Assembly (NCBI GenBank): GCA_030265395.1
Contig: JARFYF010000104.1
Location: 21,947,275-22,011,274, forward strand
DNA: 64,000 nucleotides
Direction: 5' to 3'
Origin: Rhina ancylostomus
Lineage: Eukaryota
The position numbers were made by a program, and so were the translations under genes. Shown piece by piece: positions 1 through 64,000 of the stretch. Every line of letters begins with the position of its first letter. Position 1 is the stretch's first letter. The notes beneath the pieces are model-generated. The model had not been told where the DNA came from and searched no databases. It worked only from the letters and a program-made list of their open reading frames with translations.

Positions 1-974
1 TGTGTCTGGAAATTTTATTTACTGATGTATATAAAAACAGCAATATTACAATATACCTCAAATAAATTTATTATTTTATATTTATTGTACTTTGTATTGC
101 ATGTGTGGATTGATTGTAAATGTACAGTTTAAAATATCTATTTATTTTGATGTCAAATACACAACGTAAAGTGATATTATTACTTGTTTGGTTCTGCAGA
201 ATGTACTCTGACATGTTAAATGCTGCCATTTCTCCATTAGATTTATTAATGAAGTCATTAATTAATAAAACATGTCAGTTAAATTGTATTATTGTAAATA
301 TTCTTAAATAATGTATTTTTATACCACAGCATGTGTATTTGTTATATTCAGGAAAAGTTACTCTACATCTGCCAAATCATTCTTAGTGAAGTATATATAT
401 GTACTGCAGTATAACCTACTAAATGATTCTTTCCCATTCTTCATACAATTAAATCTATGTTCCATTGCATCCTAAAATCCCTTGGGCTAGGCTGGCTGAA
501 AGACCTCTTATAATGTAAATTTCTATGATTCAATGAATACAATGGTAGATAAATAAAAGTAAATAAAGCTGCTGCAAATAGTGACAAAAAAGTGTTTGGT
601 TATTTCTTGGAAATTTGTCAGTCCAGCCATGTAGAATGTGTAGCAAAATAGTAAATTGACAAAGTTTGTGCAGTAATTATAATTTCAGATAGCCCTAAAT
701 GTTTTCTTTCGCACAAATGGTGACGAATGAATGTGACTCAAGCTTCCTGACAAAATGAGAAGGAACATTAGGATACAAAAATGATAGAATCGCTTTCCAT
801 CATTTCTAATATGGAATTGGAAGGTGTAGAACGGAAGGTCGTCACTATGGCTGTTTGGTAAATATATGATGGAGAGAGGAGATGTATGGGAGAAAATTAA
901 CAAAAATACTTCAAAATGATATGAGTTCATCATTCTATAGGCAATTAATATTTGAATTTTACCACTTGTATTAC

Positions 975-1730
975 AAAAATTGGGGGTGAAGCGGGTAGGC
1001 TTAGGCTACAGGATGATATTGATCAGCTGTAAATTGACCAGGGCAATGACAAATAGAACTTAATCCTAACAAATGTGTGCTGATTCATTTTGGAGTTCAA
1101 ATAAGGGTAGGACATGTACCATGAATGGTAAGACTCTAGGGAGTATCAAGGAACAAAAGGACCTTGGTGTACAAGTTCAAAGATCCCTGAAAATGGCAAC
1201 ATGGGTAGAGAGGGTTGCAAGGCTTCATTAGCTGTGATAGAATACAAGTGTGGGGAGTTCTTGGTAACACTTTGTAAATCATTGATTAAGCACAGCTGGC
1301 ATATTATGTGCATTCTGGTCACGATGCTATATGAAGTATGTGATTGCACTGGAGAAGGTGCAAAAATGATTCATCAGGATGTTACCTGGGATGAAATGTT
1401 TAATTATGAGGAGACACTGGATAGGCTGGGCTGTTTTCCTTGGAGCAGGGAAGGCTGAGTGGGAACCTGACAGAAGTATATAGAATTATGAAAGGCATAG
1501 ATGGAGCAAATAGCATGAAATTTTTCCTCACGAGAGAGGTATCGAAGACCAGAGGGATATTTTTAAGGTGAGGAGTTAGAGGGGATCTGAGGAAGATTTT
1601 TTTCACTGAGTATGGTTGTAATTGCCAAGGCATAGGTAGGCTATAGACCAAGTGCTGATAAATGGGATTATATAGGTTAATACTTGATGATTGGCATAGT
1701 GATGGTGAGCTGAAGGACTTGATGACTCTT
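975..1730 (+). mobile_element. CR1 LINE 3' fragment (degenerate RT C-terminus and 3' end)
   Basis: TKIGG..LQDDIDQL, FNPNKC.LIHFG, DLGV and RGNLTEVYRIMKG-like remnants with stops and frameshifts. Confidence 0.85.
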
Positions 1731-1959
1731 TCACAATTAGACCTAGATCCTAAGTTTTAATTGCAGTTGTGGCAATTTTCAGGAATCTAACTTTGGAATT
1801 CAAGGCATTTTTGAAAAAAAAATTATTTCATTGATTATGCTTAAGCATCATCAGCAAATAGTAAATTTGATAACAAAATGTTTGCTAAGTAATATTGTCT
1901 ACTGACAAAATTCTGCAAACAGATTTAAAAAAACAAATACATCATTGTTGCTCATTTCT

Positions 1960-2480
1960 AGGAAGATATATCTGAAGAAGGGGAGTTATATTAAATATAA
2001 AGGCTATGGTTAGACAACATTTGATACCATTTTATTAAAAAGGATGTAAAGACACCAGAAAATGTGAGGAAAACATTAAAAAAAAATCAGACCTGTGCTA
2101 TTAAAGATTGAACAGATTTAGGCTTTGTTCTCCAGCAAGAAGACTGAGTGGTCACCGGTCAGATGCCTTTAAAATTATGGAAGGATTTGAAAGGGTAAGT
2201 CTAAAGAGGAAATTTCAAATGCAGGAACACTAAATAAGAGAGCCACTAAACACATCGGATAAATTTCTTGAGCTGGGAATTTATAAAAATGTGGAATTTG
2301 ATACCAGAAGAACTTGTTGAGATAAGTAAGAGATTTGAGGGGATGCCAAGTAAGAGTATAAGTAAGAAAGGAATAGTTTCTGAGATGTGATTAAATAAAG
2401 AGGTTTATGAGGTGGATTGGAGCATAAAATGGTATGGATCAATTGAGCTAAGTGACTTATTTATTGTATCGTCTACATAA
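1960..2480 (+). mobile_element. Highly degenerate CR1 3' fragment
   Basis: agactgagtggtcacc...tttaaaattatggaagg and gtggaattt motifs typical of the CR1 ORF2 end. Confidence 0.55.
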
Positions 2481-2779
2481 TTGCACACAGAGACAAATAA
2501 TCAATGCACAAGGAAATTTTGCCTTTTAATTATATCTCTTGAATCTATATTATGTTTCATTTGACCCCAGCTGTGTTACAAGATCTGATATTAATTGGAA
2601 CTTTGAATTATTTGAGCTACTACGTTGAGTCCAAAGCTCCTGGGGGGAGCTTACATTAGACTGAAATTTTAAAAAATAGTTTCAAGAGAGTTGGTTAATG
2701 AAGTTTCATCTAAAGCTTTCAGTATAATGAAGTTGGAAGGGAGGGATCATTGGGAGCTGCAGATACTGATATACAGTAA

Positions 2780-2942
2780 CAAGCAATCTGCTGGAGGAAG
2801 TCAGATGGTCTAGCACATCTGTGGAAAGGAAGGCACTGTTGATGTTTCAGGTCAAAACCCTCCTGCAGATGTACTCAACTGAGTTCCTCCAGCAGATTGT
2901 TCATTGCTTCAGATTCCAGCATCTGTAGTCTCTTGTGTCTCT
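2780..2942. repeat. Penelope pseudo-LTR-derived fold-back element
   Basis: aatctgctggaggaa...ttcctccagcagatt inverted arms. Shares text with the pseudo-LTR at 12322-12460. Confidence 0.65.
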
Positions 2943-3304
2943 TCTGGAATACAGTGCTTTCTGTTATCTTCATGCATTAAAATAAATAAAGCATTTCCAT
3001 TATTTAGCATCTTTCACCTGTACAAGTTACCTAAAAGTTCCTTAAAACTACTAAATAGCATTTGACATGTAGTAACAGTTCTGTAGCCAATGCATCCATC
3101 AGTTTCCATGTAACATGGTTCCACAAATACCAATGAAATGAACAAAAAAAGAGATAATTGGTTTTGGATGATGCTGTTGTATAAATGGGCAAAAATACAA
3201 ATCACCTACTCTTTATCAAACATTTTTCCTTTCATGTAAAATATAGGAGACCTAACACTTCTAGTAGTTTAACTTCCTGACAATGTGATAATCCCCAGAA
3301 GTTG

Positions 3305-3490
3305 AGGCACAAGAGGCTACCGATGCTAGAATCTGGAGCAACAAACAATTTGCTGGAGGAACTCAGTGGGTCGAGCAGCATCTGTGGGAGGAAAGGAATT
3401 GTCAATGTTTTGGGTTGAAACCCTGTATCTGACTTTTGACCTGAACTGTCGACAATTCCTTTCCTCCCACAGATGCTCCAGTGGATTGCT
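3305..3490. repeat. Penelope pseudo-LTR-derived fold-back element with a perfect 27-bp inverted repeat
   Basis: 3377-3403 agcatctgtgggaggaaaggaattgtc is the exact reverse complement of 3451-3477. Confidence 0.75.
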
Positions 3491-4101
3491 TATAGCATCC
3501 CCCAGAAGTTGTTTTGAAGCGTCAACCTAGATTGCATTGAGGTCCAGAGGTGATAATTGTTAGACTTATAGGTGAGAGCATGCTATTCTTGAGCCAAACT
3601 GACACTATCGCAGTCCCTATTTAACTTTGAGCCTGCCAGCTGTTGGGAAGTCAAAGTTGTGCATTATTTTATAGAAATAGAAACAACAAAACAATTCTCA
3701 ATGAGGATTTTACTACATCATTGCTTGATCTTCAGGAAATCCCTATTGTATTTTGTGTATAGAGTTTTCTAAGTTATCTGTTTTAACACACCAACTACAT
3801 TACAATAATGATTAGTGTGATGTGTGTATTGCTATGCTTCAAGGATGAAGAGACTGATGTGAATGATTTCTTTGATTAAGTCAATAAATTATCTTCTGCA
3901 AAAGAAATCAGCAATCAAAGTTAAAGAGAGGCATTTGAAGATTTGCAAAGATACCCTAAAAATTACTGTTATTTTAATTGCTAATTCTTTATGAATTAGA
4001 TGCATGTTTGTATCCCCTAATGACAAAGCATCAGACACATTTTGTTCAAATTTGCGTCTACAAATTTGGGTTTCAAATTCAAACATTTTATCTTCCTTCA
4101 G

Positions 4102-4200
4102 GCTGGTTTAACAACATATTTTCATCCTGGGATCAATTTAAAGAAAATTCATCATTATAGCATCAAACTCTATGAAAGTTTGGAGGAAGAGACAGGGCAG
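4102..4200 (+). CDS. DMGDH: DMGDH coding exon (human exon 3 equivalent), 99 bp: [33 protein letters not shown]
   Basis: ttccttcag acceptor, gtaagt donor at 4201. Peptide nearly identical to the recalled vertebrate DMGDH segment that follows the FAD-linked His motif STWHA-AG. Phase 0/0. Confidence 0.97.
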
Positions 4201-4339
4201 GTAAGTGGCTTCACTAACCCTTAATTTTCTTCTCCATCTTTTGCATGAATTATGCTGTTGATACCTTATTCTTGATCATTCATAAAAACCTGTGACCCAT
4301 CAAAAATTCATATTAAAATATGTGGTATCGTATCATAGG

Positions 4340-5205
4340 TGGTATCGGTGGTAAAGTGAAGAAGGTTATCAAAAATTACAGGGGAGGTAGTGGGCTGAGG
4401 ATTGTCAAATCGCTTTCAATTCAGATAAGTGCGAAATGTTGCATTTTGGGAAGTCAAACCAGGGTAGGACTTGCACAGTGATTGGTCAGGCCCTGAGGAA
4501 TGTTGTGGAACAGAGGGGCCTAGGAGTACAAGTTCATGGTACGCTAAAACAGCATTGCCAGTAGACAGCATGGTGAAGAAGGTGTTTGGCACGCTGGCCT
4601 TCATCAGTCAGGGCTCTTAAGTTTAGGAGCTGAGATGTAATGTTGCAGTTATATAAGACTTTGGTGAGACCACACTTGGAGTATTGTGTACAGTTTTGGT
4701 TTCCCTGTTATAGGAAGGACATCATTAAACTGGAAAGAGTGCAGAGAGGATTTATAAGGATGCTGCCAAGATCAAGGGACTGAGTTATAGTGAGAGGCTG
4801 GGCATGCTAGGACTTTATTCCATGGAACATAGGAGACTGAGGGTTGACCTTATAGAGTTACATAAAATCACGAGGGGTATAGATAGGGTGAACGCACAGT
4901 CTTTTCCCCAAGGAAGGGGAACTAAAAACATGAAGGCATGGGGTTAATGTGAGAGGTGAAAGATTTAAAAGGGACCCGAGGGGCTATTTCTTCATACAGA
5001 GGGTTGTGTGTATATGGAATGACCTGCCAGAGAAAGTGGTTGCGGCAGGTACAATAATAACATTCAAAAGGCATTTAGATAAGTACATGGATACGAGGGG
5101 TTTAGAGGCATATTGGCCAAATGCAGGCAAATCTTGGTTTTGGCATCATGGTTGGCATGAACAAGTTGGGCCAAATGGCATATATCCATGCTATATTACT
5201 CTATG
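4340..5205 (+). mobile_element. CR1 LINE 3' fragment, relatively well preserved
   Basis: [31 protein letters not shown] and FFIQRVVCIWNDLP (ORF 4949..5206). Ends in an actctatgact tail. Confidence 0.92.
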
Positions 5206-7623
5206 ACTTTAAAATATCAATCCATAAATCTTGAATAGCTCTTCTCCAGGAATAAAACCCTGCAAATCTTGGTGGTTAAAATTTGTCAACTTTAATGTTT
5301 AGAATGATCCAGTTGGCATGAAGAGATCTATCTTTATTTTTTTTGGTGGAAATAGTTGGTCTACTTTTTTCAAGTTGAACTAATAAAGGAAGTAAGGCTG
5401 TAGAGAAGGAAGCACTGGAAGAAATGTCAGGGTCATTTTTAAGTATATTTGGTGCAAGCAAGTGAGAAAAAAAAACATTATGTTCAAGTAACTGAGGGTT
5501 AGCAAATAAACGAATCTTCATATATTCATAGAAGAAACCATAGAATTCTCTTCAGCACTGCATTTAAATTTCTGAGTTATGTCTACTGGTGCAGGATGGT
5601 GGTGGAGGAGGTATGAAATACGAAAGAAAATAAATTGAAGGAGGTAATTGCACCAGCTATAATGGACTGCACACAAATATTTTAAGATGTTGTAGTCAAA
5701 ATCAATCATGTCCTTATCTCTACTATCTAAGGCAATTGTATTCACAAATTGAAAAATGATTAACACCAATATTTAAAATGAAGCATGGCAGTTACTGGGA
5801 AATCACAACCTACAAAGCTTCCCATCGATCATGGATGAGTTATGGTGGGCAGAACAAGTTGGAAGTGCACCAGCTCCCACATAGGATTCAGCTTCTCCTT
5901 AGACATCCAGGCTTTTTGAATACTTTATTTGAAATAGAATCCTGCAAATCTTAGTGAGTCCCTTTCTGATTTTAGTACAGCCATTTCTTGAGTTGCCATG
6001 TACTATTCTCTTTCAGCATTCTGAGAGGATGCTAGTGGCCAGGACAGGAAGGCCTCATCACCACCACAGTCTGTCATGTCAGGTTTTTACAGGTTATTTG
6101 TTGGTTTCTCATTTAGGCTGCCAGTTAATCTCTGGGTATTTTATGGTATATTTCTTTTGACTCTAGAAAGAGGATTGTCAGTTAATTAAAATATTTTGCT
6201 CGTGTCTTTGTGTTGTTGGCTGTTTTATAAATAATTTGGCTGTTGCCATATTGCCACATGGTGGATGCGTAGGACATTATGAAGGAAGTCATGTCTTGCT
6301 CAATATCTCATAAACTCACAACCATGGTGCTTGTCCTGCATAGCCTGGAGAAATTAAGGAGACTAAAATTAGACCAGTCATCTGGAATTGATAGGCTGTA
6401 TCCCATGGTTCTAAAAGTAATGGTTGCAGAGAAAGTGGACATGGAGGAACAATGAGCAAGATATATAATCTGTGGCTAGTCAGATGTTACCTTTTTCATG
6501 CTGTTGCCCAAGATTAAAATTTGGCCCTGCTTATGGCGCTGGTAATAAAAGTGCACATGTCCAAAATGATGACATATTATTTAAGATTTCCAGCAGTTTT
6601 CTTGATTCTCGAGTAGAAAGATGTATTGCTTCTGATAGTGAATTAGTGTCTGCAGCATGCTTGGGTTGGAATGGCTGAGTTTTACTCAAGAGTGTTATTT
6701 ACATGCACTTGGGTAGTGCATATCCAGAAAGGATGGAAGGAGCCAGTTTACATAGATGGACAGGGGGATGNNNNNNNNNNNNNNNNNNNNNNNNNNNNNN
6801 NNNNNNNNNNNNNNNNNNNNNNNNNNNNNNNNNNNNNNNNNNNNNNNNNNNNNNNNNNNNNNNNNNNNNNAATGGCTCCCTTCCCCTGTCCCCCAAGTTG
6901 AACTCTGATAAAGGGACATTGACCTGAAGTATTGATCCTGTTTCTCTCTCCACAGAATGCTGCATGACCTGCTGAGTTTTTCTGTTTTTATTTCATAAGC
7001 CAAGTACATTTTGGTGAGGGGAGAGTGGGGAGGGGGTGGGGAGGGGTGAGTGGGTAGGCATTAGGGAGGAGAGAGGATTTTGAAGGAAAAACTTCATGTA
7101 GAAGGCCCATGAAAGCTGAACCTATCTCCTAAAGTTTCCTTTGTTTTTGAAGTGAACTTAAAACAATTTTTGGTTGATTTTCTTGGATTCACTTGAAGTC
7201 TACTTCTTTGGTGGGGTTACATCCATTTCTGGGATATGGCTTGACTTCAGCAACAGAACTATATACTGAAATGGAGCAGATTCAGAGCAGGAGTAGCCTT
7301 CATACATTTTAAAAGCAATGGAAGAATTTCATAAAATATAAATACAATGCATTGTCTCTGAGATGGCATTTGTTTTCAATACCAGTCGCTATCTAATGTC
7401 TTTGCAGATAAAGTATTTTAAAAGTTTGTGTACTTGGAATATCAGAGTGGCTGGCTCTGACAGTCTAAGGAGGCTAATAGTAGAACTGGTGACATAGCAA
7501 ACTTTTATTTACAACATAAAATTTCTTGTTCTTATTTTTTTGAAGTTTCATGAAAGGAAATGGTCAAAAGAGTTAGGCTTAAAGGCTCCCCAAGTCATTC
7601 GTGGTTTGATATCATTTCCACAG

Positions 7624-7788
7624 GCAGTTAGCTTCCATCAGCCTGGCAGCATCCGAATTGCTACCACCCCTACCCGAGTGGATGAATTTCATTACCAGAT
7701 GACCCGGACACGGTGGAATGTGACACCACAATTTATGGTTGGCCCTGAAAAGGTGCAGGAACTCTTCCCTCTGATAAATATTGACAAG
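7624..7788 (+). CDS. DMGDH: DMGDH exon 4 equivalent, 165 bp: [55 protein letters not shown]
   Basis: tttccacag acceptor, gtaaac donor. [17 protein letters not shown] motif. Phase 0/0. Confidence 0.97.
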
Positions 7789-9059
7789 GTAAACTGGCAC
7801 TTTGTTGACTTAATATTAATCGATTATTTTGCTGACGTATCATTTACTTCCTGTAGTCTTTTCACCTTGAACTATTTAACTTTTGTAACCAGCTTTGGAA
7901 ATTATTGCCAATATATAGAAAAACTTTACTCAGAAGTGTCAGTGCACTGCTTTGCAAAATACTTTTACCTTCCTTTTCAGAAGTGATCTTCTGCATCAAA
8001 TAATTAAAAAAATGTTATGGTTAATATTTAATACAGATGTTTTCTCCATGAACTGTGATAAGGAACAGGGTGCTTGGGTTAGAATCAGGCTACCTTCTTC
8101 ATATTTGGGAAGTTAATTGAGTCTGCACTTTACTTAATTAAATCTTCATTGTTGTCTTACCTTCTGAATTATGTCAGAAAATACTTTTACATTTATTTCT
8201 GTGATGTTAAATATAATGTGTGATAAATTATCCCCTTCTATGTCCACGTTATAAATCGTGATTTTTTTTTCTCCATTTTAAAAATTAATTTCTGCAAAGT
8301 CAATGTTGCTGACAAGATCACCATTCCTTACTCATTTTTAATTGCCTTGGAGAAAGTGGTGGTGAGCTGCCTTCTTGAACTGTTGTAGTCCCTTACAGCG
8401 AAGGTATTCCTAGAGAAATTGGCAGGAAGTTTCAGGATTTTGTCCAAGTGATAATGAAAATCTTTTACTTTTAAAATCAAATTACTCCAATTATATTTTT
8501 CCACATGGGGTACGAAGTGGCAGTATTTCCTTTACATTTCAAAGTGAATTGGTAAGGTTTGTTCCTGTGAAATGATCTGTTTTAAGGTGCGATAAATATG
8601 AATTATTAGAGGATAAAACTATCTTAGGCTACTAATACTAAACATGTGCAAGAGTATTAGCCGCTGGCTATATGCACCTCCCACACATTCAGTCCATTCT
8701 TCTTTCACAAAGTTATTTGAACAGCAGGCTGGAGTTGTAGGTGAAGGTGTGGATGTACCTTGTGCCTTCCAGAGATACCAAGTGGACAGAAGTATCACAT
8801 CACGAAGGATCTAAAATTATCCTTTCACTGCAATTTGTGATGGCCTTTCCTAGTGGTAAATGTCAGTACTATCCTGATGCACGTCTGGCGGCTAAGTTAA
8901 GATTTAGAAATTTTGAGTGTCATGTGTAAGATACAAAAGAAACAAGTGATTCCATTCCCCTTGGAAATTACCTTTCTAAAGAAGAATCTTAGTCTTACAA
9001 TGAGGTTTATATGTAGCCTATTTCAGATGGGTATGGATATGTTACATGCTATCCTCTAG

Positions 9060-9264
9060 GTCCTGGCTGGATTATATAACCCTGGAGATGGCCACATTGA
9101 TCCTTATTCACTCACCATGGCTTTGGCGGCTGGAGCACGACTCTATGGGGCTGAGCTACACTTTCCTGCTGCAGTAACAGGTCTTGCACCAAGATCTGAT
9201 GGAACATGGGACGTGGAAACAGCAAATGGAACAATTCGTGCTAACCGAATTGTGAATTGTGCAG
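9060..9264 (+). CDS. DMGDH: DMGDH exon 5 equivalent, 205 bp: [68 protein letters not shown](G)
   Basis: atcctctag acceptor, gtatgg donor. Read by hand because the ORF track misses it. [16 protein letters not shown] motif. Phase 0/1. Confidence 0.97.
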
Positions 9265-11399
9265 GTATGGTGGTATCTCCACATTAAAGAGTAAATCCTG
9301 TCTCGAATCATACAGACTGCAACGTTTTTCTAATAGTTTTCTTACATTCTTTTAAAGGTGGAGGTAAGATGTAATTGCATACTATTATAGCGGTAATAGT
9401 TTCTTAGACCCATGGACAAGTGATTTTGTTATATATTAAGGTGCCATGCACTGGAGTATATCCAAGTACATCCACACTATGGTACAATTTGCCTGCCTTT
9501 TATCACCTTTTGTAACTGTGGGAAGACAAAAGTAAATGCCTCCGTCTGCGTTTGGAGGCGTTAGTGCATAATCCTTGTCCAAACTTCCAAAATGTGTCTC
9601 ACAATTGCAATCCAGCTGACCTCCTCTGCTTTGGATGCAGTCAGCCCTGATTCGGCCTTCTGGATCAGAGTAGAGAGTTTTTGGGCAGGTTTCTCCCTTT
9701 TTTGACATGGGACAATGCTGAGAGCCAATCTTGGGCACCTTTAAGGCACTGTTGCTGGAGTTAATGGTCAGAGTATGTTAGAAGGGCCTGGAATTTTCAA
9801 TTGATATTTGATATTTTGAAAAAACATTTTCATTGGGATATTACCTATTGATATATCCAGTTAAGACCGTTATCAACCTTGATATGAAAGGTAAATGCAA
9901 GAATTTTGACTTCACGATGAGTTGCAAGTAACAGCTATTTGGATCCACAAATCAGAAATGATTGGCTGGGAGAATCATTGTTATTGATTCATTGATAGCA
10001 ATTTATTGTTGAGCATGACAAAATATGACTCAAAGAAGTAATATATGTTTAAATGGCTTATTCTTAACATTACAATGGTACATTTTGTATTTAATTTTCA
10101 TTTTATAACAAAAGAGTCTAGTTTTTTTATGATCAGAAATGGGCCATTCAATACAACTAGAAATAGATGTGTGAGGACAGGATAATTCATCTTGAGCTAA
10201 TATTAATGGCAACATAGCATCAAAATACAATCTTCTTGTTGAGTTTTTAAACTGAATTGTCAGAAAGACATTGTTACAAGAATAAACTCACTGGAGAACA
10301 CTTCAGTGGATGCAAAAAAGGCACCTTTAAGAAGTATTTATCTTTGGACATGTGCTTCTGGAAGGCTAGCAATAGTTGTCCTTCCAGAAATGGAATGACA
10401 AATGAAGTTTTATTATATCTCCCAATGCATTGCCCTCTTGTTTAAAACAAAATATTGGCATTACCATAAAGTAAATATGCTTATGGCAATGGAGGAAAAT
10501 GATGAGTTGAAAGCTGAAGAGAAACCAAGGATAGTGAGGATAATAGCATACCACAGTCACAGAGGATACCATATGTAACTTTGATAAATGCCATTTCAGT
10601 GGTGTAATAGAGGTGGACATCTGACTCACGAGATTAAAATTTAGAGTCAAGAGAAACATTTCCATTGATTTGGGTAGCAACAACATGTTCAATAACTTTG
10701 GAGAGGAAAGGGAAGTTGGAGATGAATCATAGTGTGCAGTGACAAGCAGTTCATGGCTTTTATTTTGGGAAGAGCACTGATGGTGCTATTGAAAGGGTCA
10801 GTACTTAAGGAAAGGGAACCATTTTCAGTGTCAGGGAAAGATAGGGAACTTACAAATTCAGTAATTTAGTGAGCATGGCAGTCAAGGTACAAGGTGACAA
10901 GAGTGAGGAAAATTAAAGGTAGACGTTTGTCAATATGAGAGCTAAAGAAAGGGAAGCATCAGAGGCCACAAATGGATGGGCTTAAACTTAACAACAAAGA
11001 AGAATTTGAGTTGGAGATGAGCATAACCAGATAAAGGAGAAGAACTTACAAATATGGTTGGCTGTATAATCACAGAACCAAGGTTTCCTTAGTTCAAATT
11101 CTAGAGTAGTGGGCAGTAATAATAGAAAAGCGGAGGCCAATAATACTTTATTGCAGCCAGATCTGGGGATGACTGGTTAAATTTGGCAACACAAGTTGAT
11201 GTCACACAAAAATTGCAAACAAATAAAATTTATTTTAGAGAATTGGAATATAGATGCAGGGATGCATTGTTAAATTTATGTAAAAACATGCTCAAGCCAT
11301 AAATGGAATACCATAAGTAAATGACATGGCAACTGATCTCTATCAATTCAGCAACTTGTAACTTGACTTGACTCATGCCCATGAAAAGTGTTGCTGTAG

Positions 11400-12300
11400 G
11401 AGTCCATAGACATCTTGTCTCTTCCTGGGAGATGTGGAAGACGCTGGTTCATACCCTAACGTTTTCTTATACATTGATTATCGTATCAGTGCTGCTTCCT
11501 GCTCTTGCTCTGAAATTGACCCTTCTTATGATCTATATACAATCCATCCCTTTCTTGACTCAGTTATCAGTCTTGCAAACCCTTTGGTTTTCTGTGATGG
11601 GCAAGTGCAGCAGGTAAACAGACTGCTACAGATGAAGGCATCATGACAGCTGTTGTGAAACCAGCAGCTGACTTAAATGATGTTCTGCATGTGGACACTG
11701 AGATAATGGAATGCATTTTGATTTTGTTATAGGACAGAGTTGGGACATGATACCTGCAAAATGATAGATGTGCTGACAGTTAACCGTAAGCACGTGATAT
11801 CTTCTGTCATTGCAAAACTGCTTGTTATATCGGCAGGTTAATAGCAAGTGTGAATGGAATTAGCTCACGTTGAATGGAAAGCCTCAGTGATCTCCCTTAT
11901 AGAGAGTGGATGACAATCTGAATTGTAGCAATTATCTCCATTGCCAGCCTGAAAGGAGCCAGCACTATAGAAGTCCATTGTTGTGATTACTTTGACAGGT
12001 GTCATTAATGTGATCCTTACCCTGCTGTGATCCTGCAGTTATGATTTCAATGGGGAAGTTCTTATTAAAGCCCTGAGATTTTGCAAATTGTTCTTTGCTG
12101 AACTTTTGGAAGGAGAACTGCTTGATGAACATCATAAGTAGATGTGGAATCTTGTTCAGGACTCTTTTCATCTTCCTTCTCATTGAGCAGTTTGTTGTAC
12201 ATTGTTTGCCCTTTGTTCATTCTCGCAGCTGCGCTATATTTCCTGTGAATTGCCTTCTTATAGCTAGGAACAATTGGTTTGTGCAGAACTCTTGCAATCA
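11400..12300 (-). mobile_element. Decayed PIF/Harbinger transposase (HARBI1/DDE_Tnp_4-like) fossil
   Basis: Minus-strand translation across frameshifts gives these motifs in the expected order: RRKMKRVL..QFSFQKFSKEQF, PVKVITTMDFYSAGSFQAGNGDNC (11949-11972), IREITEA, VNCQHI (for IDCTHI), FHYLSVH (for FHSLNVQ) and SCHDAFI (11631-11645). Confidence 0.75.
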
Positions 12301-12321
12301 GCAAAAAGTCCTTCTGCAAAA

Positions 12322-13965
12322 AGACACAAGAGACTACAAATGCTGGAATCTGGAGCCAAAAAACAAACTGCTGGAGGAACTCGGTAGGTCATGCAGCATC
12401 TGTGGAGGGAAATGGACAGTCGAAGACTCAGACTGAGACCCTTCATCTCGACTGAAAGAGTTGAGGGGATATAGCTAGAATTAAGGTGTAAGGGGGAGGG
12501 ATCCGGGAAGAGCTGGCGAGTGATGAGTGGATCCAGGTGAGGAGGGGTGATTGGCAGACTGAGCAGATGGTAGGTGGACACAGCAAAGGGCTGCAGATGA
12601 TGGAATCGGATGGGGAAAGAAGTTGGAGCATGGAACCAAATAATGAAGGTCGGGAGGGCAGATGGCAACAGTGGCAGGAGGGAACCCAGTGGGAGGATTG
12701 TGTGGGTGATGGGCACATAGAGGAAGGGAAAGAAACTGGTGATAGGGGACGGGGATGGGGGTTGGGTGTGTGTAGAATATGTGTGGGTAGATCAGGAGAG
12801 AAAGAGACAGAGGGGGAACAGGTTACCTGAAGTTGAGAATTCAATGTTCATGCCATCCAGTTGTAGACATCCAGGCGTAATATGAGGTGCCGTTCCTGTA
12901 GTTTGCATTTGGCCTCACCGTAGCAGCAGAGGAGGCCGAGGACAGACATGTTAGTGTGGGAAAGGGGAGAGGATTAAAATGGCTTGAAACCAGGAGCTCC
13001 AGATGACCGTGGCGGATAGAGTGCAGGTGCTCAGTAATGCAGTCACCTAGTTCGCGTTTGGTCTTGCTGACATAGAGGAGGCCTCATCAAAAGCCCCAAA
13101 TGCAATAGACAAGGTTGGAGGAGGTGCACGTGAATCTCTGTCCCACCTTGAAGGGCCGTTTAGGTTCCTGGATGGTGGTGAGGGAAGAGGTGCAGGGACA
13201 GGTATTACATCTCTTACAGTTGCAGGAGAAAGTGACCAGGGAGTGGGAAGGATGGGTGGCGACAGATGAGCGAACCAGGGAGTCACAAAGAGAGTGGACC
13301 CTTCAGAAAGCAGAAAGGGGTGGGGAGGGGAAGGCGTGACTGGTGGGGGGATCACATTGTAGCTGGCAATAATGGTGAAGAATGNNNNNNNNNNNNNNNN
13401 NNNNNNNNNNNNNNNNNNNNNNNNNNNNNNNNNNNNNNNNNNNNNNNNNNNNNNNNNNNNNNNNNNNNNNNNNNNNNNNNNNNNAGCTGGCAAAAATGTT
13501 GAAGAATGATGTGCTGGATGCGTAGGCTGGTGGGGTGAAAGATAAGGATGAGGGGAACTGTATCCCTGTTCTTTCTTGGGGGAGGGGTGGTGCGAGCAGA
13601 AATATGGGGAATGGAGGAGATGCAGGTGAGGGCTCCATCAACCACAGTGGAGGTGAAGCCCCGTTTCCTGAAAAAGGATGACATCTCAGATGTCCTGGAG
13701 TGGAAGGCCTCATCTCGACAACAGAAGCGGAGAAACTGAGAGAAAGGAATGTCGTCCTTACAAGAGACAGGGTGGGAGGAGGTGTAGTCAAGGTAGGTGT
13801 GGGAGTCAGTGGGTTTGTAGTAAATGTCAGTGGATAGTCTGTCTCCTGAGATGGAGAAAGAGAGATCAAGAAAATGGAGAGAGGTGTTGGAAATGGTACA
13901 AATGAATTTGAGGGTAGGGTGGAAATTAGGAGTGAAGTTGATGAGTTCCGCACAGGTGCAAGAGA
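12322..13965 (-). mobile_element. Penelope-like retroelement, 5'-truncated: RT C-terminus, GIY-YIG endonuclease remnant and 3' pseudo-LTR
   Basis: ORF 13352..14026 reads NFHPTLKF..FLDLSFSISGDRLSTDIYYKPTDSHTYLDYTSSHP.SCKDDIPFSQFLR. GIY-YIG region FTCTSSNLVYCI..GLLYV..TKRELGD near 13030-13140. Pyrimidine-rich pseudo-LTR 12322-12830. Confidence 0.9.
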
Positions 13966-16900
13966 CAGCTGTTTTGAAGATCATTGGCTTCCTGTTTTGA
14001 TGAACTGTGTTTTGAAAGCTACACAATATATGTTTAATATATTAGCTTAATTACTTTGACACAACATCATGGGCTAAAGGGCCTTTTACTGTGCTGTACT
14101 GTTCCATGTTCTTTGTTAGTGCCCCTAACTATAAATGGCCAGAACACTCTTTGAAATAGAAATCGAAATTGACTTCCTCAGTCACTGAAAAGTAAAGGGC
14201 CTTGTAACTTTATTATTGTTGACATCAAGAACAAGAGTAACTATGTTTTTCTGATGCTGCAGTACATATTTGTTCTGTGCAGTTTACAACTCTGTGAAGT
14301 GTGTTCGCAAATAGGGGAGGAAAGACAGATTTCCCAAACTCTGCTCTAATTATGGCAATGGTCCACTAAATGTCAGGGTCACTGTGCCATTGATTCTTTA
14401 CCAAGAATCTTGAAAGACATTATCTTGACCTCTTAGTATTAATTTCAATCAACCTAAAGCTATTTTTTTTCACCCTGCATGTTGTTACTCATGTTAAAAC
14501 CAGAAATCAACACTAAGATAGAATAAACCTGGATAACTGTCCAAATATACTAGAATCTTTTCTATTAACAGTTTACGGCAATAAACATTACAATATTTTA
14601 GAAAATTGAACGATGCTTTAAAAATTATATGCATTAACATATGTATCAATGGAATGAACTGTATTAGCTATCAGGAATGAAAACAAAACATGTCCTTCAA
14701 TAAATAGAGGTACATGTTAAATTCACAGTGCATCGCATGATAAACAACAGATGTAGCAATGTCAAGGCTGTAATCTCAACTCAGCGTTGATGAAAATTGC
14801 TCACAAAGATGTTTTTTTTATGTTTGCACCAGGGAGAGCTGAAACCAGTAACAACGCAACATGGCAGGCCTCAGGGACCTGACTTCAGCAATTGCAAAAA
14901 GTGCTGAAAAAGTTTGCAACACAGGGAATGTTATTGCCTCACAACCAGTTTTGAGAGCTCATTTCATAATTTATGATATAACTTGACTTATGTTCCAAAT
15001 GAATTGAACATTATTAAACTAGAAAATAATCTGCAACATAGCTGTGCAAAACAGTTTGGTCATAGAGTCATACAGCATAGAAACAGGCCCTTCAGGCCAC
15101 CATGACCATGCTGACCACCAAATACCTATCTATAGTAATCTCAATTACCAGCACTTGGTCTGTAGCCTACTGTACATTGGCGATTCAAATGTTCATCCAG
15201 ATTTGGTACTTTTGTGATTTTGGGTCTAATCCTGCCAGGCTGGTCTTCCCCTTGAATCACCACCCAAGGTCTTCACAGCCAGCACCTCTCTTGACTGAAG
15301 ACAGAGGGGCAATCTGCCTAGCCTTCCATACGCTTAAGCCAGGTGACCAGTCCATACAGGAATTAGGTGCTGGTGGCACAGTGCGAAGCCTGTTCCCCAG
15401 AACAAACATGCCAGAATTCGACCTGTTGGGGGAGGGCAGTGATGGGCTTAGTGAAAGATCCAGACCCCTGAATCTGCAGACTCACAACACTTAATGCACA
15501 TGTACTGAACTTACTTCATTTCAAATGGCTGAATGCTGCTGGTTTCATTTGGAACTAATGGCTAAAGCCATCAAGATCCAGCATAATAACTAAACAGTAA
15601 CTTGTTGAAATTATTCCATTATTTTATTTTTCACTCGGTGTTTTGTGACATCTTGAGGTTTCCCATTTGGTTTGCTCTGCTTAAGAGGTGCATTTTAGAA
15701 TGGTATACACTTGACTTATTTAAAAATCTCAGACATTCTCATCTTCTACTCTGCCATTAGTGAAACTTATAGAACTTGTCCTATTGAATGTTGAGTCTTC
15801 CTGACTCAATAAGAATATTATTCCAAGGGGATGTCAGAGAGATGGTAGTGCAGCTGCTTAATGCGATTCTGTTCTCAAATAAACTTCATTTTGAAAATTG
15901 TTTGATCAGGAGACTTTCTTTACTCAGTTCCACAGAGATACACTGAATGAAAACACCTTTTAATTTGACGTCTGCTAGCATGGAAAAATAAATACTGTCG
16001 ACTGTTCAGAGCAATTTATAATGCAGTGGTAAATACAAAATCATCTTTAGATTTCCACATTTCTGATGCATCTGCTCTGCCAGTCTTATTTTTCCCAGGT
16101 AGCTAGTACGCTTGACAGCTGAACTTCACGCATCTAAGAACATGTGATCTTACTATTCATTGCTTGAACTGTCACTGATAGTTTTGATTAGCATGGAGAG
16201 CAGAACTACAATGATTCGCTCTATAAGAAGCTTTTTCTAAAAGACTTTGATTATATTGCTATCCTGCGCAAGTTCCTGACAGCATAACTGAACCAGCTGA
16301 CAAGGGAAACCACTAATCCCTGGCATCAATGCTGTGCAGTACAAATGTGTCATGTTAACTGTCAGAAAATAAGAAAATAACTTATAAGGTGGTCCAAGTA
16401 GATATGAAGGAGAGTTTCTGTGAGTGGATCTCTGTATTTTGGATGCATGGAGCATCAAAAATAAAGGTGTAGGAGCCATTTGCTGCAACATGCCTGAAAG
16501 AGGAGGGAAAGATGTTTTGGCTCTGAGAATGAAAGGCTGGAACATTAATGACGTTTTTTTCCTGACTGCAGCAGGTTCTTTAGCTGAAAATAGAATGTGA
16601 ACCAATATCCATAATAAATGGCATCTGGTAGAACAGGATGAGCAGACTGCAAGTTAATTATGTAATGGAACAAAGTGCAACATCAAATTATGAGCATTTG
16701 AAACAACTTACTTGCACAGACTGAATGAGAAAGTAGCTTTCTAAGTATGAAAACAAAAATTAAGTATGCTAGAGGATCAGTACCTTAACTATGCATTAAA
16801 AACCTGACCTAAGTGTGACTGCTACCAAAGCCAAATGGTCACTTTCCAAATAACATGTTTGCTGTAAAAGAGTGTTGCAACCAATTGGTGGCTCAGTTTG

Positions 16901-18009
16901 TGCATGAAATGAAATTCGAGTCAGACTGATCAGATACCATTATAGGTCCTTTGTGTTGCACTTATAGTATCTCGTGACAGCACATACTGTACATCAAAGC
17001 CTCAAAAACCATCTTCATAGGTTGGTTAAAAAAAACATTTTTTCATCAGGTAGTTGATTCATTTTCTTAAAACAAAAACTTCTGATGTGATTAGGAAAAC
17101 CTGCCAAAAATTTAACATACTTCATAAGTTTAATAAGTGCAGTAATTAGTGACATAAATGCTGGGATCACAAGTGACGGGCACTGTTTGAAGGCCTTTTG
17201 GTGTGAATTCTGCTTTTATGGCAAGTATGCAAGGACTGCGTGCTAAATACATAGTGTACACCACATAGTGATTTTTGCAGCTCTAAAGTTAATTAACAAT
17301 TTTTTTTTCTTTCCAGGATACCTTGTCTCAATCATAACATTAATATTAAGGTACAAATTCAACTCAATAGCAACAGCAGAGCTAAAGGACAACAAAAAAA
17401 TAATTGTTTTTAGTTTCATTAACATTACAAAGGCCATCATGAATTGTGAATACACAGCACTGCAACAATGAGCTTGCTGTAAGTGCTGTGGACAGTACAC
17501 AGAATTGTTGGTTCGTTTTACCATGCCAGATTTGCTAAATTGTGTTGTGTTCTCCTCTGCCAATTTCTACCTACAAAGATTGCATTGTGTCAGCTGTCTG
17601 GCGGACATGATACTCTTCAGTCTTCCAGGCAGTGTCTTCTGAGGTCCAGTCAGGGTAAGCCTTTGTGAACTCACTTGATGTCTTCAAATGTTCAGTTTGC
17701 TGCAGATAAAACAGGGCCGATAGACGATGGCTGTCCTTCACTCATGGACTCCACTGTATATTTCCATGTTAATGGTTCAGTGATTCAACCCACCAAATAT
17801 TCATGATTCCCACACAACAGCTGGAGCTGGTTGCCACCATTTTGAGCCTTAAAGTTGTTTCAGTATTTCCTCCTAAATGTAACAACTTATCTTTAAATGA
17901 CTACAATTCTTTAATTTTAAGCAACAAAACATAATGTGCTGCATGTTCCCAATTCCAAATGCCTTTTGTTCCTACATCATACATTGCAAAATACCTAAAT
18001 TATCACATA

Positions 18010-18970
18010 TTTGAGGTGATGCTGGTGGAAAGGCAAGATGAGAAGGGATGTAATCACTTTACAGAGGGATGTCAGGTTAGGTTAGCAACAAATGGATTAT
18101 AATGTGGGAAAATGAGGAATTGTTGATTTAAAAAACAGAAGAACATTGTGATTTAAGTGGAGAAAAATTGCACAAAGCCACATCACAAAGAGATTTGGGG
18201 ATCCTTGTGCATTAAAGAAAGAAAGTTAGCACATAAGTGAAGCAGGAAATTGAACCATAGAATTGTACAGCACAGAAGAGCCATAAAGTTGTTGACCTAT
18301 CTCTGTGCTGACCTTTTTGCCCATCTACAGTGGAATGTTGGCCCCAATTTCAAAGGCTTTGGAGTATAAAAGTTGGAAAGATATATTGCAATTGTACAAG
18401 GCACTAGTTATACCTCATTGAGAGCACTGTGAATGGTTTTGGTCCCCCTATTTAAAGAAGGATCTCATTTCATTGGAGGTGGTTCAGAGAAAGTTCACTT
18501 GGATGATCCCAGATATGGAGGGGTTGTATTATGAGGAAAGGTTCAACAGGTTGGTACTCTATTCATTGGAGTTTAGAACAATAAGAGGTGACCTTATTGA
18601 AATGTATATGATTCTTAGTGGTCTAGATAGAGTAAAAAAAACAAGAGAGCCTAGTATAAAGGTGAGAGATAGGAGAGGATCTTATGGGTAAGATTTTGTA
18701 CAGGGAATGGTTGATTTCTGGAACACACCGCCAGAGGAGATGGTGGAATCACATTCAATTACAATGTTTAAAAGACATTTAGGCAGGCACATAAATAGGC
18801 AAGGATAGGATCCTAATGCAGGCAAATGGGATTAGTGTAGATGAGCCAAAAGGTTGGCATGGACATGGTGGGCCAAAGGGCCCATTTCTGTGCCATACAG
18901 CTCTATAACTCTAAATGTCAAGAGGATGTTTCCTTTCATGGGGGAGCCCAGAACCAGAGGGCATAATCTT
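18010..18970 (+). mobile_element. Composite CR1 3' fragments
   Basis: EVVQRKFTWMIP..LYSLEFR.IRGDLIEMY (ORF 18473..18691). A second CR1 tail is nested at about 18640-18912. Confidence 0.85.
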
Positions 18971-18975
18971 GGAAT

Positions 18976-19380
18976 AAGCCATGGCTCAGTTGTGAATACT
19001 TTCACGTGTAAATTAGAAAATTCAGTAGGGTTTGAATCCCACAACAGAGACTTGAGAACAGAACTGAGAGAATGCTCACTAGAGGTTCCACTTTTCAGAT
19101 TAGATGTTTTAGAAGGCCCTGTTTGCTTACTTGAGTGGATGTAAAAGTTCCTGTGGTACTACTGTAGAGAAAAGTAGAAGCTACCCTGTTGTCTTGACCA
19201 ATGTTTGCATCATAATCAGTGCTAATGAAGAAATGATTATCTGATCATTATCAAGTGGGACTTTCTATGCACAAATCACACAGGTTGCCATTTTTCTTAC
19301 ATTAAGGTAGTCACAACACTTCAAATATTTCTTCATCGAATGGAAAACAACTTGTTATATGAATGCAAGTCTTTCTTATT
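18976..19380 (+). mobile_element. Deu-domain SINE (SacSINE1/AmnSINE-like), near full length but degenerate
   Basis: tRNA-like head gccatggctcagttg...gggtttgaatccc, Deu core ggatgtaaaagttcctgtggtactact...gtcttgaccaat, tail tatatgaatgcaagtctttctt. Confidence 0.7.
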
Positions 19381-20379
19381 TACAACACAGGACAGAGTGA
19401 ATCACAGCTTTCTTTGATAAGCTAAACTAAATTATAATATTATTGTTACAAACCACTCACTAACATTGTTGGAAAATGCAATTTATTGGTTACTTATTTA
19501 TTCCCTTCAAATCCTTGAACATGTTTACACTCATCATCTGTCCATCTGAAAGAAAATGCCAGCTGTTGTTGATGCAATGTGCTAGTGCTGGCTATCTTGA
19601 AGTTGCTGAATAAGCTTCTTCCTTTTTTAAACTATCCGTGTGAGCCACTATTTAGTGAAATAAAATGTAGTGTACACAGAAGGGCCTGTGATTGCTGAGC
19701 CTTACGTTTCTCCTCTTTTCATCTCTCCGATTCTAGAACCCTGAAAGTAATACTGTTTTGACTAACGCAAGCAATTGACATCTTCTCCCCTCAACATTCA
19801 TCCTATCTTCTCTTTCCTTTAAGTGGTTCCAATACTATTAGTAACTCTTAGTACCTTACTTTTATATCTGTTATTCATATGTAATGGTTGACAGAAAGTA
19901 TTGATAGTTCGTTTGACATCAGGGTCAATACAACAAAGTCAAAATCTATTAGTTTGATTGAACGTTTAGCAAGAATTACTGGCTTAGGAATCCTAAATGA
20001 TATTCACTTCCATTTTTGGGTGAAACTAAGCACTTTCACAAACAAGAGTGATGGCTTGTAGTAACATTAATGTGATCTTCCATTCAGTCCTTCACTGATA
20101 TAAACCCACTATGTGGCTGCTTTCCTTTTCCTCCAAAATGGGTGATAAACTGTGTAACGAAAAGGTAACTACCACTTACATTTATTTAGCATAGTAGAAT
20201 GTCCCAAGGTGCTTCACTAAATTATTAGACAAATTTTGACCCTGAGCTGCATAACAATATGAAAAACTAGGCCATAGAAGTGAATTTTAAAGGGAAAGAG
20301 AAGATTTAGGGACCAAATTCCAGAGATAATGGCTTTGGCATTTCAAAATGTGCTTCGATTTGCGAATAATGAAGTGCGT

Positions 20380-21975
20380 GGGACCGTAGATAGTCCAACC
20401 AGGGAAAGGGCCATACTAGAACTTGTATTGGGAAGTGAGCTTGTCCAAGTGTTAGGAGTTGCATTCGGAGAGAATTTTGAGAACAGTGGTCATAATTCTG
20501 ATTGGATAAGGATAAGGCTGGACCTCAGGAAAAGTGCTAAATTGGGGGAGGGCTAATTACAACAGTATTAGACAGGAACTGGGGAGAGTAGATTGGGAAC
20601 ACTTGTTACTGGGTAAATCCACATCTCACATGTGGGAGTCTTTAAAGACCAGCATGCTAGAATTAAAGACCAGCATGTTCATGTGAAGATGAAAGACAAG
20701 GGTGGCAAGGTTCTGGAATCTTGGATGACAAGAGATGTAAGTTTAGTCAAAAGCATAAAGGAAGTATATGTAAGGTTTAGAAAACTAAAATCAGATAAGG
20801 CCCTTGAACATAGAGGAAGCACAACATAACTTAAACTGGGAATCAGAAAGGCTAAAAAGGGTGATGAAATGTCCTTGGCAGGTAGGATTAAGGAAAATCC
20901 CAAGGCATTTTATACATATATTAAAAATAAGAGGGTAGCTAGGGTAAGGGTAGGTTCCTTCAAGGACAAAGGAGGGAATTTACGCTTGGATCCAGAAGAA
21001 GTGGGCAAGGTACTAAACCAGTATTTCATGTTGGTATCACCAAGGAGAAGGACATGGATGATAGTGAGATCAGAAAGAGCTATGTTTCTATTCTAGGGCA
21101 TGTTGATATTAAGAAGGAGGAGGTCTTAGGTCTCTTGAAGAACATTAAGGTGGATAAGTCCCCTGACCCTGATGAGATCTCAGGATACTGAAGTAGGCAA
21201 GATGATTGATGAGAGTAAGGAAGGATGTTGTCTATATGGACTTTAGTAAAGCATTTGACAAGGTCTCTCATGGTAGGTGATCCAGAAGATTAAGNNNNNN
21301 NNNNNNNNNNNNNNNNNNNNNNNNNNNNNNNNNNNNNNNNNNNNNNNNNNNNNNNNNNNNNNNNNNNNNNNNNNNNNNNNNNNNNNNNNNNNNNTCTCAT
21401 GGTAGGTGATCCAGAAGATTAAGACACATAGGATCCAAGATGAGTTGGTAGGTTGATTCACAATTGGCTTGATCATAGAAGACAGAGGGTAGTGGTGGAG
21501 AGATGTTATTCTGATGGGAGGTCTGTGAACAATGTCGTTCTGCAAGGATCAGTGCTAGAGCTTCGGTTGTTTGTAATACATATACGTAAATGATTCGGAC
21601 AAAAACACGGGTGGTCTGATTAGCCAGTTTGTAGATGGCACTAAAAATTGTGGAATTGCAGATGGTGGGGAAGGTTGTCAAAAGATATGGCAGGATAAAG
21701 ATCAGTTACACATTTGGGCAGAGAAATGGCAGATGGGATTTAATCTGAATAAGTGTGAGGTCAAAATCAAAGGTCAAATGTAAGGGGAAAGAAAACAGTA
21801 AATGGCAGGACCCTTAGGAGCATTGGAGTACAGTGGGATCATGTGGTTCAAGTGCGTGGCTCTCTGAAAGTGACAACACAGGTAGATACGGTGGTAAAGA
21901 AGGCATACGGCATGCTTGCTTTCATCGGTCAGGGCATTGAGTATAGAAGTTGAGAAGTCATGTAGCAGCTGTCTT
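20380..21975 (+). mobile_element. CR1 ORF2 fragment (endonuclease C-terminus through RT) with internal deletions
   Basis: PTRERAILELVLG, IKENPKAFYTYIKNKR, YMDFSKAFDKVSHG, QGSVL and KWQMGFNLNKCEV. Confidence 0.92.
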
Positions 21976-21979
21976 AAAC

Positions 21980-22530
21980 TTCAGATTGAAGACCCATCAT
22001 CAGAACTGAGAAAGAGAGAAAGCAATTGGGTCTAGCTATCAGAGAAGGTGTGCAAGGGCAATGGGTGGAACAAAGCGAATCTCAATAATAGGGTGAAATG
22101 ATGGACAGCCATTGAATGGACCATTAAATCTGTGTGATGTGTTCCTAATGTTGTGAGATCTGGTTGATGTTATATCAATTTGCCTATTAGGCCATGCTGA
22201 GCAGGCCAGAATATACAAAATATGTTAAATACAGAATATATAAAAAAGAGGGAGAGGAATGGGATGTACAAGTGGCCAGTGCTGATGCAAACAGAAAGAA
22301 AGAGCAAGTTATCTGAAGTTGAAGAATTCAATATTGGGTCCTGCATGTTGCAATGTGATCAGATGAAAAATGAGGTGTTGTTCTTCAAGCTTACGTTGGG
22401 CCTCATTGTAACAGTGCAGGAGGCCACAGACAGGGAGCTCATAGTGGGCGTGGGATGGTGAATTAAAAAGTCAGGGAACCAGAAACTCAGGGTCACTCCT
22501 GTGGACTGAGCTCAAAGTGATCACCCAGTC
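21980..22530 (-). mobile_element. Penelope 3' fragment and pseudo-LTR of an older subfamily
   Basis: Parallels 12820-13050 (gttacctgaagttg.gaattcaat...tgaggtg...ggcctca). Hammerhead core ctgatga on the minus strand at 21997-22003. Confidence 0.65.
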
Positions 22531-23329
22531 TGTGAGAAGAATGAATGTTGTGTTATTTAGTATATTTAAGACTGAGATAGATTTTTAGATANNNNNNNNN
22601 NNNNNNNNNNNNNNNNNNNNNNNNNNNNNNNNNNNNNNNNNNNNNNNNNNACAGAGATTCTAGGTCACTGTGTTTTCAGGTGACAATGTAAAGAGGCAAT
22701 ATTTAAGTGAGACATAGGACAAGGCCAAGACAGATCCATGCTGGATACCAAAGGTAGTGATATGGGCTAAGGAAGGGAAGCCATTGCAGGTGATTCTCTG
22801 GCTATGACTGGATATATAAGAATATAATGAGATGTGTGCAGTCTCATCAAGTTGTTGAAACAGAGTGGGAGGAGAATTCTCTTGACATCTACTCTGTTAA
22901 GCACCCTCAGAATTGTTTATGTCTCAAAAAGTTCATCTCATTGTTCTAAATTCCAGAGACTATAGGCTCAATCAACTCAATCTTTTCTTAAAACAATCCC
23001 TTCATTCCAGGAATCAATCTGGCATCAAGGCTGGTGAAGGGTCAGGATGAATGAGGAGGATTAATCTTTGTCACACTCACATTGGATGTCATTAGTAACT
23101 CTTGTAAGAGAATTTTAAGTACTCTGACAGAATGGATAAACTTGATTTGAGTGGTTTTCATGGACAGAAGATTTTTTTTGTGGAGAGGTATGACGTCAGC
23201 AGGTTTGAAGATGAGGATACAGTACCTGAGGAGAAAGAGGGAGAGAGCTATTACCAATGACGTGGGCTGGGGGTGGGGGTGGTGGAGTTGGATGGTCAAC
23301 TGCTTGATGCAAACAGAGTTGAGAAAGTA

Positions 23330-23570
23330 GGAGACACAGGAGACTGCAGGTGCTGGAATCTGGAGCAATGAGCAAAGTGCTGGACGAACTGGAAGAAAAA
23401 AATGGAGGGTGAATTTTTATACTGCCCCTTCCACCTTTTTATACTGGCTATCTCCCCTCTATCTTTTAGTCCAGATGAAAGATCTTGACCCAAATTGTCG
23501 ACTGTCCATTCCCCTCCACAGATGCTGCCTGACCTGCTAAGTTCCTCCAGCACTTTGTGTGTTGCTTGAG
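23330..23570. repeat. Penelope pseudo-LTR ends in inverted arrangement
   Basis: gagacacaggagactgcaggtgctggaatctggag followed by the opposite-orientation ...cacagatgctgcctgacctgctaagttcctccagca. Confidence 0.7.
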
Positions 23571-24049
23571 AAAATAGGAGGTGAACTAGAGACAAAGGGA
23601 AGATCTGGTTAATTGTATAAAGACAGGGTCACCTAAATAGACAATGGATTGACTCAGTCCATTTCTATTGAGGTGCGTGCATACACAACATTTCAGCTTC
23701 TGGTAGATCAGATTTTTAAAATTACTTTATAAGGAAGGAAACCTTGGAATGTGCCACCTTGTGTAGCCTGTCCTACAAGCACAGCCACACATAAGTGGAC
23801 TTCAACATGGCACTAAAAGTCGTGTTTGAACCTGTTTCAGATCAGCTCCTTTCAGTCTGCCTCAGTGGTCATCTGTCAATATCAGCTTGTTTACAAGTTG
23901 CAGCATACAAACAAATACAGTTCACTGATGTTTTGTTTGTCAAGGCAAAGGACTTTAGTATTTTTACACAGGAGGAAATCCAGCAGCAAGAAAGAGCTCT
24001 TCATTTTTCAGTGCGGTTGTTTTTTTTGAGAATACCAAGCCTCATACAG

Positions 24050-24295
24050 AGACATAGAATTGTACAGCACAGGATCACACCCTCTGGCCCACCATGTCCA
24101 TGTTGACCATTGTACTTATCCATTCTAGTCCCATTTACCTGCATTTGATGTGCAGACTTCTATGCCTTGATGATTCAAGTGCTTATCTAAACACTTCTTG
24201 AATGTTGTTAGCGTACCTGCCTCCACCACCTCCCCAGGCAATATGTTCTAGATTCATAGCACTCTTCATGTGAAAAAATTCCCTCTCAGATCCCC
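24050..24295 (-). mobile_element. CR1 3' end
   Basis: catagaattgtacagcacag...cctgcctccaccacctccccaggca...gtgaaaaaattccctctcagatcccc. Confidence 0.8.
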
Positions 24296-25479
24296 AAAAT
24301 GTGCTGCTTTATGGAATAGGAAGGAATTAAATTCATCATGCAGGCTGAGCATGTGATGTGCCACATCTTGTACATGAATGCCAGGGACCCTGACACCTGC
24401 TATAACACACTTATTCTATGGCAGTTAACTGTACTACTACTTTACAGAATATTCAGAAGAGTTAATGGGTTACTTGATGCCTGTGAGTAGCTTATACACC
24501 AGTCAAAAATATATTTACACAGCTGGTAGAAAATATTATGAGGCCCTGGGTATATAAATATCATGCGCATAGACATACCGAAGTAAAGATTCCAGTGCTT
24601 GATAGCTCTGGTGGTGTGCTGTTACCTAGCTTGAGAAGGTAATCAAAATGATGGTAATTTGTTGCATTTCCTACATTTATCTTAGAAGGGGAGTTGCCTT
24701 TGCATGCTTCTGGAAATGGAAGTTGAGGGGCATAAAGACCCTGAGGCATCACTGAAAACATTGAATCTGAGTGCTCATGTCAAGCAGAGTAAACTTATCC
24801 AGCCATCTTAGCCTCTTCCGCTAAAATTCAAAGTAAGCTGTGCAGAAATATAGTTGGATATATTTTTCCAATGAACTATCTGAGCAAACCCCATTGATAC
24901 TTAAACTAATAAGATTATTAAAGCATAGTCAGTTCTGCTGTGATCTGAATATGCTCTTAGCCACTTTGAGGTGAGCTGCACATATCCTTGTAAATCTACA
25001 CCCTAGAATTAAGATCTCCAGTAGTTGGCAGCCAGGGACAATAAATATTATGAAGATATGGTTTTCCTCTCTTGAATTTGTTTTCTCTCGTTGCTCTGGA
25101 AATGAGAAGCTGGTTCCCTGTATAATGCAGCTTTAATTGGAATTTACTGAGCAGATCGTCAATTGACAACTGCTTCTTGTCGGTGCCACTCCAGTCATTT
25201 TAATGTTACCACTTGTCGGCACTGTTGATTTAAACATGGGGGAGAAGAAAAACGAAATTTAACAGCCTTTGCAGTATTTACCAAATCCATTTGAAAAATT
25301 TGTGACCGAGGAAACCTAGTGTTTTTTTATTTCAAGTGTTTCCTGAAGTAAGTTGAAGGTGGTTTCTGATCCACTTGCTCTATGAGAGTATGACGTGGTC
25401 ATTTCTGAGAAGTGGTTGCAAACTGATCATGATTGGGAGTTAAATCATCCATTTAATCAGATCGTTAGAAAGAACAGGG

Positions 25480-26150
25480 AAAGGGGTAGAGGAGAAGGAG
25501 AATACCTAATTCATTCAAAGTATTATTACAACTTCAGTGAGGGAGGATGCAGAGCAAAAAAATGACAATCAGGACTATATGATGAATATCCAGGAACAAT
25601 GGAGATCCTAAGAGTTCCATGTACACATCACTAATATATGATGATGCCAGGTTCATACAGTAATTTCTTAGACTAATGGAATGTCGGCCTTTCTACCTAA
25701 AGGGTTAGAATATAAAGGGAGGTTGGTTTTGTTACCACTACAGTTGGTTAGAATCAGGAACGCAGCACTGATTCACAAAGATATTACCTGGGTTCGAAGA
25801 GTTAAGGTTACATTAGTCATTTTCATATTTCCTGAAATTTAGAAATTTGTGTGGTGATTTGATTAAAAATTCTGTGATTTTGAAAGAAATTAATAGTTAA
25901 GAGAAATATTTTCTCTGGTTGTAAGAACAAGGGCTGCTCAAGAGAGGAGACATTTATTTAGATAAGAGATGGAAGAAGTGTAAAACTCCTTCCCATACAA
26001 AAAAGCAGGCACAAACATTACTGTGTTAAATTTGAGATTTATATATTTTTCTCTAGGCATCAATATTAAGGGCTACAAAACTAATGCAGTTGAAAGGAGT
26101 AAATAAACATAGCTGTCATGATAACATTGAATGGGATAACAGGTTTGTGA
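25480..26150 (+). mobile_element. Degenerate CR1 fragment
   Basis: ggagatcctaagagt, ctaatggaatgtcggcctt, aaatttagaaatttgtgtggtgatttgatt remnants. Confidence 0.55.
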
Positions 26151-26630
26151 TTCCTGATGCTTCCAGACACAAGCATTTCCAGTACTCTTTCTTTTTATTC
26201 CATTAAATTTGAACTTAATTGTTACAACAGCATTTCTCTTTGTCCACATTTTCTTTAGATGATACGGAGGTAATCTTCACCATTAAATCCCGGGCAGTGA
26301 TGGTGGATTACAACCTCATTTTACTTTTGCCTTCTGCAATCTCTTGTCTTTAATTTGTGTAAAATAATGTTACTCTTTTTCCATTCAGTTAATCTCATTG
26401 AGAAATTTTAAACTATCAGATGGTACAGTAATTTAAAACTATAAGCTTCTTATTCAATAATTTTTAATAATATGATATTGAAATTTGCTTATCAATTAAA
26501 TAATTTTTAAGTATTCACTGCAGACTGTGCTAATCTGAATGTGGGCTTGTTTGGTAACTCAACACTTCTGCCACATTGATTTTGGCTGAAGAAAAGGTTG
26601 AGCTAATATTTCCTGCTGCTTTTGGTATAG

Positions 26631-26879
26631 GATTTTGGGCCCGTGAAGTTGGAAAGATGATTGGATTGGATCACCCTCTTGTCCCTGTCCACCATCAGTA
26701 TGTCATCACCTCAACAATCCCAGAGGTGAAATCACTGAAACATGAGCTCCCTGTTCTCCGTGACCTGGAAGGCTCCTACTATCTGCGCCAGGAGCGCGAT
26801 GGTCTCCTTTTTGGCCCCTATGAAGATAAGGAGAAGATGATGATACAAGACTCTTGGTTAACAGATGGTGTCCCACCAG
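26631..26879 (+). CDS. DMGDH: DMGDH exon 6 equivalent, 249 bp: (G)[82 protein letters not shown](G)
   Basis: tatag acceptor, gtaaaa donor. [26 protein letters not shown] motif. Phase 1/1. Confidence 0.97.
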
Positions 26880-27849
26880 GTAAAAAAGGATGTTATAATT
26901 TGATGTAAAATATCAGTTTCATGCTACGTTACATACATTGAAGGAAAAAATGTTCCCACATAATTACCTTGACTTTTATTTACATTACATATAAACATTG
27001 AAGTATGCATAAAAATCAAAACTACTTATTCACCTCTATGGGCTTGGTATTGGATGAAGTTGGGTTGGGTTAAAGATTGAAAATGAGCTTAGAATATCTG
27101 AACTTCTTGCTATGATGAAGGGGTCTGAAAATTGGCAATGCTCCTTGTGAACCAGGAGGAACAGGAGTATTTCCCTGGTCCTTCAAGGAAACTTCCAGCC
27201 TCCTACAGCCTTGATTAAGAACCATTCTAACCCACCACCTCAGTAACCTTGCACATGCACCATAACCCTCTCGATTATCTATCCCTACCCAGCCCCAATA
27301 ACTGATGTACAACCAGCCATGATTGTCAACCCCCCCCCACCCCCCCCCCNNNNNNNNNNNNNNNNNNNNNNNNNNNNNNNNNNNNNNNNNNNNNNNNNNN
27401 NNNNNNNNNNNNNNNNNNNNNNNNNNNNNNNNNNNNNNNNNNNNNNNNNTATTGCCCATTTTGTTCAACTCTTTTTCCTCACCCCTCTGTGCTAATATAC
27501 CCCCTATATTTTTGCTTCTGGATTCCACCAGTATATTATTTTATTCACCTTTCTGAAATAACAATGCTGCCTGATCTGCAGAGTATTTCCAGAACTTTGT
27601 TTTTATAATAATTGGCTTCATTTCTGTTCCTTTAATGTAGTAAAATAACTCAAGTCACTTCACAGGAGCATAATCATAATTTAATACAGAGCCAAGGAAG
27701 GAGATAATAAGGTAGATAACTAAAAGTCTGGCCAGTGGGGTAGGGTATTTTTAAGGAGACTGTTAAAGGAGAATAGTACACCAGGGAAGGAAGGAGCTGC
27801 AAGGCTTAGGACATAGATGTTGATGACCTGGTTACCAGTGGTGTCAGTC

Positions 27850-28390
27850 CATGACCTCCTCTACTGGCACGTTGAGTCCAGAAGCAGGTTGGAGGAGCAA
27901 CACCTCACATTCCATCTTGTTAGTTTCCAACATTGATTTCTCTATCTTCCAGTAACTACTCCCCTCTGTTTTCCTTCCTCCCCCCCCAATTTTTTCTTTG
28001 TTTTTCCTCATTCCTGTGGCCCCTTTACCCCTTCTCTTTCCCCTCCCCTGCACTCAGGACCTGCCCACCTTGTTCGCTTTATTCCATGGTCCTCTGTCCT
28101 CTCATATCAGATTCCTCTTTCTTCAGCCCTTTGCCTCTTCCACCAAACACTTCNNNNNNNNNNNNNNNCAATCACTTCCCACCTTCTCACATCATTCCCT
28201 TGCCCCCCCACCTGGACTCACCTATCCATGTGCTCCTCCCCCTCCCCCTACCCTTCCCCTACCCTTTTATCTTGGCTTCTATCCTCTTTCTTTCCAGTCC
28301 TGATGAAGGATCTTAGCCTGAAACATTGTTCATTTCTCTCCATAGAGGCTGCCTGACCTGCTGAGTTCCTCCAGTGCTTTGTGTGTGTTG
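27850..28390 (+). mobile_element. Penelope 3' end with pseudo-LTR
   Basis: RLEEQHLTFHL endonuclease C-terminus, pyrimidine-rich tract, then agtcctgatgaagg...gctgcctgacctgctgagttcctccag. Confidence 0.85.
28296..28331 (+). ncRNA. Minimal type I hammerhead ribozyme motif (best-preserved core; 3' arm decayed) in a Penelope pseudo-LTR
   Basis: agtc-CTGATGA-agg atcttag cct-GAAA-cattg. Core boxes intact, stem II agg/cct pairs, and cattg is the CpG-decay product of cgtcg. Confidence 0.6.
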
Positions 28391-28779
28391 AGTTACAAGT
28401 GGAACTGGGAATGTATTAAAAAGATCAGAGTTCAATGAATGCAGAGATTTGAACACATGGATGAAACTTTTATACTTGGTGGTTCAGCTGCCAATATTGG
28501 ACACTAAACACAAGAGTGATGCATGCACACAGCATACTGGCCAAGAAATCAGATTTTACCCATTTCCAGTGAGCAAAATGGGTGCTGCTTTTGTGCTAAT
28601 ACCAAATAAGGGTCACCAAAGAAGTTACAAAGTTGGGGTGTCCTCAATTTATGGATTCTCTATTGTGGTTTTCTCCCATTTGCAAAGGGTAGAACTTGTG
28701 TGTCCAAAAACCACAGGTCTTTGCTGAATTCATTGTTGTCATCTCATTTGCATGCTGGGAGGTGGGTCAACAATCATAC

Positions 28780-30130
28780 AGTAAACTCTTCATGCAGTGA
28801 CATGGATTGTCAAGGGGCTGAGAGACCATAGAGAGGGAGAGAGTAAAATGGAGAGGGAGAAGGAAAATCAAGGGGTGAGGGGTGAACTTGGAGATAGAAA
28901 GGTTTAAATGTTGCAGGGTGGTGTGATGGGGGCAGTCACACTATGGAACCGCACAATAGGCACAATGCTGCGGACAGCTTGCATGGTAACTGTGGACTGG
29001 ATCTGTGATCGTTGGTTCCACAGATCATANNNNNNNNNNNNNNNNNNNNNNNNNNNNNNNNNNNNNNNNNNNNNNNNNNNNNNNNNNNNNNNNNNNNNNN
29101 NNNNNNNNNNNNNNGATAGAGTCATAAAGAGATACAACAGACTAACTGGCCCTTCGGCCCATTGAATATTTGCTGACCATCAAGAAAAAATAGTGATGTT
29201 CTAGTGGGAACCCCTTAAGGATTGTTCCTGCCTTGCTGCATGATAACCTCCTTCCTTAGCTGTGAATGAGAAGCAGAAGTCATAGATCTCAACCTTTTGA
29301 ACCAAAAACACATGCCATGCTTGAAGTACAATGAAGCAACAGCTATAGGCTGAATTACAACATGTTTTCCCCAGTCCAATCTCCTGATGGGTATAGGACT
29401 TCTGACTGAAATGAATGCATTTAAAACATGTGAAAATAGTAATTCTAACATGTTAAATAAATGTTAAATAGTAACATGTGAAAATAGTAATAGTAATCAT
29501 CCATATGTATTTCCCTAATTCAATTTCTAAGCTATTATCTAAATACTGTATATTAGTTTATGGCCAGCTGGTTTTTGGATGGATTCAATGATATGTGAAG
29601 TGGAAAATGGGAAATTAGCCAGGAATCCTTGGAACGTTTGAGTCTGAAGACAACATAAACATGCACAAGGCCATGAGCAGCGAATGAGCTGAGGAAGGGG
29701 TGGAGAAGTGTGTTTTACAGAAGTGAAAGTGAATGGTCTTTTTGTTGAAAATAATACAAGGTAGAAAGCTCAGCTCACTATAAAATAGAATATCAAAGAT
29801 TCCAACAGCTTTTTTTTGGGAGCATAGTGAGGAGGATGCGTGAGTCACGAGAGAACATTTTGAAGAGTGCTGAAAGTAATGACTTTGCCCTACAAAATGT
29901 TTTCTTTGAGAAAGTTGTCACTCATCCAGAATATGATGCCAGACTTACCTGAGGCAATGTAAGAATTGAGAGAAGTGGTGGTGAGGTAGAGATGAGTGCT
30001 GTCAGCATGCACGTGGAGCATAATGTGAGTATTTTGGATAATGTAATCTTGGCGAAGAATGCAGATAGAATGGAACCAAGAAAAAATCCTTTTGTGACAT
30101 ATGGCATGAAAATTGCTGATGTTGTTGATC
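28780..30130 (-). mobile_element. Degenerate L2-like LINE fragments
   Basis: Purine-rich text such as ggtgtgatgggggcagtcacactatggaacc and gaatatgatgccagactta...gtggagcataatgtgagt resembling the antisense L2 endonuclease/linker region. Discontinuous. Confidence 0.45.
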
Positions 30131-30134
30131 ATAT

Positions 30135-30895
30135 GGAGGGTAGGTAAGATGGGCAGAGCAATAGTAGATGGAATTTAGTGCTGATAACTGTGAGGTGATG
30201 CATTATAGGAGAATTAATAATAACAGGACAGGCTATGAATGGTAGGCTCCTAGGGAGTATTGAGGAACAGAGGGACTTTGGTGTTCAAAGCCAAGGATCC
30301 CTGTAGGTGGCAGCACAGATAAGGTGGTTACTGTTAAGATGGGATATGGAATACTTGTCTTCATTAGTTGGGGCATGGAAGGTTATTAGTGGTTATGGTA
30401 TAACTACATAACACATTAGCTAAGCCACAACTGGAGTACTGTGTACAGTTCTGGTTACCACACTATGGGAATGAGGTAATTGGACTTAAGATGGTGCAGA
30501 AGAAATTCACCAGGATGTTGCCTGGATTGGAGTGTTTCAGTTAAAGAGATTAGATAGGCTGAGTTTACTTTCCTTTGAGCAGAGGAGGCTGAGAGGGAAC
30601 CTGACTAAGCTATACAGAAGTATGAGGAGCATAGACATGGCTAGTAAGAAATTCTTTCTGTAGCAGGGTGTCTGAAACTAATGGAAAGGGTAGAAACTAA
30701 GGCAAAGGGTAGAAAATTTTAAGGGGATCTGAGGAAGAACTTTTTCACTTAGAGGTAGGTTGGAATCCACAGTGCATCTTGGGGGTGGTGAAGGCAGAGA
30801 CCTACAAGAAGTATCTAGACAAACACTTGAATCCTCAACGCATAGACATGGTGGGTCGAAGGGATTCTTTCTGTGCTGTGTGATTCTATGACTCT
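30135..30895 (+). mobile_element. CR1 3' fragment
   Basis: [27 protein letters not shown] and RRLRGNLTKLY. Ends in a ttctatgactct tail. Confidence 0.88.
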
Positions 30896-31034
30896 TAAGT
30901 TAATGGCACACGCTGAGCAGTTTTTGTTTTCTTGCTGATTGTAGAATGATTTTCAGGGCAGTGGGCTTCTAGCTGCTGTTGGAACATTATTCTTAGAAGC
31001 ACTGAGCAGAGCACTCTAGGTTTGTATTTACAAG

Positions 31035-32090
31035 AGTTTAGAAGAATGAGAGGGGTTCTAATTGAAACATACAAGGTTCTGATAGGGCTGGACTGACTGC
31101 ATGTGGGAAGGATGTTTACCCTGATTACAGTGTCTAGAATGATGGTTCACATTCTCAGGTTAAAGGGCAAGTGATTTAGGACTGAGGTGAGGAGAGATTT
31201 TCTCACCCCATGAATGGTGAACTGGTAGAATTCACTACTACATTGGGCTATAGAGATGAATACATTTGAGAAGGAGATAAATACATTTCTAGATACAAAA
31301 TGCATTAAAGGAAAGTAATGGCACTATGATATTGGGATTGGTTTATTATTGTCACATGTACCAAGTTTTACGATGAAAATATTGTCTTGCATACCGTTCA
31401 TACAGATCAATTCATTACATAGTGCATTGAGGTAGTACAAGGTAAAACAATACAGATTNNNNNNNNNNNNNNNNNNNNNNNNNNNNNNNNNNNNNNNNNN
31501 NNNNNNNNNNNNNNNNNNNNNNNNNNNNNNNNNNNNNNNNNNNNNNNNNNNNNNNNNNNNNNNNNNNNNNNNNNNNNNNNNNNNNNNNNNNNNNNNNNNN
31601 NNNNNNNNNNNNNNNNNNNNNNNNNNNNNNNNNNNNNNNNNNNNNNNNNNNNNNNNNNNNNNNNNNNNNNNNNNNNNNNNNNNNNNNNNNNNNNNNNNNN
31701 NNNNNNNNNNNNNNNNNNNNNNNNNNNNNNNNNNNNNNNNNNNNNNNNNNNNNNNNNNNNNNNNNNNNNNNNNNNNNNNNNNNNNNNNNNNNNNNNNNNN
31801 NNNNNNNNNNNNNNNNNNNNNNNNNNNNNNNNNNNNNNNNNNNNNNNNNNNNNNNNNNNNNNNNNNNNNNNNNNNNNNNNNNNNNNNNNNNNNNNNNNNN
31901 NNNNNNNNNNNNNNNNNNNNNNNNNNNNNNNNNNNNNNNNNNNNNNNNNNNNNNNNNNNNNNNNNTAGTTCCCTGAGGAAGTAGAGGTGACAGGACAGGC
32001 TATTGAGATAGAAGATCGGCCATGATCAGATTGAGTGGGGGAGCAGGCTTGAAGGGCTGAATGGCCTATTCCTGCTCCTATTTTCTACGT
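31035..32090 (+). mobile_element. CR1 3' end interrupted by a younger repeat (about 31330-31990, mostly N)
   Basis: gagtttagaagaatgagaggggttctaattgaaacatacaag before the insert; gggctgaatggcctattcctgctcctatttt tail after it. Confidence 0.75.
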
Positions 32091-32761
32091 TTCAATATTT
32101 TTGTATACTCCAATTATCCAATTCATAGACAAGGGGTGCCCTAGAACTTCAGCCTGTATCTATTTAATAAGAACTGACTGGGGAATATAGAATGAATGAA
32201 ATTGTCCAGTTTGGCTTGTAGAAAAAGAAATAATCTCCGCAGTTGCAGATCAGTATTTACTTGAATGGAGGTGAGTGAAGTGCAATACAGCTGATGGTTA
32301 CGGTTTATAAATAATCATTATGTGATTTGGGATCACGCTGAAGAAAGCAGACATTGTTCCTTTTTTCTGGCCTGAATCTAGTGACTGTCCCATCCTACTA
32401 ATGATACTCTGACTAGAACTGGCACTTTTAAGCAACCTTAATTCAACCCAGCTCCTATTGTCACTCTAACACGAGCTGATTGTTGCTAGCAGCCTTAATT
32501 CAAGCCAGTTCTTTTGTCAGCTCTAAGCTGATTTCTGTCCTCAACAGCATCCTAATGTAAGCATGCATTGATAAACAACTTTAATGATTGAGTGCTGCGG
32601 GGACCCATCAATATGCGAGTGTATAATCTGTATGAAAACATTTTGTTTTTTCACCATGTGCATGCCAACCAGATTTAGAATTTCATTTATAGGCTATTCA
32701 CATAGGAGATGTGTTATAATCTATAAATACTCAGATGTTTCTGTATAATCATCTGTTCCAG

Positions 32762-32960
32762 GATTTGGGAAGGAACTTTTTGAATCAGATTTGGATAGAA
32801 TCATGGATAACGTTGAATGTGCTATGGATATGGTCCCAGTTTTGAAAAAAGCAGACATAGTTAACATAATATCAGGACCTATCACGTACACACCAGATAT
32901 ACTTCCTATGGCTGGACCTCACCAAGGTGTTCGGAACTACTGGGTGGCCATTGGATTTGG
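32762..32960 (+). CDS. DMGDH: DMGDH exon 7 equivalent, 199 bp: (G)[65 protein letters not shown](G)
   Basis: ctgttccag acceptor, gtaggt donor. Read by hand. [13 protein letters not shown] and GPITY.PD.LP motifs. Phase 1/2. Confidence 0.97.
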
Positions 32961-35900
32961 GTAGGTACCCCTTTTCTGTTTCTTTTCAATCATCATCATT
33001 AATCTTTTTCATTCATTCTTCCATGATTTCAGACACTGTGGCAGAGGTTATCTGCTTTAGAGGAATCCTGGCACATCCAAGAGTTTGCCAGTTTCTGCCA
33101 GATGAAAGTATAGGGTAATTAAAATCAGTCCCTGTTTAAATTCCTGTGTCCATCAATTTCTAATGACTGAATATCATCCTGATGTGAAATTGATATGTAG
33201 CAGTTCTGAACAAACATGGTTTACCATATTTAGCTTCAAATCCACTTAAGTGCTTTCAAACCATTCCTTTGTTCAGATCCCATACACAGATAATCCTGAG
33301 ATTTTACGTGTGGATAAAGAATGTGCAGGTGTCGACACTGGCTTTGTGTTGTGCTGTAAATTGGAAGGTTGTGGGCTCAAGCCTCATTGGATGACTTGAG
33401 CACATTTCATATAGGACTTCGGAGGACATAAATTAAACTATGTTCTGTTTTTCCTTTGTAAATTCATTTGAGCCTGATAATCCAAAGCCAAAATAAAAAC
33501 ACTAAGCAATGGACCAGTAGCAAAACTTCATTGTAGCATCGAGGGCATGTTGCACAATTTAAGGTACTGTTTTTCCAATGAAATGCCCTGCCAGATAAAA
33601 CTCTAGAACTGGATTTTTTATTGGTGAATAAATATTTGAAAAACAGAATGTAAATGCTATGGAGAAAGAGCAGAACTTTGAGACTAAATAGCTCCCAGAC
33701 AAGCAGAAACACAGTGTGAGACTTTGGCTTGGTTGTGACCGGGTTTTTGACAAGCTGCTCATGAGGCTCCAGATGTGACAGGTGTGATTTTAATGCATGG
33801 GCCTCATGCCTTTCATCCTAACCTAAATCCTTACCAAACCACAATCACGTTTAGTATGCCTACAAATTAACCACAAGGTATGTAAATCAACAGAGATAAA
33901 CTACATTCTTGAAGAAGTTTCATACATGTGATACTAAAATTTTGAACCCTCAGAGGAACCTTATATTGTCAGGTCAGAATTTCATGTGACTGTGGACAAA
34001 GTGACAAGAATAGAGTAATTGAAGTGGAAGAATTGGAAGCCCAGCTGGTTAAAGTCAGAGACATGCTCGCTCTTATACATGAATACGAGAAACCCCTGAA
34101 GCACAGGTTGACATCTTTGATAACTGAAAATGATACAATCATTTTAACATGCTTGATATCCCAGAGAATNNNNNNNNNNNNNNNNNNNNNNNNNNNNNNN
34201 AGCATCCTGGAAGCTTTACAGTTTGAAGATTGAACAGGAAGATATTTATCATACTATCAAGCATATCTTTATTTATCTTGATTTATGGCATATTTGCTTC
34301 ACTCTTCCAAACAGTTTGAAATGACTGTATGTCAAATCTTATATCTGTTATTCTGATTGAAAATACACTTCAGAGAAGATGATTGATCCTTGAACTCCCA
34401 TGAGAAGGCCAGCAAATTGTTGTGGTGAAAATCAGTGAAGGATTTCTGGTTGCTTATTCTTCATCAGGTGATTTTCTGGCATGGGTGTGAGGTAAAGACA
34501 GAGGGTCAAGGGTGAAGCCAGCTAAGAGTGCAGAGCTTTTTTTTCAGTTGGATATTCTCTTTCAACATCTGTCCAAACGGCTAGGAGTGCTATTCAGACA
34601 TTGCATTTGCGCTATGGCTGGAACCCTCAATGTCATATTATATGGCAGCCTTTTGCGGGCTATTTTAACTCACAGCCAAGGGAACTCTCTAACTGCTTTG
34701 GATATGTTGCTAGGTTCAGGCCTCCATGCAGACTGGACCATTTTTATTGATTATTGACCCCAGATGTGGATATTTGAGAGCAACCAGTGCATAATCGTTA
34801 TTTGGAATTGGTGAAGCTTTAAGAGGTGCCTGCATGAATGTCTTTTGCATCACAGACTTGAACTTATTTCTTAGCCAAATCCATTGATGGATCTATCAGA
34901 GTCTTCATCAAATGCCTTCTGGAAGTCCATATGGCAAACATTCCTATGTATTTAGAAATAGTTGAGACTATTAATCTGTGAGTTTTGGAATTTGACTGTA
35001 GGGGCTCAAGTGAACAACTCATTCTTCGTAGAGAATTTTAAGGAGAGACAATATACTGACATCATCCCAAATAATAAAAGGTGTTGAAAGTGCTAAAGCA
35101 AACAAGAGAGTAACTGAGACATAGGCTTCGATGAAATAAATAAAATTATACAAAAATAAACAAGATAATGAATGTAAGGCAGAGACTTGCAGAGAAGATG
35201 GTGAGTGGTCATTTTACACCATTAAAATGGAAATGGAGAACAATTTGTTTTTCTTCATCTACATATTTGTTATGCATAGAGGTTTTTAACAATAGTTAAG
35301 ATTCTATCAAGAAATCTTTATTGTGGAGCGCATACTCCTTCTCCACTGGCATGCAAGTCCTTCTCTAAAGTTTAGAGAGTTTATGTGGAAGTTAGTAATA
35401 GCCAAGGTGTATATGCTCAAATATGCTAGGAGATGCTGCTTGAGATTAATCAACTGAGCCACCATGATTAACTGGCACATTCCTCCTATTGACTTCCTCC
35501 TATTTGTTAAGCAAGGACTAACATTGAGCATTGACTTGCAAGGTTGGTGGTGAGCATGAAGAATCATAAATTTCTGGTGCCAGGTCTAACCCATCCAGGA
35601 TTAAATAATAATCCAGGTTGACCAGTTAATCATTAATAGTTCTCTACAATATTGACCCAGCTAGTTCAAATATTGGACAACAGAATCTAAAGCCAATCTT
35701 TAACTTATACAAATCTATCATTACTTGATGGACCTTGGGATCTCAAAGAAATCATGCTTATCTTCTCCCCAAAGGCAATAGAAACAAGTTAGACATTAGA
35801 CTTCTAATGATTGTGCCTTTGATTCCTCATTAGGTAACAGATACTAGGAACTTTGGAACAGCATGGTGAGCAGCAGAATATACTATATTATAAAATGTCA

Positions 35901-36735
35901 AAGCACATGCTATTTATATATCTTGTGGCATAACTAATATTTCCCCCAAAATTAACCATGTCTCAGAAGGNNNNNNNNNNNNNNNNNNNNNNNNNNNNNN
36001 NNNNNNNNNNNNNNNNNNNNNNNNNNNNNNNNNNNNNNNNNNNNNNNNNNNNNNNNNNNNNNNNNNNNNNNNNNNNNNNNNNNNNNNNNNNNNNNNNNNN
36101 NNNNNNNNNNNNNNNNNNNNNNNNNNNNNNNNNNNNNNNNNNNNNNNNNNNNNNNNNNNNNNNNNNNNNNNNNNNNNNNNNNNNNNNNNNNNNNNNNNNN
36201 NNNNNNNNNNNNNNNNNNNNNNNNNNNNNNNNNNNNNNNNNNNNNNNNNNNNNNNNNNNNAGGAGGTAATAGAACCTCCAATTTACATTATTGTTAAACA
36301 AACTGGAGGTTCTATCATCTCCTGTTAGGACCATGCAACTGTGGTGCAATATTCCCACATACTCTGAAAGCATTAGTGCTGAAGGTCCCCTTCATTTGCT
36401 GCAAGTTTCCGAGTTAAATGGACTTCATGTGAACATCTACCTGGCTGTGCCATAGATTTCCATCCATAATTCCCTACGTGAAGATGTGCCAACAGTGGGC
36501 CATGTATTCCATCACTGGAAGAAAGTTACCCTGAGACACTCATACGTTACTGGTGGTAGATGACTAGAGGTATTGATGAAAATCAAGTCTCAAGCATATC
36601 TGCCAATGGAATTGGATATGCATTAGAAGACTCCAAAACTGAAAAGTTTTAAAGTTGTAGGGCCTGTATTAAAAAGTGTTAAACTATTGACTGGAATTTA
36701 AAATTGATTCAAAGAAAAGCTTTTTGCATTTCCAG

Positions 36736-36905
36736 GTATGGAATCATTCATGCAGGTGGGATTGGAAAGTACCTTAGTGACTGGATCATGGATGGGGAAC
36801 CTGATTATGACCTGATAGAAATTGATCCCAATCGTTTCGGGAAATGGACAACAATCAAATATGCACTGGATAAAGCAAGAGAATCATATGGATTCAACAA
36901 CATTG
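36736..36905 (+). CDS. DMGDH: DMGDH exon 8 equivalent, 170 bp: [56 protein letters not shown](V)
   Basis: tttccag acceptor, gtaaga donor. Phase 2/1. Confidence 0.97.
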
Positions 36906-38124
36906 GTAAGAGGTATTGCAGGTATTGGATACATCTATGGAATATGTTTATCTTTAACTATTTCTGATTCACAATCCAAGATGATTTTAGTCAGTAGTTT
37001 CAACGTTAGAGAGGAATAAATATGAAGTGATTACTTGGGTTACATCTGCTTTTGGTCGCATTTCATAATAATGATAAAAATATAAGGATTTTCACTCTGT
37101 ATCATGCATTTGTGCACCTGAGCTGTTTAAGTGAACTTTTGAGAACTTTTGGTATTAAGAACTTGAACTGCAATGCAAAAGCAGTTCCCTTATTAATCTC
37201 ATTGGGTTAGAGTTAGCTTGTCTGTTAAGTTTGCTACCAGTGTATTCCCACTTCACTGATAGTGTGGCTAATTAAGTAGGCTTGAAGTATTCAATTTTAT
37301 CTTGACTGGGTTGTCCCGCAACCATGTCCAGCAACAGCTACCACCTTTGATAATGTCGCTTTCCCTGATATCCTTGGCCTATCTACTATGACCAGAAATG
37401 GAATGCTACATCTATCCCATTTTTACAACTATTTTGTTTTATATTTTTCCTGTCAACAATTTTTAATTTGTTGTGAAGCTTGAGTTCATCCAAAAATACT
37501 ATTTGCAGATTCAGAGCACCTCTTCTAGCGACCCTCTTGATATCTGATGCATGCAAAAGCTTGTCACTTTACTCACTTTTACCTTCTAATTTTCCTCTCT
37601 TTGTATTGTAACTTGGTTTGACTTCACGTTGTTTAAAACTGTTGTCAATTCTGCTTTAAACTTTTTCTTCTCAGGATGTTAAACATGCGTCTTTGCTCGA
37701 TTCCCTTCATATTGATTTCTACCCACAATCTACTTTCCGGTTGCCTTGCATAGGATCTTACTTTCTGTGTGCTCTCCTTCTAAATTGCAAAGTTGTTCAG
37801 TTTTTTGACACTGTTTGGATCTAATTATTAACATTCTCCATTTAAAACTGTACATTTAACAAACCACAGTTTCTTCCACCAATTAGCATCGATACACATA
37901 GTTTGGTCAATAATTACATTAATATTTATAGGATCCAGCTATGTGCAAGATGACTTGTTTGTTTATGAATGCTTTTATATAATTCATTAATTGTAAAGTA
38001 ATATCAATGCATCTCTAACAGCTATTTAGAAATCAATAATTCTTAAAATTATTACAGACGTATTTACTAAACATTGTGAATTAAGAAAGACAAATAATTG
38101 TTTTAAAACTTTTCAAAACTATTT

Positions 38125-38355
38125 GTACAGCGCGGTAACAAGCTCTTCCATCCCACCCAATGAGCCCAATTACACCCATGTTAACTGACTAACCCATATG
38201 TCTTTGGAATGTGCGAAGAAACTGGAGCACCCGGAGGAAACCCGTGCAGTCACAGGGGGGATGTATAAACTCCTTACAGACAGCGGCTGGAATTGAACCC
38301 CAATCGCTGGCCTTGTAATAGCGTTACGCTAACCGCTATGCTACTGTGCCGCCCA
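38125..38355 (-). mobile_element. HE1-type tRNA-derived V-SINE
   Basis: Minus strand: gggcggcacagTAGCATAGCGG (A box)...GGTTCAATTCC (B box)...gggtttcctccgggtgctccagtttcttcgcacattccaaagac (V domain). Confidence 0.85.
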
Positions 38356-38997
38356 CTTTCTTTTGCCTACTTTGCCACTTTAGCTTTCAAGTGGGCAAAT
38401 TGTTAGACAGAGGTATTTCCTTGCTCTTGTTCTCTCCACCTTTGTTTATAAAGTGCATGGTTCTGTACGCTTCTTTAATCACATTCTCAATCTGCCTGGC
38501 CACATTCACTGACCTATGCACATAGTTCTGTTTTGATTTTAGTACCTCAATGTAATTATGTACGGCATGATCTGTCTGGATGGCACGGACAACAAAAGCT
38601 TTTCATTGTATCTTGGTACAGGTGACAATAATTAACCAATACAATTAACCCCTGATCTTTCTATCCTTCTACTCCTTTTAGGCTCGTGTCTTTGGTTCTG
38701 CTCCCAAAACTAACATTTTATATTTCCTAGCATTAACTTACATTTGCCTCCTATCCACTCATAGCATCGGCTTGTCTATCTCTCCTTGTTGTCTATTACT
38801 ATCTTCCTCACAAATTCATAGTTCCTCCAACAAAGTCATGGCGAAACTTCACAAAACACTAGTTTTGCTACAACTGGTTTATTGTATCTAGCTTTGGGTG
38901 CTATACCTTAGAAAACGTTTTAGAGGGGGTGCAAGGGAAATTTACTAATGTTGAAGGACTTTAGTTACATGCATTGACTAGAGAAGCTGGGAATGTT

Positions 38998-40790
38998 CAT
39001 AGAGTTGTACAGCATGGAAACAGGCCCTTTGGCCCGACCGTCCATGCAACCAAAGTGCCCATCTGCACTAATTCCATTTTCCTTCATTTAGCCCATATCC
39101 CTCTATGCCTTTCCTACCCATGTGCCTGACCAAGTGCATTTTAAAAACTGTGATTGCACCTGCCTCTACCACCTCCTCTTCTGGCAGCTTGTTCAATACA
39201 CCCACCACTCTCAGTGTGAAAAACCTGTTCCTCAGACCTCCTTTAAATATTTCCCCTTTCACCTTGAACCCATGTCTTCTAGTTTTAGAATCCCCTACTC
39301 TTTGAAAAATACTGTTACTATCTACCCTCTCTATGCCCCTCATAATTTTATAAACTTCTATGAGGCCTCCTGCGGTCCAGTGCGAAGAATCCCAGCCCAT
39401 CTGATTTTTCCTTGTAACTAAAGCCCTCCATTCCAGGCAACATCCTGGTGATGCTCTTCTGCACTCTTTCTAGTGCTACTACGTTCTTTCTGTGACCAGA
39501 ATTGCACACAATATTCTAAGTGTAGCCTAACCAATGCCTTGTACAGCTGCAACATGTTGCCCCAACTCTTTTTTTAAATTTTACTTACAGTGTGGTAACA
39601 GGCCCTTCTGGCCCAACGAGTCCANNNNNNNNNNNNNNNNNNNNNNNNNNNNNNNNNNNNNNNNNNNNNNNNNNNNNNNNNNNNNNNNNNNNNNNNNNNN
39701 NNNNNNNNNNNNNNNNNNNNNNNNACCCCAAATTAACCTACCCGTACGTCTTTAGAATGTGGGAGGAAACTGGAGCACCCGGAGGAAACCCACGCAGACA
39801 CTGGAGAACGTACAAACTCCTTACAGGCAGTGATGGGAATCGAACCCCAATCACTGGCGCTGTAATAGCGTCGCGGTAACCGCTACACTACCGTGCTATG
39901 CTACCGTGGCTCTTGCCTCTGAAGACAAGCAAGCTAAATGTTGTCTTTACTACCATATTCATCTGCGTCACCATTTTCAGGAAGCTATGAAATTGTATGC
40001 CAAGATCCTTCTATACATCAACACTTCTAAGATCCCTGCCATTTGCTGATTTGTAATTTGCTCTGACCAATATCCATTACCTTACACTTGTCCAGATTAA
40101 GTTCCACTTACCATTCCTCCACACAACTTTCCAGCTGGTCTGTGTCCCTCTGTATCCTTAGGCATCCATTCTCACCAAGTACAACTCCACCAATCTTCAT
40201 GAGGTCAGCATACTTACTTATCAGACCACAGACATTCTCATCCAAGTCAACAAACAACACAGGTCCCAGTGTCAATCCCTGCAGTACACCACTGGGTACA
40301 GACTTCCAGTCAGCAAAACAACCCTTTATCAATACCTTCTGCCTCCTATCGCCAAGCCAATTTGGGATCCAGTTTGCCAAAACAGCTTGGACCCCATGTG
40401 CCCTAACATTTTGGACCAGCGCACCGTGTGGGACCTTGTCAAAAGCTTTGCTAAAGTCGATGTATAGCATGTCTACTGCCTTTCCTTCATCAATTTTCTT
40501 AATAACCTCCTCAAAAAAGTCAATCAGATTCATGAGGCAGGATTTCACATGCACAAAACCATGTTCATTTNNNNNNNNNNAATGTTTTCCATTAGTTTTC
40601 CAACTACTGATAAAAGGCTCACCAGCCCATAGTTTCCTGGCTTATCCCTACCACCCTTCTTAAATATGGAAACAACGTTAGCTGCCCTCCAGTCCTTACC
40701 CGTTACAAAAATCTTCATCAAACCCTCAGTAAACTCCTACCTTGCATTCCATAACATTTCATCAGGCCATGGGGATTCTTCCACCTTGAT
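38998..40790 (-). mobile_element. CR1 RT and 3' end, interrupted by an HE1 SINE
   Basis: ORF 40108..40554 KSCLMNLIDFFEEV...AVDMLYIDFSKAFDKVPHG...SGVLQGLTLGPVLF..KYADLMKIGG; ORF 39068..39400 LIEVYKIMRG...FFTLRVVGVLNKLP. Confidence 0.93.
39575..39900 (-). mobile_element. HE1-type V-SINE, second copy, with an internal gap
   Basis: Closely matches 38125-38355 (ggaggaaactggagcacccggaggaaaccc...aaactccttacag...gaatcgaaccccaatc). Confidence 0.85.
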
Positions 40791-41522
40791 GAGCACCAAC
40801 GATCAAGGAGAGAGATTTACATAGTTATGAAAACGAAGAGGCAATGCCATTTAAAAAGAGAAAAATACTGCAGTTGCTGGCAATCTGAAATTAAAATAGA
40901 AATTACAAGTAGTTCTGCTGTAATGCTGTTTCCATAAAGTGAATTGGATTGATGAATTGGGAAACACTATTTGTATTATGTGGATCGAATTGGTTATAAC
41001 ACAATTTTGATCAAGAACTAACCCCACAGTAATCATTGCCTCTTCAGTACCCAGACTGCCAGTTTGACCATGGTAGGCCATTTAAGACAATTACTTTAGA
41101 TATTGACAAGCAATATCTTCTATTGATATTTGTGCAGTGATGCACTATTAAACAATGCACTGTACAGCCTTTAGTACTTTTAGCTTGCAGTAACAAAATA
41201 AACTTGCAGCTTTGAAAATCCTGCGGGTAAAATAACTTTGTTATTGCGAGTCTGAAGCTCTCCGGCCCCAACCCCATTTTTCTCATTGACACACAATTGT
41301 TTTTATAACACAATTTTCTGTAACTCAGGATTTCTTAGAATGCAACTATCATGGTATAGCAGAATGGCCTGTAGTTGAAACATTTAGCCAGTCAGGTAGC
41401 ATCTGTGGACTTGGGCTGGTTGTCAATGTGTTTCATTTTTAAAAGGAATGCTATAATTATCAATAACAGGATCAACAATATATTAGCAAATAATTTGACA
41501 TGCTTCCTTTTTCCTTGTTTAG

Positions 41523-41676
41523 TTGGATATCCCAAAGAAGAGAGATTTGGAGGACGGCCAACAGAAAGAGTAAGTGGAATTTATGAAACATTGAAAGACA
41601 AGGCATCCATGGGTTTCCATGCCGGATGGGAACAGCCACACTGGTTCTACAAACCTGGAGATGATCCTGGATATAG
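41523..41676 (+). CDS. DMGDH: DMGDH exon 9 equivalent, 154 bp: (V)[50 protein letters not shown](R)
   Basis: cttgtttag acceptor, gtaagt donor. [12 protein letters not shown] motif. Phase 1/2. Confidence 0.97.
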
Positions 41677-42336
41677 GTAAGTGGGAGCATTGAGAATGAA
41701 TGTCAGTGGCAGTATTAATCAAAAGTGTGGTCAGAAAACCTTTAGATCTGTTTCCTGTCCACTTATATTATTCACATATAAACAAACTAGGCACAAACTA
41801 TCAAGCTCTCAGTACGTACATCTCAGTATTGGGAATTGTTGACAAAATAAGAAGAGTTTTAATAAAGCAGGCTTCAGGCATTGAAAAGAGCCAGAATTGT
41901 GTTAAAGACCATTTACATATTTATAGTTGGATTTATTTATAATTTATAATTAATAGTTGGATGTGAAGTAGAAACAACAGTTTTGTCTTAAAATGTATGA
42001 TCTGGAAACCAAATTGGTCTAAGTATAAAGTTGTATTAATTAATTTTTGAAAATACCGTGAGCTGAAAGAAGACATTAAATCTAAAATTCTGTGACCTAA
42101 ATAAGGAGAAAATCTACTTTATTTTCTGAAAGATTGGGTGGATTTTCTTTCATGATATCAGTGCTGCTCCAGTTGTGATAGGAAAATAATGCCAGCCACA
42201 TGAGTGACATGGCACTGACTCCAGAGAACTAACAAGGTCAAATTTACTTTAATTTTTATATGCCTGCTCCTGGAAGTCCACTTGGGAGCTCACCATTGGG
42301 TGGAAGGTAGGAAATTTTGTGCAGAACATATGTAAG

Positions 42337-42382
42337 TGATGATGATAAAGATGACAATGACGATGATGGAACTGCTGATGGT
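42337..42382. repeat. Imperfect (GAT)n microsatellite
   Basis: tgatgatgataaagatgacaatgacgatgatggaactgctgatgg. Confidence 0.5.
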
Positions 42383-42419
42383 AAATGACACCTGTCTGGT
42401 CACTCCATTGTTATTAGAT

Positions 42420-43480
42420 CTTCCCTTCTCATGGCACCTTTCCATGCAACAGCAGGAAATGAAACACCTGTATTTTTATCTCCCTCCTTTCCATCCAAAT
42501 ATTCTTTCTGGATGAAGCAGCAATTTATTTGTATTTCATCAGATTTAGTATATTGCATCCCATGCTTACAATGTGGTCTCCTTTAATAAACAGAAAATTA
42601 TGGAAATATTCAGCAGGACAGGCAGCCTCTGTGGAGAGAGAGAGAGATGGAGTTAGCATTACAGGTTGATGTCCTTTTGTCAGATCATTGACCTGAAATG
42701 TAAACTGCTTCTCTCTCCACATGTATTGCCTGACCTGCTGAATGTCTCCAGCATCTGTAATCTTTTTCTTTTCACTAAGATCCCTCCTGTACGTTGGGGA
42801 AATGAAATGCAGTTTGGATGCCCACTCAGAACACCTCCGTTCAATATGAATGTCTCTGAGCTTACAGTTGCTGATCACTTTGTCTGTCCCCCATCTGACC
42901 TCTTTGCCTTTAATCTCCTAAACTACTCCTACAAAGCTCTTTGTGAGTTCAGGAAAAAAACACCTCATATTCTCATGGCTTATGGCACATAAGGAGGCCA
43001 TTTGGTCCATCAGGTCTATGCCATGATCTAACTCTCCACATTATAGCTTTCTGGATTTGACACCAAATTTGACCACTTTAGATAATGAAATGTTCTGGCT
43101 TTGTGTCTCACAATTCCAACATTGAGTTTTTTTAAATCTCTCCTCACCCGGTAATTTCAAATGTTATCACCTTCTCGTATTTACATCTTCCAAGGCCTAC
43201 CTGTTCTTCCTTGCTAGCCTTGATCACTCTCACTCAGCTGGTACCTCCACTACTTGTCTCATTTAATCTCTCCTGGCCTTTGGCATATTACAGACCTTCC
43301 CTTACGTTTTCTCAACCCTTTCCCTCTTTCTCTGCAACTTGAAACTTGTTTTATTTCTTAAGTTTTGGTAGCTCCTATGAAGAAAACATCAACTTGAAAT
43401 ACTAACTTTGTTCATCTACAGATGCGGACTGAGTATTTCCAGCATTTTCCCTTTTTATTTCATCTTTTCAGCATCTGTGG
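42420..43480 (+). mobile_element. Old Penelope GIY-YIG and pseudo-LTR fragment containing a fold-back insertion
   Basis: LVYCIPCLQCGLL|YVGEMKCSL..SEHLRS split by the 42583-42783 insert; degenerate pseudo-LTR end at 43365-43480. Confidence 0.7.
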
Positions 43481-44116
43481 TGCTTTTAAAAAAATTATTG
43501 CATCTTTTGCTTGATTTTGAATGGACGCTTCTGTTGTACTTGATCATTTCTGGCAGAAAACATATCCAACTAAATTACGTGCAGGAAATCATTAAACCAA
43601 TTTTCTCAGCTCCTTGCCCCAGTGCCAGTGTAGGTGCTTAAGTGCAAAGAATAATCTTGCCAGGAATGTTACCAAAAGAGTGCATTTGAAACTTGCAAAT
43701 AGCATTCAGTTGTCATAGGATTACACTGAGATCTAAGTTATGGAAAGAGAAATGTATTAAAATAGGATGTGAGAGGAGAGCTGGAACTTTGGTCATTCCA
43801 CTATTTTATTATGGGGCGGGGGTTGAACCCAGCCCATAAATTCCTGCAGTTCCTGTCACTACCCCCGCAGTATAACTGTTGTTGAAAACCAATGAAGGGA
43901 CTTTCCACTGACTCTGATAGTTTATCTGATGTGTGGCTGAGCCATAGAAATCAGAGAGCAAATCAGTTCTTAACCTGTGTTAAACTAGGTGATGTCAGCC
44001 AAAATTGGCCTCTAGTTGGCCTCAGATTCAATGATCAATGAAGGGAAAATCTTAGTGAGGGTTGCCAGCCCTGACCTCTGTCCAATGAAGTGCATGGCCT
44101 TGCAGCTGTTAGTGCA

Positions 44117-44690
44117 TAGAACATAGAACAGTACAGCACAGGACCAGACCCTTTTGCCCACAATGTCTGTGTCAACTATGATGCCAGTTTAAACTAATCC
44201 CATCTGCTTGCATGATATCCATATCCGTCCATCCCCTGCTTCATATGACTGTATAAATGTCTCTTGAGCATTGCTCTCGCATCTGCCTCCACCATCCTCG
44301 CAGCAGCACGTTCCAAGCACCTACCACTCTCTGTGTAAAAAAAACCTTGCCTTGCAAATCTCCTTTAAACTTTCCCCCTCTCACCTTAAATATATGCCTT
44401 ATACTATTAGATATTTCCACACTGGGAAAAAGACCTTTTATCCTAGCTGTGCCTCTCATAATTTTATATACTTCTATCAGATCGCCCCTCAGCCTCTGAC
44501 ACTCCCTCTGACAATCCAAGTTTGTCCAACTCACTTTATGCTAATACTTTCTAATCCAAGCAATTCCCTGGTGAACCTTTTTTGCATCGTCTCCAAATCC
44601 TCCACATCTTTCCTGCAATGTGGCAATTGGAACTTGCACACAATACTCCAAATGTGGCCTAACCACATACTCCAAAGTGGTTATATGGGT
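44117..44690 (-). mobile_element. CR1 3' fragment
   Basis: [10 protein letters not shown]; QRLRGDLIEVYKIMRG...FFTQRVVGAWN; catagaacatagaac tail. Confidence 0.92.
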
Positions 44691-45849
44691 CAGCGACCTT
44701 CTACCTGTGGAACTCAATATTATCAAGGAGTTAACACCTTCAAAAGATATAGGAAAATGAAAGATTGAAACCTTACTCCCTAAATGTAACTTAGGCTCAG
44801 AAATGTCAACTCATATGCAGTTAAAACAGAAAATGTTAGACTCAGCAGGTCTGGCTGCATTTTTAGCATAAGAGACAGAGTTAATGTTTCAGGACTGAGA
44901 TCCTTCATTAGTATTCCAGCATCTACAGTCTGTTTGACTTTCTTATCATTTGGCTTATTTGTACATTGCTTTTGTATCTCAGTCCATGAACATGAATTTT
45001 AAACAGTTTTTAAAAGACTTTTTAAATAAAAATTGATCTTTCAAAGTTATAAATTCATCATTTCTACATTTGTATGTTTACAGATGAGTTAACTATGTCC
45101 CAAGACAGAAATATACGCACTGTGGTTCTGAGGAGGACAGAGAGAGAAACAGAAGAGGAGGAGAAGCGAGAGAGAGAGAGACCTTTTCTTTGCAGCCTTA
45201 TGAGTAAAAGCTTCTACAGTTAGAGGGGAATGGTGGTAGACTGTAGTGGGGTTTTGCCCAATAAAATATAAAGTGTAGGAATCTGGCCTTAAAACTACAT
45301 TCACATGACTGTCAACATTTTGGATGCAGAAAAATCCATCTCTCTCAAAAAAACTCCATGCTTTATTTCTTTGTACTGATGGAAGTTCAATAAAAGTTGG
45401 GACATAGTCTTTTGAAGGGAATAGAAACAAAGGTGAAATTCGGTTGGAGGAGACTCAGAATTCCCCATCTGTCAGAATCAGATTTATTATCACTGACATA
45501 TGTCATAAAATTTGTTGTCACCTCTGATTTTTCCCTTCTNNNNNNNNNNNNNNNNNNNNNNNNNNNNNNNNNNNNNNNNNNNNNNNNNNNNNNNNNNNNN
45601 NNNNNNNNNNNNNNNNNNNNNNNNNNNNNNNNNNNNNNNATTATTATCACAGACATATGTCATAAAATTTGTTGTCACCTCTGATTTTTCCCTTCTCCCA
45701 AAGTTAAGTTTCACCCGTGATGTAATAGGTAACAGTGAATGAGTGGGGGATGTTTGTGAAGGGGAGAAGAGACAAAGAATCTTGCTTGGGGGGGTGGGGG
45801 GGGCTGAGGGGAGAAGAACAGCAGATACATTCCTTGGGCCTGGTAGCTT

Positions 45850-47200
45850 ACTTCTTAAGGTTCTTTATGAAGTCTCTACATTCTAAAGTGGTTGCCATGG
45901 ATTGACAGGTAATGAATGTCTCCCAACAACTGAAGAAATGAGAGAGAGAATGGTGAATTATGGTTCAGATAGTCGAACATGAGTAGTGGGCAAAATGCTT
46001 GAGCCTATGATTAGGTACACAGTAACAAGGCATTTATAAAATCAAAATATGATTAGCAGAGTCTATACATATATATCAAAGGGAAGTTATGTTTGACAAA
46101 TCCATTAGCAATTTCTACTGGTGTAAGTTAGGAGGAACAAGTGGATGTAGTGTATTCGCATTTCAATTAGGTTCCTTCTGGGATTGAGTTCATCTATTAA
46201 ATTGGATTTAGGATTGCTTAACAGACAGAAGACTTGAGTTGGGAAGACTCACTATCGAGTTGGCAGGATGTAACTAGTGGAGTGCCACAAAGATCAATAC
46301 ATGGGCCTCAGCAATTTACAGACAATGTCAATGACAGATAGGGGAACGGAGTATTAATGTTTGCTCTTGATACAAAGGTAGACTGGAATAAAATTTGGCT
46401 CTAAGAGGTTCCATGAAGATATAGATAGGTTAACTGCAAAGTGACAAATGGAGTACAATATAGGGAAATTTGAAATTATCCAATTTGCAAGGTACAATGG
46501 AAAAGGAGAATATTTCTTAAAATATGAGAACTATATAAATATTGGTACTCAGTGCAATTTAGGTGCTTTTGAACACAAATCATAGAGAACTAACATGCTG
46601 AATATAGAAAATGTTTAGGAAAATATATCATAGGTCAACCTTTATTACAAGGAAATTTGAATAGAAGAATAGGAAGTTTTGCTGGAAGGACTTTGGTGAG
46701 ACCAGACCTGGAAAACTGCATAGTTTGGTTATGTTACCTAAGGAAGGATATGCTGCTCTAGGTGTCATGGAACAAAGATTTACAAGATGACAAGAAAAAC
46801 TGAATCCAATGAACTTGTACTCTCGGTTGTTTAGAAGAGTGAGAGGTGATCCTGCTAAAGCAACTTAAATTATTTGAGGTTTACCAGGATAGATGCTGAG
46901 ACTTTTTTCTCTGGTCAGAGAGTTGAAAATTAAAATCACTATCTCGGGATAATGAACTGGTCAATCAGGACTAAGATAAGGAGAAATATCTTGATTCTAA
47001 GGGTCATGAATCTTTGGAATTCCATTCTAGAGATTTGAGGATGTTTAGTCATTGAGTACATTCAAGCAAGATATTGATGGACTCTTAGACACTCATGGAA
47101 TTAAGGGAAAAGGGGTTAAGGCAGGAACATAAAGTTAAGGTAGCAGATCAATCATGAGCAGTCTGAAGTGTGATCTAATCCTGCCCCTATTTCTTACATT
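45850..47200 (+). mobile_element. Degenerate CR1 RT fragment
   Basis: KGKLCLTNPL.F, VDVVY, VTSGVPQRSIHGPQQF and LVRPDLENC remnants. Confidence 0.75.
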
Positions 47201-47329
47201 GTTATCAGTTTCCAATTGTGTAATTGCTGGAGACTGTGTTACATGAAGATGGATTATGGACAGGGGATAGAGAAACTTTGTTGTACAAGGAGTGGAAAGT
47301 AAGTGTTAATGGTTATTAAATACTACTTC

Positions 47330-47720
47330 CACTGGCTTTCCAAGTCCAAAATGGAGTCAGTCTTTGTCGCACTGGTGAAATTCTTAATTGGAAGAGTTGG
47401 ATTTGAAGTCTACTCCAGATGTTCCTGAAAAAGTAGAAACCAGAAAGCAGCATCCAGGTAATGAGGCTTCCTTGAGTGGAGGCAAGGTCTAACAGGAGTT
47501 TATACGCTGAATGTGTGTCAACAGATGCCTTCTCCTCCATCATAAAATGTTGGCAGTGTTCTACGGCCTTGGCTGCATACTACCTAGGAGAAAGTAAAAC
47601 AAATGTAGAAATCATGAGGAAGGCAGTGGAAAACCATTTCAACCACTCTTGTAGATTGAGAATCTTGTGTGAAATTTCCTTGGACACCACCAAGGATAGA
47701 AGACAGTGGTTGGGCTAGAT
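47330..47720 (+). mobile_element. Probable RTE-type LINE 3' remnant
   Basis: RKAVENHFN..CRLRILCEIS resembles the RTE LE.FHQRCLRRILGISW motif; weak match. Confidence 0.35.
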
Positions 47721-50489
47721 CCTCCAGTACATACAATTATCAACAAAATATTATAGGCTCTACATGAACATATTGATCTGTTTTTCTTCTGCACTTTCAT
47801 ACTTTTATTTTCTAGAGTGTCTGTAGCAGTCTTTTATCCCATTAGCTCAGGTTTGTTTTATGCATAAGTTGGCATCTCTGGTTCCAATTTTTAAAAAAAG
47901 ATCACTCAAATGTGGATTTTAGCCAGGCAAACCAAAAAGCATTCCAAATTGGCCTGTGACTTGTAATGATATGTTCAACCTCAGCTGACAAAATAGAGAT
48001 GCTGCATTGGCTTCACTGCCCCTTGGCTTTAGAGGAAATCAGGTGAAATTTCTGCTCCTGGTCTCTTTTGAGTGGAACTAATTTGTACCTTTAGGAGAGG
48101 CAGGTAAGATGGAAATGTAAACTGGAATTTTTTTCATTTCTTGTTTTACATCTAGTTTCTCACGAACTCTTCATTGGTCTTGAAATCATTAACGCAATGT
48201 TATGAAGGGATTATACAGAGATTATTATTTCTTTCATGGCCAACCTTGAAAACTGAGAGCTTTCACTGTGAGCTTTGGCTTTCTATTCAGTTATGGAACA
48301 GGTGTTACAACTAATATCCACAATTGGGAATGCAAATTTATAGCAAACATTTCCTTTCTAAACAATTTCCACTGAGGTTAATTTTAATTCTACTACTCCC
48401 AACCTAGCTGTGATTGGTTAACAGCACAGATCATCATGCGAACTTGGGATGTTGCTGGTTGGTTCAGTTTTCCTTTGATAAAAAATTTGCTTATTACTAG
48501 TGGTTGTAGCTGCATATTGAAGGTGTCATATTTAGTTGGGTCTTGAAGTTTGTGCCCTAATTTTGCAAGTTCATGGGGAAATGAGTAAAACTGACTCACC
48601 AAGAATAAATGTCAGAGCATCACAGAATGTTGTCTGATGATCAGTTCATAGGAGTTGATGTCTATGAACTTTGTCAATGGCATGTCCTGATACTTGGAAT
48701 TATTTACTAAAGGAAGAATTTTTGCAAGTTAACAGTGAAGATTAGTACTTGTGACACTGCCACTTCTTGGTTGTCTTCCACTTCAATGCTGGAGGGAAAA
48801 TATTTTGCTTAGTAAAATTATTCTCTTTTGATTTTTATGAGTTCATCAGACAGATGGGATTATTACTCATGAGCAGTTACACAGTTCTGTTAAGTCAGCA
48901 AACAAAGCTGGAATGGGAAGCTTGAAACAATCTATTGAATTTGCTGAACCTTACTATCTGCTTAATGATTAATTGATGAAAATCAAAATAGCTTTGAAAT
49001 ATTTGCTTCAGGATTCATGAGGATATATTCTCTTTCAAACATGCTATATCAAGAAAAAGGATTTTTGTTTTTGCAATGTTCTCTTCTTTCTGAAAGGCAT
49101 GGACTTCCTTACCAGGAAATAGAGTTGTCTGAGTAGCCATTATGTTTGCTATGAACTTTGGCAGTGAGTTGCAACAGGATTTCAACATTGCCATACACAC
49201 TGACCCTGACCTCAACAGTTGTCCAAGCAGGTACATCTACACCTAGAGCTGCTGGATAAAAATCAAGAGCAAGATGTTATCTAATCTCTCTTTCCTTAAG
49301 CCCTCATTTCTATAATTGATAGTATCTCCTATCATTGCCAAGGCAAAGCCCACCTTACACTTTACAAACCTTGGATCAAATTACTCTATAGAGCCTGAAA
49401 GTCGTAACACACAATTGAACAATTGAGAGAACCAAAATAATTTTTCTACAGGATATTCTCAATTTACCAATGCATAGCTACATTTTTATTCCTATTAAAT
49501 ACCTTTATTTTAATGTTTATTAACTTTATGGGACAATTCACTGTTCTAATGCAGTAAATGACTAAATTATTTGGAATCAACAGGTAATTGATGGGAAAGT
49601 AAAATTGAATTGCTTACATTTGAAACAATTACAATCTTTTCCACAATGTATAATCAGTCAATAAATTATACTTAGTAAGCATTATAATCTTCCTGAGGTA
49701 AATGAAGAAATAGATCAAAAACATTGGGTGGGCTACAAGCTGAATGCTAATTATCCCCAGTGACATAGAGGTCATACTGACTTTAACAGCAGGACTCTAT
49801 GATCATTTTATTCTGCTTTCTGCCTTCTAGGGAGCCAGGTAGTCAGGCACATACACTGTGTGTACAGTTGCATTTTGTAATGGTACTTTTTTAATTCACA
49901 GCACATCTCAGTATGCTTCCACTATTGCTTCCCAATTTGTGGAGGAGTTTCAGTTGAGTGGATCATTCAATCTCAGATATGTCTTGTGATCTCAAGGACG
50001 AGAGATCAGAGAAAAGAATTTCCTGAATTCTGGGCTCAGAATCTCAGGATGAACCCAATCAGTGGTTACTTCAGTTGCAGAAATGTGGTCCACATGCAGT
50101 TTGACTTCACCTGCAGAAATGTCAGTCTATTTGAAAAACTACTTCTAAGGGTAGAACTATAAGGCTGATTTCTGTAGCCCTGTTTCATATGAGTACTTGG
50201 GTGATTAGTAGAGCACTTAGTCTGCACTTGTTTCATCTTCCAACAGAAAATCTTCTGCGGCAACAGAAAAGATAGTGAATCCTCATTAATAATTACTTTT
50301 CATCATTATCAGGTATGGTTTCATTCATAGTATTCTTGTCTCAGCCAGAAGCTTGTGCATTCAAGTCCAAGACTAGAAATTTGGGCTCAAAACTGAAGGT
50401 TGACACAAGAGTGCAAGATTCAATGAATGTTGTCCTGGCAGGTCTCATTTTTTTGGAGGAAATTTTGCCAATGCCATGAAATAAAAAAA

Positions 50490-52140
50490 AACAGCAGATG
50501 CTGCAAACCTGAAACAACAGCAAATGCTGGAAACATTCAGCAAGTCAGGCAGAATATGTGGAAAGAGAAACAGATGTAACATTTCAGGTTGAAGACCTTT
50601 TGTCAGAACTGGGAAAGAGAGAAACTAATTAGTTTTAAGTTGCTGAGGGGGTGGAATGAATGGGACAAAGGAAATATCTGATAGGTTGAAACTAGGAGTT
50701 GCTGGAGGGAATACGTTGTAGAGGTTATCTGGTCAATGGGTTAATGGGGGAAGTTGGGAGGAGACAAAATGAACAAAAACTGTGAAATGAGGGCAGTTAG
50801 AAAATGAAGATACAAACAAGGGAGCATCAAAATTTGTGAAACACAGGACTGTAGAACATGTCCAGCAATGGAAAGAGAAAAGCCAAGTCAATATCACAGA
50901 TGGAAGTCTGACAGCAGAAATGGCTGGGCAGAGAAAAGAAGTTACCTGAAATTGGAGTACTTGTTAATGATTCTAGAAGTTTGCAACATGCGGTGCCGGG
51001 AGTGGTGGTGGAAGCAGATATGATAGAGGTGTTTAAGAGGCTCCTAAATAGGCACATGAATATGCAGAGAATGGCAAGATATGGACCATATGCAGGCAGA
51101 AGGGATTAGCTNNNNNNNNNNNNNNNNNNNNNNNNNNNNNNNNNNNNNNNNNNNNNNNNNNNNNNNNNNNNNNNNNNNNNNNNNNNNNNNNNNNNNNNNN
51201 NNNNNNNNNNNGACCATATGCAGGCAGAAGGGATTAGCTATTATTAGCTTAATTAGTTTGGTATAACATCGTGGACCATAGGGCCTGTTCTTATGCTGTA
51301 ATGTTCTATATCCAGATGGAAGATATATACTTATATGAACCTCATTATAACAGAGTAAGACACCAGAGTTGGAGTGGGATGTAGACTTAAAGTGGCAGGC
51401 GATAGAGAGCTCTGAGTCACCCCTGCGAACTGAATACCAATGCTCTGCATATCAGTCACCTAGCCTGCATTTGGTTTTTCCAGTGTAGGGGAGACCACAT
51501 TGTAAATGCTAAGTACAGTACACCAAGAGTGAAAGAAGTACAAGTGAGCTGCTGCTTCACTTGTCAGGAATATTTGGCTCCCCAAATGGTGGGAAGGGAA
51601 GACAGAAAAGGACAGATATTGCAGCCCCTGAAGTGGGAGAGTACCCTAAGAGGGTGAGTGATTAGAGAAGATGGAAGAAAGGACCAGAGAGTTGCAAAGT
51701 GAATGGTTCCTTTGAAATAATGAAAAAGGATGGGGAGGGAAAATGTATCTGGAGGGAAAAGGGTAAAATCCTGTTGGAGCTGGTGGAAATTGCGAAAGAT
51801 GATCCAGCTAATATGGTAGCTGGTGGGGCGGAAGGTGGAGACCAAAGGAACTCTGTCTTTGCTTTGTCCAGCAGGAGAGGGAGTGAAAGCAGAGGTGCAG
51901 GAATATTTGAAAAGCGGTCAAGGGCTCTGTCATGGTTCAGGAAAAAGCAAGATATTACAGAGGCACGAGTGTGGAAAGTCTTGTCATTAGGACAAATACA
52001 ACAGAGGCAAACAGGGAGTATGGAATGGAGTCTGTATAAGAGGCAGGGTGAGAGGAAGTATATTTGAAATGGCTGTGGGAGTCTGAAGGCCATGTCAAGG
52101 CTAGGTCTGCTCTCCCATTTGGACATATAAGATCCAGAGG
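50490..52140 (-). mobile_element. Penelope-like element fragment (RT thumb, endonuclease remnant, pseudo-LTR) interrupted by a CR1 tail at about 50985-51310
   Basis: ORF 51955..52143 PSDSHSHFKYTSSHPASYTDSIPYS; VSTFRPTSYHISWIIFRNFHQLQQD; pseudo-LTR 50490-50640. Confidence 0.85.
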
Positions 52141-52189
52141 CACAATTTTGAATAAGGGAGCTTAATTATTTATCTCTCTATTAGTTTTA

Positions 52190-52700
52190 CTAAAGAAAGA
52201 TTATCATGCAATTTTCATATTGTCATTTACTGGATTTTGCTCTGTGCAATATGGCTACCATGTTTCCTGTATTAAAACAGTGACTACACTTGAAAGGCAA
52301 CTAATTGGCTGTAAAGCTCTTTGACACATTCAGAGGTTGTGAAAGATGGTTTATAAATGCAAGTCTTTCTTTAAGTGTGACCCTTTTCCCAATCATCCTT
52401 AAACACCAAGTTAAAAAGTGTAAATGGAAGACATTTGGAATGTCATACCTTTAGCAGCTATTTATGAGAAGATTGTGTGTTCAAGTCCACTCCAAAAAAT
52501 CTAGGCTAGTCTTTTGGTCCAGTAATGAGGCAGTGTTGCACTGCCAAATATGTTTATGAGTGCTTCCTGTTTGCAAACTGATTGATTGTGCCTTTTCCTC
52601 TATTAAAGCAGAGATTACACTCCAAAAGCACAAAAAAGAATGTAAAATGTTTTGGGATGTTCTAAGATCACGAAAGATGCAATATAATTAGAAGTCCTTT
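52190..52700 (+). mobile_element. Two tandem Deu-SINE-type partial copies
   Basis: acagtgactacacttgaaagg...aattggctgtaaagc...tataaatgcaagtctttctt; the second copy ends gaaagatgcaatataattagaagtcc. Confidence 0.6.
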
Positions 52701-52798
52701 ATGTCGTATATTTCAAAGGGAATACCATAATTGTTCAAAGTAAAAGTGATTTATCAACGTTGCAATAACATGTCATTACTTTCTTAATCCATTCCTAG

Positions 52799-53067
52799 AC
52801 CTAGTTTTCGTCGCACAAACTGGTTTGAACCAGTCAGTCGAGAATGTAAACTGGTCATGGAAAAAGTCGGCGTTTTTGACCTTACACCTTTTGGCAAATT
52901 TTCTATGAAAGGAAAAGACTCCATCAAACTCTTGGACCGCTTGATTGCAAANNNNNNNNNNNNNNNNNNNNNNNNNNNNNNNNNNNNNNNNNNNNNNNNN
53001 NNNNNNNNNNNNNNNNNNNNNNNNNNNNNNNNNNNNNNNNNNNNNNNNNNNAAATGTCATTCCAAAG
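52799..53067 (+). CDS. DMGDH: DMGDH exon 10 equivalent, true length 166 bp, split by a spurious 100-N gap: [55 protein letters not shown]
   Basis: attcctag acceptor, gtaagt donor at 53068. Joining the flanks on their shared aaa gives gca aat gtc att cca aag in frame. Phase 2/0. Confidence 0.93.
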
Positions 53068-53349
53068 GTAAGTAGATATTAACATTAGATATTGGTCTGA
53101 CAAGCTGACAATAGCAGTTAATCATTTTTTACAACAGTACACTTGTCATAAATGTAGATGAGATGTATTGATGTAATTTCCCATTAAGACCCATTTTTGT
53201 TGGACATTAATGGTAAAGGAAAACAACCAGGTTCATATGGTAACCTGTCATCCTTTCTATGATGTTGATTTGACCCCTAAATGTCCTTAGTTGAAATAAA
53301 AAAAGAAACGGGATATCCAGTTTGAATCATGTCTTGGTCCTTTATACCA

Positions 53350-53910
53350 GGTTGATCTCTTCCCTTCCCACTAATCAAATGCCACATGCAAATAGATCTC
53401 CATCATTGTTTTTCCATGCTTTTTTAAGATCATGAAGCTGGTCATTGCAGAACAGCTCAGTATTTGCTTTCTCAAGACACTGAGACCACCAGTGATAAGG
53501 GTTCTAATGACATTATGTGGGTCTGTAACCATGGTACCCTTCCTCACTCTCCTTAACTTCTCCTCCATGACCAGTACAGTCAACCATGCTATCTCCCTCC
53601 ACAACCTCCACGCCAGTGGCTCTTTTGAACGCATCCTGCATATCATATTGCAGCAGGGTTATCTCATAAAACATTTTCTCCTCCATACCAATGCATTCAC
53701 TAGCATGCACATTAAGGTCCAATACTGGAACCCTTTATCTTATCCAAATGTGGTGCTATTATTCCAAAGTCAAGAATGTCTAGCTATTGTCTCCAACACT
53801 GTCATTTATTTTGTAAATATCACTGTTGATGAGTTACCAATCTGGCATCAGTTTATGACTCCACCGTTGGAACGCTCATCCTCCAATTCTGGTTTGAAGA
53901 ACATTTGCTC
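53350..53910 (+). mobile_element. L2 LINE RT remnant
   Basis: DTETTSDKGSNDI...LLNFSSMTSTVNHAISLHNL resembles the L2 STETAL.KV.NDI...LLDLSAAFDTVDH.ILL.RL motif. Confidence 0.7.
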
Positions 53911-53929
53911 AAAAATTCCAAAAACACAG

Positions 53930-54280
53930 AAAAACATTAAAAATTGGAGCAGGAGCACACCCTATCTATGATCACTGTTCTCTCTCATTATCATGTTTCC
54001 ACTATCTCCCCATATCCTTGATGCTTTTTGCATTTAGAAACTTATCTATCTCCTTCTTAAAGATTTTCAACAACTTGGCCTCTACAGCCTTCTGTGGTAA
54101 TAAATTCCACCAATTCAGCACCAACTAAGTGAAGAAGTCTCTCTTCACCTTAATCCTAAACCCTTTGATGTCTAACCTGACATTGTGACCCCTTGTTCTC
54201 GACATTCTTTAAATTCTAGTGAATACCAACCTAGTGTGCCCTGCCCAATGCTTCCAAGAATAATCTTTGTGAATTAGGCC
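53930..54280 (-). mobile_element. CR1 3' end
   Basis: aaaaacattaaaaattggagcaggag...ggcctctacagccttctgtggtaataaattccac...gtgaagaagtctctc. Confidence 0.75.
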
Positions 54281-54445
54281 CATGTCCCTGGTAAGATCTT
54301 ACAGTAGAAGTGGGGGACAAAAGAGAACCATAGCCATTTATAGCAGCAGAGTTGCCGTAGAAGGATAAAGTATGGCGTTTTTAATGATGAAATTTCAAAC
54401 AGCCCGCAGAAGTTCCCTATTTTAATTCACTCTCCTTTCCCTCAG

Positions 54446-54576
54446 TTGGGTTATATAAATATCAGTCATATGATTACCCCAAGAGGTCGAGTTTATGCAG
54501 AAGTGACAATCAGCCACTTATCAGAAGGGGAGTTCCTGCTGGTGACAGGGTCAGGCTCTGAGCTCCATGACTTAAG
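54446..54576 (+). CDS. DMGDH: DMGDH exon 11 equivalent, 131 bp: LGYINISHMITPRGRVYAEVTISHLSEGEFLLVTGSGSELHDL(R)
   Basis: cctttccctcag acceptor, gtgagt donor. GcvT-like folate-binding domain, TGSGSELHDLR motif. Phase 0/2. Confidence 0.97.
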
Positions 54577-55675
54577 GTGAGTTTGGATTTTAAAAAAATT
54601 ATAACTTTTGAAATTAATTTATTTGTTTAACCATTTTGTTTGATTGAGTTAATTGGAGTGAATGCAAAAGCATTTCGCTCTTTTTCAAAAGACTAATGAA
54701 GATGCATATTATATTTATGTTAAAAAGGAAAACACTTAAATCTTTATTGTCTTTCCACATTGCAACTTTTCCTTCTGGATCATTATTTTCCAAGTAAGAT
54801 AGCAGACCGGTTTGACTGCAGATCTTACGATCTCACAGAGCAGATTGGCTGAGTTGTTTTCTAAGGCACCCATTTTACTTATTCATTGACAGAACATGGG
54901 CATCATTGGAAAGATCGTCATTTATTATTCAGCTCAAACAGATTGGTTGACAATGCTACTCTGGAGGATGGTAAAACCCAATTACATAAGGACAGGATTC
55001 TCATCACATATTGGCCATCCTAGGCAAGGACAGCCAGCATCCTCTCCTAGTGTAGGGAATTTTTAACTTGGTAATACTATAAAGCAAATTATATTGAATT
55101 GACCACCATATTTATGCATATCCATTGAAATCAGTGGAATGGACATTGGAAACTGTCTAGAGTCGATAGCTGATCCAATTTTGCCTCTTTTATCTTATTG
55201 CCAAAAGTCAAAATTAGTCCCAAGTTGAATTCATCAGTCTGTCAGATTTGTGGCATATATAATAACCAGTAATATTGTACCTTGGTAGTAGTTTAGCTCA
55301 ACAGTAGGACTTTCCTCTAAATCAGACTGTTATAAATTGATATTCAAGAAGTCATCTCACCACGTTTTCAAGAGCAATTAGGGATGTTTACAACGTATAA
55401 ATTGAGAAAAAGATGCCTCTCAAGGACCTGAGCACACTAGACATGAAATTTAACACGTTTCCTTGTTCAAGTGTTAAATGGCCTCCTTCTGTGGGCAGGG
55501 GTAAAATAGCTCACCACAAGCAAGTCCAAAGCCTGCCATATTGGTAAAAGCCAAAAGATTGGTGCCCACTGCCCCCACCTGACGCGGGTGTTTTAAACAT
55601 TTACTTTTTTTTATTCCTTTCAAAAGTGAAACGAAGATTTGCCATTCATTTGATTTATTATTTTCATGTTTGTAG

Positions 55676-55893
55676 ATATATAGAAGAAGAGGCAACAAAT
55701 GGTGGCTATGAGGTTGATATTCGTAATGTTACTGATGAAATCGGGGTGTTGGGTGTGGCAGGTCCATTTTCACGGAAAGTTCTCCAAAAACTCACAAAAG
55801 TAGACTTGAGTGGAAAAGAATTTAAGTTCCTACAGTGTAAGCCTCTTACTTTGGCTGACATTCCCCTTACTGCAATGAGGATCTCCTATACAG
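55676..55893 (+). CDS. DMGDH: DMGDH exon 12 equivalent, 218 bp: [72 protein letters not shown](G)
   Basis: tttgtag acceptor, gttggt donor. GVLGVAGP and RISYTG motifs. Phase 2/1. Confidence 0.97.
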
Positions 55894-56504
55894 GTTGGTG
55901 TCTGATTACCAATGGCTTGGCTCATAGCATTGCCTCAGATGTTTTTAAATGTAAAACGTTTATAATTAAATAAGATTGCTGCCACTAAAAAAAATCCTAA
56001 TGTGAGTAATTTTACAAATTTGCTCACCTGGCCCAGAGTCTCACCCATTAGAAATGTTTATTAGGAATTTGAACTCAGGCCCACTATCCATTAATTTTTT
56101 ATTTGTTGCAATTAATGACATGGAAATCATGGGAAGTTCACTCCCAGACTTTTGATCTACCATCCCATAAGCTAAAACTACAAATCATGCACACAGATTT
56201 GTAAAATTAGCCCTGGCATTCATCCTGCTTGTCACCACTGAAATTAAAATTTGAGTTGAAAAAAATCAGATGTTCTGTGGAGTCAGAAGAGACTTCACAA
56301 TGCCATGCCCAGCTGCATAGCTATGTACTTTGTTGTTTGTCTGCTTGTAAATAAGTTAAAGATTTTTTTAAAGCACTTTTGAAAGTAGATCATTTTTGAA
56401 GCAATCCTAATTGATGGGGTTTGCCCTGTTTTTGTGCTCTAAAGTCCAAGTTAATTCACCTTAAATTTGCATTAATTTTGAGGCAATATATATGGTAATA
56501 TTTA

Positions 56505-56925
56505 ATCTAATTAATATTAAATACAGGAAAGACCAAAGCAATTGTCTTCAATCCCTGATGCAAATTCCATTCCTGGCTACGGATTCCATCCCTCTTCCAA
56601 TATATCTGAAAATAAGACAGGCTGGTTGCAATGTTTGTGTCATGTATGCCCATAAAATGAGTTTTGGACCATTTCTCTGTGCCATCAATTAAAGTTATTT
56701 TCACCTCTGTATGTCTACCTACTGCCCCTCTGTTTAACCCTCCAGCAACTAAAACCTTCATCCATGTCATTGTTACTGTTGGACTTGACTCTTCCAATGC
56801 ACTCTTCCCTCGTTCATAAAACTCCCATGCTAGAAATTCATCCCCAATCAGCAGTGGTAAAGCACTCTAGCCACATGAATGTTTTATTGTGCCTTGGAAA
56901 TTCATCCAATTTATTATTTCTGGCC
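56505..56925 (+). mobile_element. L2 RT C-terminal remnant
   Basis: LNTGKTKAIVF and KTFIHVIVTVGLDSSNAL resemble L2 LNIGKTEAI and ETLIHAFVTSRLDYCNSL. Confidence 0.7.
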
Positions 56926-57810
56926 CAATTAGGAGGGTGGCATTGCTGAACATGGTTCTGGGAAATGAACCAGGCCAAGGAGCAGGTCTTAGTGTGAGAA
57001 TACAGTCACTAGGAAACAGTGAGCAAAATATCACAAGGTTTAGAATAGTTACGGAAAAGGATGTGGACCATGCCAAGGTAAAAATTTGGAGAAGGCCCAA
57101 TTTCAATGCAATGGTAATAAATCTGGCCCAGCCAAACTGGAATCAAAGCTTGGCAGACAAAATTGTAATTGAATAATGGGACGTTTCAGCTACAGTTTAT
57201 GCGCACTCCCATGAGGGAGAAGGGTAGGGAAGTTAAAGGCAGAGCTCCCTAAATGACCAAAACTATAAAATACAGTAGGAAAAAGAGCAAATGTCAGATG
57301 CCAGGTCAATAACATAAATGAGAATCAAGCTGATTAAACAGGTTCAGAGGGAAGTGTAAGCAGAAATAAAAGAGACAGACATTTTCTGTTTTTATTTCAG
57401 ATTTCCAGCATCCATTTGTTTTCATTTTCATTGAAGGATTTTAGTTATATGGGTAAACTGGAAAACTTGGAGGATGTTCTACTTGGGGGGAAAATAGAGG
57501 TTCATAGAGGACCTACTAAAGGTATTTAGATTATGAAGGGTATAGACACAGCAGATATGGAGAACCTGTTTCCATTGGCAGCTGGGGTCAAAAATAAAAT
57601 GAAGGTTTAACATGAGGAAAGACTTTATGCTCTGAGTGGTTAAGGTGTGGAATGACTGCTGAGAGTAGTAATGGATGCATATTCAGTTGTAGCATTTTGA
57701 AAGGGAGCTGGATAAGTCCCAGAACATAAAGAATTTGTAGAGCTATGGGGAGATGGTGGATGAATGGGACCTAGGACTATCATGGACTCCTTCTGTGCAG
57801 TAACCATTCA
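56925..57810 (+). mobile_element. CR1 fragments (endonuclease C-terminus, then 3' end)
   Basis: PIRRVALLNMVLGNEPGQ..SLGNSEQNITRFRI..WRRPNFNAM; gaggacctactaaaggtatttagattatgaaggg. Confidence 0.75.
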
Positions 57811-60112
57811 ATAAGCTTCAACAACATGAATTTCAAAGGCAGAGTACAATGTGGCATTGCCTGGAGTTGAATTTCTTGGCACTAGGCTGTTTTACATTTA
57901 ATCAAATGTTCCTGCACAACACTTCATACTTTATTAACCTGGATGGTAAATGAGATCATTTTCTGCCAGCTCCTCCAAATAAATAATAATAAGCTGGCTC
58001 CAGGAGACTGGCAATTGGCAATTGTCTGTCTTCAAAGAAGCAAGGGAAACAATTGCCATATCCCAATTATCATATCATGTTTAAACATTGCAATTGTTCT
58101 GCTATTTTGATAAGTGCAAACACTATCTTGTAATCAGATCATACCATAACTTTTCTGTGTTAAAAGCATTGAACAGGTTTAAGAAATGTGGAGTCAGGCT
58201 ACAGATTATAGTGTTTATTACTTCTTGCTGAAACCTTTGTTTGTTTTACTGTTTTAATAATGACCTATCACTAATCAATGACTTATGACTTAGCATTAGT
58301 AATACATCAATCAGTACTTTCTTGTCCATTTAATCTTTCACAAGAGGAATATCCCAAAAGAACAGAGCATATGGTATTGGATGAGGAGGAGGGCATATTA
58401 ATTGACTGCTTTGCTTTATTACTAATATAGCTAACCATGGAGATTTGATTATGTTTAATTGTTTATTTATTCAGCTTAAATATTTATTCTCATTCATTGA
58501 TTAAAGTTTTGCAAGCAAGATCAAATGATTTCATATCAACCATTCTTCATAGCTCTGGAGAATGATTGTTTGTCCTTAGTTCACGACCAAGTATCAGGAA
58601 TTTGGCAGCATCTGTATGGAGATTAATACACATGTCATTCATACACCTATGAAAATGCCATCTAACTCAGGTTATGTCTCTAGTTTTTTAAATCTACTGT
58701 CATTATTTTAATATTCTTTTGATTTAAAGTAATTTTATTTGAAGATAAACTATACTGCATTCCTGACAAAGTCACAGTTTCTTTCTTTAAAATCAAAGAA
58801 AATGCAAGGACTTGTCACTTAACCATGTGGCACAAGTTAATTAAACCTCAATGGCACCTGACTGAAAATCTGACAAAAAGCAGCTTGCCTGTGGTTTGGG
58901 ATATACATTGCTAAGAAATGGTGCACAGTATGTAATTTAGATTATTCATAACCATTTGTAACCAAATAGGTTAGAAATAAAACAGGTCACGTTTGACATG
59001 TCCAACACACAATATAAATTGTCCTCTAGCATTTATAGAAAGAAGACTGTCAATTATTTTGAGGTAAGGGGGCTGTAGAGATTGTTTGTTAGCCTTGATG
59101 GTAAAATGAGTTTAGCACTTGTTGATTGTCATCGGTGCAATGGTCTAAGTGCCCTCCTTCTGTGACATCATTTTTCAGTGATTCTGTTACTGGTTTAAAG
59201 CAACTGGCCTCAAAGCTTTACTGAAAACAAATGTTCAAAGTCAATGAAACAAACGTTCAAAAGCAGAGTACAAAATGCACCCACAACTAAATTGAATATT
59301 TGGCATAAGCAATCAAGAACATATTTCTTCACCTTGGTTTCCATGTCTTGCCGGTTGATGTCCCCAACTTTTTGCTGTTATACTTGGAGTTATTAACCTC
59401 ATGTTGCTTTGCACCCTTCAACCCAACCTGTCTTTGCAATCTATAGCTGACATTACTGAGAAGCTGTGTGATTCATGCATCATATCCCCCACCACAACCT
59501 CCAGCCCAAACATACACTCACATTCGCACACATACACGCAGATTATCTGATCACATATCTTACAGAAAACAATCTTTGTATAGAAATGCAGCTTTTTTTT
59601 CTATGTGCACGTGTTGTTATAATTTAGCCTGACTCAGCCACCCAATGTCAACTACCCAACTGTTCCAGCATAAGCAGATTCAGTTTGATCAATCCATGGC
59701 CTTGGTCAACCACTTATCCTATAAACAAAGTCCAGTTCTTCAATGCAATGACGCACACTAAAGTTTCAATGGCCTGAACTTCATTGACATTGAGGGGTTG
59801 GGGGCCAGTGAGGGAGGTGGCTGGGAGTTGGTATGGACAACAGTGTGGAGTTAAGAGTCATTTTTTCTCTTGAGGAAATAGACAAGGACCAAATGCAATG
59901 ATGTGAATCTTGGTATTGAGTAGTTTCTTAAGCACATGGTCATGAGGAATCACCTCTGGCACAGATTTTAATTTTCACATCCCCATTGGTTTCTCCAGTG
60001 TTCAATCTCTGTCTCATATTCTGCATTCACCCATCGGTAGAAACAAACCTTCAATGTTTACTGACAGAAGGATTCCCAAGTTTTACTCACCTCTGTTACT
60101 GGTTGCTCCTCT

Positions 60113-60279
60113 TTGGAATTGGAATTTGGTTTATTATTGTCAAATGTACCATGAAAAACTTGCCTTGCATACCATTCATACAGATTAATTTATTGCACAG
60201 TGCATTGAGGTAGTACAAGGTAAAACAATAACAGAATGCAGAATAAAGTGTAACAGCTACAGAGAAAGTGCAATACAGG
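60113..60279 (-). repeat. Young LINE-tail-like repeat, also at 31330-31458 and inverted at about 38515-38645
   Basis: ttggtttattattgtca.atgtacca...gtgcattgaggtagtacaaggtaaaacaata is nearly identical between copies. Minus-strand AATAAA-type tail. Confidence 0.65.
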
Positions 60280-62107
60280 NNNNNNNNNNNNNNNNNNNNN
60301 NNNNNNNNNNNNNNNNNNNNNNNNNNNNNNNNNNNNNNNNNNNNNNNNNNNNNNNNNNNNNNNNNNNNNNNNNNNNNNNNNNNNNNNNNNNNNNNNTAGT
60401 GAACCTATTGATAATGTCCTTGTTCAGTCCCCCCTCTGTCTAAGCCTCCATCTCTCAATCCATTCAAGTTTGTGCCTGTGCCATGTACCCCGTCCAAGTC
60501 TTTCTGCTTCTGGATTCCCAGTCTGCAGACATACTCTTCTCCCATCATCCAAGTTACAATATCCTGAACATTTTCCTTCATCACATACTCTTCCCAACCT
60601 GCAGCCCAGATCCCAGCTGCTTTCAATCTTTTACTCCCTTTCCCTTGGATCTGCACCTCTCTGCCAGCCTCATTAAACCAGACTCCAAGCTGTTTCTCCA
60701 TAGTGTGATGTAGTTTGCATTCACCCCCAAACAAAGAGCATTGCTCTGTGACGGGGGGGGGGGGGGGGGGGTGTGTGATATATCATTGCAGAGGCATCTA
60801 TAATATGGCAGCCTGCAGTCATAGAGAAGTTGGATGATGGGTGCAGATGTTGTTGTCCAAAGGCCTCAATTCTCCCTGAATTCTGGTAGAAGTGCCTAGA
60901 AGCTAAATGTCCCATATTGGTAGATTCAGAGAAAATCAAGCAGGTCAATGACATCAGTGGGGACTCAGGTCCAGGAGTTACTACGTGCAGGCATCAAGTT
61001 TTTCTTGATGCTCTCATGAAACAGGGTAGCTATTCTGCCTTAGGTTTTCATTTCAGAATTATATGCTTTATGGATGGAATTGGGGGATTTCTCCAGTGTT
61101 TAATGGTTGTGTAGATAAATCATTGCATAAGGATCAATCACCAGTTATGGATAGTTTAAAAAGTGTGGCACATTATAATAACCAGGACAAATCATGAGTA
61201 TCTGCATTTACTAAAAGTAGTACAATTTGCTAGCCTCGTGTGTGCAGGAATAAGAAATGAACACANNNNNNNNNNNNNNNNNNNNNNNNNNNNNNNNNNN
61301 NNNNNNNNNNNNNNNNNNNNNNNNNNNNNNNNNNNNNNNNNNNNNNNNNNNNNNNNNNNNNNNNNNNNNNNNNNNNNNNNNNNNNNNNNNNNNNNNNNNN
61401 NNNNNNNNNNNNNNNNNNNNNNNNNNNNNNNNNNNNNNNNNNNNNNNNNNNNNNNNNNNNNNNNNNNNNNNNNNNNNNNNNNNNNNNNNNNNNNNNNNNN
61501 NNNNNNNNNNNNNNNNNNNNNNNNNNNNNNNNNNNNNNNNNNTTATTAAATGGTAGAACTGACTGTAAAGATTAAATGTCCTTTCCCTGCTGCCGTTTCA
61601 TGCTCTTATTCCTTGCCTCTAAAGATGAAGCATTAAAGAAGTTGCCTTCTGCAGATTTTGCAGGAACCATGTACTTCATTTATTGGACTGCACTTATGCT
61701 ACAGCTCATAACTAGAGGATTATGCTGAGGTTGATCCTCCTGAGGATTAGACAGATGTATTAGAAAAGTAAATCCTTTCCAACATGATGATCATTGCACA
61801 TTAATAAATAGTAATATAAATTTTGTAACATTAATAGCAAACATTAAAGTAAATTTTAACAGAGTACATAAAGTTTCATTATACTTCGCAGTGCAGTTGT
61901 GGCCACCTTCATTTGAAGCCTAAACTTCCACAATAGAATTACAATGTCTTGGACAGTTAGTAATGCCTGGATTCTCAAGCTCAGCTTTCCAAGTGTGTGG
62001 AAGGGTAAAGGTAACATCTTTGCTCCTGCTCTTAATATGTGAAAGTGAATAATATTAATTCACTAGACATGGTTTAGGGTTGACAGATTTCTCCACTCTC
62101 ACTCTAG

Positions 62108-62257
62108 GTGAGCTTGGCTGGGANNNNNNNNNNNNNNNNNNNNNNNNNNNNNNNNNCCATAATGGAAGCAGGCCAGGAATTTGGAATCGACAACTTTGGA
62201 GCATATACCATGAACTCTTTGCGGCTTGAGAAAGCATTTAGAGGTTGGGGAGCAGAG
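62108..62257 (+). CDS. DMGDH: DMGDH exon 13 equivalent with an internal N-gap: (G)ELGWE...[34 protein letters not shown]
   Basis: ctctag acceptor, gtgagt donor. Completes RISYTGELGWE, and carries the [12 protein letters not shown] motif. The 33-N gap is probably about 8 nt too short. Confidence 0.93.
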
Positions 62258-62647
62258 GTGAGTAGCAAAGGCATATTAAATATGTTTCTTTCTAACTCTG
62301 GCGATGTGAGGTTGGATTGGTAAAGGCACTGATACAAAAGTAGATCCTTACAGAAGTTAGAAAGATAAGAGAAGTAGACTGCATTTGGTGTTAGCAAAAA
62401 AAATGTTAAACCCTCTGGATGCCATCTGTTTGAAGACCAGCTTATTTTAACTCTTAGATTTTGGTCATATCCCATTGAACAGGATTTTGTCTTGGGCAGG
62501 TCAAGTTTGTAGGCAGGGGGTCTGTCTGCCCACAGTCACTGCAGTAAATTTCAGGGGAGAGGTTCAAAATTATTTTGCAGGTGAGAAGGATGTTGCTGCC
62601 CTCTCAGCTCCTTTCTTTCTATTTCCTTTTCTGTTCTTTTGCATGCT

Positions 62648-62780
62648 GGTCTTAATGTAGGGTCTCAACCTGAAACGTTGACCATCCCTTTGCCTCCACG
62701 GATGCTGCCTGACCCACTGAGGTCCTCCAGCAGTTTTTTCACGCCAGATTCCAACATCTGGAGTCTCTTGCGTCTCCTGC
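62648..62780 (+). repeat. Penelope pseudo-LTR end with a hammerhead relic (62648-62683)
   Basis: ggtc-ttaatgt-agggtctcaacct-GAAA-cgtt-gacc followed by gcctccacggatgctgcctgaccc...cctccagcag. Confidence 0.65.
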
Positions 62781-62859
62781 TCTCATCTCACTTTGGAAGG
62801 ACCTAAATGATTTGCTTCAATTACTTCACACACAAAAAGCTAAAAAGTGCCAGTGAATT

Positions 62860-63015
62860 AAAACCAGAAAATGCTGGAAATATTCACCAGCAGTTACAGT
62901 TTCAGGTCAATGAATTGATAAAGGATTATTGACCTGAAGTGTTAACTTAGTTTCTGTCTTCACAGAGGCTGCCCAAGCTGCTGAGTATCTCCCAAATTTT
63001 CTGTTTTAATTCATA
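62860..63015. repeat. Pseudo-LTR-derived fold-back element
   Basis: aaaccagaaaatgctggaaatattca...ttcaggtcaat / attgacctgaa...tgagtatctcccaaattttctgtttt. Confidence 0.6.
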
Positions 63016-64000
63016 CAACAGGGAATTCCACTTTCTAATTGCTCCCTGTTTATCTGTTACATTTATTGATAACCTTTTGTATATTATGGCTCCCAGTTTA
63101 GGATTCTCCCCAAATGAAAAACTTCCCCCACATCAGATCATTAAAGATAAAAAAAGCCCTGAGGAAATTGTAGGACCCAGATTTACAAATGATAATTAAG
63201 TTCCTGCCTGAGCCAGGCAGGTACCTCAACTGTCTAACTAAAGACCCGGTTAAGTAATGATGGGTGGAAATCAAACAAGATTGAAATCTTAGCACAACTC
63301 TTTGAACCCCTTGTTCCAGGTGGGCTGGATTTAAATCACTCACTAGGATTCAGATATCAGCAATAAAATTGCACAGTGCTGGAAATAAATAGAGAGGTTT
63401 ACAGTTCTCTCTGTAACTGCTTCTTAATCAAGCAGATCCCAATATCTTTGTGCTCAGCAGACTTAACACATGAACTGATCTTTCCTTGTACTCTAAAGAT
63501 CCTGGTGCAGAATTAAATCTGTTCTGCCCCACAATGGTCATTTTGAGCATTGTTCACATGCTGGCAATAATGTGGCTAAAGTCATTAGAAACTTTGTTAA
63601 TTCTTGTAAACTGATTAAATCCCACATTTTAATACTGCCCATCTATCTAGGAGAGAACAGGGTGATGGTTAAGTGTTGCTTGGGTTTTTCCTACTGAGTT
63701 CTCAAATTATTTACGGGGATGGGACTATCTGCCACAGACGGCCCTGGGCTTCATTAATTAATGTTATTCAGACTGAAGCATGATTTTTATTTGGATTGAT
63801 GCAACATGCAAAGAGCAGCAAAGCTGAGTTATTTCTTCACATCTTCTTCTAATTCAACAATTAGTTCACCCAGTCCCTCACCTTTCATAACAATCCTCTC
63901 CCCTCCATCACGCCCTGCAGCATAGAGTTAAAAGGACACATTGCAGCACTTCTCTTCCTTCTGTATTTTCAAACATTCAAGCTATTCTCATCTCATATGC

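What the first reader, a model, noticed from the sequence alone, without database searches (positions are those of the whole stretch)
12418..62683. Dispersed family of 36-nt minimal hammerhead ribozyme motifs in Penelope pseudo-LTRs, with covarying stem I
Seen: a motif of constant length, stemI-CTGATGA-agg(g)..cc(t/c)-GAAA-CGTC-stemI'. Copies: 28296-28331 (+, core intact), 23468-23503 (+, agtc/gact), 12418-12453 (-, agtc/gact) and 62648-62683 (+, ggtc/gacc). Partial copies: 44879-44915 (-, stem II agga/tcct, CTAATGA), 50573-50610 (-, CTGACAA), 21980-22007 (-, CTGATGA), about 6901-6937 and about 62912-62948. Stem I keeps pairing as agtc/gact and ggtc/gacc, with an agtt/aact variant pieced together from partial copies. 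Helix III is reduced to the palindrome ACGT. Established: CUGANGA...GAAA...NUH is the hammerhead core, and Penelope-like elements carry minimal type I hammerheads thought to cleave as dimers. Inference: this genome holds very many ribozyme relics, about nine in 64 kb. Every copy here has a lesion, often CpG decay, which fits age or selection against self-cleavage within DMGDH pre-mRNA.
Basis: partly seen in the sequence, partly recalled or inferred. Interest (0 to 1): 0.72.

Follow-up and report, generated by a model that had tools for sequence, protein, structure and literature searches.

The report
Penelope hammerheads, two broken-core lineages
These repeats are worn-out end pieces of a known jumping gene (Penelope-like) that carries a tiny RNA motif predicted to cut itself; the one surprise is that two large branches of the family spread with a normally fixed letter of that motif changed, which suggests the cutting is likely not needed for jumping.

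Summary
The motif is real and of a known kind: a minimal type-I hammerhead in the end repeat (pLTR) of a Neptune/Nematis-type Penelope-like element, decaying in DMGDH introns of what is likely a cartilaginous fish. Corrections: the 28296 copy has lost its cleavage site; ggtc/gacc is not a covarying family, only pair I.1 (C-G versus U-A) is; there is no sign of selection against cleavage (107 sense versus 104 antisense copies; core decays like the tail). Added: several 'lesions' are inherited. Lineages with U4A (1,659 exact hits) and A9C (1,798) cores stand against 39 for a neutral core change, and both sit behind RT-endonuclease remnants. Short copies start at the first base of stem I (24 of 90), not at the cut site, so templates were likely uncut. 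Cleavage is untested. The scan noted this family before, in this genome and other shark genomes; a look-up for the U4A/A9C lineages found nothing.

The parts
12418..12453 (-). Hammerhead motif, U4A lineage (A2), 3' pLTR of a decayed RT-endonuclease element
12325..12417 (-). Tail of the same pLTR
12454..12822 (-). Pyrimidine-rich 3' UTR between ORF stop and motif
12802..13320 (-). Broken CX4CX2C linker and GIY-YIG endonuclease (stops, frameshifts)
   Evidence: relatives hit Pfam GIY-YIG below cut-off
13486..13965 (-). Broken RT thumb of a Penelope-like element, 5'-truncated
   Evidence: relatives continue into RVT_1 below cut-off
28296..28331 (+). Motif, canonical lineage A1, 4-nt deletion at the cleavage site; ORF end 340 nt upstream
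23468..23503 (+). Motif, U4A lineage, with UTR stub; inverted tail at about 23331-23390
62648..62683 (+). Motif, A9C lineage by its tail (read by eye against loci; automatic labels varied); starts at stem I
62912..62948 (+). Motif, lineage B (14-nt spacer), with inverted partner at 62861-62910
50573..50610 (-). Motif, lineage B; endonuclease remnant upstream at about 51386-51729
44879..44915 (-). Motif, lineage B, 5'-truncated
21980..22007 (-). 5' part of motif, lineage B; ORF end 301 nt upstream
6901..6937 (+). Motif, lineage B
2758..2937 (.).
3335..3477 (.).
42587..42754 (.).
43385..43449 (+). Decayed lineage-B copy
27564..27604 (+). Tail-only fragment
26639..26878 (+). Host exon of DMGDH (others lie in frames 7498-7983, 9060-9284, 41375-41677, 54344-54577, 55548-55970, 62108-62320 and just upstream of the window)
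   Evidence: human DMGDH E 4e-43; motifs; Pfam

Best explanation
These are decaying copies of the end repeat of a Penelope-like retrotransposon that carries a minimal type-I hammerhead motif; the intact form is predicted to cut only as a dimer (untested), the short copies likely arose by reverse transcription of uncut RNA, and cutting is likely dispensable for spread. Steps: (1) shown: the motif lies about 250-500 nt behind the stop of an RT-linker-GIY-YIG ORF and is followed by a tail ending at two preferred places about 35 nt apart. (2) Inferred: the element RNA begins at or near the first base of stem I; the element's RT starts inside the tail and runs to that end, giving a ~100-135-nt copy, often beside an inverted copy. 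(3) Shown: once inserted, copies decay without regard to strand or to catalytic position. (4) Shown: two abundant lineages carry U4A or A9C as inherited characters and sit behind RT-endonuclease remnants; inferred: they multiplied with a slow or dead ribozyme. (5) Predicted: a lone motif folds into a rod in which the core pairs with the cleavage site, so single intronic copies would not cut the DMGDH pre-mRNA.
For: Counts against controls. ORF linkage: 28 of 59 RT-thumb loci have a tail downstream, 26 with a readable motif: 12 U4A-type, 11 C9-type, 3 canonical (the query was a U4A-type element, so the shares are biased). Match to the published consensus (PMC4209133 Fig. S3 text). 5' ends: 24 of 90 non-B copies start at -2..+3 of stem I (rate 0.089 per nt against 0.010 elsewhere, p 2e-13; DNA upstream is foreign, identity 0.22 against 0.87-0.91), 1 of 90 at +31..+35 around the cut site. 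3' ends: 30 of 86 at +96..+105, 39 of 86 at +129..+135, as for the two RT start sites of Anolis Poseidon, whose ribozyme mutants still insert in vitro (PMC11167929). Decay: core non-CpG 113 of 1,026 against tail 718 of 5,702 (p 0.16); 107 sense and 104 antisense copies. Variant cores: 1,659 and 1,798 exact hits against 39 for A6U. Rod fold for 3 of 4 natural copies folded.
Against: No cleavage, transcription start or expression was measured. No full-length element with two pLTRs was recovered from this gapped assembly, so the 5' pLTR is inferred. The 5' pile-up is weak in lineage B (9 of 100). Clear target-site duplications were found in only 2 of 24 short copies (control 6 of 552). The youngest and the oldest lineages both keep the canonical core (tail divergence A1 0.06, C 0.08, B 0.16; U4A and A9C lineages 0.14), and GAAA and ACGU are fixed in all lineages, which argues for some constraint. 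A tree of ORF-end DNA supports only the A1 clade (100/98, including one U4A row) and leaves U4A and A9C rows unresolved. Tail-based labels mix lineages (A2 cluster: 13 A, 8 T at position 4).
Confidence: 0.8

Rival explanations
1. The variant cores still cut: the element's protein, or the dimer, rescues U4A and A9C (for A9C the extra A before stem II could take the place of A9), so cleavage remains part of the life cycle.
For: The Anolis Poseidon hammerhead cuts only with the element's protein (PMC11167929). U4C slows cleavage yet permits viroid infectivity (PMC3088659 passage). The rest of the core, the palindrome and 3 bp of stem I are kept in both lineages.
Against: In a mutational scan of another hammerhead all other single changes in the CUGA turn had low activity (PMC9901934 passage). 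That A9 changes are strongly deleterious is recalled, not read (searches found nothing). Copies do not start at the cut site.
Confidence: 0.3
2. What is conserved is mainly a DNA or structural signal (transcription start, RT stop, protein-binding rod), and the hammerhead chemistry is a passenger.
For: 5' pile-up at the first base of stem I, whose context fits the recalled initiator pattern YYANWYY in all five lineage consensuses. U4 and A9 are unpaired in the predicted rod. D. virilis Penelope has an internal initiator/DPE promoter (PMC2377424 passage). Naiad elements spread without canonical hammerheads (PMC8557442).
Against: The full core is conserved across animal phyla. The ACGT lies 1-2 nt off the recalled DPE spacing. 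Other unpaired core letters (C3, GAAA) did not change in any lineage.
Confidence: 0.25
3. The short units are a self-propagating non-autonomous family (SINE-like or retrozyme-like), not dead-on-arrival truncations.
For: Fixed 5' and 3' ends and very high copy number; a 35-nt tandem array of the A9C motif (L297); retrozymes derive from pLTRs and occur in one sampled chondrichthyan (bioRxiv 2026.07.22.740005).
Against: Short and long copies share the same lineage-diagnostic letters; of 20 loci with the exact 36-mer only two (one site, across an assembly gap) show a second same-strand copy within 200 nt; no unit-length tandem arrays of 150-400 nt were seen.
Confidence: 0.15
4. Copies in DMGDH introns are broken because the host selects against self-cleavage of pre-mRNA.
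For: No window copy is fully intact; retrozymes are reported depleted in Xenopus introns.
Against: 107 sense vs 104 antisense (p 0.89); intact canonical core 10 of 55 sense vs 9 of 56 antisense (p 0.81); core changes 9.0% sense vs 13.1% antisense (p 0.046, uncorrected, the wrong direction); core decays like tail. Only 6 of 111 copies keep core plus palindrome on either strand, so none intact among 15 is expected.
Confidence: 0.04
5. The sharp 5' boundary is a splice acceptor: the 3' UTR is an intron from a donor at the ORF stop to the AG of stem I, as in D. virilis Penelope.
For: Pyrimidine tract plus CAG at stem I and GGTAA at the ORF stop in most copies; the D. virilis intron ends at helix I.
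Against: No exact spliced junction in the genome; 0 of 12 examined one-mismatch hits (of 21) were spliced. Copies starting at stem I have unrelated or inverted DNA upstream, not a shared exon. Some lineage-B ends lack the GT.
Confidence: 0.07

Closest known systems
Minimal hammerheads (min-HHR) in pLTRs of metazoan Penelope-like elements (Cervera and De la Pena 2014, PMC4209133; main text parts 1-2 of 4 and supplement part 2 of 3 read)
   Same: CUGANGA plus one extra base, stem II closed at 10.1-11.1, GAAA, palindromic 15.2-16.2, NUH, 3-4-bp stem I, U-rich 5' flank; thousands of single dispersed copies in several families; a few behind RT-EN; opposite-strand pairs 100-700 nt apart.
   Different: No cartilaginous fish in their text or searchable supplement. 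Stem II is short (4-5 bp). Two lineages carry U4A or A9C; the core variant they report is U3-A8, and no alignment row that I saw has A4 or C9.
Neptune/Nematis clade EN+ Penelope-like elements (Craig et al. 2021, PMC8557442; passages read)
   Same: RT, CX2-5CxxC linker, C-terminal GIY-YIG; 5' truncation, adjacent inverted copies, optional 30-40-bp tail, hammerhead in the pLTR.
   Different: Clade not placed on a tree with references; no full-length copy recovered.
Poseidon of Anolis carolinensis, PAc (Frangieh et al. 2024, PMC11167929; parts 1-2 of 4 read)
   Same: Two RT start sites downstream of the hammerhead that define the tail; uncut RNA as template; no RNA ends at the cut site.
   Different: PAc's ORF starts inside the hammerhead; here the ATG in the core meets a stop after about 15-20 codons. 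By PMC8557442 the Poseidon clade lacks the linker seen here.
Non-LTR retrozymes (PMC7229834 passages; bioRxiv 2026.07.22.740005 parts 1-3 of 5 read)
   Same: Type-I hammerhead, derived from PLE pLTRs, present in a chondrichthyan.
   Different: Retrozymes are tandem arrays of 170-400-nt units, mostly with canonical hammerheads; these are dispersed single or inverted ends with the minimal form.

Membership tests
PLE minimal hammerhead (lineages A1, B, C) | Core CUGANGA + extra base ... GAAA ... NUH as lineage consensus | tested here: met
   against consensus
PLE minimal hammerhead (lineages A2, D) | Core CUGANGA as lineage consensus | tested here: not met
   U4A 1,659 and A9C 1,798 exact hits vs 39 for A6U; C at 9 in 19 of 21 tail-defined D copies
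PLE minimal hammerhead | Palindromic 15.1-16.1 (ACGU) in place of helix III | tested here: met
   all five lineage consensuses; self-duplex -3.1 kcal/mol
PLE minimal hammerhead | Stems I and II with compensatory change | tested here: inconclusive
   One double change at I.1 between lineages; 10.1-11.1 is G-C, G-U or A-U; outer pair I.4 mismatched in C and D. No formal covariation statistic; few independent lineages
PLE minimal hammerhead | Location in the pLTR behind an RT-EN ORF | tested here: met
   3' repeat. A 5' repeat was not recovered
PLE minimal hammerhead | Self-cleavage as dimer | not testable with these tools
   needs an in vitro assay
Neptune/Nematis EN+ PLE | RT followed by CX2-5CxxC linker and C-terminal GIY-YIG | tested here: met
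   window 12802-13965 and loci L095, L109, L112, L270, L311; Pfam RVT_1 E 8e-4 and 5e-3, GIY-YIG E 0.012 and 0.02, all below cut-off
Neptune/Nematis EN+ PLE | Placement in RT phylogeny | not tested
   no reference proteins obtained (one search found none; none)
EN+ PLE insertions | 5' truncation, inverted partner, two 3' ends 30-40 nt apart | tested here: met
Non-LTR retrozyme | Tandem arrays of 170-400-nt units with a hammerhead in each | tested here: not met
   not seen in the window or in 20 exact-match loci; one 35-nt array elsewhere; no genome-wide array search
Rfam hammerhead families | Match to a curated model | tested here: not met
   no hammerhead hit in the window at E<=10; intact copies were not scanned

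The most novel reading that the evidence does not exclude
A natural knockout experiment: two protein-coding Penelope lineages in one vertebrate genome each lost hammerhead catalysis (U4A, A9C) and still made tens of thousands of copies, while the motif's first base kept marking the 5' end of the copied RNA; the PLE hammerhead would then be kept chiefly as a start-site or structural signal, with cleavage optional.
Probability: 0.3. Interest if true: 0.65.

Novelty: new variant of a known kind. Interest (0 to 1): 0.38.

Why it matters
The feature as reported is expected wherever Penelope-like elements are abundant. What it adds is a test of an open question: the role of the hammerhead in endonuclease-bearing PLEs is stated to be unclear, and it may merely ride along (PMC8557442); the one in vitro study found it unnecessary for insertion (PMC11167929). 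Sister lineages with canonical, U4A and A9C cores give matched natural sequences to assay, and core-based ribozyme searches would miss close to half of the 13-nt-spacer copies in this genome (3,457 variant against 2,625 canonical exact hits). For the host gene it most likely does not matter.

Tried and rejected
Rfam scan: nothing relevant. Protein homolog search with the RT thumb among longer proteins: none; PDB sequence search with an RT piece: none. GGTC/GACC as a family: rejected. Host selection against cleavage: no support. Splicing of the 3' UTR: no junction in DNA; no joint at the predicted places among the rows shown for eight contig sets of related organisms (contigs, other species, tables cut, so this is no evidence either way). 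Expression: no RNA holder listed. First 5'-end mapping by peer extension timed out, and its rerun was confounded by shared inverted structures; replaced by linear lineage references. TSD search was near background. Lunse, Weinberg and Breaker 2016 (dimer cleavage of PLE hammerhead variants) is not held: only its title and a review's summary were seen, and it may already describe such core variants. A review of core mutants could not be fetched; two searches for A9 or U4 mutant data gave nothing useful. The preprint's supplements were not seen and may name the chondrichthyan motifs.
Full report
Observation. All nine stretches are present. They are the 5' part of a unit of about 135 nt, motif plus tail; a profile search finds further copies in the window, several as head-to-head pairs, and nothing above 1.1 bits in the reversed window. 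The window is G000:C104:21947275-22011274 of a 2.2-Gb genome. The host gene is DMGDH on the + strand (E 4e-43 to the human protein), with exon-bearing frames from just upstream of the window to 62320; the two copies beyond 62320 are intronic by inference only.

More than chance. Both core boxes with a 13-nt spacer occur 2,625 times (control 15), with a 14-nt spacer 950 times (control 15). In 118 stretches from kinase and myosin genes plus the window (1.12 Mb without N; orientation from Pfam exon hits; some stretches are flanks assumed to lie inside the gene), a profile of the tail alone finds 211 copies, 188 per Mb, 15 of them in the window. Extrapolated, that is a few hundred thousand relics, of which about one in a hundred keeps both boxes exactly.

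What it belongs to. Upstream of the 12418 copy lie a broken RT thumb, a CX4CX2C linker and a GIY-YIG remnant; ORF ends or endonuclease remnants also precede 28296, 21980 and 50573. The RT thumb has 10,202 first-look candidates in the genome. Of 59 such loci fetched, 28 have a tail downstream. Relatives give weak Pfam RVT_1 and GIY-YIG hits, below cut-off. The linker marks Neptune and Nematis (PMC8557442 passages). No element with both repeats was recovered; the assembly is gapped.

Lineages. Clustering 182 copies on the tail alone yields groups whose cores differ: A1 (CUGAUGA, GUC cut site), C (CUGAAGA, GUU), B (14-nt spacer, AGUU/AACU, GUU), A2 (CAGAUGA, U4A) and D (CUGAUGC, A9C). Genome counts with the same downstream box are 1,659 for U4A (control 16) and 1,798 for A9C (control 2), against 39 for A6U, a single change that can only come from decay (control 26). 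The variants are thus over forty times above the decay baseline. Among the 26 RT-linked loci with a readable motif, 12 are U4A-type, 11 C9-type and 3 canonical (the query was itself U4A-type). So the 'lesions' at 23468, 12418 and 62648 are partly inherited. Median tail divergence is 0.06 (A1), 0.08 (C), 0.14 (A2, D) and 0.16 (B): the youngest and oldest lineages are canonical. A tree of 28 ORF-end sequences supports only the A1 clade, so the order of events is open, and tail-based labels are imperfect.

Covariation. Pair I.1 changes on both sides between lineages (C-G 18 of 30, U-A 20 of 30), and the pair closing stem II is G-C, G-U or A-U. The outer pair of stem I is not kept in C and D. GGTC/GACC occurs once against 80, 4 and 2 for the other three combinations.

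Decay and strand. Sense 107, antisense 104 (p 0.89). Among 111 copies that cover the motif, the canonical core is intact in 10 of 55 sense and 9 of 56 antisense (p 0.81), and 6 also keep the palindrome. Non-CpG core sites changed in 113 of 1,026 against 718 of 5,702 tail sites (p 0.16); CpG sites in 254 of 565; sense cores are if anything better kept (47 of 521 against 66 of 505, p 0.046 uncorrected). In the 13-nt lineages G12 lies in a CpG, so ordinary methylation decay removes the general base early. Host selection against cleavage is not needed.

Ends. Of 104 non-B copies, 14 were dropped for N at the boundary; 24 of the other 90 start within -2..+3 of the first base of stem I, nine times the rate elsewhere (p 2e-13), with foreign DNA upstream. 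One starts at +31..+35 around the cut site and four rows at +29..+30, two of them the same locus. Lineage B shows a weaker peak (9 of 100). 3' ends cluster at +96..+105 (30 of 86) and +129..+135 (39 of 86; my reference ended at +135). This matches the two internal RT start sites and the uncut template reported for Anolis Poseidon (PMC11167929). I infer that the RNA begins at stem I, or that RT stops there; the initiator-like context is a recalled pattern. A splice-acceptor reading found no junction in DNA (0 of 12 examined).

How it most likely works. The element RNA carries the motif; RT starts in the tail and copies uncut RNA, often only as far as stem I, and an inverted copy is often laid beside it (inferred). 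A single motif has no helix III and is predicted to fold as a rod in which G5-G8 pair with the cleavage-site strand (3 of 4 natural copies folded); two copies could share a 4-bp ACGU helix of about -3 kcal/mol. Published minimal hammerheads were inactive as monomers and weak as dimers (PMC4209133). U4 changes lower activity in other hammerheads; for A9 I rely on recall. The simplest reading is that cleavage is optional for spread; rescue by protein or dimer is the main rival.

Comparison and novelty. The family is a member of the class described in 2014 for fish, coelacanth, Xenopus and reptiles. A search for hammerhead, shark and Penelope together returned one review that names the shark only for the motif's shape; a 2026 preprint finds retrozymes in one chondrichthyan. 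I did not find U4A or A9C lineages in what I read, but the most relevant paper, Lunse et al. 2016, was not available. The scan has noted this family repeatedly, including the shared start point; a look-up for the variant cores returned nothing. Verdict: real, largely known, ordinary for the host gene; the two variant-core lineages are a modest, testable addition. Interest 0.38.

Noticed in passing
L297 (G000:C1:120934316-120934412): Head-to-tail array of four to five 35-nt units made of the A9C motif alone, joined at stem I; shorter local duplications of the motif occur in L044 and L176. Such arrays could place two cores close enough to dimerise.
   Followed up: partly
window 12823-12829 and 52 ORF ends: The ORF ends in an Arg codon plus TAA that reads as a splice donor (AG/GTAAC or CG/GTAAC), and a pyrimidine tract plus CAG precedes stem I; no spliced form was found.
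   Followed up: yes
lineage B loci L051-L080 and window 50573, 42646-42682: Lineage B seems to hold sub-lineages, one with C at position 7 (CpG decay then gives CTGACAA) and one with an A-U pair closing stem II.
   Followed up: partly
window 40108-40641 (-), 39068-39469 (-), 1088-1501, 4445-4883, 18560-18915, 30202-31092: Fragments of a CR1/L2-type LINE (RVT_1 E 5e-10) and its 3' ends; family label inferred.
   Followed up: no
window 38256-38349 and 39803-39896: Two 80%-alike copies of a tRNA-like SINE head in reverse orientation; label inferred.
   Followed up: no
L099:1878-2005, L111:2817-2919, L302: Short motif-plus-tail copies inserted inside or against other Penelope ORF remnants, consistent with insertion into pre-existing copies.
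   Followed up: no
window 51084-51111 / 51212-51239 and L007/L008: Identical sequence on both sides of 100-N gaps: likely assembly duplications, so apparent tandem motifs across gaps should not be counted as dimers.
   Followed up: partly
one search list: The A6U control hits are skewed to the minus strand (24 against 15); probably chance.
   Followed up: no
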